A stretch of 64,000 bases of DNA, from positions 96,001 to 160,000 of the forward strand of contig CAWHHI010000004.1 in the NCBI GenBank assembly GCA_963829055.1, given 5' to 3'. A program made the translations under genes and the position numbers. The notes beneath the pieces are model-generated. The model was given only the letters and a program-made list of their open reading frames with translations. It was not told where the DNA came from and ran no database searches. Each line of letters opens with the position of its first letter. Positions within the stretch are counted from its first letter, which is position 1. Of the stretch, positions 1 to 64,000 are shown piece after piece. Source of the stretch: an uncultured Gemmatimonadaceae bacterium. GTDB taxonomy: Bacteria; Gemmatimonadota; Gemmatimonadetes; Gemmatimonadales; Gemmatimonadaceae.

Positions 1-11
1 CAGCGATTGCG

Positions 12-305
12 GTGAGCAACTACCTCTTCCGTCTGTTCATTGCGGGTGATTCCCTACGATCGAGGCAGGCAGTCGCGAACCTTCGGCGCCTGGGCGAGGA
101 ACGACTGTCCGGCCGTTTTCAGCTCACGGTGATCGACGTCACCGCCGATCCCGCGAGCGCCGAGGCGGCCCGCGTGCTCACGACGCCCACGCTGCTCAAG
201 GAAGCCCCCGCACCCCCTCGTCGGGTGACGGGCGATCTGACGGACGCCGGGCAGGTGATCGTCGCGCTCGGGCTCGAAGGCGATCTCAACCTCGGAATCG
301 AATGA
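12..305 (+). CDS. kaiB: KaiB-family circadian clock protein
   Basis: 97 aa with LFIAGDSLRSRQAVANL, VIDV, VLTTPTLLK and PPRRVTGDL, the KaiB pattern; overlaps the kaiC start (ATGA). Confidence 0.9.
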   Translation: MSNYLFRLFIAGDSLRSRQAVANLRRLGEERLSGRFQLTVIDVTADPASAEAARVLTTPTLLKEAPAPPRRVTGDLTDAGQVIVALGLEGDLNLGIE

Positions 306-1897
306 CCGATACCTTCGACCGCGGCAGCGGCGCGGTGGACAAGATCGCGACCGGCATTCCTGGCTTCGACATCATTGCGGACGGCGGCCTGCCGCGCGGG
401 CGAGCGACGCTCGTCGCCGGAACGGCTGGCAGCGCGAAGACGATCTTCTCCGCGCACTTCCTCGCCGCCGGCATCACGATGTTCGATGAGGGCGGTGTCT
501 TCGTCACGTTCGAGGACACCCCCGAGGATATCCGCCTCAACGTGCGCGCGTTCGGCTGGGACATCGAAGCATGGGAGCAGGCCGGCAAGTGGGCGTTCGT
601 GGACGTGTCGCCCGAACCGGAAGGTCCGCCACCTGTCGTGGGCGGATTCGATCTCGGCGCCCTGCTCGCGCGCATCGAGCACGCCGCGAAGCGAGTGAAT
701 GCCCGCCGCATCGTGCTCGACTCCATGAGCGCGTTGTTCATGACGCTCGACGACCGCGCGTTGCTGCGCACCGAGCTCTATCGCATCTCGCTGGCGCTCA
801 AGCGTGAGGGAATGACCGTCGTGTTCACGAGCGAGCGCATCGCGGACTACGGCGACATCACGCGGTTCGGCATCGAGGAGTTCGTCGCCGACAACGTGCT
901 CCTGCTGCGCAACATCCTCGTGGATGAGAAGCGCCGGCGCACGATCGAGATCCTCAAGTTTCGCGGCGCGTCGCACCAGCGCGGTGAAGTTCCGTTCACG
1001 ATCACGGGCGAAGGGATCGTCGTCATCGCGCTCACGGCGCAGGAGCTGACGCAGGGATCGACGACCGTTCGTATCACGTCCGGCGTCGCCGAGCTCGATC
1101 GCATGTGCAACGGCGGATTCTTCCGCGACTCGATCGTGCTCGTGAGCGGCGCGACGGGAACGGGGAAGACGCTGCTCGTCACGCAATTCATTTCCGGCGG
1201 GTTCACGACGAACGAGCGGTGCCTGCTGTTCGCGTTCGAGGAGAGTCGCGACCAACTGATTCGCAACGCGCTCGCGTGGGGCATCGACTTCGCTCGCATG
1301 GAGCGCGAGGGCCTGCTCCGCATCGTGAATCAGTATCCGCACGCGATGCCCATGGAAGATCATCTCGTCCGCATGGGCGAGATCATCGAAGAATTTCAGC
1401 CGCAGCGCGTGGCGGTGGACAGTCTCTCCGCGCTCGAGCGCGTGTTCACGCTGCGCGCGTTCCGCGAATTCGTGATCAGCCTCACATCGACGCTGAAGCG
1501 CGGCGGCATCGCGGGTCTGTTCACGTCGACGACCGCCTCGCTGTTAGGCGGTGGGTCCATTACCGAAAAGCACATCTCGACGCTGACGGACTCGATCATC
1601 CTGCTGCGCTACGTCGAGATGTTCGGCGAGATGCTCAGAAGCATCACGGTGCTCAAGATGCGCGGCTCGCTTCACGACACGCGGTTGCGCGAGTTCACGA
1701 TCGATGGCGCCGGGATGCACATCGGCGAGCCATTCCGCCGAGTGAGCGGCATTCTTTCCGGCGTGCACACGTTCAGCGATGGTGATGCCCACGGCGATGC
1801 CGACGGCGCTGATGACGACGGCGACAACGGGAACCACGGGCACGAAGGGCACGAGTCCGCGTCGTCGCGTTCGGGGGAGGCACCGCGCGGTGTGTGA
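302..1897 (+). CDS. kaiC: KaiC double-domain RecA-like ATPase/kinase
   Basis: Two ATPase domains (GTAGSAKT, GATGTGKT), TFED/AFEES, KFRG/KMRG, and the phosphosite segment HISTLTDSIILLRYVE. Confidence 0.95.
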   Translation: MTDTFDRGSGAVDKIATGIPGFDIIADGGLPRGRATLVAGTAGSAKTIFSAHFLAAGITMFDEGGVFVTFEDTPEDIRLNVRAFGWDIEAWEQAGKWAFVDVSPEPEGPPPVVGGFDLGALLARIEHAAKRVNARRIVLDSMSALFMTLDDRALLRTELYRISLALKREGMTVVFTSERIADYGDITRFGIEEFVADNVLLLRNILVDEKRRRTIEILKFRGASHQRGEVPFTITGEGIVVIALTAQELTQGSTTVRITSGVAELDRMCNGGFFRDSIVLVSGATGTGKTLLVTQFISGGFTTNERCLLFAFEESRDQLIRNALAWGIDFARMEREGLLRIVNQYPHAMPMEDHLVRMGEIIEEFQPQRVAVDSLSALERVFTLRAFREFVISLTSTLKRGGIAGLFTSTTASLLGGGSITEKHISTLTDSIILLRYVEMFGEMLRSITVLKMRGSLHDTRLREFTIDGAGMHIGEPFRRVSGILSGVHTFSDGDAHGDADGADDDGDNGNHGHEGHESASSRSGEAPRGV

Positions 1898-3549
1898 ACA
1901 TGTCTGAACACAGCGCCAGCGAATCACCAGTGGAACGGGCGTCGGATCGAACCCGTTTGCGAGTGATCGTCGAACGGATGGCCGACGGCATCATCATCGC
2001 GGACCGCGAAGGTGTGATTCAGTTCGCCAATCCCGCCGCGGAGACGCTGTTCGGCCGACCCGCGGATGACCTCGTGGGCGAGCACTTCGGATTTCCGATT
2101 GTCCGCGAGGACACGAGCGCGATCGAGGTCGTGCGCCCCGGCGGTGAGGTGTTGCACGCGGAGCTTCGCGTGGCGGACATTGAGTGGGAGAGTGAGTCGT
2201 CGTTCCTCATCTCGCTGCGCGACGTCACCGATCGCAAACGCGCGGAGGAGCAGGCGCGTCAACTCCAGCAGGAGCAGGCGGCGCGCACGGAGGCCGAAGC
2301 GGCGAGCCAGGCGAAGTCGGAATTTCTCGCGGTCATGTCGCACGAGCTTCGCACGCCGCTCAACGCGGTCCTCGGCTACACGGACCTGTTGCAGCTTGGC
2401 ATCGCGGGCTCACTCAGCGACGAGCAGCGGCAGCAGTTGCGTCGCATCTCGGCGAGTGGGCGGCATCTGTTGTCGCTCGTGAACGAGGTGCTCGATCTCG
2501 CGCGCATTGAATCGGGGCGCCTCAATGTCGAGCGGCGTCCGATTCGTGCCGCAGACGCCGCCGATGCCGCGGTGGTGATGATTCAGCCACAAGCGGAAGC
2601 TCGCGGACTGACTATCGAGCGCGTCGACGGTGGGATGGAGCCGCTCTGTATCGGTGATCCGGATCGCGTGCGTCAGATTCTCGTGAACCTGCTCGGCAAC
2701 GCGGTGAAGTTCACGCCAGCCGCGGGAAGCGTCATCGTGGACATTGGCGTCGCGGACGCACCGGAGAGCGCCGCTCGTGTGCGTGGCGACGGATCGTGGG
2801 TGTACTTCCGCGTGACCGACACCGGTCCTGGCATTGCCGCCGATCAGCTCGAGTTGATCTTCGCGCCGTTCGTGCAGGCGCAGGGCGGGCGCACGCGCGG
2901 AAAGGACGGCACGGGCCTGGGTCTCACGATCAGTCGTCGTCTCGCGCGGCTGATGAATGGCGACGTCACCGTGCGCAGCAAGCTCGGAGATGGTGCGGTG
3001 TTCACGTTGTGGCTTCCCGAGGCGACCGATGGTGCGCCGCACGGGAGTGACGTCGAGTTGCCGCTGCGCGGACGAGAGCCCGCGGTGCAGGGGCTTGCCG
3101 ACATTGGCGAAGCGTTGATGCGCGATCTGGAGCCGGTGCTCGATGGCTTCGTCGCGCGACTGCGTGAAGCGCCGGGTGTGCCGGGCGCGGAATCGCTGCA
3201 TTTCTCCCAGCTCGCGGATCACGTCCCGAGTTTGATCGCCGACATGGCGGAGACACTCGTGATCATCGAGGAGTCGCGCGGGGAGCCGTCGTCGATCATT
3301 GCGGACGGCACGGCGATTCGTCGGATGATCTCCGACCGCCACGGTGTGCAGCGTGCGCGGCTCGGCTGGACGGTGGACGCGCTCCGTCGCGAGCACGCGC
3401 TGCTGCGCGCTGAAGTCGAGGGCGCGATTCAGCGCCGTTTTCTCGGTGAGCGCGAGGGTCGCATTGCGGAGGCGATTCGGGTGATCGATCAGTTGGTGAT
3501 GGATGCCGAAGCATGCGCCGTACGCGCGCTCGAACGAGAAAGCGGATAG
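1894..3549 (+). CDS. PAS sensor histidine kinase with C-terminal helical (RsbRD_N-like) domain
   Basis: N-terminal PAS, H-box MSHELRTPLN, N-box NLLGNAVKFT, DTGPGI and GTGLGL; overlaps the kaiC stop; alternative start ATG 1900. Confidence 0.9.
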   Translation: MNMSEHSASESPVERASDRTRLRVIVERMADGIIIADREGVIQFANPAAETLFGRPADDLVGEHFGFPIVREDTSAIEVVRPGGEVLHAELRVADIEWESESSFLISLRDVTDRKRAEEQARQLQQEQAARTEAEAASQAKSEFLAVMSHELRTPLNAVLGYTDLLQLGIAGSLSDEQRQQLRRISASGRHLLSLVNEVLDLARIESGRLNVERRPIRAADAADAAVVMIQPQAEARGLTIERVDGGMEPLCIGDPDRVRQILVNLLGNAVKFTPAAGSVIVDIGVADAPESAARVRGDGSWVYFRVTDTGPGIAADQLELIFAPFVQAQGGRTRGKDGTGLGLTISRRLARLMNGDVTVRSKLGDGAVFTLWLPEATDGAPHGSDVELPLRGREPAVQGLADIGEALMRDLEPVLDGFVARLREAPGVPGAESLHFSQLADHVPSLIADMAETLVIIEESRGEPSSIIADGTAIRRMISDRHGVQRARLGWTVDALRREHALLRAEVEGAIQRRFLGEREGRIAEAIRVIDQLVMDAEACAVRALERESG

Positions 3550-3558
3550 TCGAACGGT

Positions 3559-3676
3559 GTCATCCCGAGCGTCAGCGAGCGTCAGCGAGGGATCTCCTGT
3601 GATGTCATCGTGGCGGGTTAGCTACGATGACTTTCGAGAAGATCCCTCGCTGCCGCTCGCTGACGCTCGGGATGAC
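3559..3676. repeat. REP-like palindromic element (family A)
   Basis: GTCATCCCGAGCG...AGCGAGGGATCT pairs with AGATCCCTCGCT...CGCTCGGGATGAC; inner stem GTCATCGTGGC...GCTACGATGAC. Confidence 0.9.
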
Positions 3677-3932
3677 GAACGCTGATGGCTTTCGCTGTGA
3701 CTCGTTCGTGTTCTCGTGGGTCTAGCTGACGACGCGATGCTCGAACGCATTGTCGATCCGTCGCGGCGGAACGAATGGAACCAGGTCAGGCGAATCGCGG
3801 ACGGCGTTGCAGGACGCAACAGTAGTGTCGCTCTTCAGCAACGCTCACGACCGTTGTCCGCGTTAGGAGCAATGGTGCGTTTGAGAGGGAAGAGTCTGGG
3901 CCGCACCGATACTTCAGCATGTCGAACGCTTG

Positions 3933-3948
3933 CGGCACGGTTATCGCT
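3933..3948 (+). promoter_or_regulatory. Putative sigma54 (-24/-12) promoter
   Basis: CGGCACGGTTATCGCT: GG(3934-35)-N10-GC(3946-47), with GGCACG matching the consensus; upstream of the tRNA-like RNA and rtcB. Confidence 0.6.
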
Positions 3949-4046
3949 TTAATACGGAAGTGAGCTGGACGGTTGGGGTCGCGCGTGCCAGACGACGCGT
4001 GATGGGCGGGGATCCGACGCGTATGGGCTTTTGCCGCGTGTCGTCT

Positions 4047-4210
4047 GGGGACCGTAGTTCAACGAGAACGCGCCGACGCCGCAGGATTCCTTTGCCCGAC
4101 GAGGGCCGATGAACGCGGGGGGCCGGCGGCGAGATGCGGGTGACGTATATCGTGCCGACTGCATAGCGGTGAATGCGTGAGGCGCGGTGAGCGGAGTCCC
4201 GTCGGTCCTC
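4047..4210 (+). ncRNA. tRNA-like structured RNA with expanded anticodon and T loops
   Basis: Acceptor GGGACCG(4048-54)/CGGTCCT(4203-09), then TA, D arm GTTC-AACGA-GAAC, stem CGCCG/CGGCG, linker AGAT, T stem GCGGG(4136-40)/CCCGT(4198-4202) stacked on the acceptor. Confidence 0.7.
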
Positions 4211-4227
4211 GGTAGCCCTCCTGTTTC

Positions 4228-4389
4228 GGGAATCGGGAATAGGGAATCGGGAATGGTGAAAGACCTCGGGACGCTTCGTGCGTCTCGAGGTCTTTGCCAT
4301 CCCGTCCACGTGACGGATATGCGGCCGTTCGCGACACGCGGGTTCGCCGGTTGCCCGATTCCCGATTCCCGATTCCCCATTCCCCATTC
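4228..4389. repeat. Inverted heptamer arrays (GGGAATC)n ... (GATTCCC)n enclosing a hairpin
   Basis: gggaatcgggaatagggaatcgggaatgg versus cccgattcccgattcccgattccccattccccattc; inner AAAGACCTCGGGACGC-TTCGT-GCGTCTCGAGGTCTTT. Confidence 0.85.
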
Positions 4390-4392
4390 TCG

Positions 4393-5620
4393 ATGAAGAT
4401 CTTCGGCAATCACGATGCGGCGACCATCGCGCAGCTGGAGGATGTCGCCTCACGCGCCGCGGCCGCGGCGCTCATGGCGGACGGGCACGTCGGGTACATC
4501 ATGCCCATTGGCGGAGTGGCTGCGTACCACGAGCAGGTGTCCGTCGTCGGCGTCGGGTTCGACATCGCGTGCGGCAACGCGGCGATTCGCACCGACCTCA
4601 CGCTCTCGCAGCTCGGCGATACCCCCGACGAAGTTGGCCGCACGCTGAGCGGAATTGCCGACGACATTGCCGCCACGGTCAGTTTCGGCATCGGGCGGAA
4701 GAATCGCGCGGACGACGCGCCGGTGGATCATCCGCTGTTCACGGACGCCGCGTGGGACGCCGTGCCGCACAAGCATCGCGCTGCCTTACGCGACAAGGCC
4801 CGCGGCCAGTTGGGGACCGTCGGCAGCGGCAATCACTATGTCGATGTGTTCGCGGATGAGACCGGGACGATCTGGGTCGGCGTGCACTTCGGGAGTCGCG
4901 GCTTCGGCCACACGGTCGCGTCGAGCTTCATTGCTGTCAGCCAGGGCCAGGAGTGGGGAGCGCGTGCGCCCGAGCGCGAAGTGCTGCTCGACCTTCACGG
5001 CACCGATCGGTCACGACTACTGGCACCTCATGAACCTCGCCGGTCGTTATGCATACGCCGGCCGAGAGTGGGTCGCGCGGAAAGTGGTCGAGATCCTCGG
5101 CGCGAACGAGGTGGAGCTCGTCCACAACCATCACAACTTCGCGTGGCGCGAGTCGCACGGTGGGGACGACGTGATCGTCGTGCGGAAGGGGGCGACCCCC
5201 GCGTTCCCCGATCAGCGTGGCTTCATTGGCGGGTCGATGGGCGACGACGCGGTGATCGTCCGCGGCGTGTCGCCTAACGCCGTTTCACCCGATGTCGCGG
5301 AATCCCAGCGGGCCGCGCTGTACTCGACCGTGCACGGCGCCGGCCGCGTGATGTCGCGCACACAGGCTGCGGGGAAGCGGAATCGGAAGACGGGCGCGGT
5401 GATCAAGCCCGGTCAGGTGTCGCCCGAGATGATGCAGGAGTGGGTGCAGCGAAAGGGTGTGATCCTCCGCGGCGGCGGGCTCGACGAAAGTCCTCACGCG
5501 TATCGACGCCTCCCGGAGGTGCTGGCGGCGCAGGAGGGAACGGTCGAGGTCCTCCATACGCTGCGGCCGCTGATCGTCGTGATGGCGGGGGAGAATGAGT
5601 TTGATCCGTACAAAGACTGA
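4393..5620 (+). CDS. rtcB: RtcB family RNA ligase (one frameshift near 5000)
   Basis: DGHVGY, GFDIACG, LGTVGSGNHY and HFGSRG in one frame; HNHHNFA, RKGAT, GGSMG, STVHGAGR and DESPHAYR in the next. Confidence 0.93.
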
Positions 5621-5861
5621 CGGCCGGCGGCCGGCAGGCCGGAGGAAGGAGGCCTGAGGAAGGAGGCGAGGAAGGAGGAGGGCGGACGGCGGAGGGCGGA
5701 GAAAAGCCTGTCATCCCGAGGAGCGGCGGCGACGAGGGACCTTCTGTGATGTCATCGTGGCGAGGCCGGCTACGATGATATCACGCAAGGTCCCTCGCTG
5801 ACGCTCGGGATGACAACGCTTTTCCGCCCTCCGCCCTCCGCCGTCCGCCTTCCGCCTTCCG
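5621..5861. repeat. Family A REP-like element (5710-5814) flanked by inverted heptamer arrays
   Basis: GTCATCCCGAG...CTCGGGATGAC, with GAGGAAG/GGCGGAG units on the left and TCCGCCC/TCCGCCT units on the right. Confidence 0.85.
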
Positions 5862-5867
5862 AAAAAA

Positions 5868-5888
5868 CGGCGTGTGACTTGCCTCACG
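5868..5888 (+). promoter_or_regulatory. Overlapping sigma54-like and CRP/FNR-like boxes
   Basis: GG(5869-70)-N10-GC(5881-82) ending TTGC; TGTGA-N6-TCACG at 5873-5888. Confidence 0.35.
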
Positions 5889-5938
5889 ATTCACAGCCAT
5901 TTGCGCGCACGCGTCACATACGCTGAGGTACCGGCTGT

Positions 5939-6310
5939 ATGTCGCAAAGGACTGTTCTCGTCATGGCGAAAGACCGCTTCGTAGCGGTGCTGTTGGGTGG
6001 ACTCGTCGAGCTCTCGGGCCGGAGCGCCGCGTTCACGAAGGATGATGAACCCGCCGACTTGGCGGTTCTCCGAACGCGTCCCGATCTCGTGTTGTTCGAC
6101 TGCGCTCTGGGGATGTCGGCGTGCACGCGGATCGCCGCGGTCGCACGGCTGGAAGCTCTCCCGGTGCTCATGTTCTCTGCCGCGCACACGGATCGCGAGG
6201 CACACGATATCGCCGGGCTGTACGGCGCACCGGTGTTCGTCTTGCCGATCAAGCCACGAGAGTTCCTGGGTCTGATCGACAGGACGTTGGCGGTGACGAC
6301 GCCTAACTAG
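5939..6310 (+). CDS. Stand-alone atypical receiver-domain protein
   Basis: RTVLVM, RPDLVLFD and PVLMFSA fit the REC fold; the acidic pair and conserved Lys are degenerate. Confidence 0.7.
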   Translation: MSQRTVLVMAKDRFVAVLLGGLVELSGRSAAFTKDDEPADLAVLRTRPDLVLFDCALGMSACTRIAAVARLEALPVLMFSAAHTDREAHDIAGLYGAPVFVLPIKPREFLGLIDRTLAVTTPN

Positions 6311-6318
6311 GAGCCTCC

Positions 6319-6427
6319 GTCATCCCGAGGAGCGCAGCGACGAAGGGAGCGACCTTCTGTCATGTCATCGTAACCAGTGAGGCCACGATGACGTTCGAGA
6401 AGATCCCTCGCGGATGCTCGGGATGAC
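6319..6427. repeat. REP-like palindromic element (family A)
   Basis: GTCATCCCGAG...CTCGGGATGAC with inner GTCATCGT...ACGATGAC. Confidence 0.85.
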
Positions 6428-6700
6428 CGAGGCTTTCCGCGCGTTAGGGTTGAGCGTGCGCGCATACGCGGCCAGCGCCGTGCCGCGACTCCGCCGGCAT
6501 GGAGACGCGGACACCAGCGCGACAATCAGGAAGGGATGAACCGCTCGACGTCGGGACGAATCTCGGCTGATTCTGCAAGCGAGATCGGCGGGTCGCCTTC
6601 GGTCGCCGGACACAGACGTTCGGCCACGTCGCCGCACCGCGTTTGATTTTTCGGGCGCCGGGAGCCATAGCTTGGTGCGGAGACCCGAGACCATACCCCG

Positions 6701-7900
6701 TTGCCCGAAAAGCGCCGAGCTCAGACCGATCTGCCCGCCCAACGAAGCCGCTGGGTCGTTGCCGCCGCCATCGTCGGGCTCGCGGCATTCTGCGCGATCG
6801 TCGAAGCCAGTCAGAACTACATCGGCGCGATCAACTTTGGCCGGCCGGTCGCCTGGCGGGAGTCGTTCAGGCGCACGCTTCCGTCCTGGGCCCTCATCGC
6901 GCTCCTCACGCCGTTCGCGTTGTACCTCGCTCGGCGCTTCCCGCTGGACCGGGACCGGTGGCGGCGGTCGCTGGTCGTCCACCTGCTTGGCGCGACGGCG
7001 TTCTCGCTCGCGCACCTCGGCGGAACGGCCGTGTTCTATGCGACGTGGGACGGGTCGTATGCGAACCTGCCGCTGCTGCTCAACAAGTTCATCAGCGCGT
7101 ACTTCATTCTCGACGTCCTCATCTACTGCGGCATCATCGGCGCGTCGCACGCGCAGCGGTTCTACGAGGAAGCAAGGACGCGCGAGCTGGCCGCGTCTCG
7201 ACTTCAGGAAAGTCTGACCCAGGCGCGTCTGGCGGCGTTGCGCGGGCAGCTCAATCCGCACTTCCTCTTCAACACGTTGAACGCCGTTGCCACCATGGCG
7301 CTCAAGCGTGAGCACGACAACGTCGTCGTAACGCTCGGCTACCTGAGCGAGCTGCTGCGCGTATCGCTCGACGACCGCCTGCCGCAGGAAGTGCGTCTGG
7401 CTGATGAGCTGGAGCTCCTCGAGCGCTACCTCGAGATTCAGCGGATCCGGTTTGGTGATCGCCTCACAGTGACGTACGACGTCGACGACAACACGCTCGG
7501 CGCGCTCGTCCCCATCATGATCCTGCAGCCGCTGGCCGAGAACGCGATCGTGCACGGCATCGCGCCGGTGACAGGGCCGGGCGAGCTGCGAATCCGGGCC
7601 GAGCGGCGCGACGACGGGTTGGTGCTCGAGATATCGGACAGTGGGCCCGGGTTCGGCACGGTCGCTCGGCTCACTGCGTGCCGCGCCCACCAGGAGGATC
7701 AAACAGGTGACGACGGGCGCTCCAGCACGGGCATCGGTCTCGCGAACACGCGGGCCCGGATCGCGCAACTCTATGGAGAGCGTTCGGTGTTATGGGTGGG
7801 CGCCGGGGATACGGGCGGGGCGTGCGTGTCCGTGACTATCCCCTTTCGCGCCGCGCCGGCGGACACGAGGCGACCGCTGATGGAGGCTACCGCCACGTGA
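6701..7900 (+). CDS. LytS/YehU-type membrane histidine kinase
   Basis: About four TM segments, QLNPHFLFNTLN, LQPLAENAIVHG and GIGLAN. Confidence 0.92.
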   Translation: MPEKRRAQTDLPAQRSRWVVAAAIVGLAAFCAIVEASQNYIGAINFGRPVAWRESFRRTLPSWALIALLTPFALYLARRFPLDRDRWRRSLVVHLLGATAFSLAHLGGTAVFYATWDGSYANLPLLLNKFISAYFILDVLIYCGIIGASHAQRFYEEARTRELAASRLQESLTQARLAALRGQLNPHFLFNTLNAVATMALKREHDNVVVTLGYLSELLRVSLDDRLPQEVRLADELELLERYLEIQRIRFGDRLTVTYDVDDNTLGALVPIMILQPLAENAIVHGIAPVTGPGELRIRAERRDDGLVLEISDSGPGFGTVARLTACRAHQEDQTGDDGRSSTGIGLANTRARIAQLYGERSVLWVGAGDTGGACVSVTIPFRAAPADTRRPLMEATAT

Positions 7901-8757
7901 CCCGGGTGATCCGCACCGTGGTCGTGGACGACGAGCCGCTGGCACGCGACGGGCTCCGCGTTAGGCTCGGCCGGGAGGACGACGTGGAGATCGTTGGCGA
8001 GGCGGCGGACGGACCGTCGGCAGTCGACGCGATCCTCTCGCTGCGTCCGGACCTCGTGTTTCTCGATGTGCAGATCCCGGGGTTCGACGGCTTCGACGTC
8101 GTCGCGAAGACGGCGTCGACCCATCTCCCGACGATCGTGTTCGTGACGGCCTACGACCGGTACGCGCTGCGGGCGTTCGAGGTTCACGCGCTCGACTACC
8201 TGCTGAAGCCGATTGCGCACCGGCGCCTCCAGGAAGCGCTGCGTCGAGCGCGGCATGAGCTGGGTCGGAGAGCGCGTGAGGAAGAATTGGAGCGCGACCC
8301 TGAGTCGGCGAACGGAGAGAGCGATAGCTCGCCCAGTGCCGATCGACTGCGGAGCCTGCTAGACGAGCGAGAAGCGGCGCTCGGCCTGTCCCTGACGGCC
8401 GGTGCGCCGCACTCCGCGTCGCCTGTGCCCGCGCCACGCTATGCGCTGCGGTTCACGGTGCGCGACGGCGAACGCTATGTGCTCCTGCGTGTGGCCGACG
8501 TGGACTGGGCCGAAGCGTCAGCGAATTACGTGCGGCTCCACGTGGGCCCGAGGATGTTCCAGATGCGCACGACGATGTCGGAGCTGGAGCGGCAGCTCGA
8601 CCCTGCGCAGTTCACGCGCATTCACCGCTCGACGATCGTGAACCTGGATCGCGTCCGCGAGATCCGCCCGGAGTGGCACGGGGAGTACGAGGTGGCATTA
8701 GTGACGGGCACCACGCTCCGGCTGAGTCGCGGGTATCGAGATCGGCTGTTGGGGTAG
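7897..8757 (+). CDS. LytTR family response regulator
   Basis: VVDDEPLAR, LVFLDVQ, FVTAYD, YLLKP and C-terminal FTRIHRSTIVN; GTG start overlaps the kinase stop. Confidence 0.93.
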   Translation: MTRVIRTVVVDDEPLARDGLRVRLGREDDVEIVGEAADGPSAVDAILSLRPDLVFLDVQIPGFDGFDVVAKTASTHLPTIVFVTAYDRYALRAFEVHALDYLLKPIAHRRLQEALRRARHELGRRAREEELERDPESANGESDSSPSADRLRSLLDEREAALGLSLTAGAPHSASPVPAPRYALRFTVRDGERYVLLRVADVDWAEASANYVRLHVGPRMFQMRTTMSELERQLDPAQFTRIHRSTIVNLDRVREIRPEWHGEYEVALVTGTTLRLSRGYRDRLLG

Positions 8758-8761
8758 GGCC

Positions 8762-8979
8762 GGGACTGGGGACTGGGGACTGGGGACTGGGAGCTGCACG
8801 CTGGGTACCTCGGCCGTCGGCTGCATGCTGCGGCCGCACGCTGCGCCGCTGCGCGCAGTACGGCGCGCGGCTCACCACGCGCTGTTCGCTGCGCGCAGCG
8901 TGCGGCCGCAGCAACCAGCACGGCGGCAGACCAGCGCCCAGCGTGCAGTCCCAGTCCCCAGTCCCCAGTCCCCAGTCCC
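8762..8979. repeat. Long palindromic element bounded by inverted (GGGACTG)n/(CAGTCCC)n arrays
   Basis: About four heptamers on each side, then CTGCACGCTGGG/CCCAGCGTGCAG and TGCTGCGGCCGCACGCTGCGC/GCGCAGCGTGCGGCCGCAGCA stems. Confidence 0.9.
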
Positions 8980-9055
8980 TACCCTAGTCCCCACGCAGTT
9001 CCGCGACCAACTTTCCCCTTCCCAAGAGCCGTCCCAACGCCGGAGTCCAATCGTC

Positions 9056-10756
9056 GTGCAGACAATATCGCTTCCCGCTTCCCCGGCAGCGCTCGCCGGT
9101 GCCAACTGGGCTGACATCTCGCCGTATTACGAAGAGCTCGCGACCGCACCGCTGTCCCTCGAGAACGTGGAGGAGTGGCTCAAGAGTTGGTCGCAACTCG
9201 AGGAGATCGTCGACGAGGCTGGAACGCTCGCCATGATCGCCTACACGGGCGATACCGCGAACGCCGAGAAGGAGAAGGCGCACCTGCGCTTCTCGATGGA
9301 GATCTTCCCGCAGGCGCACGAGCAGGGCGTGCGTCTGTCGCGTCGACTCATCGACCTCGGCTACACGCGGCCGGGCCTCGAGACCACCGTGGCCAGGTTC
9401 CGCACCGACGCCGAGATCTTCCGCGAGGAGAACGTGCCGTTGTTCTCGGAGCTGGAGGAGCTCAGCGCGCAGTATCAGAAAATCGTCGGCGGGCTGACGG
9501 TGCAGTGGGAAGGCGAGACGAAGACGATTCCACAACTGCAGCCGTTCCTCAAGGAGCGCGACCGTCAGGTGCGCGAGCGCGCGTGGCGACTCGGCAACGA
9601 AGGCTACCTCGCGCACCGCGATGAGTTCGCGGCGCTGTTCGACAAGATGTTCGTGGCACGCACGAAGGTCGCGGGCAACGCCGGCTTCCCGAACTATCAG
9701 GAGTACGCGTTCAAGTCCAAGCATCGGTTCGACTACACGCCTGACGACTGCGCGCGCTTTCACGCCGCGGTCGAGGCCACCGTGGTGCCGGCTGTGGCGC
9801 GTCAGCTCGAGTATCGTCGCGAGCGACTCGGCCTCGACCGCGTTAGGCCCTGGGACCTTGGTGTAGAGCTCGAGCGTGTGGAGTCACTCAAGCCGTTCGA
9901 GGACGTCGGAACGTTCGTCGATCGCGCGAAATCGATCTTTCATCGCCTGGACCCGAAGCTCGGCGAGGAGTTCGATCTCATGGCCGCCGAGGGGCTGCTC
10001 GACCTCGAGAGTCGGCAGGGAAAAGCGCCGGGTGGCTATTGCACGAAGCTCAGCTACCGCGGGAAGCCGTTCATCTTCATGAACGCCGTCGGCGTCGCGG
10101 ACGACGTGAACACGCTCGTGCACGAGGCCGGCCATTCGTTCCACGACTTCGCCGCACACAAGCAGCCGCTCATCTGGCAGCGATCGCCGGGCCATGAAGC
10201 GGCGGAGTTGGCGTCGATGAGTATGGAGCTGCTCGTGTCGCCCTACCTCGCGAAGCCTGACGGCTACTACTCGCCCGACGAGGCGCGGTCGGCGCGTATC
10301 GAGCACCTCGAGGACATCCTGTTCAGCCTTCCGCACATCGCGAGCGTCGACGCGTTCCAGAGCTGGATCTACACGAGCGGCGAGGGACACGACGCCGCGG
10401 CGCGCGACCGCGCGTGGCTCGAGATCCGATCGCGCTTCGAGCAGGGGATCGACTGGACGGGGCTCGACCGCGAACGCGCCGCGCGTTGGTATCGTCAGCT
10501 GCACATCTTCGAGTACCCGTTCTACTACATCGAGTACGGCATCGCGCAGATGGGCGCCTTGCAAGTGTGGCGTCACAGCCTCAGCGACCAGGCGAAAGCC
10601 GTGCGACAGTACCGCGAGGCGCTGGCGTTAGGCGGGACGCAGGGCCTGCCGGAGATCTATCGTGCGGCGGGCGCTCGCCTGGTGTTCGATGAGAAGACGA
10701 TGGGTGAGCTCGTGAAGCTCGTGGAGGATCGACTGATGGAGATGCGGGCGGGATGA
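9056..10756 (+). CDS. M3 family oligoendopeptidase F
   Basis: GKAPGGYC, TLVHEAGH (HExxH), AELASM and PFYYIEY; start taken at GTG 9056, after the repeat. Confidence 0.92.
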   Translation: MQTISLPASPAALAGANWADISPYYEELATAPLSLENVEEWLKSWSQLEEIVDEAGTLAMIAYTGDTANAEKEKAHLRFSMEIFPQAHEQGVRLSRRLIDLGYTRPGLETTVARFRTDAEIFREENVPLFSELEELSAQYQKIVGGLTVQWEGETKTIPQLQPFLKERDRQVRERAWRLGNEGYLAHRDEFAALFDKMFVARTKVAGNAGFPNYQEYAFKSKHRFDYTPDDCARFHAAVEATVVPAVARQLEYRRERLGLDRVRPWDLGVELERVESLKPFEDVGTFVDRAKSIFHRLDPKLGEEFDLMAAEGLLDLESRQGKAPGGYCTKLSYRGKPFIFMNAVGVADDVNTLVHEAGHSFHDFAAHKQPLIWQRSPGHEAAELASMSMELLVSPYLAKPDGYYSPDEARSARIEHLEDILFSLPHIASVDAFQSWIYTSGEGHDAAARDRAWLEIRSRFEQGIDWTGLDRERAARWYRQLHIFEYPFYYIEYGIAQMGALQVWRHSLSDQAKAVRQYREALALGGTQGLPEIYRAAGARLVFDEKTMGELVKLVEDRLMEMRAG

Positions 10757-11529
10757 TGGCAGCGCGGGCGTTGGCGTTGGCGGGGACGCTGTCGCTCGCG
10801 CTCGCGGCCGAGGCGCGTGCACAGGCTGGTTCGGTCGCGTTGCTCGTGATCGATGACGCGACCGACGCGGCCGTTCCGGACGTGCGTGTCTCGGTGCTGG
10901 GACAGCTCGGAGAGGGCGTGACTGATGCGAGGGGCCGTTTCCTGTACGTGTCGCCTCACAGCGGCCGGGTCGCGTTCGTGCTGCGTCGCCTCGGTTATCT
11001 ACCGGGGACGCTCATGGTGGATGTCGGTGCCCCGGATACAGCGCGTGTCACGTTCGCGCTGACCCCCGCGACGCAGCGGCTCGCCACCGTGACCATTCGA
11101 GACACGATAGCTAGCACGTCGCCCTTCCTGAGAGGCTTCGAGCATCGCGTGCGAGCTCATGCCGGGAGCGCCACGTACATCACGCGATCCGACATTGAGC
11201 GTCTGCATCCACTTCAGGTAACCGACCTGCTCCGCCGAGTATCGAGTGTGACGGTAACTGGAGGTACGGTCGTGGCGCGCCGGATCCAACGGCCGGTCAT
11301 CAAGGGGAGTGGGACCTCCATGTTCCTCGACCTCGCAAACTGTCCACTCCGAGTGGCCGTGGATGGCGAGTTGAAGGAGCCCGGGTACTCGCTGAACATG
11401 GTGGCACCCGAAGAGATTCACGGCATCGAGGTCTACCCCGGGCCCTCGACGGTTCCGGCAGAGTACGCGACCACGGGTCCAAACGGCGCCTGTGGCGTGA
11501 TCGTCATCTGGACGCGTCGCGACAAATGA
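10753..11529 (+). CDS. Secreted carboxypeptidase-regulatory-like + TonB plug domain protein
   Basis: Signal peptide, TDARGRF, RRLGY, YITRSDI and plug motif IHGIEVYPG...CGVIVIWTR; no beta-barrel. Confidence 0.8.
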   Translation: MMAARALALAGTLSLALAAEARAQAGSVALLVIDDATDAAVPDVRVSVLGQLGEGVTDARGRFLYVSPHSGRVAFVLRRLGYLPGTLMVDVGAPDTARVTFALTPATQRLATVTIRDTIASTSPFLRGFEHRVRAHAGSATYITRSDIERLHPLQVTDLLRRVSSVTVTGGTVVARRIQRPVIKGSGTSMFLDLANCPLRVAVDGELKEPGYSLNMVAPEEIHGIEVYPGPSTVPAEYATTGPNGACGVIVIWTRRDK

Positions 11530-11601
11530 CGACGTGCTGTACGTTAGGCGCTGCGCGAATTCGCTTTTTCGACCCACCCCTCACGTGATGACGTTCACGC
11601 G

Positions 11602-12198
11602 ATGATCCTTCGAGCTTTCAAGAAGTCCGGCGGCAGCGGCCCAACCGCGAACGTGGCGACGCCAGCTGCGTTCGGAGACCGGCCCGCCGATCGTGAGCGC
11701 CTCGATTGGGCGCTCTTTCAGAACGGCGGCGTCGTGCTCTATCACAAGCCGCAGGTGCTGGCCGAGCACTCGGCAGGGCTCGTACGCGAGGGTTATCAAC
11801 TGCGAGAGCTCGATGCCAACGGGTGGAAGGACGCGCGTGCATTTCACGAGGACGTGAAGCGCGTGTTCGCGTTCCCGAGCCACTACACGAACAACCTGGC
11901 GTCGCTCGTGGACGCACTGGCCGAGCTGGAGATCCCTCCGGGTGGCGCCATGGCGGTGCAGATGCGCCGCTACGATCGGTTCGTCAAAGCGGAGTCGCAC
12001 CTCGCGTGGTCGGTGCTCGACGCACTCGAGACGACGTCGCGGCGGCTCTTGCTCACCGGGCGGCGTCTCCTCACACTCGTGCAGTCGGACGACCCGCGCA
12101 TCAAGTTCGAGCGCGTCGGCGCAATGCCGGTGAACTGGAACCCCCGCGAATGGCTCGAATCGGATCGTGGCATTGGAGGTGGACCACCGCAGCTCTGA
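11602..12198 (+). CDS. Barstar-like family protein
   Basis: LDANGW...FHEDVKRVFAFPSHYTNNLASLVDAL resembles the barstar FPxYxxxNLDAL motif. Confidence 0.65.
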   Translation: MILRAFKKSGGSGPTANVATPAAFGDRPADRERLDWALFQNGGVVLYHKPQVLAEHSAGLVREGYQLRELDANGWKDARAFHEDVKRVFAFPSHYTNNLASLVDALAELEIPPGGAMAVQMRRYDRFVKAESHLAWSVLDALETTSRRLLLTGRRLLTLVQSDDPRIKFERVGAMPVNWNPREWLESDRGIGGGPPQL

Positions 12199-12222
12199 TG
12201 CGGCCAGCGTCTGGCCGCCGTC

Positions 12223-12966
12223 GTGCTGGGATTGTCGCTCGCCATGCCACTTGGCGCGCAGTCGGGCGTCATCGCGCTGCTGGTCATCGATGACGCCAGC
12301 GACGTCGGTCTGCCGGATGTCCAGGTTTCGATTGCCGGCCACGCAGGCGAGGGAGTCACGGACGCCCGTGGTCGCTTCGTGTATGCTGTGCCGAAGGCCG
12401 GAAGGGTCGTTCTGCTCATGCGGCGACTGGGCTACAGCCCGGGTACGCTCACGGTCGACGTTGCACCGGGCGACACCGCGCGTGTGACGTTCGCGATGAG
12501 CGTCGTGGCACAGACGCTCGGTACTGTCGATGTCCGCGATACGCTCACGAGCAATTCTCCGTTCCTGCGTGATTTCGAGCGGCGCGTCGCCAACCACGCC
12601 GGGAGCGCCACGTACATCACGCGGACCGAGATCGACAAGCGACGCCCGCCGCAGACGACCGACTTGCTCCGCCGGGTCAACTCGATCGTGATCGCCGACA
12701 GCCTCGGCATATTGATGGCCATCTCCCGGCGGACTCCGAAGCCGGATCTTCGAGGCGGCAAGGCCAGCCTCGCGAACTGTCCTCTCCAGGTCGCGGTCGA
12801 TGGCCAGATCAAGGAGTGGGGTTATGCCGTGAACAGCATTCCGCCAAGCGAGATCCACGGCATTGAGGTTTACCCGGGCCCGTCGACCATCCCCGCCGAG
12901 TATGCGAGCATGCGGCGCGACGCCGCGTGCGGGCTCATCGTCATTTGGACTCGGCGCGACAAGTAA
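12223..12966 (+). CDS. Paralog of 10753-11529 (plug-domain protein)
   Basis: Shares GEGVTDARGRF, HAGSATYITR, LANCPL and IVIWTRRDK; the true start is probably ATG 12198 with an indel. Confidence 0.8.
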   Translation: MLGLSLAMPLGAQSGVIALLVIDDASDVGLPDVQVSIAGHAGEGVTDARGRFVYAVPKAGRVVLLMRRLGYSPGTLTVDVAPGDTARVTFAMSVVAQTLGTVDVRDTLTSNSPFLRDFERRVANHAGSATYITRTEIDKRRPPQTTDLLRRVNSIVIADSLGILMAISRRTPKPDLRGGKASLANCPLQVAVDGQIKEWGYAVNSIPPSEIHGIEVYPGPSTIPAEYASMRRDAACGLIVIWTRRDK

Positions 12967-12994
12967 CGGTCAGCTTCTGACCGCGACCGTGCGC

Positions 12995-13718
12995 CTAACG
13001 TGTCGCGGCGACTGCCCGATGACGTGGAAGCCGCTTGTCCAGCCAGTGTATCGTCGTGGACGCCGTGGCGATCCCGATCACGGCCGATGCCGTCACGTCG
13101 CTCGCCCAGTGCTGATCGTCATAGATGCGCGACCACGCGACGACACTCGCGCCGGTGTAGCCGAGCGCGCCGAGCCCACGTACTCCTCGAGAGGATGGTC
13201 GCGCCAGCCGCGAGCGAGAATGCGTGCACCGCGTGGGATGACGGAAAGGAGTGTGACGACCCATCCGTCGAGAACGGGTCGAAGCGCCACGCGTTGTTGG
13301 TGCTGTCAGGGCGATGCCTGCCCACAACAGGCTTCAGCACGCTGACGATCGCGTTCGACGCCGCATAGCCGGCCGCAACGCGCAGTGTACCATCCGCGAG
13401 CGACCTGTGATGCAGCAGTCGCGCACCGACGTAGGTGATGGCGAGGCCTGCGATGAGATTGCGTCCAGTCCCGAGCCAGTTGCCCGCATCCGCTATGGAT
13501 GTCAACACGCCGGACTGGTGGGCCAGGGTCGCGGTACGAATGTGCTCATCCATGAGGGCGGCGCCCAGCAGCGCGACGCCAGCAGTGGTCCAGAATGTCG
13601 CGCTTGTGGGGCGCACCTCGAACTGTCCGCGAGCTTCGGCAGGGGAGTAGACACTGCACAGCGCGGCGAATAAGATGGAACCCAAACTGTTCCGTCCGTA
13701 TGTGCGTATGAGTGACAT
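12995..13718 (-). CDS. PAP2 family phosphatase (frameshift near 13170)
   Basis: KPVVGRHRP and SFPSSH in one frame; SRIYDDQHWASDV in the next. Confidence 0.85.
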
Positions 13719-14232
13719 ATCGCGACGTGTCGAAGCGTGCTGGCTGGTCGCCAGCGGCATTGCCTCGAGCACACGACGGACCACGCGCTATCGGCCGAGC
13801 CTGCCATGCACGAAGTAAAATTGCCCGTGCACGGTCCTTGCGCAGGAACGTATGTTGAGCGAACGCATGCACGTCAGCATGCTTGGGTCGGCGGCGTGGT
13901 GATTCCGCGGACGAGACGAATCTGTCGTTCTGCGAGGGTGTGACAGTCCGTTGTCCTGGTGTCGTCCTGGCGAGGTCAACTTCCGAAGCCTTCGCGTGGT
14001 TGCGCCCTGCCACGTTGCTCGTCGATTCGCATGTACCCAGTGCGACAAGTCGTTGCTGTCCCAAGTGTCGCCCGCACGAACACGATGAGGCGCTCGCCAC
14101 CACGCAGGCCCTGCAGGCGGCGGGGACTCGTGCGACGTGACCTGCTTTTGTTCGACGACGACCGCGCCCTACCAGCCGACTTCCCGTAGCACGCCCCGTA
14201 GCACGTCGTCTCCAGCCCCAGTCAGGAGCCGG

Positions 14233-14475
14233 ATGCCGCACGCGGAAATTGTTCGACAGCTCGTCGCCGAGCTGGAGCGCGTTGGTGTTGACCCCGATCA
14301 CATGGTAGCCGGCTTGACCAGCCGAGCCGAGGATGCGCTGCGTGCGCTGCGAGCCCTTCCGGACGGAGCGGGACCAGCAGCATTTCTCGCAGAGTTGCGC
14401 AACCAGTCGACGCCGGTGGGGTTGCCCCATGCGGCGAATGACCCACCGTCCGGCGTCGGTCCGCCGGTAAAATGA
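14233..14475 (+). CDS. Small hypothetical protein
   Basis: AGGAG RBS before ATG 14233; amphipathic 80 aa; abuts the next gene. Confidence 0.55.
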   Translation: MPHAEIVRQLVAELERVGVDPDHMVAGLTSRAEDALRALRALPDGAGPAAFLAELRNQSTPVGLPHAANDPPSGVGPPVK

Positions 14476-14489
14476 ACTAACCGCCTGCC

Positions 14490-14984
14490 ATGAGCCGCTC
14501 TTCTCGCTCCACGCGCGTCGTCATTGGTGCGGTTGTGCTCGCGGCCGCCGACGCGTCGGCGCAGCAGCAAGGCCAACAAGCCAAGATGACCCCATCCGCA
14601 GTGGTGACCGTCGTGAGCGCGGCTGCGTTCGACTCCACTCTCGCCCGCCTCGAGCGCGCCGTGGTTGCCAAGGGCCTCACCGTAGCCGCGAAGATCGATC
14701 ACGCCGCCGCTGCACAGCGGGCGAACCTGACGCTTCGCCCCACTACGTTGGTCATTGCCGGCAATCCGGCGGCGGGAACGCCGCTCATGCAGGCCGATCA
14801 GACGATGGGCGTCGAGCTGCCGCTCCGCTTTCTCGTCTGGCAGGGCGAGGATGGGAAAGCGCGCGTGTCGTACGACCCGATCAAGTCAATCGCGGCGCGA
14901 CACTCGGTAGGTGGACGAGACGAGCTGCTCGCACGAATGACGACAGCTATCGAGGGAATCGTCAAAACGGCGACGGATCGGTAA
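14490..14984 (+). CDS. DUF302 domain exported protein
   Basis: Signal peptide, IDHAAAA, GNPAAGTPLMQ and ELPLRFLVW. Confidence 0.88.
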   Translation: MSRSSRSTRVVIGAVVLAAADASAQQQGQQAKMTPSAVVTVVSAAAFDSTLARLERAVVAKGLTVAAKIDHAAAAQRANLTLRPTTLVIAGNPAAGTPLMQADQTMGVELPLRFLVWQGEDGKARVSYDPIKSIAARHSVGGRDELLARMTTAIEGIVKTATDR

Positions 14985-14987
14985 TCA

Positions 14988-15021
14988 CCGCCCTCCGCCT
15001 TCCGCCTCTCCGCCTTCCGCC
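14988..15021. repeat. Short (CCGCCTT/CCGCCCT)n heptamer array between convergent genes
   Basis: ccgccctccgccttccgcctctccgccttccgcc. Confidence 0.6.
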
Positions 15022-15030
15022 TACGAGAGA

Positions 15031-15915
15031 TCACTCCACCTCGTCGATCGATCTCGGCCAATCCTGCTTGAGGAGTCGCGACATCGCGCGATCGGCTAAC
15101 AGCCGGCCGTTCGTCTGACAGCGCGCGCAGTAGTTCGTCTCGTTGTCCGCGTAGCGGATCCGCTGCACGGGTGTCCCGCACACCGGGCAGGGAAGCTTGT
15201 AACGCCCGTGCACCGCCATGCCCTCGCGGAACGCGGTCACCTTCTCGGGAAATCCGTCGCCCACCTCGGCGCGCAGGCGATCCGTCCAGTCGATGAGCGT
15301 CGCTTTCGTCGCGTCGAACAGTTCCACGATCTGCTCGTCCGTCAGCTTCGACGTGAGCGTGAGCGGTGACATTTTCGCGCGATGGAGGATCTCGTCCGAG
15401 TACGAGTTGCCGATGCCGCTGAACAGGCGCGGATCGGTGAGCGAACGCTTGAGCGTGTGGTTCTCGCTCCGGAGTCGGGCCGCGAAGTCGCCGACGTCGG
15501 CGTCGAGGACCTCCAGCCCGCCACGATCGAACTGCGCGAGTGCGTCGGCACCCTGTACGACGTGGATGGACGCGCGCCGCTTCGACCCGGCCTCCGTCAG
15601 ATAGAGCGTTCCGCGCTCGAAGTCGAACGCGGCCTGCGCCAGCTTCCCGCCGATCGTCTTGCCGCCTTCACGCCATCGCAGCCGACCGGCGATCATGAGG
15701 TGAATGACGATGTACAGTCCGTCCTCGGCGCCGATCACAATGCGTTTTCCGAGTCGGCTGATGGATCGTACGCGGCGTCCGGCGGCTCCGGAGAGCGGCG
15801 GCGTCACAGTGCGCAGCACGAACGGATTCAGCACGCGCGCCGCGATGATCTCCCGTCCGAGAATCCGTGGGCGAAGCGTGTCGATGTAGACGGTGACGTC
15901 GGGTAGCTCGGGCAC
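15031..15915 (-). CDS. Fpg/Nei family DNA glycosylase/AP lyase
   Basis: N-terminal PELPDV, RLGK, HLMIAG, H2TH SGIGNSYSDE and zinc finger CPVC...CARCQ. Confidence 0.92.
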   Translation of the reverse strand: MPELPDVTVYIDTLRPRILGREIIAARVLNPFVLRTVTPPLSGAAGRRVRSISRLGKRIVIGAEDGLYIVIHLMIAGRLRWREGGKTIGGKLAQAAFDFERGTLYLTEAGSKRRASIHVVQGADALAQFDRGGLEVLDADVGDFAARLRSENHTLKRSLTDPRLFSGIGNSYSDEILHRAKMSPLTLTSKLTDEQIVELFDATKATLIDWTDRLRAEVGDGFPEKVTAFREGMAVHGRYKLPCPVCGTPVQRIRYADNETNYCARCQTNGRLLADRAMSRLLKQDWPRSIDEVE

Positions 15916-16098
15916 CGTCAGCGATCGGTTGATGATGGTGCCTGACTACGATCAGAGGCTGTCCATCTGGCCTGTGAAGAACCAGGTGGTGTAATTTCGC
16001 GCGCCCGCGAGGCACGCGGTCGCCAGGGATGGCTTCTGCTCGTCTCTCGATACGCTCTTCGACCACATTGTCATAGGTGCGCCGAACATGAAAGTGGG

Positions 16099-16569
16099 AT
16101 GGTAGCCCCGCCGCCGAAGCAGTTCGACCCGCGTGATCCGTCGTACGAGAGTCGGGTGCGCGCCAGCTTCGCGCGGCAGCGCGCAATGCACACGATAGGC
16201 GCTCGGCTCGTCCGCGTCGAGCCGGGCGAGGTGGAGCTCGAGCTTCCGTTTCGTGAGGACCTCACACAGCAGCACGGGTTCCTCCACGCGGGCATCGTGA
16301 CCACGCTCGTGGACAGCGCTTGCGGCTACGCGGCGCTCTCGCTCATGGATCGGGAGTCGGCGGTGCTGAGCGTGGAGTACAAGGTGAACCTGCTCGCGCC
16401 GGCGGTCGGCGAGCGGATGCGGGCCGTGGGGCGCGTGATCAAGCCGGGCCGCACGCTGCTGGTCTGCAGCGGTGAGGTGATCGCGGTCGCTGAGGGCAAG
16501 GAATCGGTGGTGACGCTCATGCAAGCGACGATGATGGCCGTGCGCGGCCGGCCAGAGTTGGTTGATTGA
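16099..16569 (+). CDS. PaaI family thioesterase
   Basis: QQHGFLHAGIVTTLVDSACG and SVEYKVNLLAPA. Confidence 0.92.
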   Translation: MVAPPPKQFDPRDPSYESRVRASFARQRAMHTIGARLVRVEPGEVELELPFREDLTQQHGFLHAGIVTTLVDSACGYAALSLMDRESAVLSVEYKVNLLAPAVGERMRAVGRVIKPGRTLLVCSGEVIAVAEGKESVVTLMQATMMAVRGRPELVD

Positions 16570-16633
16570 GCTCCGGTGCCGCGTGCAGCGCAAAGGCTTT
16601 CACCTGCCGCCCTCTGTGGAGTACGATTAGCCC

Positions 16634-16861
16634 ATGGCGCATCGAACGTTCAGGGACGCCGACGGCCGCGAGTGGGAAGCGTGGGACGTCGTACCCAGTA
16701 AGTGGGTTGGCCCGACACTCGACGGCGGGTGGCTCGCGTTTCAGTGCGGAGCCGAGCGTCGCAGGTTGAATCCACTTCCACTGTACTGGGCCAGTGCGCC
16801 GGAGGCCGAATTGCGCGAGCTGCTGGCCCGCGCCAAGCCTGTATCGACACGCCTCGATTGA
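16634..16861 (+). CDS. Small hypothetical protein
   Basis: 75 aa with FRDADGREWEAWDV and GWLAF...ERRRL.PLP..W; same strand as, and 6 bp upstream of, the ClC gene. Confidence 0.7.
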   Translation: MAHRTFRDADGREWEAWDVVPSKWVGPTLDGGWLAFQCGAERRRLNPLPLYWASAPEAELRELLARAKPVSTRLD

Positions 16862-16867
16862 CCAGTA

Positions 16868-18712
16868 ATGGCTGACGCCGTCCCCGTTGCACCTTCGCTC
16901 GAGCCCGTGCTGGAGGCCGTTCGGGCGCCTCGCGTCGACGACGCTCCCAATCGCCGCACCCTTCGCATCAGCGCGCTGGCCATCGTGGCCGCGTTCCTCG
17001 CCGGCTTCGCGGCGCAACTGCTCACTCGACTCATCGGCCTCATCACGAACGTCGCGTTCTATGGGCGCTGGTCGCCGTCGTTCGTGTCGCCGGCGGGGAA
17101 TACGTTAGGCCGCGGCGTGATCATTGTCCCGATCATCGGTGCGCTCCTGGTCGGACTGATCGCCCGGTACGGTTCCGCGGCAATCCGCGGCCACGGCATT
17201 CCCGAGGCGATGGAGCAGGTGCTGCTCAACGAGAGCCGCATTTCGCCAACGGTAATGCTGCTCAAGCCGCTGTCGGCGGCGATCTCGATTGGCACCGGCG
17301 GTCCGTTCGGCGCCGAGGGCCCGATCATCGCCACCGGCGGCGCGTTAGGCTCCGTGATCGGACAGCTCTTCCACATCACGGCCGACGAGCGCAAGGTACT
17401 GCTGGCGGCCGGTGCTGCCGCCGGCATGGCGGCTACGTTCGGCAGTCCCGTCGCCGCCGTGCTGCTGGCCGTCGAGCTGCTCCTCTTCGAGTACCGTCCA
17501 CGCTCACTCATTCCGGTGTCGCTCGCCGCGGCGACCGCGACGGGCGTGCGCATCGCGTTCGTCGGCGCGGCGCCGGTGTTCCCGATGCCCAACATTGCGC
17601 CGCCGAGTGGCGAAGCGCTGGCTACGTACATCGTCCTGGGCGCGGCCGTCGGTGTCATCGCCATTCTCGTCACGCGCGGGCTGTACGCGGTCGAGGACGC
17701 GTTCGAGCATCTCCCCATCCACTGGATGTGGTGGCCTGCGTTGGGCGCCGTCGTCGTTGGCGTGGTCGGCTATTTCGCGCCGCGGACGCTCGGCGTCGGC
17801 TACGAGAACATTGAGCAGATGGTCACGGGGTCGATCGCGGGACGCGCACTCGCCGTGCTCGTGACGCTCAAGCTGGTGTCGTGGATCGTCGCGTTAGGAA
17901 GCGGGACATCGGGTGGGACACTGGCGCCGCTGTTCACGATCGGTGGTGGGGCGGGCGCGCTTGCGGGCGGCTTCCTCGCGCAGACATTTCCCTCGCTCGG
18001 CGTCGACCCGCGCATTGCGGCGCTCGTGGGGATGGCAGCAATCTTCGCCGGGGCATCACACGCGGTCCTCGCGTCGGTCGTCTTCGCCTTCGAGACGACG
18101 CGGCAGCCGCTCGGGCTCCTGCCGCTGCTCGCCGGTTGCAGCGCTGCGTATCTGGTCTCACTCCTCGGGATGCGGCACTCGATCATGACGGAGAAGCTCG
18201 CACGACGGGGGACCCGGATTCGCTCGGAGTACGCGGCCGACTTTCTCGAGCAGGTACTCGTGAGCGAGATCGCGTCCACGGACGTCGTCTCACTTTCGGC
18301 CAATGAAGCCGTCGAGGAAGTCCGTGATCGCATCGCGGCACGCACGCCGGGCTCGCAGCATCAGGGGTTCCCCGTCGTGAACGGCCGTGGTGAGCTTGTC
18401 GGAGTCGTGACGCGCCGCGATCTGCTGGATCTCGATACGGAAGTGACAACGACGGTGGGCGAGCTCGTATCACGAGCGCCCGTGGTGATCTACGATGACA
18501 GCTCGGCTCGCGAGGCCGCGGATCACATGGTACACGAACACGTCGGTCGCCTCCCGGTTGTGTCGAGGTCAGCGCCACGGCGCGTCATCGGGATGATATC
18601 GCGAAGCGATCTGCTGGAAGCACACGAACGGCGCCTTCACGCGCATCACCGTGTCGAGCGCACCATTGATTTGCGGACATCACTCGGCTGGGCGCGCCCG
18701 ACCGAGCGTTGA
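16868..18712 (+). CDS. ClC chloride channel/antiporter with CBS pair
   Basis: GHGIPE, GAEGPI and GTSGGTLAP, many TM helices, two C-terminal CBS domains. Confidence 0.93.
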   Translation: MADAVPVAPSLEPVLEAVRAPRVDDAPNRRTLRISALAIVAAFLAGFAAQLLTRLIGLITNVAFYGRWSPSFVSPAGNTLGRGVIIVPIIGALLVGLIARYGSAAIRGHGIPEAMEQVLLNESRISPTVMLLKPLSAAISIGTGGPFGAEGPIIATGGALGSVIGQLFHITADERKVLLAAGAAAGMAATFGSPVAAVLLAVELLLFEYRPRSLIPVSLAAATATGVRIAFVGAAPVFPMPNIAPPSGEALATYIVLGAAVGVIAILVTRGLYAVEDAFEHLPIHWMWWPALGAVVVGVVGYFAPRTLGVGYENIEQMVTGSIAGRALAVLVTLKLVSWIVALGSGTSGGTLAPLFTIGGGAGALAGGFLAQTFPSLGVDPRIAALVGMAAIFAGASHAVLASVVFAFETTRQPLGLLPLLAGCSAAYLVSLLGMRHSIMTEKLARRGTRIRSEYAADFLEQVLVSEIASTDVVSLSANEAVEEVRDRIAARTPGSQHQGFPVVNGRGELVGVVTRRDLLDLDTEVTTTVGELVSRAPVVIYDDSSAREAADHMVHEHVGRLPVVSRSAPRRVIGMISRSDLLEAHERRLHAHHRVERTIDLRTSLGWARPTER

Positions 18713-20007
18713 GCGAGCCTAACGTCGGATCCCGATCGGCTGGCACACGACACGTCGGGCGAGTCGCCGCCGCGCTGGTTGCTGGGCTCATCGTCGGTAT
18801 CGTCGTCGCGCGCGCCGGTGTTCCGTGGCTGTCCCGCGCCGTCGCCATGCTCGAGCCCATCGGCGCGATCTGGGTGAACGGCATTCGGATGACCGTGGTG
18901 CCGCTCGTGGTGTCGCTATTGCTCGGCGCCGTCGCGCGTGGCGGTGAATCCGCGCGCGTGGGTCGGATCGGCGGCCTGTCGTTCGCCGTCTTCGTCGGGC
19001 TGCACCTGTGCGCGGCCGTGCTCGCGCTGGCGGTCGTTCCGGCCATCATGTCCAGACTGCCGGTCGACCCCGCGAGCGTCGCACGGTTGCAGGCCGACGC
19101 TGCCGCGGCGAGCGCCGCGACCACGGAGCAGGTGCGCACGCTGCCCAACTTCGGGCAGTGGCTGGCGAGCCTGGCGCCGGCGAACGTCGTGCGCGCGGCG
19201 GCCGACGGCGCGATGCTGCCGCTCATCGTGTTCACGCTGTTGTTCGCACTGGCGCTCCGTCGCATCACGCCCGAGCGCCGAGACAACGTGCTTCGCGTGT
19301 TCGATGGCATCGGCGCGGCGATGCTCGAGATCGTGCGCTGGCTCATCGCGCTCGCGCCGATCGGCATCTTCACGCTCGTCACGCCGACCGCCGCGCGGCT
19401 CGGACTCTCGCTGGCCGGCGCGCTCGGGTACTACGTCGTGGCGTACGTGTCGGTGATGATCCTGCTGGCGGTGCTGTTCTGCATCGCCGGTTCGTTAGGC
19501 GGTCGCGTGTCGCTGCCGCGCTTTCTGCGCGCGGCGCTCCCGGCACAGGCGGTCGCGTTCAGCTCGAGCTCCTCGCTGGCATCGTTGCCCGCGCTCATCG
19601 ACTCCGCCGATCGACTTGATATTCCGCAGCCGCTCGCCGGTTTCGTGTTGCCGCTCGCGGTATCGTCCTTCAAGGTCGTGATCGGCGGATCGTGGCTCGT
19701 CGGGACGATGTTCCTCGCGCGGCTGTACGGCGTGCCACTGGGCGCTGCCGATTACTTCACGATCGTCGCAGCTGGCATGGCATTGAGCTTCGCGACGCCC
19801 GGCGTGCCTAACGGGGCATTCCTGCTGCTCGCGCCACTGCTGGCGAGCCTCGGCCTGCCGCCGGCGGGCGTCGCGCTGCTGATCGCGGTGGACGCTATCC
19901 CCGATCTGTTCGCGACGGCCTCGAACGTGACCGGCGATTTCGCGGCGGTAGCCATCGTGCGACGCCTGGTCACGACGACGCGGTTGGGCGCGACCACTTC
20001 ACCGTAA
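18709..20007 (+). CDS. Dicarboxylate/amino acid:cation symporter
   Basis: MTVVPLV, AFSSSSSLASLP, PGVP and TASNVTGD. Confidence 0.92.
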   Translation: MSEPNVGSRSAGTRHVGRVAAALVAGLIVGIVVARAGVPWLSRAVAMLEPIGAIWVNGIRMTVVPLVVSLLLGAVARGGESARVGRIGGLSFAVFVGLHLCAAVLALAVVPAIMSRLPVDPASVARLQADAAAASAATTEQVRTLPNFGQWLASLAPANVVRAAADGAMLPLIVFTLLFALALRRITPERRDNVLRVFDGIGAAMLEIVRWLIALAPIGIFTLVTPTAARLGLSLAGALGYYVVAYVSVMILLAVLFCIAGSLGGRVSLPRFLRAALPAQAVAFSSSSSLASLPALIDSADRLDIPQPLAGFVLPLAVSSFKVVIGGSWLVGTMFLARLYGVPLGAADYFTIVAAGMALSFATPGVPNGAFLLLAPLLASLGLPPAGVALLIAVDAIPDLFATASNVTGDFAAVAIVRRLVTTTRLGATTSP

Positions 20008-20034
20008 GACTCCACAGACTCCACGTAGAGGCGA

Positions 20035-20466
20035 ATGCGAATCGGTATCGGGTCGGACCATGCGGGCTTCGAGTACAAGCAGATGCTGATCACGGTGCTC
20101 CGGGAGCGGGGGCACGAGGTCGTCGACTTCGGCACGGATTCTCCGGCGTCGGTCGACTACCCGGTGTACATCCGTCCGGTGGCGCTGGCGGTGGCGTCCG
20201 GCGACTGCGAGCGCGGCATCGTGCTCGGTGGCTCGGGCAACGGGGAAGCGATCGTCGCGAACCGCGTGAAGGGCGTGCGCTGCGCGCTGTGCTGGAACGT
20301 CGAGTCGGCGCGACTGGGCCGGCTGCATAACGATGCGAACGTGATCTCGATCGGCGAGCGGATGGTCTCGCGCGAGGTTGCGGTCGCGATCGTGGACACG
20401 TGGCTGACGACCCCTTTCGAGGGTGGCCGCCACGTGCGTCGGATTCAGATGATCGACGATATCTGA
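20035..20466 (+). CDS. rpiB: Ribose-5-phosphate isomerase B
   Basis: GSDHAG, DYP, GGSGNGE, ANRVKGVR, HNDAN and FEGGRH. Confidence 0.95.
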   Translation: MRIGIGSDHAGFEYKQMLITVLRERGHEVVDFGTDSPASVDYPVYIRPVALAVASGDCERGIVLGGSGNGEAIVANRVKGVRCALCWNVESARLGRLHNDANVISIGERMVSREVAVAIVDTWLTTPFEGGRHVRRIQMIDDI

Positions 20467-20489
20467 GGGCTGCCTACTGCTGGCCGCGT

Positions 20490-20520
20490 GTCATCCCGAG
20501 CGCTCGGCGAGGGACCTTCT
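20490..20520 (+). repeat. Orphan left arm of a family A REP-like element
   Basis: GTCATCCCGAGCGCTCGGCGAGGGACCT with no right arm seen. Confidence 0.65.
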
Positions 20521-20571
20521 CGAAGGTTTTAGTGGGTTGTGCCCTTCATGGAACACGGTTGGGTCGCTAGA

Positions 20572-20834
20572 TCCAACAGCGACGCAGAATACGCAGGCGG
20601 CCGCTCCGCGGCCGCAACGCAGACGGACGCAGAAAACGGCCGCTCGGGACACCGGCGGTGCGCCGAGCCTGTGAGAAAGGGGAACGACCCGGGCGGGCCA
20701 ATGCGTCCCGAGGCAGGTCCCCCTTGTTCACGGCCCCAGTGAAACGCGGCCTGCCTCCTCGCGGCGTTGCAGTTTTCTGCGGCCTTCTGCGTTGCGCGCG
20801 TCAGCGCGCCTGCGAATTCTGCGTCGCTGTTGGA
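20572..20834. mobile_element. Non-coding MITE-like element (family B)
   Basis: Terminal inverted repeats TCCAACAGCGACGCAGAAT.CGCAGGCG / CGCCTGCGAATTCTGCGTCGCTGTTGGA; a similar inverted copy lies at 55120-55379. Confidence 0.75.
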
Positions 20835-20860
20835 ATTGCGCGGCAAGACGTACTGACGCC

Positions 20861-21445
20861 TCAGCCAGCCAGTCGCTTGTACCAGAGGAGCTGCGTCTCC
20901 GTTGGGAGGCTCGGGTACGCGAACGGGTCCACCGATCGCAGCACGAAGCCGTTTCGCTCGTAGAACCGACACGCTGGCGCGTTGATGTTCTGCGTTTCGA
21001 CCTCGAGCCACCGAGCGTCGCGCGACTGAGCCCATGCCTCCGCCGCCCCCAGCAGCGCCCGGCCGACTCCGCGACCGCGGCTCGACGGCGCAACGCGAAT
21101 GTCCCAGAGCAGCGCGACGTCGGCGCGGCCGCCGAGCATGTCCACGTCAGGCGCGCGGAAGACCACGACGGCTCCGCCTACTCGCTCGCCGTTCACCCGA
21201 GCGCCGAAGAACGTCCAGAACGTGAGATCGAATTGCGATGCCCACGCCAGCGGCCCGTTGTCCACCGTGTCGTAGTCCTTCACCCACGGCACCGCCACCG
21301 GCCGTGGCGTGAGTCTGAACCGATCCGGACGCCCCGGCTCGACGCCAACGTCCAGAACTTCCCGCACCTGGAACGCGATGGGGATGCGCGCATACTCCCG
21401 CAGCACCGACGCGTTTTCCTCGACGATCTCGATCGACTCACTCAT
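20861..21445 (-). CDS. GNAT N-acetyltransferase
   Basis: LWDIRVAPSSRGRGVG and ETQNINAPACRFY...GF. Confidence 0.9.
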   Translation of the reverse strand: MSESIEIVEENASVLREYARIPIAFQVREVLDVGVEPGRPDRFRLTPRPVAVPWVKDYDTVDNGPLAWASQFDLTFWTFFGARVNGERVGGAVVVFRAPDVDMLGGRADVALLWDIRVAPSSRGRGVGRALLGAAEAWAQSRDARWLEVETQNINAPACRFYERNGFVLRSVDPFAYPSLPTETQLLWYKRLAG

Positions 21446-21474
21446 ACGCGCTGCCCGCTTCCCTGCGCTCAACG

Positions 21475-22464
21475 TTAGGCGCGCCCTGGCCGCCGCACCG
21501 GGGCAGCCAGCGCCCGGATCGCGTCCACGACTGCCGCCCACGCCGTCGACTGGGGCGCCACGAGATCGAAGTGCCCGGCGCCCGGAACCTCGACGACGGT
21601 AATCGACTCACCGGCTCGTTTCGACCGGGCCGCCAATTCGCGACTCTGCGCCGGGGGCACGATTGGATCCGCCGCTCCGTGGACGATCCTCACCGGCACG
21701 CCGATCGGCAATCGCTCGACGGGACTCACCGCCCGGTAGCGTTCGGCGACTTCCGTCGCCGTGCCGCCTAACAACGGTGTCACCGCCGAGTTGCAGCTGC
21801 CGGTCCCGGCACCGTAGGCCGCCATGTCGGTGATGCCCGCAAGACTCACGACGCCCGCCACGTGCAGCGGCGCTCGCGTCGGAACCGCGCCGCTCCCGGG
21901 CCCACCTTCCGTGCGCGGCGCGCCGACCGCCGCGTCACCCGCTCGACGCGACGCAGCCCAGAGCGCGAGCTGGCCGCCAGCGGAATGGCCGGCGAGCACG
22001 ACGCGCGTGGTGTCGAGCGTCGGATAGCGAACCGCGAGCTCGCGTACGTGATCGACCGCCGCGCCGACATCCTCGAACGTTCCCGGCCATCCGCCGCCAC
22101 TGTCACCAACGCGCCGGTACTCGGGCACCCACACGGCGTAGCCGGCACTCGCCAGAGCCGCCGCGGCCGCTGCCACGTGCGTCAGATCGTACGCGGCACG
22201 CCAGCATCCGCCGTGAAAGAACACGACGACCGGCACGCGTCCCGTCGTGCCCCGCGGTAGCCGCAGCTCACCGAACTGCCGCGGATCCGAGCCGTACGAC
22301 TCGCGATGGTCCGCCGCTGGAGCCGGCGCGGCGGCGACTTCGGCGAACGAGATCATGGTGCGACCAACCGAGGTGGTGGAACCGGCGGCGGAGTTGGTGC
22401 GCGACGGACGCGGTGCCGCGCAGCCGAGGACGCAGCAGACCGCGAGACTGAATGGATCAGGCAC
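21475..22464 (-). CDS. Alpha/beta hydrolase (lipase/esterase, HGG type)
   Basis: FHGGCW, GHSAGG, HGAADPIVP and AGHF; start uncertain. Confidence 0.9.
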   Translation of the reverse strand: MPDPFSLAVCCVLGCAAPRPSRTNSAAGSTTSVGRTMISFAEVAAAPAPAADHRESYGSDPRQFGELRLPRGTTGRVPVVVFFHGGCWRAAYDLTHVAAAAAALASAGYAVWVPEYRRVGDSGGGWPGTFEDVGAAVDHVRELAVRYPTLDTTRVVLAGHSAGGQLALWAASRRAGDAAVGAPRTEGGPGSGAVPTRAPLHVAGVVSLAGITDMAAYGAGTGSCNSAVTPLLGGTATEVAERYRAVSPVERLPIGVPVRIVHGAADPIVPPAQSRELAARSKRAGESITVVEVPGAGHFDLVAPQSTAWAAVVDAIRALAAPVRRPGRA

Positions 22465-22486
22465 ATGATGGATGAGTGGACCAAAG

Positions 22487-23020
22487 CTACGACCGCGCGC
22501 TTCCAGCCGCACCCGGCTCGTCACCAAGGATCATCTCGAAGTACACGAGCGGATTCCCGCGGTACGACACGCGTCCCCGCTCCTGGAATCCGCACCGTGC
22601 GTAGAATCCACCCGCACCCGCATCGGCATCGTAGGCGTCGAGCCGAATCGCATCCGCCGGCCATTCTCGCGCGAGGACGATCATCTTCTCCACGCAACGC
22701 CGCCCAATGCCCTCACCTTGAAGGTCCGGGCGAACGGCCATATCCGTCAGATACAGCGGACGCGCACTCGGCGAGAAATACGACACGTCGATCGCCCACG
22801 GCTTTCGTGTCGCGAGGCGGAACGTGGCGGCCGGCTCGCGCCCGCGCAGCGCGAGCCACACCTGCGAGATGCGGAGGTCGTTCAGGACACCGCGTTCTGT
22901 TCCTTCGATGGACCAGTGGCCGCGGCCAAATCGCGCGGTGAGATCCCGCGCCGTCGCGACGCGAAGCCCCAGGACCGCCGCCGCATCGGCGCCCTCCGCT
23001 CTCCGGAACGTCAGGCGCAT
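22487..23020 (-). CDS. GNAT N-acetyltransferase
   Basis: MAVRPDLQGEGIG, IRLDAY and FYARCGF. Confidence 0.88.
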   Translation of the reverse strand: MRLTFRRAEGADAAAVLGLRVATARDLTARFGRGHWSIEGTERGVLNDLRISQVWLALRGREPAATFRLATRKPWAIDVSYFSPSARPLYLTDMAVRPDLQGEGIGRRCVEKMIVLAREWPADAIRLDAYDADAGAGGFYARCGFQERGRVSYRGNPLVYFEMILGDEPGAAGSARS

Positions 23021-23058
23021 GCACCCGTCATTCGCACGTCGATCACGTTCGAGGACTG

Positions 23059-25152
<2,094 letters not shown>

Positions 25153-25237
25153 CCGACAAACTTACTGGCTGCGCACGATGGGCATGAACCAGAAGACCGC
25201 GACGAAACCGACCTCGTCGTGATGCCAACGCGGGCAC

Positions 25238-25792
25238 TCATGGTGGGCCGGCGAGCGCCGCGACGAGGGATGCCCGGAGCGTCCCCTTGCTGGCGAAGTC
25301 CCACTGACCGCCGTACTCGATGTCGTCGATGACGTATCGACCGGCCTGCTGCGTCAGCACCACGTGATCGATCCACGTGACCGCGGGGTTCGCATCCGTG
25401 CTCGTCATGCGCACGGTGGCGACCCGCAGCGGTCCGCGCGCGGAATCCGGGAGCACCGCGACGGCGTTAGGCCCCTCGAACAAGCTCGAAAACAGATCAC
25501 CCTCGGCGAACGATGGCTTCGCGTCGGGTGCACGGGCGACGTCCGCTTCGCTGCGCTTCCGCGCGGCCGCCAGCAGCACGCGGAGCGTGTCGCTCAGGTA
25601 GGGCGCGATCGTCGCGAGCTGCTCCGCGGTAGGCGCACCGGACATGTGGCCGGTGATCGTCGCGGTATAGAACTCCTGTACGACCGTCGACGCATCGGCG
25701 CGAGGCGCCGACGTGCAGCCACCGAGAGCGAACAGGGCCGGTATCAGGGCAGCAGGCGGAATGTGGTGCGCACGAGCAATCTCCGGTCGGAC
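25238..25792 (-). CDS. Putative lipoprotein (YbjP/DUF3828-like)
   Basis: Lipobox LFALGGC, EGDLFSSLFEG and YVIDDIEY; start not resolved. Confidence 0.65.
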   Translation of the reverse strand, partial: VRPEIARAHHIPPAALIPALFALGGCTSAPRADASTVVQEFYTATITGHMSGAPTAEQLATIAPYLSDTLRVLLAAARKRSEADVARAPDAKPSFAEGDLFSSLFEGPNAVAVLPDSARGPLRVATVRMTSTDANPAVTWIDHVVLTQQAGRYVIDDIEYGGQWDFASKGTLRASLVAALAGPP

Positions 25793-25845
25793 GGTGGCGG
25801 AGAATCTCGCCTCCAGACCGACCGGAAAACAGGAGGCCGCTTGCC

Positions 25846-28560
25846 TTACTCCGCGCGTAGTGCGACCAGCGGATCGGCCTGTACTGCGCGACGGGCCGGG
25901 ACCAGGCTCGCGATGGTCGCGACGGTCAGCAGCAGACCAATCACCGTCGCGAACACGATCGGGTCCTTGGGCGAGGTCTGATAGAGCATCGGCGCGACGA
26001 GGCGGCCGCTGACCAGTGCGACGATCGTCCCGCCGGCGACGCCGAGCGCCGCGATGCGGAGGCCCTGCGTGAGGACGAGGCGGCGAATGTCCGCGGCCTG
26101 GGCACCTAACGCCACGCGGACACCCATCTCGTGCATCCGCTGCGCGACCGTGTACGCGACGACGCTGTACAGTCCGAGCGACGACAGCACGAGCGCGATG
26201 ACTCCGAACGCGGCGAACATCGTGGCCCCGAGCTCCCACGGACGCATCTCGTCATCGAGGGAAGCCCGCATGGGACGAACGTTGGCGAACGGTACTCCGG
26301 CCACCGTCGTCTGCATGACGCGGCGCACGGGCTCCACCAGCGCGTCCGGCTTGCTGCCGGTGGGGCGAACGATGAGCACTCGGGCGCGTGCGGTGGACGT
26401 GACGTGCGCGAGCGGCACATAGAGCTGCAGCGGATCCTTGTCCTGCACGATGTTACTCCGATGCGTATTCCGCGCGACGCCCACGATCTCGGCGCAGGGG
26501 TCGGTCTTCTTGCCAATGCGAATGCATCGTCCGACGGCCGATTCTCCGGGCCAGAGCCAACGCGCGATGGCCTCGTTCACGATCACCACCGGCGCTGCGC
26601 CGGTGTTCGCATCGGCGTCGCCGAACGCGCGGCCGGCCACGATCCGCGTCCCAACAGTAGAGAAGTAGTTGGGTTGCACGAACGATTCATTCGGAGACGC
26701 ATCCTGCCTGGGAAGCGAATCGCGGCCCGGGACCGAGATATCGGTGCCCATCGACCATTCGCCGAACGGGCTGGCGTCGGCCACAGTCGCCGCTGCCACT
26801 CCGGGCAACTTAGCGGCGGCGTCGCGCACGCGATCGAAGTACTCATCGGCTGCGGTACTATCGATTCCAACCGAGCGCAGGTCGATCGTCGCGATAACGA
26901 GTCGGTTCACGTCCACGCCGAGCTTCACGCTGTGCACGTTGCGGAGACTGCGAACAAACAGACCTGTACCAATGAGCAGGATCACCGAGACGGCCGCCTG
27001 AACGAGCAGTAACGCCGCCCGCGTACGTGAGCGGCTCAGCCCAGAGCCGCGAGTGCCCTCCCTGAGTGTCCGCGCCAGATGCGGGTCGCTGCCCTGCAGT
27101 GCGGGGACCAGGCCCGTGACCAGCCCGACGGCGATCGTCGCGAGTGCGGTGAACGCGAGCACGCGGCCGTTGATCGGTGCGTCAGGCCATGCGAAATCGC
27201 CAAGCAGCACGTTTTGGACGAGCGCGCTCCCCCAGTGCACCAGCGCCAGCGCCGCGAGGCCGCCGGCAACGGCGAGCATGACGGACTCGGTGACGAGCTG
27301 ACGCACCAGGCGCGCGCGCGAGATTCCTAACGCGAGCCGCACCGCGATCTCCCGGCGTCGACTGAACGCGCGAACGAGCAGCAGGTTGGCGACGTTCGCG
27401 CAGGCGATGAGCAGCACGAGGACCGAGACGCCCCCGAGCAGTGCGGCAACGCGGCGCTCCGGCGAAAGCTTCTTCTGGCGGGCCGGCAGCACGGAGACGA
27501 CCTGGCCGTGCGCCGTCGAGTCGTCCTTGGCGCGGCCTGCGAGCTCCCCCGCCCGATACGTCGACGTGATCTGCGCCTCGAGCGCGGAGGCACTCGTACC
27601 TGGCTTCACGCGCCCAATCACGGTCAGCCACGTGCTCGTGCGGTCCGTCGCCCAATTCGATCCCGCGAAGCGGAGTCCTTCCGCCGCGGTGACCGGAACC
27701 CAGACATCGACTGGCTCGCTGCCCGTTCCGACGAAGCCTTTACGTGCCACGCCGACTATCGTGTACCGACGCTTCGCCAGCGCGATGGTCTTTCCGATGG
27801 CGTCGCGGCTTCCCCCGAACTCCCTCTGCCAGAGGCCGTAACCGATCACGGCCACCGGAGAGCCATCCGGTGGAATATCGTCGGTTGGCTGGATCAGCCT
27901 GCCTAACGCCGCACTCGTGCCCAGCGTGCCGAAGTAGGTCCCGCTGATGATCACGCCGTTGATCTTTCGTGCCTCTGGCCCGAGCCCGAGCGAGATGGGG
28001 CTGGGGTACGTCTGCATGGCGATGCTGGTGAAGCCGGAGATCCGGTCGCGGAAGTCCGCATACACCGGGTACGAGAAACCGCTCGACGTGAATTCCTCGC
28101 CTTGCCATTTGCGTCGCAGTTCGAGGCGCAGGAGCTCTTCAGGGGCTCGTACATGTGCCGGCGGTCGGAGCAGCAGGCGATCGATGATGCCGAACATCGT
28201 CGCGTTCGCTCCGATACCCAGGGCGAATGTCGCAATGACCGCGACGGCGACCCCGGGGGCGCGCATGGTCTGGCGTAGCGCGTAGGACATGTCGTGTCGC
28301 AGAGCGTCGAGCTTGTCGGACATCGTCAGGATCTCCTCTCGGCGACGTGCCGCGTCGTGCAGGCTTCGGCGCATTTCGGGGAAGCGGCCGAACAGGCGCC
28401 GCGCTTCGGCAGTCGCGGCATCGCGACCCCACCCGCGTGCGACGAGTTGGGCGATACGCATGTCGATGTGGAAGCGGATCTCGTCGTCCATTTCGGCTAC
28501 CGCTCGCTCGGGGCGGCGGACGGCCAGTCGGAACAGGCGGCGAACGCGCGGACGAAGCAT
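25846..28560 (-). CDS. Duplicated MacB/FtsX-type ABC permease (ADOP family)
   Basis: EIRFHIDMR, LALGIGAN-like motif, LIACANVANLLL, RRREIAVRLALG, EMGVRVALGA and DPLVALRAE. Confidence 0.93.
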   Translation of the reverse strand: MLRPRVRRLFRLAVRRPERAVAEMDDEIRFHIDMRIAQLVARGWGRDAATAEARRLFGRFPEMRRSLHDAARRREEILTMSDKLDALRHDMSYALRQTMRAPGVAVAVIATFALGIGANATMFGIIDRLLLRPPAHVRAPEELLRLELRRKWQGEEFTSSGFSYPVYADFRDRISGFTSIAMQTYPSPISLGLGPEARKINGVIISGTYFGTLGTSAALGRLIQPTDDIPPDGSPVAVIGYGLWQREFGGSRDAIGKTIALAKRRYTIVGVARKGFVGTGSEPVDVWVPVTAAEGLRFAGSNWATDRTSTWLTVIGRVKPGTSASALEAQITSTYRAGELAGRAKDDSTAHGQVVSVLPARQKKLSPERRVAALLGGVSVLVLLIACANVANLLLVRAFSRRREIAVRLALGISRARLVRQLVTESVMLAVAGGLAALALVHWGSALVQNVLLGDFAWPDAPINGRVLAFTALATIAVGLVTGLVPALQGSDPHLARTLREGTRGSGLSRSRTRAALLLVQAAVSVILLIGTGLFVRSLRNVHSVKLGVDVNRLVIATIDLRSVGIDSTAADEYFDRVRDAAAKLPGVAAATVADASPFGEWSMGTDISVPGRDSLPRQDASPNESFVQPNYFSTVGTRIVAGRAFGDADANTGAAPVVIVNEAIARWLWPGESAVGRCIRIGKKTDPCAEIVGVARNTHRSNIVQDKDPLQLYVPLAHVTSTARARVLIVRPTGSKPDALVEPVRRVMQTTVAGVPFANVRPMRASLDDEMRPWELGATMFAAFGVIALVLSSLGLYSVVAYTVAQRMHEMGVRVALGAQAADIRRLVLTQGLRIAALGVAGGTIVALVSGRLVAPMLYQTSPKDPIVFATVIGLLLTVATIASLVPARRAVQADPLVALRAE

Positions 28561-28573
28561 CGGTGCGATCGCG

Positions 28574-28906
28574 TTAGGCCGAGCGGGTCGTGAGAATGCC
28601 GGTGACCGCGGAGGCGTACTCGAGCCAGCGCGCCGTCTCGGCCCTGAGGTAGGCGCGTCCGGTGGCCGTGAGCTTGTAGTAGCGCGCGCGACGCCCGTTC
28701 TCGGTCTCGCCCCACTCGGCCTCGATGGACCCGCGCTCCTCGAGTCGCACCAGCGCGTGGTAGAGCGCTCCGTCCTCGACGCCGAGTGTGCCGGCCGAGC
28801 GCTCTTCGAGCCACGTCGTGATCTCGAACCCGTGCATAGGCCCCCAATTGAGGGCGCGCAGGACCAGTACGTCGAGCGTTCCGCGAACGAGCGGCATTCG
28901 TTGCAT
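28574..28906 (-). CDS. PadR family transcriptional regulator
   Basis: GTLDVLVLRAL, MHGFEI, GALYHALVRLE and RRARYYKLT. Confidence 0.93.
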   Translation of the reverse strand: MQRMPLVRGTLDVLVLRALNWGPMHGFEITTWLEERSAGTLGVEDGALYHALVRLEERGSIEAEWGETENGRRARYYKLTATGRAYLRAETARWLEYASAVTGILTTRSA

Positions 28907-28926
28907 GTCGATCCCCCAGTCTCTAT

Positions 28927-28941
28927 CCCCAGCTTCTGGGG
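28927..28941. promoter_or_regulatory. Palindrome upstream of padR (candidate operator)
   Basis: CCCCAG-CTT-CTGGGG about 20 bp upstream of the padR start. Confidence 0.4.
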
Positions 28942-29066
28942 GGAAGCTGCCGATGCGACCACTGTCTTGTCAAGCATCCGGAAGGTGGATGGCGGCCGCA
29001 GGCCAGAGGAGGGAGGCCGGTGGCAGTACTGAGTCTCCTACCGGCAAGCGCGGCCGGTCACGCCAT

Positions 29067-29574
29067 TCCAACAGCGACGCAGAATTCGCAGGGCGCTGGG
29101 AGCGCGACGCAGACGGCCGCAGAAGAACTGCAGCTGCTATCACCGCGGGCGAACGCGGTGGACGCCGAGGACTGCTTCAGCAACCATCCAGAACCGAGGG
29201 TGTGAACGGAAACGGCCGGAAACAGCGGATCGAGCGGATGGGCCAGATGCCGGGAGAGTCGGTGCCGCAACGAGCCGTGATGAAAGGGGAACAACGGCCT
29301 CGTGGGGCCAATGCAGCGCGAGACCGTTCCACTCTTGAGACGAACCGCCTTCCACGCTCTGTCGGGGTCGCGATCGGATCGGGCCGTTTCAGTTGTTTCC
29401 GGCTTCTTCTCAAAAAACCTTCGCTCCGGATGGCGTGTCGAAGCGGTTCGTCCGGATGGTTGCCGGATCAGCCCTCCGCGCTGAAGAGCAGTTTCCGTGG
29501 CCGTTGCGGTTTCTGCGTCCCTCTGCGTTGCGGCCGCGAAGCGGCCGCCTGCGTCCTTCTGCGTCGCTGTTGGA
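29067..29574. mobile_element. Composite non-coding element: family B ends enclosing a family C body
   Basis: Ends TCCAACAGCGACGCAGAA / TTCTGCGTCGCTGTTGGA; the interior is collinear with 61130-61503. Confidence 0.75.
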
Positions 29575-29621
29575 CCTGCGCACAGGCCATGCTCCAGGGC
29601 ACAAGTCCAGCTACAGGGTTC

Positions 29622-30251
29622 TCACAGCGGTGCCTCATCGCCCGCACGCGGGATGACACGCGACTCCGCCTCACGTGCCCGCGCCTCCGTCTCGCGATCG
29701 AGGATCTCGCGAACCTGCGCGATGAGCGGGTTGTCCGCCGTATGCTGGCGACCGTAGCCGAGGTTAAAGCGGTAGTCGAAGTCCGCCGGGTTGAGTCCCT
29801 GATTGTGCTGCATGATCGTCTCGAGCTTGTCGAGCGCCTTGGCGAGCTTCGCCTCCGGCGATTGCGCGGCCTCGTACTCGTCCCACAGTCCCGCGATCTC
29901 GTCGCGACGCGCAGAGGGGAGCGGATCGAGCAACTGCATGAGGTCTCGGCGCTCCTGATCCGCCTTGCCGCCAGCTATGCCGAGTGCCGCGCGACGCGCC
30001 TGCTCCGGCGCCGACACGTCGCCGTGGATCGCTTCGCCGAGGTCGTGGATGATGCAGATCTTCACGAGCTTCGCGAAGTCCACGTCCGGGAACGACGGCC
30101 CGAGCACGAGCGCCATCAAGCAGAGTCGCCACGTGTGCTCGGCCACGCTCTCCTGCTGCCCGGTGGACGTGTAGCCTGTTCGCGTCGTGCTCTTGAGCCG
30201 CTCCGCAGCGCGGAGAAAATCGAGAACGCCGGTGAGCTCGGATGATTCCAT
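29622..30251 (-). CDS. HD domain phosphohydrolase (YfbR/HDDC2-like)
   Basis: ESVAEHTWRL, IIHDLGE and ALDKLET. Confidence 0.9.
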   Translation of the reverse strand: MESSELTGVLDFLRAAERLKSTTRTGYTSTGQQESVAEHTWRLCLMALVLGPSFPDVDFAKLVKICIIHDLGEAIHGDVSAPEQARRAALGIAGGKADQERRDLMQLLDPLPSARRDEIAGLWDEYEAAQSPEAKLAKALDKLETIMQHNQGLNPADFDYRFNLGYGRQHTADNPLIAQVREILDRETEARAREAESRVIPRAGDEAPL

Positions 30252-30262
30252 GAGCGTCTGCG

Positions 30263-31332
30263 TCAGAACCCGGAGAGCTTCGTGATGCGGCCCTGCGTCC
30301 CGACCGCCCAACCGGCGCGCGGTGACGCGAATCCGACCGACCAGTAGTTGAGCGCGTCGATCGGCGTCCACGTTGCGCCCTCGTCACGCGACACGACCGC
30401 GCCGGCTGGTCCGACCGCTACGACGGTCGGCTTGGCCGCGCCGGGGACGTACACGCCGCCCCAGACTCCGGTCGCGAGCGGTGGACTCGTTCGCGGCGTC
30501 CAGGTGTGGCCGCCGTCGTTCGTTGTTGCGGTGAACTTGTCGCCGGCCTGCGCCGCGTTGCCGCCACCTAACGCGAATGCCGTTACGCGCGTCGCGGAAC
30601 CCGATGGACTGCGGGCCAACGCCCCCGCGCGTGGTGATCGGGAGCGTGTCGACCGACCACGTCTTGCCGAAGTTCGCAGTGTGCAGTACCCGCCCGTGAT
30701 CGGGGTTGCTGGAGACGATCCAGGCGTGACCGCCCGGCTTCGTCACCAGACACGTGCCGCTCGCGGCGAAGCTGCCCTCGGTAGGCATCGCGGGCGGAAG
30801 CGATGCCGACGGAACGCGGGTCCAGTGTGCGCCACCATCCGTGGTGGTCAGGATCGCGATGTTCTTGTCGATCGCATCGCCAATGACGATGCCCATGGCG
30901 GGCGTCCCAGAAATCCATGCAGTCGTAGAACCCGGCGGAGTCCGGATTCGTGAACTGGCGCGTCCAGTGGGATCCGGCGTCGGTGGTTTTGTAGATGCGT
31001 GACTGGTTACCGTTCCCGATGCTCAGGAGGTACGCGGTGTTGGCGTCGACGGCGTGAACGTCGCGGAACTGCAGCGAGTCGGCGCCCGGCACGCGGCCAG
31101 CGACCCACTTCGTTCCGCCGTCCGTCGTGCGGACGTAGGTGCCGAATGCGCCGCTCACCCACACCACGCGCTCGTTCACCGGGCTCACCGCGATGAGCAA
31201 CGCGGTCGTCCCGCTCGTCTGCGGCGTGTGCGTGACCTGAGCCGACGCGGACGCGGCGTGCACCGACAGCGCGAGGGCACCGACGGCGGCAACCGATCGG
31301 GCGGGAACGAGCAGGGAGAGTGGGCGGTTCAT
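30263..31332 (-). CDS. Secreted BNR/Ycf48-like beta-propeller protein (frameshifts near 30900 and 30590)
   Basis: Signal peptide; repeated TTDGGxxW Asp-box motifs spread across three frames. Confidence 0.85.
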
Positions 31333-31383
31333 TCAGAGGCCGTGTTGCTCGGGTGACGTGAAGTCGTGTGCGCGAAGTCGCGC

Positions 31384-32297
31384 CTAACGGTTTGCCGGAT
31401 CGGCGCTCAGCAGAACGATGCCCTCGGCGAGTCGCGGCCGCCACCATTCCGGGCCGTGATTGCCGCCGGGCACTTCCGTGTATGTGACGTCGTACCGCTT
31501 CGCGCGCAGGGCATCGCGGAAGCGACGCGTCGCCTCGAGGAAATTCGGACCTGAGCCGCCGAGCGTCGCGTGGTCCTCGAGCGCTCCGACGTCGAGCGCG
31601 AATCGTACCGGTTTGTGCTCGGCGCTCTGGTCACCTGCGTCGTCAGCCACTCGAACGGCGCGTCATTCGGACCCTCCGCACCGCGCCAGAACGCGCCGCT
31701 CTGGGACCACACGTTGCCGAACAGATCGGGGTGCACGAATGCGACGTACGCTGCGCCAAGGCCGCCAGCACTCGACCCGGTGACGATGACCTGGTGAGGG
31801 TCGCCGCGACGTGCCAGCCCTTCCGGACCCAGGGCATGAGTTGCTTCGCCAGGAAGTCGGACATGCGCTGGGCGTTCGCGAGGTCGGCTATCCGAATCGC
31901 GCCGTCGGAGTTGTCGATGAGCACGGCGACGAACGCAGGGGCACGCTTCGCGGCCAGCAGCGAGTCGAGCACCGCGGCAGCGGCATCGTGTCCGGTACTC
32001 GTGCCGTCGAACGCGATCAGGAGCGGATAGGCGGCGCGTGTGGCGTCGTATCCCGGCGGCGTGTAGACCCAGCAGGCGTGCGGTCGGACGGTCGCGCGAT
32101 CATAGCGCCGGCGGCGAGTAATCCCACATGCGGCGCGGCCGGCGGTATGCGGAGCGAACACCAGCGTCTGCGCGTTCGAGGCTTCCCGAGGCGGACGCCA
32201 GACCGGTCGCCGGCGGTGGTGCCACTGCTACGGGCGACGAGAGGCGCCAGCGACGGGCAAGCGCCACTGCGGCCAACAACGCGCATATCTGCGACAT
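31384..32297 (-). pseudogene. Enterochelin-esterase-like alpha/beta hydrolase, multiply frameshifted
   Basis: WVYTPPGY, GSSAGG, HPDLFGNVWSQSG and EVPGGNH in different frames; GGAGG RBS. May be intact if the indels are read errors. Confidence 0.75.
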
Positions 32298-32428
32298 GCC
32301 TCCGCGAATGGGTCGCTGAGATCTGGCGGTCTCACGCGTGCGGCCGGTATGGGTCTGGTCCTTGCCCTCGCTTCTGCGCACAGGTCGATCATGCGGCGTC
32401 GCTGTGACTCGTAGCGAGGAGGTTGTAG

Positions 32429-32605
32429 ATGTCGGAACGCAGGATCACTCACAATGGTCGCGATACATCTGGGAACTTCAGGGTGAAGCAGGTCGACGTC
32501 GATGACGTGACCACCGATCCGGATGGCGTTGACGTGATGCGCGATGATGTCCGCCTCGGCGGCGCCGTGGAAGATACGGGCTCGACGGCCGGCGTCTCGC
32601 GGTGA
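32429..32605 (+). CDS. Small acidic protein, 58 aa (absent from the ORF track)
   Basis: GAGGAGG RBS, then ATG: MSERRITHNGRDTSGNFRVKQVDVDDVTTDPDGVDVMRDDVRLGGAVEDTGSTAGVSR. Confidence 0.5.
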   Translation: MSERRITHNGRDTSGNFRVKQVDVDDVTTDPDGVDVMRDDVRLGGAVEDTGSTAGVSR

Positions 32606-32696
32606 GCACATTGGCGAGTTGGTACAGGAGAACCGCGAGGATGGGCTCGCGAAGGCGACGGGTAGCCCGCGACCGAAGCGGAAACGCTGATCGGCC

Positions 32697-32795
32697 GTCA
32701 TTCCGAGCGAATGAAGCGACTGAGGTCCGATATATCGGAAGGACTCTCTAGTCGGCCGATTCCTTGAGTCCGCCCTCGCGGCGACTCGGAATGAC
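32697..32795. repeat. REP-like element (family A variant)
   Basis: GTCATTCCGAG...CTCGGAATGAC. Confidence 0.75.
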
Positions 32796-32837
32796 ATCGC
32801 TCCTTCCTCCGGCCTCCTTCCCAAGGCCTCGATGTCG

Positions 32838-33322
32838 TTAGGCCGCCCGTCCTCGCACCACCGCCGTGAACTCCGCGCTCACGGCCACACGATCAGACAC
32901 CGTCGCGACACCCTTGAGCTTCGCGACACCGCGGCGGAAGCCACACCAGTTCCACCGACAACAGCAGCGTGTCGCCGGCCCGCGGGAGCGTGCGAAAGCG
33001 CACGCGCTGCGCCGACGCGAAGTAGCCGATCGCGCCGGAGATTCCGTCGAGCAGCCCAACAAGGACGCCGGCACTCGTCTGTGCGAGTGCTTCGACCACC
33101 AGCAGGCCAGGCATTTCCGGATTCGCCGCGGTCGACGCAACGCCGAACCACTCGCCCCCGTCACGCGCTTGAGGCCGAGTGCACGCCGGCCCGGCTCGAC
33201 GATGCGCAGTCGATCGACGAGCAGGAACGGAAACCGGTGCGCGAGCACGCCAAGCACGTCGATCGCGTCCGCCCACTCACGCTCGTCGACGCCGCTGTGG
33301 CTCGCTACTCATTGCTGCTCAT
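32838..33322 (-). CDS. FabZ-like hotdog-fold dehydratase (frameshifted)
   Basis: LAHRFPFLLVDR, MPGLLVVEALAQ and VRFR..PRAGDTL across two frames; start unresolved. Confidence 0.8.
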
Positions 33323-34038
33323 GGGCCCGTTCCGCCTGTGAAATCGTCAGCTTGCACGTCCGCGAGATGCGCTACCCAACTCTCCGCGACGTCGGCGACT
33401 TCCGTCATCACCTGTGCGTCGTCCCGGCCAGAGCTCTTGAGCACGTGAAAGCTATGGTCCGCGCCCTCGATCCAGTGCATTTGCCAGGATGTGGCGGTCA
33501 CGCGCTACACCGCCGCATTCATGAGATCCGGCGTGCATAACGTGTCCCGGGTGCCGTTGACGCACAGCACCGGGACGCGAATCGACGGCAGGTGCGCGTC
33601 GCGAAGCTGATCGGGCCGGCCAGCGGGATGGAGCGGGTAGGCGAGAAGCAGCAGGCCTGAGCAGTCGAAGCCATCCGCCGCCAGCATGGACGCGGCGCGA
33701 CCGCCCATCGAGCGACCGCCAATGATCAGCGTCGTCGGGTTCAGCTCCTCGCGGACGCGCGCAACCACCGCGGACGTCGTCTCCTTGAGCTTCGGCATGG
33801 GATCGGGACGCCCGGAGCGCTTCTCCTTGTACAGGAAGTTGAAGCGGACGATGTCGAGTCCGCGGCTGCCCAGGGCTCGGGTCACGGCCAGCATGCCCTT
33901 GTCCGCCATGTTGCCGCCGGCGCCATGCGCGCACACGAACACCGTCGACCGATCGCCGCCGGGGGCGGGATCGAATGCAGCGCTCGTCGTCTCATCGCCG
34001 ACCTGCACGCGCCATTCGGCGTGGTTCCCAGACGTCAT
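33319..34038 (-). CDS. Alpha/beta hydrolase (KANSL3/dienelactone-hydrolase-like; frameshift near 33505)
   Basis: AHGAGG, GGRSMGGR, YPLHP and GTRD, then EGADHSF. Confidence 0.88.
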
Positions 34039-34213
34039 CGGGCTCGATTCGTTAGGTGGAGGAAAGGGCTCGGAAGCGCCGCCCAGTCAAAGCTGCGCCG
34101 GAGGGCGCCCGCCTGCCAGTCGCGACGAGTCGTCGTCGGTTGCCTGCGACGCCGATGGACCGCAAGTTGGTGCCGCGTTCCGACGTCTCCAACTCGACCC
34201 TCGCCTCCCGCCA

Positions 34214-35085
34214 ATGCGCCTTCTTTCCGCCGTCCTCCTCGCAGTCCTCGCGCCTGTCGCCTCCGCGCAGCGCCCGCCGAAGATCTTCATCTCCGTCGAC
34301 ATGGAGGGCATTGGCGGCATTGGGACGTCCGCCATGACCAGTCCCACCGGCAAGGACTACGCGTTAGGGCGCAAGTTCATGACGGACGAGGTCAACGCGG
34401 TCATCGGAGCGATCCTGCAGCGCGGGCCGGCCGAGATTCTCGTGAACGACTCGCATGGCGACATGCAGAATCTGCTGAACGACCAGCTCGATCCCCGCGT
34501 CCTGTACAACCAGGGCGCGGTCAAGCCGCTCGGCATGGTCGAAGGCCTCGACTCCACGTACGCCGCCGTGATCTTCCTGGGCTATCACTCGCGCGCGGGA
34601 ACGCCGAACGGCTTCATCGCGCACACGGGGACGGGCGCGGTGAAGGGGCTGTGGCTGAACGACGTCGAGGTCGGGGAAGGGGAGCTCAACGCGGCGTACG
34701 CCGGCTCTGTCGGCGTGCCCGTGATCATGGCTGCGGGCGACTCGGCGTTCGTCGAGCAGTTCACGCGCACGGTGAAGGTCGAGGCGGTCACGACGAAGTA
34801 CGCCAACACGCCGCAATCAGCCAGGCTGATTCACCCGCAGGTCGTCCGCGAGCGCCTCGTCGCCGCGACGGGGCGTGCGTTGGGCGCTCGAGCGAACGCG
34901 AAGCCGTGGGTGATCGGGAAACCGGTGCGGTTCGACTCCGCCTGTCCGACAACACGGTGACCCAGATCCTGCAGGCGATTCCTGGCGTTAGGCAGGTGGA
35001 CGGCTTCACGGTGGAGTTCACCGCGCCCACCATGGGAGATGCCTACCGCCTCATCCGCCTCATGTACCGCTTCGTGACGGTCTGA
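34214..35085 (+). CDS. M55 family D-aminopeptidase (DppA-like; frameshift near 34930)
   Basis: ISVDMEG, VNDSHG, GYHSRAG, AHT and VGEGELN; signal peptide. Confidence 0.9.
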
Positions 35086-35110
35086 TCGCGCGTAGCGGCA
35101 AGCGCTGGCG

Positions 35111-36125
35111 CTAGTTCGCCCGCGTCCACCTGCGTCCATCCCATTCCCACGTGTCGCTCACGACGCGTCCGTCATTGTTTCCACCGAAGAGAACCGTCCT
35201 GTCGCGGACAGGATCGTACGCCATGGCGTGTAGTGAACGCTTGCCTGGTGTGACGCCCGTCAACGCGATCCGCGACCAGCGACGGCCATCCCACTTCCAC
35301 ATGTCATCGAACTGCTGCGATCGTGTTTCGCCGCCGTAGAGCAGGACGACGCCGGCTCGACTGTCGAACGCCATCGCATGTCGATCGCGTGGAGACGGAC
35401 CCGCGTCGCTGAGTTTGCGCCACGACGCACCGTCCCAGCCCCACGTGTCACCGTAGTTAGGCTGCTCCCGACGTTCGCCTACCGGCGCTCCGACGCCGCC
35501 GAACATCACGCACCTGTCGGCGTGCAGCATCGAATACCATCGCCGCGACGCGTCCGAGCGGCCCGCTCGTTCCGACCTGACGCCACGCTGTCCCGTCCCA
35601 TTCCCAGGTGTCGGTCGCCCACGGGCCAGGCCGCCGAGGAAAGGGCCCGCCGCCGTACATCACGGTTCGGCCTCGTGCCGCATCGTAGGCCATCATGTGG
35701 TGATCGCGCGCTCCAGCGCTGGTATCGCGCATCTCCGTCCAACTCTGCCCGTCCCACTCCCATGTGTCGGGCGTGATCCGCTCGTCGCGACCGACGCGTC
35801 CGCTGAACGAAACGATGCGGTCGCGTCTCGAGTCGTACACGGCGGCGCTCGCGTATCGGCCCGTCGGTCCCGTGCTCGGGATGAGTGCCCAGGCGCGTCC
35901 ATCCCAAATCCAGATCTCGCTGTGTTCCGGACGCACCGCGCTGTACGTCCCGTCGAGCAGCACGAGTTTGCGCAACCGGTCGTGGAAGAGAAGCGCGGGT
36001 TGACTTCTCGGCCCGGGCTGCGCTGCGCCCTGCGCCTTCTCGGCCCGCTGGGCACTCGGCAACACAGCGTTAGGCGCCGAGCCGGCGAGGAAAACCAGCG
36101 CGGCGAGCAACGCGACGCGTGTCAT
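35111..36125 (-). CDS. Secreted Kelch-repeat protein (frameshift near 35520)
   Basis: Repeated MAYD...VLFGG...DTWEWDG units. Confidence 0.85.
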
Positions 36126-38822
36126 CAGCCGGCCATGAGCGCCGCCAACTGCTCCAGCACTCTGGTGAGGTCAGGTGTCTCGGTGAGCACGGGGAGCATC
36201 GGGTCCGTTCCGAACCGTTCCATGCGATCGAGCGCGGTCTTGATCGTGAACGCGCGCGGGTCGAGCGACTGATCGACTTCGTCCCACACGAGCGGCATCG
36301 AGACCGTCGCGCCCGGCAGCGGCCGCACGCTGAACGGCGCGACGATCAGCTGGCCGTGCCGGTTCTGTAGATAGTCGAGGTAGACCTTGTCGCCGCGCTT
36401 CGTGACGTGACGCGTGATCGTCGCGATGTCGCCGACCTCGCGGAGCATCACGCGCGCGAGCAGCTCGCCGAGCGTGCGCGACTGCGCGTACGTGAGCTGG
36501 CGGCCGAGCGGCAGCAGGATGTGCAGGCCGGTCTTGCCCGTCGTCTTCACGTAACTCGGCAGCCCGATCGATTCGCAGATCCGGTGCAGCACCTGCGCGC
36601 AGCGGATGACGTCGGAGAACGGCGCTTCCTTCGGATCGAGATCGATCACGCACCAGTCGGGCTGCTCGAGCGACCCGACTCGGCTGTCCCAGATGTGCAG
36701 CGGGATCGCAGCCGAGGTTGGCGATGTAGAGCGAGCGACTCGACGTCGTCGCAGACGAAGTACTTGATGTCGCGCTGCGTGTCGTCGCTCCAGATCGGGA
36801 TCGTGCGAATCCACTCGGGCGCGAATTCCGGCGCGTCCTTCTGGTAGAACGACTTGCCGTCGATGCCGTCGGGAAATCGCGTCAGCACGAGCGGGCGATT
36901 GCGCAGGTACGGCAGGATCCACGGCGAGATCGACTGGTAGTAGTCGATCAGGTCGCCCTTCGTGTATCGTTCGGCGGGCCAGAAGATCTTGTTCAGGTTC
37001 GAGAATGTTGACCGTCTTCTGGATCGAGGGCCTTGGCGGCGCCGGAGCCTCGGCGATGCGTTCGACGTCGAGCGATGCCGGTGCGGCATCGCCACTGTCC
37101 ACGGCGTTCGGCTCCGGCTCATCGGGCTTGGAGCCGGTCGCGACGCCCCACTCCTGACGCTCGCACTCGTGCGGGCGCTTGTCGGTCCGCATGCGGAGGA
37201 ACGCGGCGTGGCGGAGCACGCCGTCGGGCGTCCACTCGCGAAATCGCACTTCGCACGACGTGCACCGGCTCGACCCACGTCGTCGTCTTCGTCTCGGGGA
37301 TCTGATCGCTGCGCAACGGCTCCGCGCCCGGCGCGAGCACGGGGCCGTGACACGGCGGATCGCGTCGCACGATCGGATCGAGCATGCGCGCAGCTCGCGC
37401 AGCAGCGCGTCGTTGAAGCCCGTGCCGACTCGGCCGGCGTAGACGAGCGCGCCGTTCACCTAGTCGGCGAGCTGCAGCGCGCCGAGCCCGTTGCGCGACT
37501 GCCCTTCGGTTCGCGTGAATCCGACGATCACGAAGTCGCCGGTGCACTCCGCCTTGATCTTGAGCCACTGTCCGAGCGGCCACCGCGATATGGCGCGTCG
37601 GCCTTCTTCGCGATGATTCCCTCGAGGCCGAGCGACGTCGACCTGCGCGAGGAACGCCTCGCCCTCGCGCTCGATGTGATCGAGGTCGCGGACCGCGCCG
37701 AGCTTCGGGACGAGCTCCGCCAGCAGTTCCTTGCGTCGCGTGAGCGGGAGCGGACGAAGGTCGAAGTCCTCGAACGCGATGAGGTCGAACGCGAAGAACG
37801 TCGCCGGCAGCTCGACGGCCGCGCGCTTCACGTCGAGCGGCGACGAGATGCGCCCGCGCTGCTGCAGGCAGCGAGAAGCTCGGCATGCCCTGCGCGTCGA
37901 GCACGACGACTTCGCCGTCGATGATGCACGACGTCGAACGGCAGCGCCTTGACCGCGCGCGCGATCTCGGGAAAGACGTCGGTGTAGTCGTTGCCGTTTC
38001 GCGTGAGCAGCAGCGCTTCGCCGCCGCGACTTGCCGGCGATGAGCCGATAGCCGTCGAGCTTGAGCTCGAACAGCCAGCCGTCGCGCGTGAACGCGTCGT
38101 CCGCCGACTCGGCCAGCATGGGCTTCGATGGTCCTGCGGGTCGACGCGCGCGCGCGGCGCGCCGGCTGTCCTCGATCGCCGCACGCACCTGCGCGACGGG
38201 CGTCTGTCCGGCTTTGACCTCGTCGACGGTGAGGCCGGAGAGGACGGACTCCTCGGGGAAGACGTCGCCCGGCGACTTAACGAACGCGTCGCGCTCCTTG
38301 ATCAGCAGCCATTCCTTCTCGCTCTTCTTGATCTTCACGAGCGTCCACTTGCCGTGGAGCTTGTAGCCCTTGAGCTCGAACAGGAGCTTCCCCTTCTCGA
38401 GCCCCTCGCGCCAATCCTCGAGCGGGACCCACTCGCCGCGATCCCACACGATGATCCCGCCGGCGCCGTAGTTGCCGGCCGGGAATGATTCCCTCGAAGT
38501 CGCCGTACTCGAGCGGGTGGTCCTCGACCTTCACGGCGAGCCGCTTGTCGTTCATGTCGTACGACGGCCCCTTCGGAACGGCCCACGATCGGAGGACGCC
38601 GTCCATCTCGAGACGCAGGTCGAAGTGCAGCTGCCGCGCGGCGTGCTTGTGGACGACGAAGAGACGCCCGGGTACGGGCGATACGGTCCCGACGGGCTCG
38701 GGCGAGCTGTCGGGGGATCGTTTCGCGCGGTAGGTGCTGAGGCTGTCGGTCGCCTGCTCCGGTTGATTCTTCGCGGTCCGCGTCGTCAGAGTCGCCGCTG
38801 CGCGCTGACGAATCATGGTCAT
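36125..38822 (-). CDS. ligD: LigD NHEJ ligase (PE-LIG-POL), several frameshifts
   Basis: [84 protein letters not shown]. Confidence 0.92.
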
Positions 38823-38945
38823 GCTGCAGCTCGTAGGCTGCCGCCGATCGTTCGACAAAAATGTGTCGCCTTTCCTTCGGTGCGAACACTTTACGCTCGG
38901 CAGTAGCTTCTCGAACGACCTCTCGACCACCCAAATCCGACGCTC

Positions 38946-39764
38946 ATGGCCGCTCGATCCATCGGCACCGCCACCATCTCGTTCGGGCTCGTCTCGGTGC
39001 CCGTCAACCTGTACTCCTCGTCGGAGTCGAAGTCGAGCGTGTCGTTCAACATGCTCCACAAGAAGTGCGGCTCGCGACTGAAGCAGCAGTACATCTGCCC
39101 GAAGGACAACGAGGTCGTGACCCGCGACGATACGAGCAAGGGGTACGAGTTCGCGAAAGACCAGTACGTGGTCTTCACGCGCTGAAGAGCTCAAGGCGCT
39201 CGAGGAGAAGGCGACGAGCACGATCGACGTCATCGAGTTCGTGCCGCTCGTCGACGGTCGATCGCGAGTACCTCGAGAAGGTCTACTACCTCGGTCCCGA
39301 CAAGGGCGGCGATCGCGCCTATCGCCTGCTCGCCGAGGCGCTCAAGGACACCGGACGCGCCGCGTTAGGGCAGTACGCCGCGCGCGGACAGCAGCACCTC
39401 GTGCTGCTCCGCCCGCTGAACGGCGTACTGGTGATGGAGCAGCTCCACTACGCGGACGAGGTGCGCTCCGACGACCGAAGTGCCGGTGCCCGCGGGCGAA
39501 GTCGCCGCGAAGGAGCTGGCGCTCGCGAAGCAGCTCATCGAGCAGACGGCGACCGACGTGTTCGAGCCCGCCAAGTTCAAGGACACGGTGCGCGAGCGCG
39601 TGATGGAAACGATCCAGCGCAAGGTCGACGGGCAGGACATCACGGCCGACGTCACGCCGGACGGCGGCGGCAAGATCATCGACCTCATGGAAGCGCTGAA
39701 GGCGAGCCTGGCGAAAACGTCGGCTGTCGTCGAGGAGGACGAGCTCAAAGTCAAAGCTTCATGA
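38946..39764 (+). CDS. ku: Ku NHEJ DNA end-binding protein (frameshifts near 39180, 39260 and 39470)
   Basis: [28 protein letters not shown] and [12 protein letters not shown]. Confidence 0.92.
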
Positions 39765-40532
39765 ACACTTCTGGTCGGCACGAGCGGGTTCGCGTTCAAG
39801 GAGTGGAAGGGCTCGTTCTACCCGAGCGACCTCAAGGACGACGCGATGCTCGGCTACTACTCGGGCCGGTATCCGACGGTCGAGATCAACAACACGTTCT
39901 ACCGCCTGCCGAAGGAGCACGTGCTGCTGGACTGGGCGTCGCAGGTGCCCGACCAGTTCACGTTCGCGATCAAGGCGAGCCAGCGCATCACGCATTACGC
40001 GCGCCTCAAGGCCGGCGCGGCGGACGCGCTGGGGTTTCTGTTGAAGAACACGGCGTCGTTAGGCGACCGCCTCGGCCCGATCCTGTTTCAGTTACCGCCG
40101 AATCTCCAGAAGGACATCGACCGGCTCCGCGCGTTCGTCGCGCTCTTGCCGGCGGATCGTCGGTTCACGATCGAGTTCCGGCACGAGAGCTGGTTCGACG
40201 AGGAGACGTTCGACGCGCTTCGCGCTCGCGACATCGCGTTATGCGTCTCCGAGTCGGCGGACGTCGTCTGTCCGAGAGTCGCCACTGCGTCCTGGGGTTA
40301 TCTGCGCCTCCATCGCCAGGACTACACGGATCCGATGCTCGCCGAGTGGCAGCAGTACGTCGCGGCGCAGCCGTGGAAGGACACGTACGTGTTCTTCAAA
40401 CACGATTACATCGATGGCGCGGGTCCGCTCGCGGTGGAGCGCTTCGTGGGAATGATCGGTTCGGCGCCGCCACTCGTTAGGGCTGTGGATGCCGTGCTTC
40501 CGAGCGCAGTGTCGGGTCCAGTGCGCGCCTAA
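39761..40532 (+). CDS. DUF72 (YecE-like) protein; 5' indel near 39768
   Basis: VGTSGF...WKGSFYP, TVEINNTFY, LFQLPP, EFRH and YLRLH; ATG overlaps the ku stop. Confidence 0.9.
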
Positions 40533-40553
40533 CGATTTTGTGCTTCTGGATCG

Positions 40554-40884
40554 TCGCGCCGCGGTCGGTGGGAACTACGATTTGGCGGATGACACGGAAA
40601 ACGGCCGGATACAACTTTGCATTGACGCTGGCTCTCGCCGGACTCTGAAATGAATGGGAACGGCCGCTCGGGAGACTCCTGCGTCCCGAGCGGCCGTTCC
40701 CAAGAATCCCGGCTCGTTGCGCGAGGAGTCGTCCGTGCCAATGTGCTATCCTGCTTCTTCCGCGTCATCCGCGAAATCGCCGTTCCCCGAGGCCGTGGCG
40801 CGATAACGCATGAATGCAGAGCAGTATCCGGCAGTTTCGCAGTACAGATCCGCCCAATCGTAGTTCCCACCGACCCCGGCGCGA
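40554..40884. repeat. Nested palindromic intergenic element related to families B/C
   Basis: Outer GGTCGGTGGGAACTACGATT.GGCGGAT / ATCCGCCCAATCGTAGTTCCCACCGACC; inner hairpin GGGAACGGCCGCTCGGGA...TCCCGAGCGGCCGTTCCC. Confidence 0.8.
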
Positions 40885-40891
40885 TCAAGTC

Positions 40892-43859
40892 TCAGTGCAC
40901 GGCCGTATCCGATCGCTTCACTGAGATCGGCGTCAATCCCATCTCATCGAGGAAGCGGTGACCACCCGTCGGGGTTCCGCGACGCACCGCCACCCTGGAG
41001 AGCACGAGACGGTCCTTCGCGCGCGTCATGCCGACGTACAGCAGCCGCCTCGCTTCTTCGACCTCGCCCGGCGTCGACTCCATCCCCGACGGCGGACGGC
41101 CCGGCAGTTGTGCGTCCTCCACGCCCACCACGTACACGCGCGAGAACTCCAGGCCCTTCGTCGAGTGGAGCGTGAGGAGATTGACTCGATCACGGTCGAC
41201 GTCGATGCCATCGCCCCTCGCCGACAGCGTCACGCGCTCGAGGAACGTCGCGATCTGTGACTGCAGCGCACCGTTGCCGACATTGCTGATGAGGCGCCGC
41301 AGCCGCAGCATCGTCGACGGGTACCGTTCGTACGCGGTCTTCTCCGTGCGGATCTTCACCATCAGCTTGGTGCCGCCCAGCGATTCGATGACATCGTCGA
41401 CGCCGGGAAGTGACTCATCGCCGCCGCACTCGCGCTCGTAGAGCTCGAGGCACGAGCTGTACCGGCCTAACGCGTACGGCACGCAGAACTCGCGAAAGAG
41501 CAGGGCTTCCGCACACAGTGTCGCGCGGTCCGACAACGCGAGGCCGAGGCCAACGAGATCCAGCAGGTTGACGAGCGCAGTCTTTCGCGCTCGCTGCAGC
41601 TTGAGCGCACCGAGCGCGAGGAAGACGTGCGCGAGCGTCCGTGCGTCGTCGAGCGCGCGGTGAGACTTGCCCGAATCGATGCCGAGCACGCGCGCGAGCT
41701 CCGACAGCTTGCGGCTCGTCCGGAAGAGATCGCGCGCGAGCGGCAGCGAGTCGTAGGTGCAGAGCTCGAACCGTTTACCCATCGCGCGGACCATCCGGCT
41801 CAGGATCGGGAAGTCGAAGCCGTAGCCGTTGTGCGCGACGATGATGTCGTCGCCGCAGAAGAGCGCGACCTTCGCCCAGATGTCCGCGAACCGTGGCGCC
41901 ATCGCGACGTCGACATTTCGAATGCCGTGCGTGTCCACTGCGCCGGCGGTGATCGGCACGTCCGGCTTCACGAGCGTGCTGAACGTGTCGACGATCTGCC
42001 CGTTCCGCACGCGCACCGCGGCGATCTCCACCACCTCGGCCAGCTCGAGGTCTCTGTCGGTCGTCTCGATGTCAATGGCGGTGAAGTCGCGAAACGCGTC
42101 GGACGCGTCGCCGATCTCGAGCATCTGCGCGGCCTTGAACGCGCCGAGCACGAGTCCGAGCGACGGTGTGTCGTTAGGCGACAGCAGGTTCGTCGGCCTG
42201 CGCAGGCTCGGCGACGACGCGCGCCGTCACACCGACGTGCGTCGAGCATCGCCTTGACCGCGATCTCCACGCCGCCCAGGCGGGGGAGGTCGATGTAGCG
42301 GTCACCGACGCGAGCGGCGCGAAGACGCTCCGCCAGCTTCACGACGTCGGCGTGGTCGGCCGGATCGCTCAGCTCGTCGTGCCGTTCCTCGAGCGGTGAT
42401 CGAGGCTTCACGTTCTGCGACAACACTTCGGCAACGAGGGCGTCGAGCGACACGTGCGCGCGCTCGATCGCCGTCAGGTTGCGATACCGCGAGAGGGCGA
42501 GTCGGATCCGCCGGCCTCTCGCGTCTCCCTTGGGAAGCCGCTTCCCCATCTCCGTGAGCTCGCGCGCGAAGTCGCGCTTGCTCGCCTGGGCTCGTACGCG
42601 CACGTCGTTCACGAGCGGAGCCGGTAGTGTGGCGGCGAAGAACGCCTCACGCACGATCGGGTCGCCCGGGTACGCGATCACGCGGAGCGCCGCGAGCACG
42701 TAGGAGACGACAGGCTCCTCCGACAGCGCGCGTCCATGCGCCAGGCGGCACGCGATGCCCGCGTTGAGGAGCGCCGCCTCGAGCTCGTCGCCGATCTCGT
42801 GCTTCCGGTAGAGCAGAGCGATCTCGCCCAGACCGAGGGCGTGTTCGCCGCGGTCGCGGACGATGTCGCTCACGAGCCACGCGACCTCCTCATCTTCCGA
42901 GTCGAAGTGAAGCACGTCGACGCCGAACGGCGACGTCCGATCGGCCTGCGGTATCTCGCGGTTCTCGAAGATCGACGGGTTGAGCTTGATGAGCCGGCGG
43001 GCGAGATCGAAGATGTGGCCCGGACAGCGGCGATTCTCGCGCGAGGTAGACCGGACTCGTTATGCCGAAGTCGTTGACGAAGCTCTTGAACGCGCGCGGG
43101 TCAGCGCCCGCCCACGCATAGATCGACTGTTCGTCGTCGCCGACGGCGAACACGTGGCGATGGTCGCGCGCGAGCGCGTGGATGACGCGATACTGCAGCG
43201 GGATTGAGATCCTGGAACTCGTCGACGAGCAGCACGCTCCACCGCGCCCGGATCTCGTCGGCGGCGGGCGATTTCTCGAGCAGCTCCGCGGCCTTCACGA
43301 CGAGCGTGTCGAAGTCGACGACGTTGCGTCCGGCGAGGAACTCCTCGTAGCGGACGAAGATCTTCGCGTCGTCGGGGTAGAGCTGATCGCCGCGGAGACG
43401 GTGCACGGAGAATCGCGTCAGCAGCTTGCGATGCCGCTGCGCGTTCCGGTCGAGGCGCCGCAGGACGATGCGCTGATACTCGTCGTCGGCGATGCCGAAC
43501 CCGCTCCCGAGCTGCACGTGCGCCCCGTACTCCCGCAGCAACTCGGCGCAGAACGCATGCAGCGTGCGTCGCTTGACACCTTCGCCGCGCGCGCCGAGCT
43601 GGCGGGCGAGTCGCGACGCGATCTCGTCGGCGGCCTTGTTCGTGAACGTGAACGCACAGATGCGAGCGGGTTCGATGCCCAGCTCGTCGATGAGATAGCG
43701 GATGCGTTCGATGAGGCAGAACGTCTTCCCGGCGCCGGGCCCCGCGAGCACGAGGGCTGGTCCGGGCGGTGCCTGAATGGCCTTGCGCTGCGACTCCGAC
43801 GGGATGTGCGGCGGCAGCGCGAACGTCAGCGGGGTGCGAGCGATCTCGGAGACGGCCAC
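40892..43859 (-). CDS. UvrD/Rep helicase with inserted DEDDh (DnaQ-like) exonuclease, frameshifted
   Basis: AGPGAGKT, TFTNKAA, VDEFQD, VGDDEQSIY, TLHSTKGLEF and EARRLLYVGMTRAK; exonuclease motifs DIETT, AHNGYGFD and HRALDDA. Confidence 0.9.
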
Positions 43860-43933
43860 GCGCCGAATCTAGTCGGCGGACGGCCATCGGACGAGCCGTT
43901 TTAGCTCCTCGTGGCGCGAAAGGTTGCGGGCGC

Positions 43934-44180
43934 GAGGCCTGAGGAAGGAGGCCTTAGGAAGGAGGGGAAGAGCGTGTCATCCCGAGCGACAGCGAGGGAT
44001 CTTCCCGAACGTGATTGTGGCCAGGCTGGCTACGATGACGTCACAGGAGATCCTCGCTGCGCTCGCTGCGCTCGGGATGACAATCGCTGTCGCTCGGGAT
44101 GACACGCCGTTTCTCCGTCCGCCTCCGCCCTCCGCCGTCCGCCGTCCGCCTCCTTCCTAAGGCCTCCTTCCTCCTTCCTC
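43934..44180. repeat. Family A REP-like element (43976-44103) flanked by inverted heptamer arrays
   Basis: GAGGCCTTAGGAAGGAGG pairs with CCTCCTTCCTAAGGCCTC; core GTCATCCCGAGCG...CGCTCGGGATGAC with a duplicated right arm. Confidence 0.85.
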
Positions 44181-46524
44181 ACAGCAGTTTGTCCAACGTG
44201 ATGGGCAGATCCCGCACCCGCTTGCCCGTCGCGTGATAGATCGCGTTCCCGATCGACGCCGCCACGCCCACGATCGGGATCTCGCCCACGCCCTTCACGC
44301 CGATCGGGTTCACGTGCGGGTCGTTCTCCTCCACGAACGTGACGTCGATCGAGCCAATGTCCGCGTTCACCGGCACGTGGTACTCCGCGAGATCCGCGTT
44401 CACGTAGCGGCCCGTGCGCGGGTCGATGTGCGTCTCCTCCAGCAGCGCCTGCGAGATCCCCCACACGATGCCGCTGATCATCTGGCTCGTCGCCGTCTTC
44501 ACGTTGAGAATCTTGCCGCCACCGTACGCGCCGACCACGCGCGGCACGCGGATGAGGCCGAGGTCGCGATCCACGCGTACCTCGGAGAACACCGCGCCGA
44601 ACGAGTGCATCGAGTACGCCTGCTGGTCCGGTCCTGGTTTGAGATCGACTCTCGCTTCGACCGGCTGCCCGCCATTCCGAGCGATGAGCGCTTCGAACGT
44701 TTCACTCTTCGACGGGTCCGAGCCTAACGACAGTTTACCGTCTGCCGTGCGCACGTCGTCCTCGCGTGCGCCGTGCAGCGGCGATGCCGCATCGGCGATC
44801 GCCAGTTGCACCAGCTTCTGCCGCGCCGCGAGAGCCGCGGCGTTCACCGCCGGCCCGGTGGAAGAAGCGGTCGCCGAGCCGACCGATCCGGGCGTCGGCG
44901 GCATGTCCGTGTCGCCGAGCTCGAAGCGCACGCGGTCGACCGGCAGGCCTAACGCGTCGGCGGCGATCTGCGACATGACGGTGTACGTGCCGCAGCCAAT
45001 CTCCTGGCTGCCGGCCCGCACGAGCGCGCGACCGTCGGGAAGGATGCGTGCCGTGCAGGATGCCGCCTGCTGGCGCGCCGGGTAGGTCGCGGTTGCCATG
45101 CCGTAGCCAATCAGCCAGCGGCCGTCACTCATCGACCGCGGCGCTGGCGTCCGCTTGCTCCAGCCGAACTTCTCGGCACCGACGCGATAGCACTCGCGAA
45201 GCGACTTGCTCGACCACGGCTTGCCGGAGTCCGGGTCCTTCTCCGCGTAGTTCTTGAGACGCAGCTCGATCGGGTCCATGCGCAGCGCGACCGCGAGCTC
45301 GTCCATCGCGCTCTCGAGCGCGAACGTCCCCGTCGCTTCGCCGGGCGCACGCATGAACGTCGGCGAGCCGACGTTGAGCCGCTTGAGGTCGTGATCGGTT
45401 TCGATGTTCGGCGACTCGTAGAGCATCCGCGTCGCGACGCCGCACGACTCCACGAAATCCTCGAGCATCGACGTCGTCGCGACCGTGTGATGCCTAACGG
45501 CGGTGAGCGTCCCGTCCTTCTTCGCGCCGAGCGTAACGCGCTGCGACGTGGCGGCTCGTCCACCGGTGGGCCCGAACATCTGACGACGCGTGACGACGAG
45601 CTTGACCGGCCGCGAGAGATGCTTCGCCGCCATCGCCGCGAGGTACACGTGCGACCACGGTCCACCCTTGCTGCCGAAGCCGCCGCCCGTGAAGTACGAG
45701 ACGACGCGCACGTTCTCCGGCGGGATGGCGAACGCACGGGCAATACCGCTCCGCACGCTGAAGATCCCCTGCGTGGAGTCGTACAGCGTCACCTTGTCGC
45801 CGTCCCACATCGCCATCGTGTTGTGCGGCTCGAGCGGATTGTGGTTCTCGAGCGGCGTCGTGTACGTGTGCTCGACCTTCACCTCGGCCTCGGCCAGCCC
45901 CTTCTCGACGTCGCCGTGCTTCGTCGCCTTGCCGCCCGCTCCGACGGGGCGCACCGCGTTCGCCGGCGCGAGCGGCGTGGACTCGATGTCGAGCACCGGA
46001 CGCTCCTCGGCGTACGTCACCTTCACGAGCCCCGCGGCGGCCATCGCGTGCTCGAACGTGTCGGCGATGACGAGCCCGATCGGCTGCCCGTTGTAGTAGA
46101 CGAGATCGTCCTGCATGAGCGTCGGCACGCGCATCGCGGGACCGCTCGGTGGCGTGCCCTGCGACTGGCCCGCGCCCTGTCGTTGCTCGCCGCCTGGCTG
46201 TTGGCCACCGCCCTGACTGGGCCCACCCACCGGTGGCGAGGCCTGCGTGCGCGGACGCGGTGGATTCGGCAGCTTGGGCGCGTTCTCCGGCGTGAGGACA
46301 GCGAGGACGCCTGGCGCGCGTGCCGCTTCCGTCGCGTCCATCGTCCGCACTCGTCCGCTCGCGATGGTGCTCGTGACCATCACCGCGTACGCGACGTTAG
46401 GTACCGCGAACTCGGCGGCGTACCTGGCGCCGCCCGTCACTTTGAGCCGGCCGTCCACGCGATTGATCGGCGTGCCGACGCTCGGCGCTGCTCGACCGGT
46501 CGTCGGTCGGGTCACGTCACTCAT
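44179..46524 (-). CDS. Xanthine dehydrogenase family molybdopterin-binding subunit (PaoC/YagR-like)
   Basis: RVDGRLKVTG, GGGFGSK, FMRAPGE and GVKGVGE. Confidence 0.93.
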   Translation of the reverse strand: MSDVTRPTTGRAAPSVGTPINRVDGRLKVTGGARYAAEFAVPNVAYAVMVTSTIASGRVRTMDATEAARAPGVLAVLTPENAPKLPNPPRPRTQASPPVGGPSQGGGQQPGGEQRQGAGQSQGTPPSGPAMRVPTLMQDDLVYYNGQPIGLVIADTFEHAMAAAGLVKVTYAEERPVLDIESTPLAPANAVRPVGAGGKATKHGDVEKGLAEAEVKVEHTYTTPLENHNPLEPHNTMAMWDGDKVTLYDSTQGIFSVRSGIARAFAIPPENVRVVSYFTGGGFGSKGGPWSHVYLAAMAAKHLSRPVKLVVTRRQMFGPTGGRAATSQRVTLGAKKDGTLTAVRHHTVATTSMLEDFVESCGVATRMLYESPNIETDHDLKRLNVGSPTFMRAPGEATGTFALESAMDELAVALRMDPIELRLKNYAEKDPDSGKPWSSKSLRECYRVGAEKFGWSKRTPAPRSMSDGRWLIGYGMATATYPARQQAASCTARILPDGRALVRAGSQEIGCGTYTVMSQIAADALGLPVDRVRFELGDTDMPPTPGSVGSATASSTGPAVNAAALAARQKLVQLAIADAASPLHGAREDDVRTADGKLSLGSDPSKSETFEALIARNGGQPVEARVDLKPGPDQQAYSMHSFGAVFSEVRVDRDLGLIRVPRVVGAYGGGKILNVKTATSQMISGIVWGISQALLEETHIDPRTGRYVNADLAEYHVPVNADIGSIDVTFVEENDPHVNPIGVKGVGEIPIVGVAASIGNAIYHATGKRVRDLPITLDKLL

Positions 46525-47528
46525 GCCACCACCTCCGTCAGCGCGCGCACGAGCGTACGCTTGGCCAACTCGACCTTGAACGCATTGTCCTTGTGCGTCA
46601 CCGCACCCTGGAGCGCGGCGTTCGCCGCGGAGCGGAACGTCGCCGCCGTGGGCGCCTTGCCCACCAGCGCGCGCTCGGCGGCGAGTGACCGCCAGGGCTT
46701 CGTGCCGACGCCACCTAACGCGACGCGCGACTCGCGGATTTTGCCGTTGGCGACATCCAGGGCCACGGCAGCCGACGCCAGCGCGAAGGCATAGCTCGCC
46801 CGGTCGCGGACTTTGAGATACAGCGAGCGCCGCGCGAACGGCAGCGCCGGAACCTCGATCGCCGTGATGATCTCGCCCGCGCGCAGCACGGTTTCGCGCT
46901 CTGGATGCGTCCCCGGCAGCACGTGAAAGTCGGTCATCGCGATCGTCCGTTCTGCCCCACCCGCGGTCGTCCTACCCGTCCGGACCCGGACCGTCGCGTC
47001 CAGCGCGGCGAGCGCCACCGCGAGGTCTGATGGATTCGTCGCGATGCAGTGCTCGCTCGTGCCGAGGATGGCGTGGCTGCGGTTGAAGCCGCGAAGGGCG
47101 GAGCAGCCCGTGCCCGGCTCGCGCTTATTGCACGGCATCGCGGTGTCGCGGAAGTACGGGCATCGCGTGCGCTGCAGGATATTGCCGCCCATCGACGCCA
47201 TGTTCCGAAGCTGGCCGGACGCCGCCAGGAGCAGCGATTGACTCAGCATTGGGTAGCGCTCTTTCACGCGCGCGTCCCACGCGACGTCGCTCATTGGCGC
47301 CAGCGCGCCGATGCGGAGCCCTCCGCCGGGCATCTCGCTGATGGTGGCGAGCGTGCGATCGGCTTCCGCGAGCGGGTTCAGGTCGACGACGTGTGCCGGC
47401 GTTTCGACCTCGAGCTTCATGAGATCGACGAGGTTCGTTCCGCCGACGATGAAGCGCGTGTTAGGCGCGGCGCCGGCGCGTAGCGCGTCGGCAATCGTGC
47501 CGGGTGCCGTGTAGTCGAAGGGTTTCAT
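46521..47528 (-). CDS. FAD-binding subunit (PaoB/YagS-like)
   Basis: GGTNLVDLMK, QLRNMASMGGN, RTRCPYFRD...CNKREPG and KVRDRASYAF. Confidence 0.93.
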   Translation of the reverse strand: MKPFDYTAPGTIADALRAGAAPNTRFIVGGTNLVDLMKLEVETPAHVVDLNPLAEADRTLATISEMPGGGLRIGALAPMSDVAWDARVKERYPMLSQSLLLAASGQLRNMASMGGNILQRTRCPYFRDTAMPCNKREPGTGCSALRGFNRSHAILGTSEHCIATNPSDLAVALAALDATVRVRTGRTTAGGAERTIAMTDFHVLPGTHPERETVLRAGEIITAIEVPALPFARRSLYLKVRDRASYAFALASAAVALDVANGKIRESRVALGGVGTKPWRSLAAERALVGKAPTAATFRSAANAALQGAVTHKDNAFKVELAKRTLVRALTEVVA

Positions 47529-48702
47529 CGGCGTCCTCCGTTGGAGTCGGTCGACGTTCCCTTACGCACCTGCTGAATGGCCGCGACGATCCCGGGGTAC
47601 GCGCCGCAGCGACAGATGTTGCCGCTCATCGCTTCGCGCACGTCGTCGTCAGCAGGGCCCCACGGCTCGCGCACCACGGCACTCGCCGACATGATCTGCC
47701 CAGACGTGCAGTAGCCGCACTGGAAGCCGTCGTGATCGATGAACGCTTGCTGCATGGGGTGCAGCGCGTCACCCGATGCGCCGGCAGTCGCGGCGAGTCC
47801 TTCGATGGTCGTGATCTCCTTGCCTTGCTGCATCACGGCGAACGTCAGGCAGGATAGAATGCGGCGTCCGTTCACGTGAACGGTGCACGCGCCGCACTGG
47901 CCGTGATCGCAGCCTTTCTTCGGGCCGGTGATGCCGGCGTATTCCCGCAGCGCGTCGAGCAGCGTGACGCGCGGCTCGAGCTCGAGCGTCAGGTCGCGTC
48001 CGTTGACACGCAGGCGAACCGCACTCGCAAGCTCGGATGACGACGTCCCCGCGCTGCCGCCAATCGATCGCGCGATCTCTTCGGCGCGAGCGGCTCGACG
48101 CGCGAACGCGAGCGCGACGGCCGCGGCGAGCGTCGTCGCGACGAACCGCCGTCGCGTCCACTCCCGGGAGGTTGCCGACGGCTCGTTCGCGTCGGCAGCG
48201 TCGTCGGGGAGACCGTGCTCCCGACCGCTGGCGCCAGCGCGTTAGGCGTCGGCGAGGCGTCACCCGGCACATGACGCCAGCTGATGCGACCATCGGCGTC
48301 AACGACGAACACCGCGGCCACGCCAGCCACTCCGTACTGCTCGGCCACCGGACCGCCGTCGAGACATACGACCGGAAGGTCGAGCGCGCCGTCTTCGAAC
48401 AGCGGCGACTGCCACGTTCCCTCGCCAGCGATGCTCAACAGTCGAGCGCCGGCCGCTCCCGGCAGATCCGCGATGAGCCGATTGTACGCGCGAACGGACT
48501 CGGACCACGCCGGGTCCCAGTGCGCCCCGTGAAAGGCGAGCAGCACGGGCGAGCCACGCAGTTCGGATAGAGAGATCTGATGACCGGCGCGGTCAGTCAG
48601 CTCGAAATGCGGCGCGTATGCGCCGACGTCGGGCGCGCGCGGCGGATCACTCACGTCGTCGCACGCGCGCCCGATGCCACAAGGGGTGCTCGGGGTATTC
48701 AT
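47525..48702 (-). CDS. Redoxin (AhpC/TSA-like) domain + Tat-like signal + 2Fe-2S subunit (PaoA/YagT-like); one frameshift near 48200-48245
   Basis: APHFELTD...SLSELRG...FVVDADGRISW, then EWTRRRFVATTLAAAVALA, KKGCDHGQCGACT, QCGYCTSG and NICRC. Confidence 0.8.
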
Positions 48703-48804
48703 AGTCGCTCCACAGCAGCCAGCACCACCGGCGGCGTCGCAAGAACGATGCTCGATTGCGCGCCCGCGTTCCCCGTGTCTACGCCCTGCGTCTACGCCAT
48801 GTGT

Positions 48805-50039
48805 CTACTTCGGCCAGCCCGTCTGTGGCAGCCTCGACGTAATGCGCAGGGCATTCTGGTAGTAGACCTTCTTCAGCACGGAGTCCGGCAGGTCGATGCC
48901 GTACAGCTTCCAGAACGCGTGGTAGCCGCGGTAGTAGTCGAAGTAGTCATCGCGCGTCTCGAACACGCGCCAGTAGTACGGATACTCCTCGGGCTGGAAC
49001 GAGTCCTTCCCGAAGAGGATGCGATCCTGGTACTTCACGAAGAAGTCGTGCGCGCCACGCGGCTGGCGCCCGATGTCGTACAGGACGGCGCCAACTTCGG
49101 TGTACAGATTCGGCATCTCGTCCATCATCTTGCGCGAGGCGCCCCAGGTCGTTCGCGTGCCACCCCATGTGCGCCGCCACGAACGTCGTCTTGGGATGCT
49201 TGCGGAACAGGTTGTCGCGCTCCGCCATCACCTCTTCGAACTTCGGAAACTTGTCCGGTGGATAGCGGCGCCCGGGGAAGAGCGAGATCTCGAGCCAACG
49301 CTCGTTGGAGTAGTCGACGGGCTCGAAGAACTCCTGCGGATCGGCCGTATGGATGAACACCGGGAGCTTGAGTCGCGCGCACGCATCCCAGATGGGGTCG
49401 AGCTCGGGATCGTCGAGCTTGAGGCGCGAGCCATCCGGCTTTCGCGTAGACAGGCCGAAGTCTTTCCCGATCTCACCGACGCCGACGGCGCCCGCGGCGA
49501 CGTCGGCCTCGAGCTGCGCGACCGCCTTCTCCGCCCACCCCGGTCCGACGTTGCGGAAGTCGATGCCCGCGAGGATGCGCACGCGATCCTTCATCTTGGG
49601 CGATCGCGTTCAGCACCGTGAGCGCTCGCTGCAACCGCTCGCCGGACATGTTGTCGGCGACCACCATCAGCCTAACGTTCAGGCTGTCGAGCGCCGAGAC
49701 GAGCGTCGTCAACCCCTCGGCGGAACCGAGTAGGCCGGCCGGGTGGCCATGGAAGTCGATCGCCGGAAACTTCGCGGTCTTCACCATGTGCGCCGGCGTG
49801 ACGAGCGTCGACCGTGGACGATAGTCCAGGATGCTCGGCGCCGGCGCTTCCGGGCCCAGGCAGTTCCGCGGACGAATCTCGGTGGTACCGGGCGGGCAGG
49901 ATTCGCCCGGCTGGATCTGCGTCCCGCGCGCGCCTCCCGGTCCGCGATTCGACGGCTGCTGCGATGCGACGGTGCTATTGCTGACGGAAATAGCGACGGA
50001 AACGGCGACGACGGCGATGACAACGGACTTACGGCGCAT
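48805..50039 (-). CDS. Exported amidohydrolase family protein (frameshifts near 49600 and 49135)
   Basis: Signal peptide, IDFHGH, PVFIHTADP, AAHMG and RILFGKD. Confidence 0.88.
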
Positions 50040-50248
50040 GAACGCTCCTCACGTGCGTGAACCGGCAATCTGCTCCCGGGCGCACCACGCGGGAACCCCG
50101 TTGTGACAGGACGCCCTGCCTCGCGGGCATACGGGCCATGAGCGATCTTGCTCGGCCATCACGCCGCGTGGCCGCGACGGCTGCCACGGCGGGCCTCGCG
50201 TTCGTCTTCCGTCCACGCCGGAGCGGTCGGAGCGGTGACTGCGAGCCG

Positions 50249-50824
50249 TTAGGCCATCGTCAGGTGTTCTCGATCTCCGTGCGCTTCGCCACAGCCGGCG
50301 GACGAGTGATGAAGACCATGGCGAGCGCGAACAGGCCGGCTGGCACCCAGACCCACGCGAAATTCGCTCGCGAGTATCGCCAGCCCGCGTGCCGTGAAGA
50401 ACCGGCTGATGCTCATCGGCGACACGAGAATCGGTCGCCACGGGAAGAAGTACCGGTCGTTCACGACGGGGGCGAAGAAGGCGATACCTCCTCCACCCGA
50501 GGTCATGGCGTCGAGCATTCCGTGCGACGCCGTCGCGAGGAAGAGATAGATCCAGACGCGGGCGCGAATGTCGGCATACCGTTCGCCCCGAAACGCGAGC
50601 AGACCCGCAGTGGCGAACAATGCCGCGAACACCAGCGAATGCGTGAAGCCGCGGTGCCCGAAAATGCTCTCGTACGGAACGCCGAGCCAGAAGCCGACGC
50701 CGTCGAGGTCCGGGATCACCGCGCCGACGGCGCCGAGCACCCAGAATCGCGTCGGCAGTTCCGGTCGCCGGAAAGCCGTGCCGATGGCGAGTCCGGCGAC
50801 CGCATGCGTGAAGGCCGATGCCAT
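50249..50824 (-). CDS. YdjM/YbcI-type membrane metal-dependent hydrolase (3' end probably frameshifted)
   Basis: MASAFTH, IPDLD, GHRGFTHS, SHGMLDAMT and RYFFPW. Confidence 0.88.
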   Translation of the reverse strand: MASAFTHAVAGLAIGTAFRRPELPTRFWVLGAVGAVIPDLDGVGFWLGVPYESIFGHRGFTHSLVFAALFATAGLLAFRGERYADIRARVWIYLFLATASHGMLDAMTSGGGGIAFFAPVVNDRYFFPWRPILVSPMSISRFFTARGLAILASEFRVGLGASRPVRARHGLHHSSAGCGEAHGDREHLTMA

Positions 50825-50831
50825 TACCGGA

Positions 50832-53505
50832 TCAGTCGTATCGTAGCGCCTGCACTGGGTCGATGCGAAGTGCGCGCCGAGCCGGCAGCCAACTGGCGAT
50901 CAGCGCCGCGCCGAGCAGCACCACGACTACCAGCGCGAACGTCGCGGGATCCGTCGCCTGGACTTCGAAGAGAACGGCGGACATGAGACGGGTGAGCACG
51001 AACGCGCCCGCAATACCGGCCACGACGCCGGCCACGGCCAGCCCCATCCCCTGACCAACAACGAGTCGAAGTACCGACCGCGGGCTCGCGCCGAGTGCGA
51101 CGCGCACGCCAATCTCCTGTCGGCGTTGGCTCACCGCATACGCGAGCACGCCGTAAATGCCGAGTGCGCCCAGCGTGAGCCCCATGATCCCGAACAGCAG
51201 CAGGAGCGACGCGAGCAGTCGCGGACGCGCGACGGCGCCACCCACGATCGCCGACAGCGACTCGACGCTCGTGATGGTCTGATCGCGATCGACCGACCAG
51301 ATCGCCTCGCGCACCGCGTTCGCGTATCGCAGCGGATCGCCCGTGGTGCGGATCGCGAGACTCAGCCCCGCCCGCATGTTCTGCGGGTAATGAATGTAGG
51401 CCGTCGGCTCGGCCGGCTCGGACAGACTCTTCTGACGGAAATCTCCGACGACGCCGATGATCTGGATGGCCGCCGGGCCCATGCGAAGCACCTTGCCCAC
51501 CGGACTCTCGTTAGGGAAGTATTTCTTCGCGAACGCCTCGTTCACGATCCACACTGGCGGCGCATCCTCTCGGTCGGCGGCCGTGAAGCCCCGGCCGGCA
51601 CGCAGCGGGACTCCCATCGCGCGGAAGTAGTCGGCGCTCACGTGAAGCACGGGGAGGCGGATCTGGCGATCGCCCTCGGTGCTGCCGGCGCTTGCGGGCA
51701 CCGTTGGCGGCCGGAGCTCGCCGACGCCCCGCAGCGGGAAGTCCTTCGCCGCACCCACGGCCTCGACGCCGGGCACCGCCGCGATGCGATCGAGCAACGA
51801 CTGATAGTAATCCCGAATCCTCGCGTCCCCATACTTCTCGTACGTGCATGCCAAGTCTGACGGCGAGCACGTTGCGCGCGTTGAAGCCTGGATCGACGTC
51901 GAGCAGCCGCGCGAAGCTCTTGGTCGCGAGTCCCGCCCCGACGACCAGGATGACGGCGAGCGCCACCTCGGCCACCACGAGCGCGCTTCGCAGATGTTGG
52001 CCCGCGTTGCCGACTGACCCTCTCGAACCAGCGCGAAGGACGCCCTGAAGATTTCGCGACGTCGCTCGAATGGCAGGCAGTAGCCCGAACAGCAACCCGG
52101 CCAGTGTCGAGACGCCGAGGGTGTACAGCAGCACCGTCGCGTCGATGCGGATGGCCGCGGCGCGCGGCAGCTCGCCGGCCCCGATGGCGCCTAACGCTTT
52201 CACTCCTGCATATGCCAGGGCGAGGCCCATCGCCCCGCCTAGGAGCGCCAGCACGAGACTCTCAGTGACGAGTTGGCGCAGAATACGGCCGCGCCCCGCG
52301 CCAAGCGCGGAACGCACGGCAAGCTCGCGCTGGCGCGCCGTCGCGCGAGCGAGCAGCAGGCTGGCGATGTTCACGCACGTGATCAGCAGGACGAACGCGA
52401 CTGCGCCAAGGAGCAGCAGCAACGGCCGCCGGACTTCGCCGGTCAGCGCTTCGCGGACGGGTAGCATCGCGACGTCCGTCCACCCTCGCGCTTCCTGCTC
52501 CCGCTCGGCCGTCTGGCGCGAGATCTCCGCGAGCTCGTCGTGTGCCTGCGCGATAGTCGCCCCGGGCGCCAGCCGCCCGAACACGTCGAGAAAGCGGCTG
52601 GAGCGCTGCCGCCCTATCGCGTCCGGCCCCATGTTCGAGAGCGGCATCCAGAAATCGATGCGGTCGGCGGGGAATGTGAACTCCGGCGGCATGACGCCGA
52701 CGACGGTGTACGGAATGCCGTCGATGGTGAGCGCCCGCCCGATGATCGTGCGGTCACCACCGAATCGTCGTCGCCAGAGGCCGTCACTCAGCACCACGAA
52801 GTGATCGTTGCCGACCACCGCTTCCTCGGATCGAATCGTTCTGCCCAGCGCTGCCCTCGGGCGCAGCGTCTCGAAAAAGCCAGGCGTGAAGTACGCACCC
52901 TGAATGCGTTCGGGCGTTCCGGTGCCGGTGAGGTCCGCGCCGCTCCCGCCCGGTGCGTACCAGTACGCGGCCAATGACGCGAAGCGCTTGCTGGCGACTT
53001 TCCACTCCAGGAAGTCCGGCTCGGACACCTGCGACTTCGGGTCATTCTCCGCCTTGTTCACGTGCCAGATGCGGATCACGCGATCCGCCTCCGGGAAGGG
53101 CAGTGGGCTGAGAAGGACACCGCGCACGACGCTGAAGATGGCGGTGTTGGCCCCGATGCCTAACGCCAGCGTGAGCAGCGCGACGAGCGCGAAACCGGGC
53201 GCCGAGCGGAGCGTCCGCACGGCGTACACGAGGTCGTGCTTGAGCTCTTCGATCATGGTAGTGTGCCGTGTCTCCCGCTCGCGACGCACATCCTCGTCGC
53301 GGCAATAGCGTCTCGTGTATTCGAGGTTTCCGAACCGCTCCGCGGCTGCGCGGCGCGCGTCCTCGAGAGAGAGCCCTGACTCCGTCAGCTCCTCGATGCG
53401 ACGCGCGAGGTGGAACGCCAGCTCGGCGTCCACGTCGTTCGTCACCTGCCGCTTGGTGCGCCAGGCGAATCGGAACTCACGACGGGCTCGGGGTTGGCCG
53501 GACAT
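50832..53505 (-). CDS. Duplicated MacB/FtsX-type ABC permease (ADOP family; frameshift near 51850)
   Basis: ELAFHL, LALGIGANTAIFSVV, RQRELAVRSALGA, EIGVRVALGA and DPVQALR. Confidence 0.92.
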
Positions 53506-53514
53506 GGGACCGCG

Positions 53515-53847
53515 TTAGGCCGTGTCGAGTACGCGGAACAGTGCGCCCATGTACTGCCTGAGCTCGGCGACTTCGGCCTTGAGCTGGCGCCGACCCGCCG
53601 GGGTGATGGTGTAGTACTTCGCACGGTGGTTCTTCTCGGACATCCCCCACTCGGATTCCACGAGCCCCTTCCGCTCGAGACGATGCAGCGCCTGATAGAG
53701 CGCTGCGTCCTCGACCGAGAGCGCGCCCTCGCTCCGGTCGCTGATCCACCGGGCGATGCCATAGCCGTGCATCGCTGTCCATGACAGCGTGCGCAGGATG
53801 AGCACGTCGACCGTGCCCTGGAGCAGTCCGAGCGATTCTTGCGCCAT
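53515..53847 (-). CDS. PadR family transcriptional regulator
   Basis: LLQGTVDVLIL, MHGYGIA, ALYQALHRLE and RAKYY. Confidence 0.93.
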   Translation of the reverse strand: MAQESLGLLQGTVDVLILRTLSWTAMHGYGIARWISDRSEGALSVEDAALYQALHRLERKGLVESEWGMSEKNHRAKYYTITPAGRRQLKAEVAELRQYMGALFRVLDTA

Positions 53848-53884
53848 GAAGTCCTCGTTCGAGAATACCTAACATGATGATGTA

Positions 53885-53897
53885 CTCACCATGTGAG
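53885..53897. promoter_or_regulatory. Palindrome upstream of padR (candidate operator)
   Basis: CTCAC-CAT-GTGAG, preceded by a related half-site ACCTAAC at 53867. Confidence 0.4.
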
Positions 53898-54115
53898 GCA
53901 ATATAGACCGGGGACGCGCCACGTCAAATCGTGGCCAGATCGCTCTGGCCGCGATACTCGACCATTCCTGTTCTGTCTTCGCAGGTAGTGAGATAGGGAG
54001 TTGGCTTCGATGGTTCTGGCGCGGCGCAAAATTCTGAAAACGGGCGGCCTCCTTCGCACAACGCGTCTTGTTTGACGGAGCCGTGCAATCCGCCGTTGAG
54101 GTTTGCGGCCCCACC

Positions 54116-54989
54116 ATGTCGCATCTTCTCGGAGGCGTGATTGTGGCAATCGGGGTCAGGCGCGGGCTAATCGGGTGCGTGACGTTCGCGCTCTGTAGTG
54201 CTGCTGGCTCCGTCGCAACCGGGCAGACCGTGCGTGGCGCGCCGAGTGGATTCGGCCGCTTCGGCGGCGTGTCCGACTGCTCCGATCCGCCGATCAAGAA
54301 CATTCCGTACGACGGTCAGTTCACGTTCGTGCGACTCCGATACAATGGTGGCCCGGGTCAGTGCTACTACCGCGGCGAGCCGGCGTGGGCGCACGGCTAC
54401 GGGTACACGGAGCGCGGCGTCGCCGAGGCGAATCTGATGAAGATCGTCTCCGAGATCAGCGTGATGCATCCGCATCTCGAACGCGACGAACGTGCTCTCG
54501 ATCGATGACCCGGAATTGTTCAGGTATCCGGTGGCGTTCCTGGTCGAGGCCGGATACCTCACGCTGAACGAGAAGGAGGTCGCGGCGCTGCGAAAGTACC
54601 TCCTGCGTGGTGGCTTTCTCATCATCGATGATTCACGCGAGGACGCATTTCGCGGGAACAGCGGCTGGTCGAACACGGCCGCGATGCTCAACCTGGTACT
54701 GCCGGACCTGCACCCGATCGACATCGATGTCTCACACCCGATCTTCCACGCGTTCTTCGACATCCCGTCGTTCGACATCGTTAGGCAGTTCTACGACCAG
54801 GGCCCGCCGATCTTCCGCGGCATCTTCGAGAACAACGATCCGAAGAAGCGGCTCATGGTGATGATCAACTTCAACACCGATGTTTCCAATTTCTGGGAGT
54901 ACTCGGCCCTCGGCTTCATGCCGATGGAGGAGTCGAACGAGGCGTACAAGCTCGGCGTGAACTACCTGTTCTACGCGATGACGCATTGA
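54116..54989 (+). CDS. DUF4159 domain protein (frameshift near 54485)
   Basis: YDGQFTFVRLRY, DDPELFRYP, LRKYLLRGGFLIIDD, HPIFHAFF and AYKLGVNY. Confidence 0.88.
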
Positions 54990-54997
54990 GCGATCAC

Positions 54998-55067
54998 GTC
55001 ATCCCGAGCCCCAGCCCTCTTTCATCCCGAGCGCCGCTCTTGTCATCCCGAGCGCCAGCGAGGGATC
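54998..55067 (+). repeat. Three tandem orphan left arms of family A
   Basis: TCATCCCGAGC three times; the last continues CCAGCGAGGGATCT. Confidence 0.7.
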
Positions 55068-55119
55068 TGCTGGCCGGATCGTGTAGCCAGTCTCGCGTGA
55101 ACATGGTCGAGTGTGCAGG

Positions 55120-55379
55120 TCCAACAGCGACGCAGAAGGACGCAGGCGCTTCGCGCAACGCAGAAGGACGCAGAAAACCGCACCACACCTCTAACGACAG
55201 TCGCGTCTCGCGGGGCGTGAAGAAAAGGTCAGCGACCTCGGGACGCATTGGCCTGCCCGAGGTGGTCCCCTTTCTCACAGGCTCGGCGCACCGCCGGTGT
55301 CCCGAGCGGCCGTTTTCTGCGGCCTTCTGCGTTGCGGCCCGCGAAGCGGCTGCCTGCGCCCTTCTGCGTCGCTGTTGGA
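55120..55379. mobile_element. Family B MITE-like element (inverted relative to the 20572 copy)
   Basis: Same terminal repeats; interior CCCCTTTCTCACAGGCTCGGCGCACCGCCGGTGTCCCGAGCGGCCGTTTTCTGCG is the reverse complement of the 20572 interior. Confidence 0.75.
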
Positions 55380-55405
55380 ATGGCGGTAGCAGTTGGCTTC
55401 GTCGC

Positions 55406-55888
55406 TCAGATCCCGAGTCCGAGATTCAGGTAGTACCGCGTCCGGCGATCGTTCTCGAAACCCGCCACCGGTCGATACACGCCGAGACCCGCGTTCACGA
55501 GAAAGAACGACGCCCTGAACTCGCCGCCCACGAGTGTCTGGCCCGACTCCAGCTGGGCCGGCGATCCCCACGTGCGCATGGCGGAGCCGAGTAGCTCGAT
55601 CCCTGACGCGAACGGTCCCGCGAAGAGATAGCCAGCACTCATGCGCGTACCGCCCAGCGCCACCTCGGCGATCGCCAATGGGCCAGCGAACGGCAACGGT
55701 CCCGTCGGCTGACCGTAGGCGACGCCGAGCGCGAAGCCGGCCCGCAGGGGAGGGCCGAATCGAAACCCCGGGAGCAACTCCGCACGCCGTTGTGCGAAAG
55801 CGCTTTGCGGAATGCCGGCTTCGACCATCACGATGAGGACAGCAATGCCCCGCCACATCCATCGTGATCTCGATCGCCGCACTCGCAT
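55406..55888 (-). CDS. Hypothetical exported protein, possible small beta-barrel
   Basis: Signal-like MWRGIAVLIV...AFAQ, alternating strands and C-terminal YYLNLGLGI; the start may be near 55858. Confidence 0.55.
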   Translation of the reverse strand: MRVRRSRSRWMWRGIAVLIVMVEAGIPQSAFAQRRAELLPGFRFGPPLRAGFALGVAYGQPTGPLPFAGPLAIAEVALGGTRMSAGYLFAGPFASGIELLGSAMRTWGSPAQLESGQTLVGGEFRASFFLVNAGLGVYRPVAGFENDRRTRYYLNLGLGI

Positions 55889-55985
55889 CTCCGCTGGTTC
55901 CGGGTTTCACCTCCCCCGCGAAAGTCGCGGGCGAGGCTGGCAGGGGCAAGGCGTGCGCCAACCCCGGATGCCGTGTTCTACCCTA

Positions 55986-56323
55986 TGGAGCCGCCGCGGC
56001 AGGACGCTGCTCGAGCTCATCGTCGCCCACGCGCTGCTCGGCTCATTCTGGCGATCGCGGCTCCGCCGTTCCTCGTCCCAGCTCAGAAGCAGAAGACGTT
56101 CGTCGGCGCGCCCAAGACGCTGCCAATGTCCCGATCGACATCCACGTTCGCGGCGGCGTCATGCACAACGATCACGCAGGGCCTGGCGAACGCGTTAGGC
56201 GACTTCCACGCCGACATCATCGCCGGTACGCAGACCACGAACGTGAGGGTGCTCGTGATCTCGGAGTTCCGCCGCGACGTCCGCGAGAACTCGGCGCGCG
56301 CGTGGCGACGTTCCGAGGAGTAA
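55986..56323 (+). pseudogene. Degenerate prepilin-like gene
   Basis: RRGRTLLELIVAHALLG joins LILAIAAP after one indel, resembling the RRGFTLxEL prepilin motif. Confidence 0.3.
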
Positions 56324-56545
56324 CCAAGTAGGCCGCTGGGTGCTTCTTGCTGCGTGCGCTGCGACTTGCTGCTTGCACGTCGCTCGGGCTCCGCGCGGCG
56401 CGCTGCGACCAGCGGCTGCGTTCAGCGTGCTCGCTGCGCGCAACATGCAGTTACACGCAGAACCAGGCCGCTGTTACGATGACTTCACTGAGCGGTCCCT
56501 CGCTGTCGCTGCAAGAGCAAGTCCCCGGTCCCGCCACGAGCCGCG

Positions 56546-57139
56546 TTAGGGATTTACAACGACAGACCCACTCATTCCCGGGTGCAGCGAGCAGTCGAAC
56601 GGGAATGTCCCCGCCGTCGTGAACGCGCGCGTGACCGACTGCGCCGACGTCGTCGGGATATCCGCCGGTTTTCCCGTGCGGGCCGCGAAGACCACGCTGT
56701 GCTGATCCGCGGGGAAATCGAACAGGATCGACTGGCCGACCTTGATCGTGAGCAGCGACGGCGTGAACGTGTTCCCCGGCATCGTCACGACGGCCGCGAC
56801 CGACCCTGCGGTCACGGTGAACGGGAATGGCGAAGATGTGATGCCCCCCAATGTCGCCGTGAGGGTCGCCGAGCCGGCCGAAAGGCCGATCACCCGCCCC
56901 GTCGAGTTCACATTGAGCACCGTCGTCGGGGTGCTGGCGTAGGTGATCTTTGCGCCCGCGATCGTCAGGCCGTTCACGTCGCGCGCGGTTGTCGTGAGCT
57001 GTACCGGTTCACCGACCGCGATCGTCTGCTTGGGCGCAGTGATGATGACCGAGCCGACCGAGGGCGCGTCGAGCGCACCATCGCCGCCGCAGGCCGACAG
57101 AGCGATCAACGCCGTCGCCAGGGTTGCTGCCACTCTCAT
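56546..57139 (-). CDS. Lipoprotein with Ig-like and plastocyanin/cupredoxin domains
   Basis: Lipobox LSAC, Big_2-like domain, type-1 Cu ligands QHSV...CSLHPGM. Confidence 0.85.
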   Translation of the reverse strand: MRVAATLATALIALSACGGDGALDAPSVGSVIITAPKQTIAVGEPVQLTTTARDVNGLTIAGAKITYASTPTTVLNVNSTGRVIGLSAGSATLTATLGGITSSPFPFTVTAGSVAAVVTMPGNTFTPSLLTIKVGQSILFDFPADQHSVVFAARTGKPADIPTTSAQSVTRAFTTAGTFPFDCSLHPGMSGSVVVNP

Positions 57140-57414
57140 GAAATCCTCTCGTACTTGCTTCGCGTGGTCCGGCTGACTTCTGCGCCGACGATCGCCGCAG
57201 TCCCCCACATTGTACGCCGGTGCACAACCGCTCGCTACGTCCGTGGACCTTCGCCCATCCACCATTCGTACCACCCACCGTTCTCTCAGAGTCGGGATGC
57301 GTAGGCTCGCGCCAATGACTGTGATTGCGATCACAAACGGCCGAGTCGCGCTGCAGCCGACCGTGCAGTTTCCGTTCGGCGCTGACGACAACTCGGTGTC
57401 GTACGGCCTCGTAG

Positions 57415-57972
57415 TCAGCCTCGGCTTCGGTCTGAAACGGTAGGCGGCGTCAGTGCCGCCAGGAGCGCATCCGGATCCTCCACCCTGATCCCGATGCGTG
57501 CATAACGCTTGTGAATTCCGAATGAGAGTCGAGCGTCGACTGGTTCCTCGAGCACGATCATCACGTTCGGCTCGAGCGGTTTCGCCGTGTTGAGGTAATC
57601 CGGCGGCGGTAGATCCGGAACCGATCGCCACGTCGCCGGTTCGGACGTCGCAATGGACGCACGCGCGAACCGACTCCGCAATCGATTTCCGATCACGATC
57701 TCGACGTCGCGTTCGCCGACCGAGATCCGCGAGTGTGCGCCCGCTCGGACTTCGCGCCATAGCCAGACGAGCGTCGCCACGTTCAGCGCCGTGATCGCCC
57801 ACGCCCATGGCTCGCTCCGCGACGCGACCCACAGGTGCAGCACGGCGCCTTCGATCACGAGGACGCCGCCAAAGCCGGCAGCGACGGCTCCCGGCAGCCC
57901 GCCCTCGAGCGAGAACGTGCGCTCGGCGTGAACGGCGTCGGTCGCCTGTCCAGTCTGTCCTGTGGACGTCAT
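57415..57972 (-). CDS. Hypothetical membrane protein
   Basis: Two TM segments followed by a beta-rich (PH-like) soluble part. Confidence 0.7.
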   Translation of the reverse strand: MTSTGQTGQATDAVHAERTFSLEGGLPGAVAAGFGGVLVIEGAVLHLWVASRSEPWAWAITALNVATLVWLWREVRAGAHSRISVGERDVEIVIGNRLRSRFARASIATSEPATWRSVPDLPPPDYLNTAKPLEPNVMIVLEEPVDARLSFGIHKRYARIGIRVEDPDALLAALTPPTVSDRSRG

Positions 57973-58073
57973 CGCCGTAACCTACCGGCCGCTGCGGTCG
58001 TGGCGAAAGGCGCACGCCGGGACCATCTTCCGCCGTGACTCACGTGTCGCCCGTACACCCGAGGAGGACTACT

Positions 58074-59711
58074 GTGCACGCGTCCCGTCTCTCCGTGTTC
58101 TGCCTAACGTCAGCTCTCTGCGTGACCACCGCCGCCGCCCAACAGCGCGCCGCGATACCCGCGGCGAAGCTCGACGGCTTCAAGCGCGAAGCCATCGCCG
58201 ACGTCGACGGCAGAGCGAAGTTCACGCAGCAGATGGTCGACCAGATCTTCAGCTTCGGCGAGCTCGGATTCCAGGAAGTCGAAACGTCGAAGTTCCTCGT
58301 GAAGATTCTCCGCGACAACGGCTTCACGGTCGAAGAAGGCGTGGCTGGCATCCCGACCTCGTGGGTCGCGACGTGGGGGTCCGGCAAACCGGTGATCGCC
58401 GTCGGCTCGGACATCGACGGGATTCCGCAGGCGTCTCAGAAACCCGCGGTCGCGTGTCACGCCGCGCTCGTTCCCGGCGCGCCCGGCCACGGTGAAGGCC
58501 ACAACACCGGACAGCCAGTGAACATCACGGCCATCCTCGCCGTGAAGAAGATCATGGAGCGCGAGAAGCTCCCCGGCACGCTCAAGGTCTGGCCCGGAGT
58601 GGCCGAGGAGCAGTTGGGGACGAAGGCGTATCTCGTGCGCGCGGGCGTGTTCAAGGATGTCGACGTCGCGCTGTTCTCGCACGTCGGCGCCAACCTCGGT
58701 ACGGCGTGGGGACCGGGCGGTGGGTCGGGGCTCGTGTCCGTGTTGTACTCGTTCGAGGGGCAGGCAGCACACGCCGCGGGCGCACCGTGGCGCGGCCGCA
58801 GCGCGCTCGACGCTGTGGAGCTCATGGACATTGGCTGGAACTACCGCCGCGAGCACCTGCGACTGCAGCAGCGGTCGCACTATGTGATCCCCGACGGCGG
58901 CGATCAGCCTAACGTCGTCCCGACGACCGCCTCGGTCTGGTACTACTTCCGCGAGCTCACGTACCCGCAGATCAAGACGATGTGGGCCATGGGCGACTCC
59001 GTCGCGCAGGGCGCCGCGCTCATGACCGGCACGCGGCTGGTGGGGGAGCGCGTCCTGGGCTCGGCGTGGCCGCAGCATTTCAATCGTCCGATCGCCGAAG
59101 CGATGTTCGCGAACATCAAGCGCGTCGGGCTGCCGACATGGAGTGACGCGGATCAGACGCTCGCGAAAGCCGTGCAGAAGGAGATGGGCTCGAAGGAAGA
59201 GGGCATGCCGCTGCGCCTCGACAGCACCATCACGCCCGAGCCCGAGGAACGGAACATGGGCGGTGGCTCCGATGACATTGGCGACGTGTCGTGGAACGTG
59301 CCGACCGTGACGCTGCGGTACCCGTCGAACATTCCGGGGTTGCCCGGGCATCACTGGTCGAGCGCGATCGCCTCCGCGACGCCCATCGCGCACAAGGGCG
59401 CAACCGCGGGCGCGAAAGCCATGGCGACGACGATTCTGGACATCATCGCGAAGCCGGCGCTGGTGGACAGCGCGTGGTCCTACTTCCGGAACGTGCAGAC
59501 GAAGGAGACGAAGTACGAGCCGCTCATGCGCCCTAACGAGAAGCCGGCGACGTTCCTCAACGCGGACATCCTCGACCGGTTCCGTCCGCAGATGCGCCGG
59601 TTCTACTACGACCCCACGAAGTACGCGACGTATCTGGAGCAGCTCGGTATCCAGTACCCGACGCTCCGGAAGTCCAAGGAGAAGTGCGAAGACACGCCCA
59701 CCGTGCCGTGA
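58074..59711 (+). CDS. M20 amidohydrolase (AbgB-like), exported
   Basis: GAGGAGG RBS, GHGEGHN, AEEQ, GRSALDAVE, REHL, GGDQPNVVP and GGGSDD. Confidence 0.9.
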   Translation: MHASRLSVFCLTSALCVTTAAAQQRAAIPAAKLDGFKREAIADVDGRAKFTQQMVDQIFSFGELGFQEVETSKFLVKILRDNGFTVEEGVAGIPTSWVATWGSGKPVIAVGSDIDGIPQASQKPAVACHAALVPGAPGHGEGHNTGQPVNITAILAVKKIMEREKLPGTLKVWPGVAEEQLGTKAYLVRAGVFKDVDVALFSHVGANLGTAWGPGGGSGLVSVLYSFEGQAAHAAGAPWRGRSALDAVELMDIGWNYRREHLRLQQRSHYVIPDGGDQPNVVPTTASVWYYFRELTYPQIKTMWAMGDSVAQGAALMTGTRLVGERVLGSAWPQHFNRPIAEAMFANIKRVGLPTWSDADQTLAKAVQKEMGSKEEGMPLRLDSTITPEPEERNMGGGSDDIGDVSWNVPTVTLRYPSNIPGLPGHHWSSAIASATPIAHKGATAGAKAMATTILDIIAKPALVDSAWSYFRNVQTKETKYEPLMRPNEKPATFLNADILDRFRPQMRRFYYDPTKYATYLEQLGIQYPTLRKSKEKCEDTPTVP

Positions 59712-61105
59712 GCACCGCGACGTCGCAGAACTCGACGCCGGAGCTGCTCTACCTCCTGCACGGTGACCCCACCGAGCTCGCCGAAGCGCTCGCCGGGATG
59801 CGGCCGGCGGACATCGCCGAGGCACTCCGTGAGCTCCAGCCGGACGCGGCCGCGAAGGTGATGGCGGCGCTGCCGTTCGATCTCGCGGTGCAGGTGTTCG
59901 ATGAGCCCGAGCTCGAGCGATACCGGTGCGACATCGTGATGCGCATCGATGAGAAGGATGTCGGGCCGCTCATCGATGCCATGTCCGCGGATCAGCAGGC
60001 TGACCTCTTTCGCGAGATCCCGGAGTCAGAGCGGCCGCGGCTTCTCAAGAAGGTCGAGCCGTCGACACGCGAGGCGTTGAAGCTGCTGCTCAAGTACCCG
60101 CCGGACACCGCCGGCGGCATCATGACGACGGAGTTCGTTTCGATTCCAGGGGACTGGACCGTCGACCAGGCGCTCCGGTACATCCGCAAGGTCGCGAACG
60201 CAAAAGAAACCGTCTACGCGATCTACGTGCTCGACCCAACGAGCCGAACGCTCGTGCACGTCGTGTCGCTTCGCGATCTCATGCTGGCCGAGCGTGCGCA
60301 TCCGGTCGCCGAGGTCGGCACTCAGCGTAAACCGATCACGGTGCCGCCGCTTGCCGATCGTGAGGAAGTCGCGCGACTCATCTCGAAATACAATCTCCTC
60401 GCGGTGCCGGTCGTCGATGACGATCAGCGCGTGTTAGGCATCGTGACCGTCGATGACGTCATCGACGCGATCGTCCGCGAGCAGACGGAGGACGTGCAGA
60501 AGTTCGGCGGCCTGGAAGCGCTCGACGAGCCGTACACCGAGATCTCGTTCGGCCGCATGATCCGGAAACGCGGCGGCTGGCTCTGCGCCCTGTTTCTCGG
60601 CGAGATGCTCACGGCCACGGCGATGGGGCACTTCGAGGGCGAGATCGCACGCGCGGTCGTGCTCTCGCTGTTCATCCCGCTCATCATCTCGTCCGGCGGA
60701 AATTCGGGATCGCAGGCGACGTCGCTGATCATTCGCGCGCTCGCGCTGCGCGAGATCACGCTCGGCGACTGGTGGCGGGTCGCCGTGCGAGAGCTTCCCG
60801 CTGGCCTGGCACTCGGCGCGATCCTCGGGGTGATCGGCATCATCCGGATCGTGCTGTGGCAGCAGCTCGGGTGGTACGACTACGGCGCGCACTGGTCGCT
60901 GGTCGCGACGACCGTCGGCGTCGCGCTCGTCGGTGTGGTGACATTTGGATCGCTCGCGGGCTCGATGCTGCCGTTCCTGCTCAAACGCCTTGGCTTCGAT
61001 CCCGCGAGCGCGTCGGCCCCGTTCGTCGCGACGCTGGTGGACGTGACCGGCCTGGTGATCTACTTCTCGGTCGCGTACCTGATGCTCCGCGGCACGTTGC
61101 TCTAG
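59708..61105 (+). CDS. mgtE: Magnesium transporter MgtE
   Basis: DTAGGIMTTE, CBS pair, GIVTVDD, SGGNSGSQ and DPASASAPFVATLVDVTG. Confidence 0.95.
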   Translation: MSTATSQNSTPELLYLLHGDPTELAEALAGMRPADIAEALRELQPDAAAKVMAALPFDLAVQVFDEPELERYRCDIVMRIDEKDVGPLIDAMSADQQADLFREIPESERPRLLKKVEPSTREALKLLLKYPPDTAGGIMTTEFVSIPGDWTVDQALRYIRKVANAKETVYAIYVLDPTSRTLVHVVSLRDLMLAERAHPVAEVGTQRKPITVPPLADREEVARLISKYNLLAVPVVDDDQRVLGIVTVDDVIDAIVREQTEDVQKFGGLEALDEPYTEISFGRMIRKRGGWLCALFLGEMLTATAMGHFEGEIARAVVLSLFIPLIISSGGNSGSQATSLIIRALALREITLGDWWRVAVRELPAGLALGAILGVIGIIRIVLWQQLGWYDYGAHWSLVATTVGVALVGVVTFGSLAGSMLPFLLKRLGFDPASASAPFVATLVDVTGLVIYFSVAYLMLRGTLL

Positions 61106-61129
61106 TCGGCGCAGCGGGTTGCTGAACGC

Positions 61130-61503
61130 CTATTCACCGCCGTGGACGCAGCGGACTGCGTCAGCAACCATCCAGAATCGAGAGTGTGAACGGAAACAGC
61201 CGGAAACATCGGATCGGGCGGATGCGGTGACTAACCGGACAGGCATTGGCGCAACGAGCCGTGATCGACAGGGGATCGGTCCCTGGACGCATTAGCCTTC
61301 ACTAGGCCGGTCCCCTTGTTCAACACGCCGCGCCTCAGCGAACTGTCCGGGTCGCGATCGGATCGGGCCTTTTTCAGTAGCGTTTCGAGGCCGTTTCCGT
61401 TCTCGGATCACTCCGTCGATCCTGGATGTCGTGTCGAAGCAGTCCGCCCGGATGGTCGACTGAAGCAGTCCTCGGCGTCCGCTGCGTCCTCTGCGGTGAA
61501 TAG
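61130..61503. mobile_element. Non-coding MITE-like element (family C)
   Basis: Terminal CTATTCACCGC / GCGGTGAATAG with nested stems; body collinear with the 29067 element. Confidence 0.7.
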
Positions 61504-61611
61504 CCGTTGTAGTTGCGTATGGATGCGTGACACGGAGATGGCCAGAAACGTGCGCACTGCTCTCTATGCGCCCCCGCCCCGAAAATCGAAAGTCAACCGC
61601 ACGGAGGAAGC

Positions 61612-61881
61612 ATGACCACGAGTCGCCAGACTCAGGACCTGAATCATCCCGCGATTCGCGAGCTGGTGAACGCGGCGAACGCGCTGCCAACGGATGACCG
61701 CGTCACGCTGCTCAAGGCGCTGGTCCCCGAGATCGCGCGCGAGTTGACGCCGCAGCAGTTCGAGGGCCTGATGGTCGAGCTGCAACTCAAGGGCGCACGC
61801 TTCTACGATGCGCTGTCACACCCGGGGCAGGGACGCGACGCCCGCCACGTGATTGGCGAACGCGACCATGAAGGTCGTTAG
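61612..61881 (+). CDS. Small hypothetical protein
   Basis: GGAGGA RBS, 89 aa helical protein. Confidence 0.7.
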   Translation: MTTSRQTQDLNHPAIRELVNAANALPTDDRVTLLKALVPEIARELTPQQFEGLMVELQLKGARFYDALSHPGQGRDARHVIGERDHEGR

Positions 61882-62564
61882 GCGGCGCTGTCTCCGACAG
61901 GGCCGGAAATCTGAAATCGGCATCGCGGGCGCGGTCCACGCTCACACCGCTGCGTGACCTCGCTTCCCACGAACTCGCTGACGAGGCTCTCCATCGCGCT
62001 GCACGTCTCGGCGTGATGGATCGCGGCAGCGGCCAGCGGGCAGCCGTGGCTCTTGATGATGAGATCGGCGCCTTCCTCCTCGACCTCGGTCAGTCCGCCC
62101 AGCTGATCGAGTAACGCGCTCGCTCCATTGACGCGCTCACGAAGCGTTCCCCTCGGACGAGCGTGTTCTGCGAGCAGCGCGCGCCCTACGTCCCGCATCA
62201 CGCCGTCGAATTCCGTCTGGGTAAGGCGTGCCGCGAGCACATGCAGCAACTGCGTGAGCACCGGGACGTACGCGCGCGACAGCTGTTGCTCGGCCCCATC
62301 TGTGAGCGCGTAGACGTGCGCCGGCTTGGTACGCCCTCGCTGCACGCCGCGCCATTCCACCTGTCGATCCCGCTCCAGAGCCGCGAGCTGTAGCCGGATG
62401 GCTGTGCGCGTCAGCCCGAGCTCGCCGACGAGCTGATCCAGCGTCTGCGGCCCGCGACGCAGCGCAGTGACGACGCGTGTCCGCGTCTGGTCGCGTACCG
62501 CACCGACGTCTTCGATGGGTCTGTCTGCGTCAGAATCTTCGGGAGTATTCATGCGGAAATTCAT
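61878..62564 (-). CDS. HTH transcriptional regulator, SufR-like (Cys-rich C-terminus)
   Basis: wHTH LGLTRTAIRLQLAALE and GRTKPAHVYALT; C-x12-C-x18-C-x7-C. Confidence 0.85.
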   Translation of the reverse strand: MNFRMNTPEDSDADRPIEDVGAVRDQTRTRVVTALRRGPQTLDQLVGELGLTRTAIRLQLAALERDRQVEWRGVQRGRTKPAHVYALTDGAEQQLSRAYVPVLTQLLHVLAARLTQTEFDGVMRDVGRALLAEHARPRGTLRERVNGASALLDQLGGLTEVEEEGADLIIKSHGCPLAAAAIHHAETCSAMESLVSEFVGSEVTQRCERGPRPRCRFQISGPVGDSAA

Positions 62565-62640
62565 GGGGTCGGCACCGCCCGAAAAGAGCTGGCTTGCGGT
62601 TCCGGATGATGGTCGCCATCATAACAAAAGAAAAAACAGT

Positions 62641-62677
62641 CAAATGTGTCGTTTCTACAATCTAGGGACACACATTG
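62641..62677. promoter_or_regulatory. Imperfect inverted repeat in an AT-rich divergent promoter
   Basis: AATGTGTC...GACACACATT between the regulator and the DUF4142 gene. Confidence 0.35.
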
Positions 62678-62703
62678 CCGTCCACCAGCCAGGAGCACAC
62701 ACC

Positions 62704-63312
62704 ATGTTCAACAGCCGCATCTCCGCCCACGTCAGCCTCATTTCCATCATCGCGATTGCCGCCTGCAGCAAATCCGAGAAGCCTGCCGCGGACTCGGCGG
62801 CGAGTGCTGCCACCACCCCGGCTCCCGACACAGCGAAGCCCGCGGCGGCCGCGGCACCCGCGATCAATGATGCACAGATCGCCCACATCGCCGTCACGGC
62901 CAACGCGATCGACAGTACCGCCGGCGCGCTCGCGAAAAAGAAGGCATCGGCGAAGGCCGTGAAGGATTTCGCTCAGACCATGGTGAGCGATCACGCCGGG
63001 GTGAACAAGCAGGCCGTGGCACTCGCGACGAAGCTCAACGTCACGCCCGAGGACAACGACGTCAGCAAGCAGCTCACGGCTGGCGCCGAACAGAACATCG
63101 CCAACTTGCAGAGCCTCAGTGGCGCGGCATTCGACAAGGCCTACATCGACCACGAGGTCGCTTACCACCAGGCCGTTCTCGACGCGCTCGACAAGACGCT
63201 GATCCCGAGCGCCCAGAACGCCGACCTCAAGGCTTTGCTCGTGAAGGTGCGCCCAGCGTTCGTCGCACACCTCGATCGTGCGAAGAGCATCCAGAGCTCC
63301 CTGGCGAAGTAA
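62704..63312 (+). CDS. DUF4142 (ferritin-like) lipoprotein
   Basis: Lipobox IAAC, VKDFAQTMVSDH, FDKAYIDHEVAYH and AHLDRA. Confidence 0.9.
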   Translation: MFNSRISAHVSLISIIAIAACSKSEKPAADSAASAATTPAPDTAKPAAAAAPAINDAQIAHIAVTANAIDSTAGALAKKKASAKAVKDFAQTMVSDHAGVNKQAVALATKLNVTPEDNDVSKQLTAGAEQNIANLQSLSGAAFDKAYIDHEVAYHQAVLDALDKTLIPSAQNADLKALLVKVRPAFVAHLDRAKSIQSSLAK

Positions 63313-63651
63313 GTGCGGTCAGGAGTTCGGCGGGGTTGGCACGCGGTCGTCGTAGTCGCGAGTCTCGCGAGTGCGACGGCCGGCTGTTCGCGCCCGAGCC
63401 CGCGCTCACACACGATCGTCATGCGCGACTTCGCGTTCACGCCTGCGGAAGTCGATGTCGCGGAGGGCGACACGATCGTCTGGTCGAATGCCGACTTCGT
63501 TCCCCATACCGCAACCGCCCGTGACGCTGCCTGGGACTCCAAAGCCATCGACGGGAGCGCGACGTGGCGGTTCGTGGCCCGGAAACGAGGGCGCCACGAG
63601 TACTACTGTGCGTTCCACCCGACGATGAAGGCAACGCTCGTGGTTCGTTGA
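63313..63651 (+). CDS. Amicyanin/plastocyanin-like blue copper lipoprotein
   Basis: FTPAEVDV, PHTAT and YYCAFHPTM. Confidence 0.88.
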   Translation: MRSGVRRGWHAVVVVASLASATAGCSRPSPRSHTIVMRDFAFTPAEVDVAEGDTIVWSNADFVPHTATARDAAWDSKAIDGSATWRFVARKRGRHEYYCAFHPTMKATLVVR

Positions 63652-63716
63652 TCGACCAGTTCGACTGGCTCGAGGGGCGGCGGCGCTAGGCAGCCGCCGC
63701 CCCTCGTCAGACCGCG

Positions 63717-64000
63717 TCAGGTCGACCGCGGCTCCGGCTTCCGCATCGCGAGGCCAAGGCTCACCAGCGAGATCACCAGCGCGACCCACGGGAGCCACTG
63801 TGTCAGACCGCCGCTCTGCGCCGGTGCTGCCGCAGCAGTGCCGGCGGTAGATGCGGAGGCCGGCGCCGCAGCGATCGTCGTCGCGGAGGCCGGAGACTTC
63901 GAGCCCTCGGGCCCGGTCCACTCGACGCGCTGGCCATCGGCATACGTCTGATACGCCGGCCACTCGAGTCGCGCGTCCGTCTTCGGGTTCACCGCCACGA
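63717..64000 (-). CDS. YcnI/DUF1775 copper-binding membrane protein (C-terminal part; runs off the window)
   Basis: WPAYQTYADGQRVEW...PA, an Ala-rich linker and a C-terminal TM anchor. Confidence 0.75.
   Translation of the reverse strand, partial: VAVNPKTDARLEWPAYQTYADGQRVEWTGPEGSKSPASATTIAAAPASASTAGTAAAAPAQSGGLTQWLPWVALVISLVSLGLAMRKPEPRST

What the first reader, a model, noticed from the sequence alone, without database searches (positions are those of the whole stretch)
1543..61883. Dispersed, strongly over-represented non-palindromic octamer CGTTAGGC/GCCTAACG
Seen: by eye about 60 copies of the core GTTAGG/CCTAAC, of which about 39 are the exact octamer. Approximate positions include 5272, 7959, 9841, 10626, 17103, 17343, 19493, 23439, 23791, 27901, 34986, 40057, 44722, 44947, 45492, 52189, 53158, 54779 and 58907. 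A rough zero-order expectation, assuming about 68% GC, is only 2-3 octamers on both strands. Copies lie on both strands, mostly inside CDS, and in several frames (Ala-Leu-Gly via TTA, Pro-Asn via CCT AAC, Val-Arg via GTT AGG). These frames use codons that look rare elsewhere in this GC-rich DNA, so the signal appears to be at DNA level rather than protein level. Established analogues: Neisseria/Haemophilus DNA uptake sequences, cyanobacterial HIP1 and Chi sites. Inference: a lineage-specific genome mark, such as an uptake sequence, a recombination or repair signal, a modification site or a nucleoid-protein site. I know of no description of this motif.
Basis: partly seen in the sequence, partly recalled or inferred. 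Interest (0 to 1): 0.85.

Follow-up and report, generated by a model that had tools for sequence, protein, structure and literature searches.

The report
Hyper-abundant CGTTAGGC genome word, reader unknown
This soil bacterium, many of its relatives and an unrelated soil phylum write one eight-letter DNA word thousands of times through ordinary genes against their own codon habits, much like the uptake tags of Neisseria and Haemophilus, but what reads the word is still unknown.

Summary
The window holds 39 exact CGTTAGGC/GCCTAACG (0.91 expected) and 61 GTTAGG cores. The 7.78-Mb genome holds 5004 copies, its most over-represented 8-mer.

The signal is at DNA level:
- It lies on both strands and in all four stop-free frames.
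- Genes hold 3082 copies against 150±10 after synonymous shuffling.
- 45% of all TTA codons lie in the word.
- 11-57% of the sites that could carry it silently do so.
- It is kept between species: 58-65% against 22% for all 8-mers.
- Copies avoid each other below about 400 bp.
- Replichore skew is weak at most.

The word is patchy among 201 Gemmatimonadaceae genomes, with one sharp within-genus contrast. It is equally abundant in five Verrucomicrobiota genomes. It equals the attC crossover core of integron arrays in a related genome.

Integron integrase, Vsr, RecC and C5 methylases do not track it, nor two N6 methylase families in the one genus tested. ComEC, a PilQ-like secretin and pilins are near-universal in the order.

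Best reading: an uptake-sequence-like drive (0.4). This scan found the same word before in other genomes.

The parts
5272..5279 (-). exact octamer copy (CGTTAGGC read on - strand)
   Evidence: conserved in G004 orthologue
7959..7966 (+). exact octamer copy
   Evidence: not conserved in G004
9841..9848 (+). exact octamer copy, in peptidase M3 gene
   Evidence: kept in G003, G005, not in G004, G014
10626..10633 (+). exact octamer copy, in peptidase M3 gene
   Evidence: kept in G014; CGTTAGGT in G005
11542..11549 (+). exact octamer copy
12993..13000 (-). exact octamer copy
17103..17110 (+). exact octamer copy, in CLC channel gene
   Evidence: kept in G001
17343..17350 (+). exact octamer copy, in CLC channel gene
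   Evidence: kept in G001 and G005
18717..18724 (-). exact octamer copy
   Evidence: not kept in G001, G005
19493..19500 (+). exact octamer copy, in dicarboxylate symporter gene
   Evidence: kept in G003; CGTTAGGT in G001, G005
19806..19813 (-). exact octamer copy, in dicarboxylate symporter gene
   Evidence: differs at one (G001, G004) or two (G003) positions in the three orthologues
21473..21480 (+). exact octamer copy
23439..23446 (+). exact octamer copy, in PAS histidine kinase gene (antisense)
23791..23798 (+). exact octamer copy, in PAS histidine kinase gene (antisense)
25465..25472 (+). exact octamer copy
27901..27908 (-). exact octamer copy, in MacB/FtsX permease gene
28572..28579 (+). 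exact octamer copy, in MacB/FtsX permease gene (antisense)
31382..31389 (-). exact octamer copy
32836..32843 (+). exact octamer copy
34986..34993 (+). exact octamer copy
   Evidence: kept in G001, not in G003, G004
36068..36075 (+). exact octamer copy
40057..40064 (+). exact octamer copy, in DUF72 gene
   Evidence: kept in G001
40527..40534 (-). exact octamer copy
41465..41472 (-). exact octamer copy, in exonuclease/UvrD-like gene
42172..42179 (+). exact octamer copy
44722..44729 (-). exact octamer copy, in molybdopterin dehydrogenase gene
44947..44954 (-). exact octamer copy, in molybdopterin dehydrogenase gene
45492..45499 (-). exact octamer copy, in molybdopterin dehydrogenase gene
48240..48247 (+). 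exact octamer copy
49670..49677 (-). exact octamer copy
50247..50254 (+). exact octamer copy
52189..52196 (-). exact octamer copy, in MacB-like gene
53158..53165 (-). exact octamer copy, in MacB-like gene
53513..53520 (+). exact octamer copy
54779..54786 (+). exact octamer copy, in DUF4159 gene
56193..56200 (+). exact octamer copy
58102..58109 (-). exact octamer copy
58907..58914 (-). exact octamer copy
61876..61883 (+). exact octamer copy

Best explanation
CGTTAGGC is a stand-alone 8-bp DNA word. In its effective form only the edge positions 1 and 8 and position 6 tolerate a change. An active, sequence-specific process that reads DNA, not protein or RNA, writes and keeps it throughout the chromosome. 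The most likely process is the one proposed for the uptake sequences of Pasteurellaceae (USS) and Neisseriaceae (DUS). A surface or periplasmic DNA receptor of the type IV pilus/ComEC uptake route prefers fragments that carry the word. Recombination of such fragments then spreads word-creating mutations through the population (molecular drive), with or without selection for taking up DNA of one's own kind.

Shown here: the DNA-level nature of the word, its maintenance between species, its even spacing, its absence from a foreign block, and the presence of uptake genes.

Inferred, not shown: that uptake is biased, that a receptor exists, and that these bacteria are competent at all.
For: Abundance and sharpness:
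- The genome holds 5004 copies (2547 +, 2457 -), 0.64 per kb. It is the top 8-mer by observed over zero-order expected, at 16.9x.
- Most word-poor relatives hold only 5-50 copies in 2-6 Mb.
- The logo is a sharp octamer with almost no information in the flanks.

Indifference to coding:
- In my gene calls the frames count xCG-TTA-GGC 1223, GTT-AGG 412, CCT-AAC 860 and CTA-ACG 578. The two frames that give stop codons count 2 and 8. A further 1919 copies lie outside or at the edge of called genes.
- Called genes hold 3082 copies, against 150 +/- 10 after synonymous shuffling and 61 +/- 7 after codon-order shuffling.
- 1224 of 2728 TTA codons lie in the word.
- The word fills 22%, 11%, 20% and 57% of the peptide contexts that could encode it silently.
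- It supplies the stop codon of 350 called ORFs.

Maintenance:
- In 284 kb of orthologous DNA at 79% identity, the word is exactly conserved in 52 of 80, 52 of 81, 53 of 88 and 53 of 92 cases. All 8-mer windows are conserved at 21.7-22.5%.
- In genus g56, five rich sequences from four genomes share many copies. The word-poor congener G125 has none at the 9 aligned positions, and twice has the preferred-codon version CGCTCGGC.

Even spacing, as reported for USS (that comparison is recalled):
- Gaps under 200 bp number 213 observed against 610 expected.
- Against a null that re-deals copies among silent-opportunity sites, gaps under 100 bp number 22 against 157 +/- 12, and gaps under 200 bp number 85 against 293 +/- 15.
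- The same deficit is seen in G001, G005 and G014.
- This fits one tag per fragment being enough. It does not fit a site-autonomous mutation bias.

Symmetry:
- Neighbouring copies show no orientation correlation at any distance.
- Replichore skew is weak at most: rho 0.16, p 0.057.

Variants: the one-off variants that are enriched differ at positions 1, 8 and 6. TGTTAGGC is at 4.2x, CGTTAGGT at 3.5x and CGTTATGC at 3.8x.

Foreign DNA: a 49.6-kb block (C6:5440-55037) of housekeeping genes has no copy, against about 32 expected. Divergent second copies of those genes lie elsewhere in the genome.

Machinery: ComEC is found in 40 of 41 relatives, a full-length PilQ-like secretin in 40 of 41, and type IV pilins in 41 of 41.
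Against: - No receptor was found. The ComP_DUS family gave only sub-threshold pilin-like matches (18.8-21.6 bits against a cut-off of 27.3), and none in rich G014.
- ComEC, PilQ and the pilins are just as present in word-poor relatives. The machinery therefore does not explain who has the word.
- I found no paper that links Gemmatimonadota or Verrucomicrobiota to uptake sequences. I know of no report of natural competence in either phylum; this is recall, not a search.
- Five Verrucomicrobiota genomes carry the identical octamer at 0.8-1.4 per kb. By recall, DUS and USS are family-bound, so this has no precedent among them. In two of those genomes that I sampled, spacing is near-random, so the dynamics may differ there.
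- The word equals the integron attC crossover core. The uptake model does not predict this.
- Inverted pairs that could act as terminators, common for DUS, are rare here.
- One contig shows a mild strand bias: C16 0-550 kb has 158 + against 111 -.
- My gene calls are crude. They cover 71% of the genome, and the assembly has many frameshifts.
Confidence: 0.4

Rival explanations
1. The word is the binding or recognition site of a chromosomal protein, and selection keeps it at a regular density. The protein could be a nucleoid-structuring factor. It could also be a 'self' signal that halts or tames a DNA-degrading or defence machine in either orientation. The gene for the reader would have moved horizontally, which would explain the patchy and cross-phylum distribution.
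For: The even spacing and short-range exclusion up to about 400 bp fit a need for one site per stretch, or a footprint. There are no hot spots: the maximum is 9 copies per 4 kb. The word is read on both strands alike. The identical word is abundant in two phyla. The within-genus on/off contrast fits gain or loss of a single gene. The foreign block lacks the word.
Against: No candidate protein was found. Known nucleoid and partition sites are, by recall, mostly palindromic or degenerate and far less enriched. Known self-protection signals (Chi) are orientation-skewed. In the two Verrucomicrobiota genomes sampled the spacing is near-random, which does not fit a fixed footprint.
Confidence: 0.3
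2. The word is tied to integron biology. It is the crossover core (R' box) that integron integrases cut. Its spread through chromosomes would reflect an integrase-like recombinase, or an uptake or recombination system tuned to the attC core of gene cassettes.
For: In the related word-poor genome G027, a run of same-strand copies about 600 bp apart is a cassette array. Most copies end an attC site with the inverse core GCCTAAC about 90 nt upstream. An integrase fragment lies beside a second such run of copies, on contig C80, that I did not inspect. attC-like arrays that carry the exact octamer also occur in Acidobacteriota, a betaproteobacterial MAG and Arenimonas. A chance match of the top 8-mer to one given 7-mer is unlikely, roughly 1 in 4000 before allowing for the many known motifs one could compare with.
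Against: Integron integrase (TIGR02249) is over the cut-off in 24 of 41 relatives. These include many word-poor genomes. It is missing or broken in rich G002, G004 and G014. In G000 the copies have no inverse core partner, no hairpin context and no orientation pairing. The DNA beside its only integrase-like gene shows dispersed words, not attC sites. That GTTRRRY is the general attC core is recalled; I did not find a passage stating it.
Confidence: 0.1
3. The word is a methylation site, and a repair bias (as in very-short-patch repair, proposed for HIP1-like words) converts near-matches into the word.
For: A site-directed repair bias would act on both strands and in any frame. A Dam-class (D12) methylase-like gene is present in 5 of 5 genomes of genus g56, and an Eco57I-type gene in 4 of 5.
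Against: Vsr was found in 0 of 8 rich genomes and only in 4 poor ones. No C5 methylase was found in 37 of 44 rich genomes, while 39 of 129 poor genomes have one. N6_N4 methylase was missing from 3 of 4 rich g56 genomes. N6_Mtase was missing from 3 of 4, with one weak fragment in the fourth, yet both families are present in the word-poor congener. The D12 and Eco57I-type genes are also in the poor congener, so they do not track the word. A site-autonomous bias does not predict the short-range exclusion. The word is not a palindrome.
Confidence: 0.07
4. The word is a Chi-like or KOPS-like polar signal read by a recombination nuclease or a DNA translocase.
For: It is an 8-mer, non-palindromic and over-represented. 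One contig shows a mild bias that switches with GC skew: C16 has 158 + / 111 - before 550 kb and 173 + / 197 - after.
Against: Genome-wide the strands are equal (2547/2457). In bins of positive GC skew the counts are 976/919, and in bins of negative skew 1385/1382. RecC was not found in 40 of 41 relatives, including all 8 rich ones; AddAB and AdnAB were not tested. By recall, the enrichment and the use of rare codons far exceed those of any known Chi.
Confidence: 0.03

Closest known systems
USS of Pasteurellaceae (9-bp core) and DUS of Neisseriaceae (10-12 bp, dialects, receptor ComP; Frye et al. 2013, PMC3630211, and Berry et al. 2013, PMC3868556: search listing and start of abstract seen only)
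   Same: A short non-palindromic word at about one copy per 1-1.5 kb. It lies on both strands without replichore skew, mostly inside genes and in any permitted frame at the cost of rare codons. It is conserved between species, spaced more evenly than chance, and enriched in some one-off variants. It varies between related lineages and is missing from foreign DNA. The genomes encode type IV pilus and ComEC genes.
   Different: It is only 8 bp and its flanks carry no information. It does not form terminator-like inverted pairs. No ComP-type receptor was detected. The identical word occurs in a second phylum. It is on or off within one family, and even within one genus, without related 'dialects' being seen; I did not search word-poor genomes for other words. 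Biased uptake and competence are untested.
HIP1 and other highly iterated palindromes of cyanobacteria
   Same: A hyper-abundant octamer imposed on coding sequence, kept by an unknown process, with lineage-dependent abundance.
   Different: HIP1 is a palindrome linked by hypothesis to methylases (recalled). This word is asymmetric. The methylase and Vsr families tested do not track it.
Integron attC recombination site, R' (1R) core GTTRRRY
   Same: The octamer is C plus GTTAGGC, exactly the 3' crossover core of the attC sites in the cassette array of relative G027 and of arrays in other phyla.
   Different: In G000 the copies lack the inverse core, the imperfect hairpin and the cassette spacing. 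Integrase presence does not follow word density.
Chi (RecBCD/AddAB) and KOPS/SRS (FtsK/SpoIIIE) polar octamers
   Same: Over-represented asymmetric 8-mers read on chromosomal DNA.
   Different: Those are strongly oriented with replication (recalled). This word is not. RecC is missing from 40 of 41 relatives.

Membership tests
DNA uptake sequences (USS/DUS) | Short word hundreds to thousands of times over-represented genome-wide, on both strands, in genes and spacers | tested here: met
   The genome holds 5004 copies, against 0.91 expected per 64 kb by dinucleotide shuffles. All stop-free frames are used, and 1919 copies lie outside or at the edge of called genes.
DNA uptake sequences (USS/DUS) | Competent cells take up word-bearing DNA preferentially | not testable with these tools
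   This needs an uptake or transformation assay in a cultured word-rich strain.
DNA uptake sequences (USS/DUS) | A specific receptor (ComP minor pilin for DUS) | tested here: inconclusive
   PF16732 gave no match over the cut-off in 5 genomes. Weak hits of 18.8-21.6 bits fall on ordinary pilins, and there is none in rich G014. The hit pilin family is present in 41 of 41 relatives, rich and poor.
DNA uptake sequences (USS/DUS) | DNA uptake machinery encoded (type IV pilus, secretin, ComEC) | tested here: met
   ComEC in 40 of 41, a PilQ-like secretin in 40 of 41 (below the curated cut-off but full length), and pilins in 41 of 41. These are equally present in word-poor genomes.
DNA uptake sequences (USS/DUS) | More even spacing than chance | tested here: met
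   Gaps under 200 bp: 213 observed against 610 expected. Against the opportunity-site null: 85 against 293 +/- 15. Not met in the two Verrucomicrobiota genomes sampled.
DNA uptake sequences (USS/DUS) | Restricted to one family, with related dialects | tested here: not met
   The same octamer is abundant in 5 Verrucomicrobiota genomes. Within Gemmatimonadaceae it is on or off by genus. I did not search for dialects in word-poor genomes.
DNA uptake sequences (DUS type) | Frequent inverted pairs that act as terminators | tested here: not met
   Only 38 pairs lie closer than 60 bp. The four orientation classes are about equal, and there is one clear hairpin.
Chi / KOPS polar sequences | Strong orientation bias with the direction of replication | tested here: not met
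   Spearman rho 0.16, p 0.057. Counts are 976/919 in bins of positive GC skew and 1385/1382 in bins of negative skew. One contig shows a mild bias.
Chi (RecBCD type) | RecBCD present | tested here: not met
   RecC (PF04257) found in 1 of 41 relatives and in none of the 8 rich ones. AddAB was not tested.
HIP1-like / methylase plus very-short-patch repair | Palindromic word; cognate C5 methylase and Vsr-type nuclease | tested here: not met
   The word is asymmetric. Vsr found in 0 of 8 rich genomes. C5 methylase found in only 7 of 44 rich genomes.
Any DNA modification site | A modified base in the word | not testable with these tools
   All 24 runs listed are kept as contigs, not raw reads.
Integron attC site | Core GTTRRRY paired with inverse core RYYYAAC across an imperfect hairpin of about 60-130 nt | tested here: not met
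   Core identity is met. In G000, however, the flanks carry no information, -/+ pairs at 50-200 bp are not enriched, and no attC sites lie beside the integrase-like gene.
Integron attC site | Co-occurrence with an integron integrase | tested here: not met
   IntI is over the cut-off in 24 of 41 relatives, including many poor genomes. It is missing or broken in rich G002, G004 and G014.

The most novel reading that the evidence does not exclude
Two unrelated soil phyla have, independently or by transfer of one reader gene, tuned a DNA-uptake or recombination system to the universal crossover core of integron gene cassettes (C-GTTAGGC). Free cassettes and DNA of the cell's own kind would then both be captured preferentially. 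The thousands of chromosomal copies would be the footprint of that preference. This would be the first uptake-type specificity shared across phyla, and a direct link between natural transformation and the integron cassette pool.
Probability: 0.08. Interest if true: 0.92.

Novelty: new variant of a known kind. Interest (0 to 1): 0.8.

Why it matters
By recall, uptake-type 'self words' are experimentally known in only two proteobacterial families, and how they arise is still argued.

This case adds several things:
- One word reaches 1000-7800 copies per genome in 15 of 68 Gemmatimonadaceae genera sampled. It reaches 2150-5190 copies in five Verrucomicrobiota genomes.
- Density varies within genera, from 173 to 1991 in g16 and from 1100 to 7821 in g69. 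One genus shows a near on/off contrast, 66 copies against 3244-4141.
- The word fills up to 57% of the sites that could carry it silently. It accounts for almost half of all TTA codons. It therefore visibly shapes codon usage and stop codons.

The identity with the integron attC core, if not chance, would tie the word to the main gene-cassette exchange system of soil bacteria.

In practice the word is a strong lineage marker for binning. In this MAG it flagged a 50-kb foreign or chimeric block.

Tried and rejected
Explanations rejected:
1. Chance or composition: rejected by dinucleotide, synonymous-codon and codon-order shuffles.
2. A protein motif or codon-pair effect: rejected. Four frames, both strands, stop codons and uncalled regions all carry the word.
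3. A mobile element or repeat: rejected. The flanks carry no information, and the genome has almost no repeats, 36.5 kb in two-copy segments.
5. Vsr, C5 methylase, N6_N4 and N6 methylases: absent from most or all rich genomes tested.
6. D12 and Eco57I-type genes: present in rich and poor congeners alike, so they do not track the word.
7. RecC: absent from nearly all relatives.

Leads that did not discriminate:
8. ComEC, PilQ and the pilin family hit by ComP_DUS are near-universal in the order.
9. A recently shared mobile element between the two phyla: no segment of at least 80% nucleotide identity between 399 kb of Verrucomicrobiota DNA and G000.

Attempts that failed or gave nothing usable:
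11. Methylation from read data: impossible, because all runs are kept as contigs.
12. SNPs in the laid contigs: none of the 40 differences listed falls in a copy, but 629 were not shown and only 0.24 were expected, so this has no power.
14. A script bug printed the order-4 Markov expectation in all three columns, so only order 4 is used.
16. Literature: searches for the octamer string returned primers only. No paper joins Gemmatimonadota to 'uptake sequence'. Three incidental papers mention Verrucomicrobia. I opened no supplements.

Full report
**Observation.**
- One search finds 39 exact CGTTAGGC/GCCTAACG in the 64-kb window (23 +, 16 -). Dinucleotide-preserving shuffles give 0.91, with a largest value of 4.
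- One search finds 61 GTTAGG cores against 5.95 expected.
- The window is G000:C4:96001-160000, part of a 7.78-Mb assembly of 20 contigs with 66.7% G+C.
- Genome-wide there are 5004 copies (2547 +, 2457 -), spread over every contig at 0.48-0.80 per kb.
- It is the most over-represented 8-mer in the genome, at 16.9 times the zero-order expectation.
- A logo of all copies shows a sharp octamer. Only slight preferences appear next to it: G or T before, G or A after.

**The signal is at DNA level.**
- I called genes crudely by codon statistics: 6159 genes covering 71% of the genome. Coverage is low because the assembly carries many frameshifts. In the window, RtcB, LigD, UvrD-like, MacB and TonB-receptor genes are split.
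- Within called genes the word sits in all four frames that avoid a stop. The counts are xCG-TTA-GGC 1223, GTT-AGG 412, antisense CCT-AAC 860 and antisense CTA-ACG 578. The two frames that give stop codons count 2 and 8. A further 1919 copies lie outside or at the edge of called genes.
- Genes hold 3082 copies. Shuffling synonymous codons within genes gives 150 +/- 10, and shuffling codon order gives 61 +/- 7.
- 1224 of 2728 TTA codons (45%) lie in the word, as do 15% of CTA and 10% of CCT codons.
- Many of the peptide contexts that could encode the word silently do so: 22% of [SPTA]-L-G, 11% of x-V-R-x, 20% of [SCRG]-L-T and 57% of x-P-N-x.
- The word also provides the stop codon of 350 called ORFs: 186 of 765 TAA stops and 164 of 1683 TAG stops.

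**Symmetry and spacing.**
- Word orientation correlates only weakly with GC skew in 145 bins of 50 kb (rho 0.16, p 0.057). One contig shows a mild bias: C16 has 158 + and 111 - before a skew switch, and 173 + and 197 - after it.
- Neighbouring copies show no orientation preference at any distance. Close pairs are rare, with 38 pairs closer than 60 bp.
- Gaps under 200 bp are three times rarer than an exponential distribution predicts, 213 against 610. Gaps of 400-1600 bp are in excess.
- This is not an effect of where the word can be encoded. I re-dealt the 3071 in-gene copies among the silent-opportunity sites. The null gives 157 +/- 12 gaps under 100 bp and 293 +/- 15 under 200 bp. The observed numbers are 22 and 85.
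- Samples of G001, G005 and G014 show the same deficit.
- There are no hot spots. The maximum is 9 copies in 4 kb.

**Maintenance.**
- Same-genus genomes differ from G000 by about 21% of bases in orthologous DNA.
- Over 284 kb of alignments, all 8-mer windows are exactly conserved at 21.7-22.5%. The word is conserved in 52 of 80, 52 of 81, 53 of 88 and 53 of 92 cases. The small window-only sample gave 10 of 27.
- With such high site occupancy, retention cannot be told from re-creation at the same site. Either way, the word is actively kept in both lineages.
- Where one genome lacks the word, the other state is often one or two changes away. Examples are CGTTAGGT, CGTCAGGC, CGTTCGGC and CGCTCGGC.
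- Genome-wide, the one-off variants that exceed an order-4 Markov expectation differ at positions 1, 6 and 8. TGTTAGGC is at 4.2x, CGTTATGC at 3.8x and CGTTAGGT at 3.5x.

**Distribution in relatives.**
- Among 41 relatives, all 7 genomes of the genus carry 2501-5112 copies, and one other genus carries 6360. Several genomes carry 170-600. Most carry fewer than 50, which is below the reversed-word control.
- A sample of 201 Gemmatimonadaceae genomes from 68 genera gives 44 genomes with at least 1000 copies, in 15 genera. Another 28 genomes carry 100-999, and 129 carry under 100.
- Density is largely a property of the genus but varies within genera: g16 runs from 173 to 1991, and g69 from 1100 to 7821.
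- Genus g56 holds a sharp contrast. G125 (5.2 Mb, 96% complete) has 66 copies. Four congeners have 3244-4141.
- In a 9-kb syntenic stretch of that genus, 13 positions carry the word in at least one of five rich sequences, and five positions carry it in all of them. G125 aligns at 9 of the 13 positions and has the word at none. Twice it has CGCTCGGC, the preferred CTC codon in place of TTA. G125 is also the most divergent member, at 71-76% identity against 79-81% among the rich four.
- These tallies include the unpublished genomes G013, G058 and G104. No conclusion depends on them.

**A second phylum.**
- I scanned one genome per species for three same-strand copies 258-288 bp apart.
- The stretches fall into four classes:
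  - CRISPR-like arrays with a period of about 72 bp;
  - tandem coding repeats;
  - integron attC arrays;
  - dispersed, mixed-strand loci in Gemmatimonadaceae MAGs and in Chthoniobacterales/Verrucomicrobiae MAGs.
- Five of the latter genomes hold 2152-5186 copies in 2.6-4.3 Mb, against 187-357 for the control.
- In 345 kb sampled from two of them, TCGTTAGG and CGTTAGGC are the top 8-mers, at 1.3-1.6 copies per kb. Strands are mixed.
- There, unlike in Gemmatimonadaceae, spacing is close to random.
- No DNA segment of at least 80% identity is shared between 399 kb of these genomes and G000.

**Integron link.**
- In the word-poor relative G027, a same-strand run of copies about 600 bp apart is a cassette array. 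Most copies end an attC site of the form GCCTAAC...GTTAGGC.
- An integrase fragment lies beside a second such run of copies, on contig C80, which I did not inspect.
- The word is therefore C plus the attC crossover core. That GTTRRRY is the general attC core is recalled; searches did not yield a passage stating it.
- Integrase does not track the word. It is over the cut-off in 24 of 41 relatives, many of them poor, and it is missing or broken in rich G002, G004 and G014.
- G000's copies have no attC context.

**Other candidate readers.**
- Vsr: found in 0 of 8 rich genomes and in 4 poor ones.
- RecC: found in 1 of 41 relatives.
- C5 methylase: found in 7 of 44 rich, 6 of 28 medium and 39 of 129 poor genomes.
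- In genus g56, N6_N4 methylase is missing from 3 of the 4 rich genomes. N6_Mtase is missing from 3, with one weak fragment in the fourth. Both families, and C5 methylases, are present in the poor congener.
- A D12-class gene is in all 5 g56 genomes and an Eco57I-type gene in 4 of 5, including the poor congener.
- ComEC is in 40 of 41 relatives, a PilQ-like secretin in 40 of 41, and type IV pilins in 41 of 41. These are near-universal.
- ComP_DUS gave only sub-threshold matches to ordinary pilins.

**An internal control.**
- The longest word-free stretch is C6:5440-55037, 49.6 kb at 69.9% G+C, where about 32 copies are expected.
- It encodes housekeeping genes: phosphoglucomutase, chorismate synthase, TrpE/TrpD, DAHP synthase, leucyl aminopeptidase and FtsK.
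- Only distant second copies of these genes (32-58% amino-acid identity) lie elsewhere in the genome.
- It is therefore foreign DNA or a chimeric join. It shows that the word is a property of the lineage, not of the assembly.

**Interpretation.**
- The facts call for a reader that recognises this octamer in DNA regardless of strand, frame and transcription. Its effect must saturate locally, and it must be gained or lost on the time scale of genera.
- The uptake-sequence model fits most of this, and the uptake genes are present. I rate it 0.4.
- A chromosomal binding or self-recognition site fits nearly as well. I rate it 0.3.
- An integron-related reading rests on the sequence identity alone (0.1).
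- Methylation or repair drive (0.07) and Chi/KOPS-like signals (0.03) failed their tests.
- Nothing here shows uptake, binding or competence.

**Earlier work and literature.**
- Earlier notes of this scan had already reported the same word in other Gemmatimonadaceae and in Verrucomicrobiota genomes, and its likeness to the attC core. I re-tested those points here.
  - the opportunity-site spacing test;
  - the occupancy figures;
  - the within-genus g56 contrast;
  - the negative tests of Vsr, RecC, the methylases and the pilins;
  - the difference in spacing between the two phyla;
  - the foreign block.
- I found no publication on the word.

Noticed in passing
G000:C6:5440-55037 (outside the window): A 49.6-kb word-free block at 69.9% G+C, near a contig end. 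It encodes housekeeping genes (PGM, aroC, trpE/D, DAHP synthase, PepM17, FtsK). Only distant homologues of these (32-58% amino-acid identity) lie elsewhere in the genome. It is probably a chimeric join or a large foreign insert. A D5_N primase-like gene sits at about 7.5 kb. The first 50 kb of C11 is also nearly word-free (2 copies).
   Followed up: partly
window 4294-5620, 10753-12966, 36125-38449, 40892-43859, 50832-53505: Several genes are split into adjacent or overlapping ORFs: RtcB, TonB-dependent receptor N-termini, LigD, an exonuclease/UvrD-like helicase, and a MacB-type permease. This suggests indel errors in the assembly. The genome's completeness of 85.9% fits that.
   Followed up: partly
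L001 (G027:C95:1-20000); also G027:C80, G027:C43, G025:C3: Word-poor relatives carry large chromosomal integron cassette arrays. The one inspected, L001, has 23 copies in 20 kb, most ending attC sites that run from GCCTAAC to CGTTAGGC, and it continues to about 23.7 kb. The other three runs are inferred from their spacing only.
   Followed up: partly
L016, L017, L021, L033, L038, L045, L081, L088 and others: A family of 36-bp CRISPR-type repeats (GTG...GATGCCGTTAGGCGTTGAGCAC, period about 72 bp) carries the octamer. It occurs in cyanobacteria, Haliangium, a Thermoguttaceae MAG and others. A Nitrosopumilaceae MAG has a different repeat that holds the same octamer. Within these repeats GCC-GTTA-GGC could form a small hairpin.
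   Followed up: partly
G014:C182:835-1781: In the most word-dense relative of the first sample, the integron integrase is broken into three pieces in different frames.
   Followed up: no
genus g56 (G125 against G072, G162, G193, G219): The word-poor congener carries C5, N6_N4 and N6 (type I-like) methylase genes that are largely missing from the four word-rich congeners. Across 201 genomes, C5 methylases are somewhat rarer in rich genomes (7 of 44) than in poor ones (39 of 129). The genomes are related, so this is not an independent test.
   Followed up: partly
G219:C199 and G219:C222: Two full-length copies of the same 9-kb syntenic region, each about 80% identical to G072. The bin may hold two related strains or species.
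   Followed up: no
window 302-3549: A KaiC-like double ATPase gene overlaps by 4 bp with a PAS histidine kinase gene at the start of the window.
   Followed up: no
G041 and G043 samples (L152-L170): In Verrucomicrobiota the word extends to TCGTTAGGC. Copies often lie 10-20 bp apart on the same strand, and long same-strand runs occur. This behaviour differs from that in Gemmatimonadaceae.
   Followed up: partly

Follow-up and report, generated by a model that had tools for sequence, protein, structure and literature searches.

Y RNAs of the YrlA type have been defined in bacteria by the motif GNCGAAN0-1G, which resembles the GGUCCGA sequence bound by Xenopus Ro60 (searchable text of Chen et al. 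2014, PMC4201824), and the primary Ro60 site of animal Y RNAs is reported to be a bulged C (searchable text of PMC4030889). In Salmonella, the accessible part of PMC7790460 states that the operon rsr-yrlBA-rtcBA is driven by the sigma-54 activator RtcR. In the published view of the tRNA-like bacterial Y RNAs, given in the Discussion of Wang et al. (10.1101/312249), an effector reads their conserved elbow, which is proposed as the effector surface of YrlA.

The RNA considered here lies in a 64,000-nucleotide stretch of DNA (G000:C4:96001-160000), which we refer to as the window, from an uncultured Gemmatimonadaceae genome (G000; 7.78 Mb, 86% complete). An earlier note on the window had described a tRNA-shaped RNA with two large loop insertions. 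We find that it is probably an undescribed Y RNA design rather than a tRNA with introns, and that the unit is larger than reported, since it includes a promoter-like site, an outer stem, a leader hairpin, and a 10-bp acceptor. The features of the locus are as follows:

3806..3820, no strand assigned: conserved palindrome, about 130 nt upstream of the promoter-like site, a candidate enhancer-binding-protein site
3933..3948, + strand: predicted sigma-54-like promoter (GG at 3934-3935, GC at 3946-3947), with a predicted start near 3959
3978..4003, + strand: 5' hairpin, which folds and is visible and conserved in the alignment of the double-insert subtype
4001..4011, + strand: 5' strand of the outer stem, pairing with the 3' trailer at 4216-4225; alternative partner at 4082-4097 (5' strand of the module)
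4015..4043, + strand: 29-nt leader hairpin with an AUG bulge, abutting the 5' side of the acceptor and resembling one form of the anticodon-arm module
4045..4212, + strand: tRNA-shaped body identified by covariation, with D arm 4057-4069, extended anticodon arm 4071-4131, and no CCA
4076..4126, + strand: anticodon-arm insert, assigned as a Y RNA module from lower-helix covariation and a match to the 5' and 3' ends of published YrlAs
4141..4197, + strand: subtype-specific T-loop hairpin domain (stems 4150-4156/4181-4187 and 4161-4164/4173-4176), with a conserved loop
4228..4390, + strand: long inverted-repeat hairpin between the RNA and rtcB, identified by folding as a genome-wide repeat around an inner hairpin at about 4254-4302
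4393..5620, + strand: rtcB RNA ligase gene, with Pfam RtcB matches on both halves and the frame shifted by an extra base at 4999
5939..6310, + strand: receiver-domain-like gene (weak NCBIfam response-regulator matches), which directly follows the RNA where rtcB is lost

The stems proposed earlier are all found where they had been placed, including the D stem (4057-4060/4066-4069) with its 5-nt, GG-less loop, and the lack of CCA. The acceptor core GGGACCG/CGGTCCT (4048-4054/4203-4209), followed by U-A at 4055-4056, had been correctly positioned but taken as too short: the full acceptor is of 10 bp (4045-4054/4203-4212), and its extra pairs covary among 19 double-insert sequences. The anticodon-arm stem (4071-4075/4127-4131) encloses 51 nt (4076-4126) and is joined by a linker (4132-4135) to a T stem (4136-4140/4198-4202) that encloses 57 nt (4141-4197). 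The rtcB gene does lie downstream, but not directly as had been stated, its start at 4393 being about 180 nt away, behind the repeat hairpin.

The cloverleaf at 4048-4209 is real and belongs to a conserved family; it is no one-off. Compensatory changes occur at 21 of 50 pairs in an alignment of 15 homologs, which are kin and not independent and whose structure was taken from one member, and at 12 of 58 pairs in the 19 double-insert sequences; they fall in the acceptor, D, anticodon, leader, and T-insert helices. Paired cells make up 92% of the 15-sequence alignment compared with 34-45% in slid controls, and the 19 double-insert orthologs show 97.9% pairing over the full structure at a mean column identity of 89%. 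Conserved stems with compensatory changes, the covariation that the earlier note had suggested looking for, are present in both sets. The folding energy does not rise above that of shuffled sequence (z of -0.93 for the element and -1.2 for 4015-4217), pair probabilities in the anticodon arm are 0.12-0.27, and with the 5' flank included the cloverleaf and an alternative fold are equally stable (-116.8 and -116.9 kcal/mol). ARAGORN calls no tRNA in the whole window, the element included, and Rfam gives no match to 4047-4210 even at E<=10. A strict cloverleaf scan of the 7.78-Mb genome with loops of up to 79 nt returns 29 matches, comprising 27 canonical tRNAs, the element, and 1 other.

Judged from its sequence, the anticodon insert of 51 nt contains the module by which YrlA-type Y RNAs bind Ro60, here in an unpermuted order with D before T. 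The insert had been rightly described as about 50 nt long with its own hairpin (4-bp, 4094-4106), but it is the defining module of the family rather than an insertion. In its fold, the single bulged C4107 stands opposite a 4-nt pyrimidine bulge (4090-4093), with lower pairs 4088-4089/4108-4109, and the motif GGGCCGAUG occupies 4103-4111. The broad Y RNA feature, a helix with a bulged C, is present: C4107 lies above a covarying middle pair that is standard in 68/68 sequences of the module class (47 U-A, 21 C-G), while the outer pair is standard in 51/68 and mismatched in the window copy. This bulged-C module is invariant across the double-insert subtype of the window. The strict motif GNCGAAN0-1G occurs in 48/119 family sequences and has one mismatch in the window (GCCGAUG at 4105-4111); the published YrlAs of Calothrix and M. 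smegmatis also deviate from it, and the 5' motif of Calothrix YrlA is found letter for letter in a paralog of the window RNA on contig C6. One module class (L106:1379-1867; L293, L299, L357, L128, L374) has lost the bulged C and has the strict motif. At these loci, which contain no Ro60 or RtcB, a short second EF-Ts-like gene (TIGR00116 above cut-off at L106) comes immediately downstream of the RNA; other members of the class lie upstream of a cytochrome c gene.

The T-loop hairpin had been regarded as a second insertion; it reads instead as a subtype add-on that is not equivalent to the module, and it is absent or unrelated in most members. Its two stems are paired in 93% and 82% of cells, with 2 both-side changes each among 19 sequences, and one change in G031 suggests that its loop could possibly pair with 4077-4082. 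Other members have T loops of 5-11 nt or unrelated T-loop hairpins (G042, G090, G104, L313, L320). D loops range from 5 to 64 nt across the family, and only 2 of 120 parsed combine a short length with GG; at position 55, 37/50 seven-nt T loops have G or C, not U. Because the D and T loops vary and expand so freely, the tRNA elbow is not conserved in the family, and the window RNA itself lacks the elbow nucleotides of YrlA (D-loop GG, T-loop U55/C56).

A covariance model was built from 15 sequences; because part of its seed came from loci next to rtcB, the RtcB link is inflated. Matches above 80 bits were taken as strong, and 20 such places were found in 17/151 genomes of the family sample. In a phylum sample of 151 genomes there was no strong match outside the family (best 42 bits, none above 43). 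The same genome has a second copy (C6:108774-108928), whose first 112 bases show 84% identity; it shares the anticodon-arm insert but has an ordinary 7-nt T loop. Around it is a cluster of tRNA and tRNA-like genes, and the only Ro60/TROVE gene of the genome follows about 1 kb downstream. The RNA is found in 7/7 genomes of the genus, and both paralogs in 6/7. Some members of the family occur within tRNA arrays, where as much as 1.8 kb can separate them from the next repair gene. Collecting rtcB loci from relatives, as had been suggested, recovered the element in 8/29 (1.5-kb flanks); the remaining loci, and most family rtcB genes, lack it. A pattern scan of metagenomes gave at least 120 loci, of which 103 are distinct among the matches listed and at least 2 are non-members, and two pattern scans of viral contigs found nothing. 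Over genome contigs, a 21-letter leader pattern proved too short (120 loci, 8 of them family members by eye). The titled homologous loci are from Gemmatimonadaceae. The unpublished genomes G013, G040, and G170 were counted only in tallies (the 29 rtcB loci, the RtcB census, and the type I model search described below).

Related RNAs beside Ro60 genes, which we call type I to distinguish them from the window family (type II), were found as 14 sequences with intact D and T loops and a UUAU element. Their module interrupts the anticodon stem on its 5' side, and by eye a complete anticodon hairpin, with varying anticodons, is present in 7/14. Type I RNAs match published YrlAs crosswise, 3' half to YrlA 5' half and 5' half to YrlA 3' half; one has 16 consecutive letters in common with the D-arm region of Streptosporangium YrlA, the halves being in swapped order. 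On these sequence matches, type I appears to be YrlA in unpermuted order, the two being circular permutations of each other, and type II retains the module and the T and D stems and has lost the anticodon hairpin and the UUAU element. The Rfam YrlA consensus is colinear with the 3' half of a sister RNA at 15.4 bits (E 1.6), a match that is weak alone; in tandem type I copies, sub-threshold YrlA matches run across the junction, the best at 37.6 bits compared with the RF02553 gathering score of 69.

A type I model (R2) exceeds 95 bits at 13 places in 11/151 genomes, 10 of which have Ro60; 12 of the 13 places are training rows and only that in G144 is independent. Only matches above 95 bits were counted because ordinary tRNAs score up to 62 bits. 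Among the 11 Ro60 loci lacking a match to the first (type II) model, no type I RNA was found in 5. tRNA gene arrays flank Ro60 at L217:2480-4210 (G042), L212:2450-3490 (G126), and L235 (G038), and in G042 and G126 the last members of the array are a tandem pair of type I RNAs and a single type II RNA. In the window genome, C6:108393-108928 (L201:4394-4929) holds a tRNA-Arg(ACG)-like gene, a type I RNA with a residual anticodon hairpin (UCA), and the single-insert paralog.

At the 20 strong places, the RNA is followed by RtcB in 7 (one with Ro60 after it, one with Hen1 and Pnkp) and by Ro60 in 5; the contig ends in 3, and neither gene follows in 5. RtcB or Ro60 thus comes after 12 of the 17 strong matches that have downstream DNA. 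In the family sample Ro60 was found in 17/151 genomes and RtcB in 56/151. Compared with these 17/151, all 7 genomes of the genus (7/7) have Ro60, and all have at least one rtcB, at a window-type locus, beside Ro60, or both. Linkage to Ro60 (within 4 kb, same strand) holds for the C6 paralog and not for the window copy, the only Ro60 being on contig C6; this Ro60 keeps the residue aligned to H187, the Y RNA-contacting position. The earlier suggestion of a tRNA mimic with a place in RNA repair and a kinship to Y RNAs is supported by the YrlA homology, the paralog beside Ro60, and the RtcB and Ro60 neighbors. The extra base in the window rtcB is probably an assembly error: it appears as a single gap relative to G005, in DNA run X1 one base at 4994/4999 is missing from two contigs, congeners are without the extra base, and intact 408-aa RtcB orthologs are found in G001, G003, G004, and G005.

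Several further observations concern these neighborhoods. In G043 (L206:2632-7871), the RNA heads an operon of a small protein, RtcB, Hen1, and Pnkp, in which two RNA repair systems are joined. A conserved protein of 103-107 aa (38-54% identity) recurs beside Ro60, RtcB, or the RNA (L201:8271-8579, L203:2194-2514, L206:2240-2554, L212:5959-6279, L220:6285-6605); it matched no Pfam or NCBIfam family, and a 105-aa query of the ESM Atlas returned only unnamed Gemmatimonadota clusters. In G000, G001, and G005 (L201:7690-8136, L202:3770-4288, L412), Ro60 is followed by a diverged partial copy of its own N-terminal region. Some RtcB genes have long in-frame insertions after about residue 60 (L241 in G037, L246 in G180, and G042:C247; frames of 844-1010 aa), which are probably inteins. 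The window at 1-3549 contains a KaiB-like ORF (by eye), a KaiC-domain gene, and a PAS histidine kinase, the kinase being syntenic in G003 and G004.

Upstream of the RNA, the site at 3933-3948 was recognized by what we take to be the sigma-54 consensus. Such a site occurs in 6/27 loci, all six of which bear the T-loop hairpin of this subtype, against a background of 0.029 per kb. Among the matches listed from metagenomes, it is present in 15 of the 16 double-insert sequences with upstream DNA and in 2 sequences that end at the T stem, and in 0/84 of the other rows. The palindrome lies 208-220 nt upstream of the leader in 5/5 double-insert loci of the genus that were tested, and also in G002. 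A consensus scan for sigma-70 promoters and intrinsic terminators called none. RtcR (PF06956) was not found in G000 (86% complete) or in 5/5 relatives (79-92% complete), and G000 encodes many other activators. As to the co-transcription with rtcB suggested earlier, it is plausible that the two share the promoter-like site, but contigs from RNA runs lie on the RNA and not on the rtcB of this strain, and the RNA is kept where rtcB has been deleted.

The leader hairpin is paired in 98-100% of cells, and of its 8 outer pairs 3 show both-side changes; because the search patterns included this hairpin, its presence in members found by pattern is by construction. The outer stem forms a duplex of -8 kcal/mol or lower in 24/25 double-insert sequences versus 8/77 other members, while the alternative pairing of the linker with the module beats all controls in 16/24 double-insert sequences versus 1/48 others. 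The outer stem thus has the more uniform support. The repeat word of the hairpin at 4228-4390 has 181 copies in the genome, and this hairpin is a possible barrier to read-through. Large REP-like palindromic intergenic repeats also lie at window positions 3560-3675, 5670-5860, and 6320-6430, and these repeats, including 4228-4390, give spurious Rfam miRNA matches.

Of 24 sequencing runs listed, 6 are RNA runs that hold a small share of 3900-5620, and three soil RNA runs (X15, X16, X17) were examined together with DNA run X1. Near-identical contigs lie on the RNA in 3/3 of these RNA runs. The X15 contig (4009-4258) and the X16 contig (4031-4202) show no differences and contain both inserts, and the X17 contig (3894-4148) has 5 differences and begins upstream of the predicted start, so that it may derive from DNA in the library. 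The contigs show neither strand nor ends. None is near-identical to the rtcB of this strain, a weak observation that does not gauge expression level.

We propose, with moderate confidence, that the RNA is a trans-acting, stress-induced partner of Ro60, in which the module binds Ro60, the tRNA body serves as a scaffold, and the T-loop hairpin is presented to a partner in RNA repair or decay. A sigma-54-type promoter would transcribe a non-coding RNA that accumulates with both inserts in place. Homology suggests that the bulged-C module in the anticodon arm would bind the Ro60 (Rsr) encoded on another contig. The tRNA-derived body would act as a stable scaffold without decoding or aminoacylation, and the T-loop hairpin would replace the elbow as the outward domain and may set the partner, with RtcB as the first candidate and PNPase as another. 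Action would be in trans, in the repair or decay of RNA under stress. A strict Ro60/RtcB reading is limited because the RNA persists without rtcB and in genomes where Ro60 was not found.

The latter genomes bear on the best-surviving alternative, which we nevertheless consider unlikely, namely a Y RNA descendant freed of Ro60 that serves as a tRNA-shaped decoy or scaffold for RtcB, an anticodon nuclease, or a translation factor. Of the 17 genomes with a strong match, 11 gave no Ro60, and in 5 of the 17, all 90-99% complete, neither Ro60 nor RtcB was found; G031, which holds the closest ortholog outside the genus, also gave no Ro60 (79% complete). The module class without the bulged C, upstream of EF-Ts-like or cytochrome c genes, fits such a release from Ro60, as does a leader hairpin that is better conserved than the module. 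However, in the window subtype the bulged-C module is invariant and Ro60 accompanies it in every genome of the genus. Moreover, a decoy for tRNA-reading proteins should retain the elbow or the anticodon loop, and both are lost.

Control in cis, by a leader or attenuator that senses RNA damage and governs read-through into rtcB, seems improbable to us. The position of the RNA between the promoter-like site and rtcB would suit it, as would the iso-energetic alternative fold, the hairpin barrier downstream, and RNA-run contigs that cover the RNA and not the rtcB of this strain. However, the RNA and its promoter-like site are kept in G002, where rtcB is deleted, and for the 17 double-insert metagenome sequences among the matches listed, rtcB follows in 7, is missing in 6, and is unjudgeable in 4. 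A trans-acting RNA is favored over an rtcB leader because of this persistence without rtcB (G002 and the 6 metagenome sequences among the matches listed). The members in tRNA arrays at a distance from repair genes, and the better support for the outer stem than for the alternative pairing, also argue against control in cis. At L294, a double-insert RNA is followed by an rtcB without its 5' part, an intermediate in gene loss.

One of the earlier suggestions amounts to a pre-tRNA whose two introns are cut out by a nuclease before RtcB joins the ends; this is very improbable and already largely refuted. It has in its favor the adjoining rtcB and the 7 type I sisters (of 14, by eye) in which removal of the insert would give a 7-nt anticodon loop. 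In the window RNA, no excision yields a 7-nt anticodon loop with U33, because there is no U on either side of the insert, at 4076-4086 or 4111-4131. The GG-less D loop, the 10-bp acceptor, the lack of CCA, T-loop inserts that vary or are absent elsewhere, and D loops of such varied length also argue against it. The X15 and X16 contigs run gapless across both inserts, and no joint that skips either insert was found in the contigs of the 3 RNA runs, which drop rare variants. Neither insert has an Rfam match to a self-cleaving ribozyme. A bulge-helix-bulge splice motif was considered by eye and rejected, since the bulge is on the wrong side of the 4-bp helix of the module relative to what we take to be the layout of that motif. 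Finally, a decayed, functionless tRNA gene with repeat insertions, to which a near-chance folding z-score and a genome rich in palindromic repeats might point, is hardly credible and is refuted by the covariation results, as well as by the column identity of the 19 orthologs and the presence of the RNA in 17/151 family genomes.

The preferred reading, that of a trans-acting Ro60 partner, can be extended speculatively. It is conceivable, though doubtful, that the subtype is an adaptor joining Ro60 (through the anticodon module) to RtcB or damaged RNA (through the T-loop hairpin) under a sigma-54 activator other than RtcR, and that the family preserves the form ancestral to YrlA, in unpermuted order: a complete tRNA into whose anticodon stem the module was inserted, and whose tandem copies could have given rise to YrlA. 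In this family the Ro60 handle and the T and D stems are retained, yet the elbow loops are free to vary. One genome has a paralog beside Ro60 and another beside rtcB, their main difference being the T-loop hairpin, and this pair offers a ready test of a Y RNA link between Ro60 and RtcB. The unpermuted sisters, which in some cases are in tandem, also bear directly on the proposal that YrlA originated from dimeric tRNA transcripts. In annotation, such genes would be taken for intron-containing or pseudo tRNAs, or overlooked.

No description of an unpermuted YrlA or of this family was found in the searchable literature, which does not reach key reviews, and 'Gemmat' is absent from the five searchable supplements of Chen et al. 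2014 (PMC4201824). The earlier remark that the double-insertion form was not recognized as a described family stands to this extent; its kind is recognizable as Y RNA-related. Deinococcus radiodurans Yrn1, as described in the searchable text of PMC4201824, is likewise Ro60-associated and tRNA-like, with a degenerate D arm and a non-YrlA arm order. However, the Ro60 stem of Yrn1 is formed by its 5' and 3' ends and a small anticodon-like arm is kept, whereas the window module lies in the anticodon arm. The b7a-tRNA (Burroughs and Aravind 2016, as cited in 10.1101/312249) is also a predicted tRNA-like RNA beside RtcB and sometimes Rsr. It is set apart by its description there as strongly authentic-tRNA-like and Band-7-linked; a Band-7 gene occurs in 1 of 20 loci here, 3.7 kb off and not adjacent. 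It is possible that b7a-tRNA overlaps the type I sisters.

The metazoan Y RNA stem, in the searchable text of PMC4030889 and PMC4201824, shares the single bulged C, and GGGCCGA of the window is one base apart from GGUCCGA. The window helix differs in being embedded in a tRNA-derived body. Its opposite-strand bulge is of 4 nt, which we take to be unlike the opposite bulge of metazoan Y RNAs.

The closest relative is YrlA (RF02553), with which the window RNA shares the sequence of both strands of the Ro60 module, the T- and D-stem sequences, the lack of an anticodon loop, a link to rsr/rtcB loci, and, as predicted here and described for Salmonella in the accessible part of PMC7790460, sigma-54-type control. 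The T stem GCGGG/CCCGY equals the Rfam consensus, and the D stem GUUC/GAAC is a compensated variant of GCUC/GAGC. In contrast to YrlA, in which T lies 5' of D and the acceptor is loop-closed, the window RNA has its D arm first, then the anticodon arm and the T arm, the acceptor being open-ended and a hairpin loop closing the module; it has an additional leader hairpin, outer stem, and T-loop hairpin, has lost the elbow, and no RtcR was found. The YUAY element and V stem-loop of YrlA are replaced by a 5-nt bulge (4119-4123), the element being present in type I sisters, and with no match at E<=10 the RNA does not reach the RF02553 gathering score of 69 bits. We infer that the window RNA is Y RNA-like and not a YrlA: its stems agree with YrlA, and its arm order, strict motif, elbow, V element, Ro60 linkage, and Rfam score do not. 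What appears to be new is the type II design, with its leader hairpin, long acceptor, and lost elbow, to which the window subtype adds a T-loop hairpin, an outer stem, and a putative promoter of its own.
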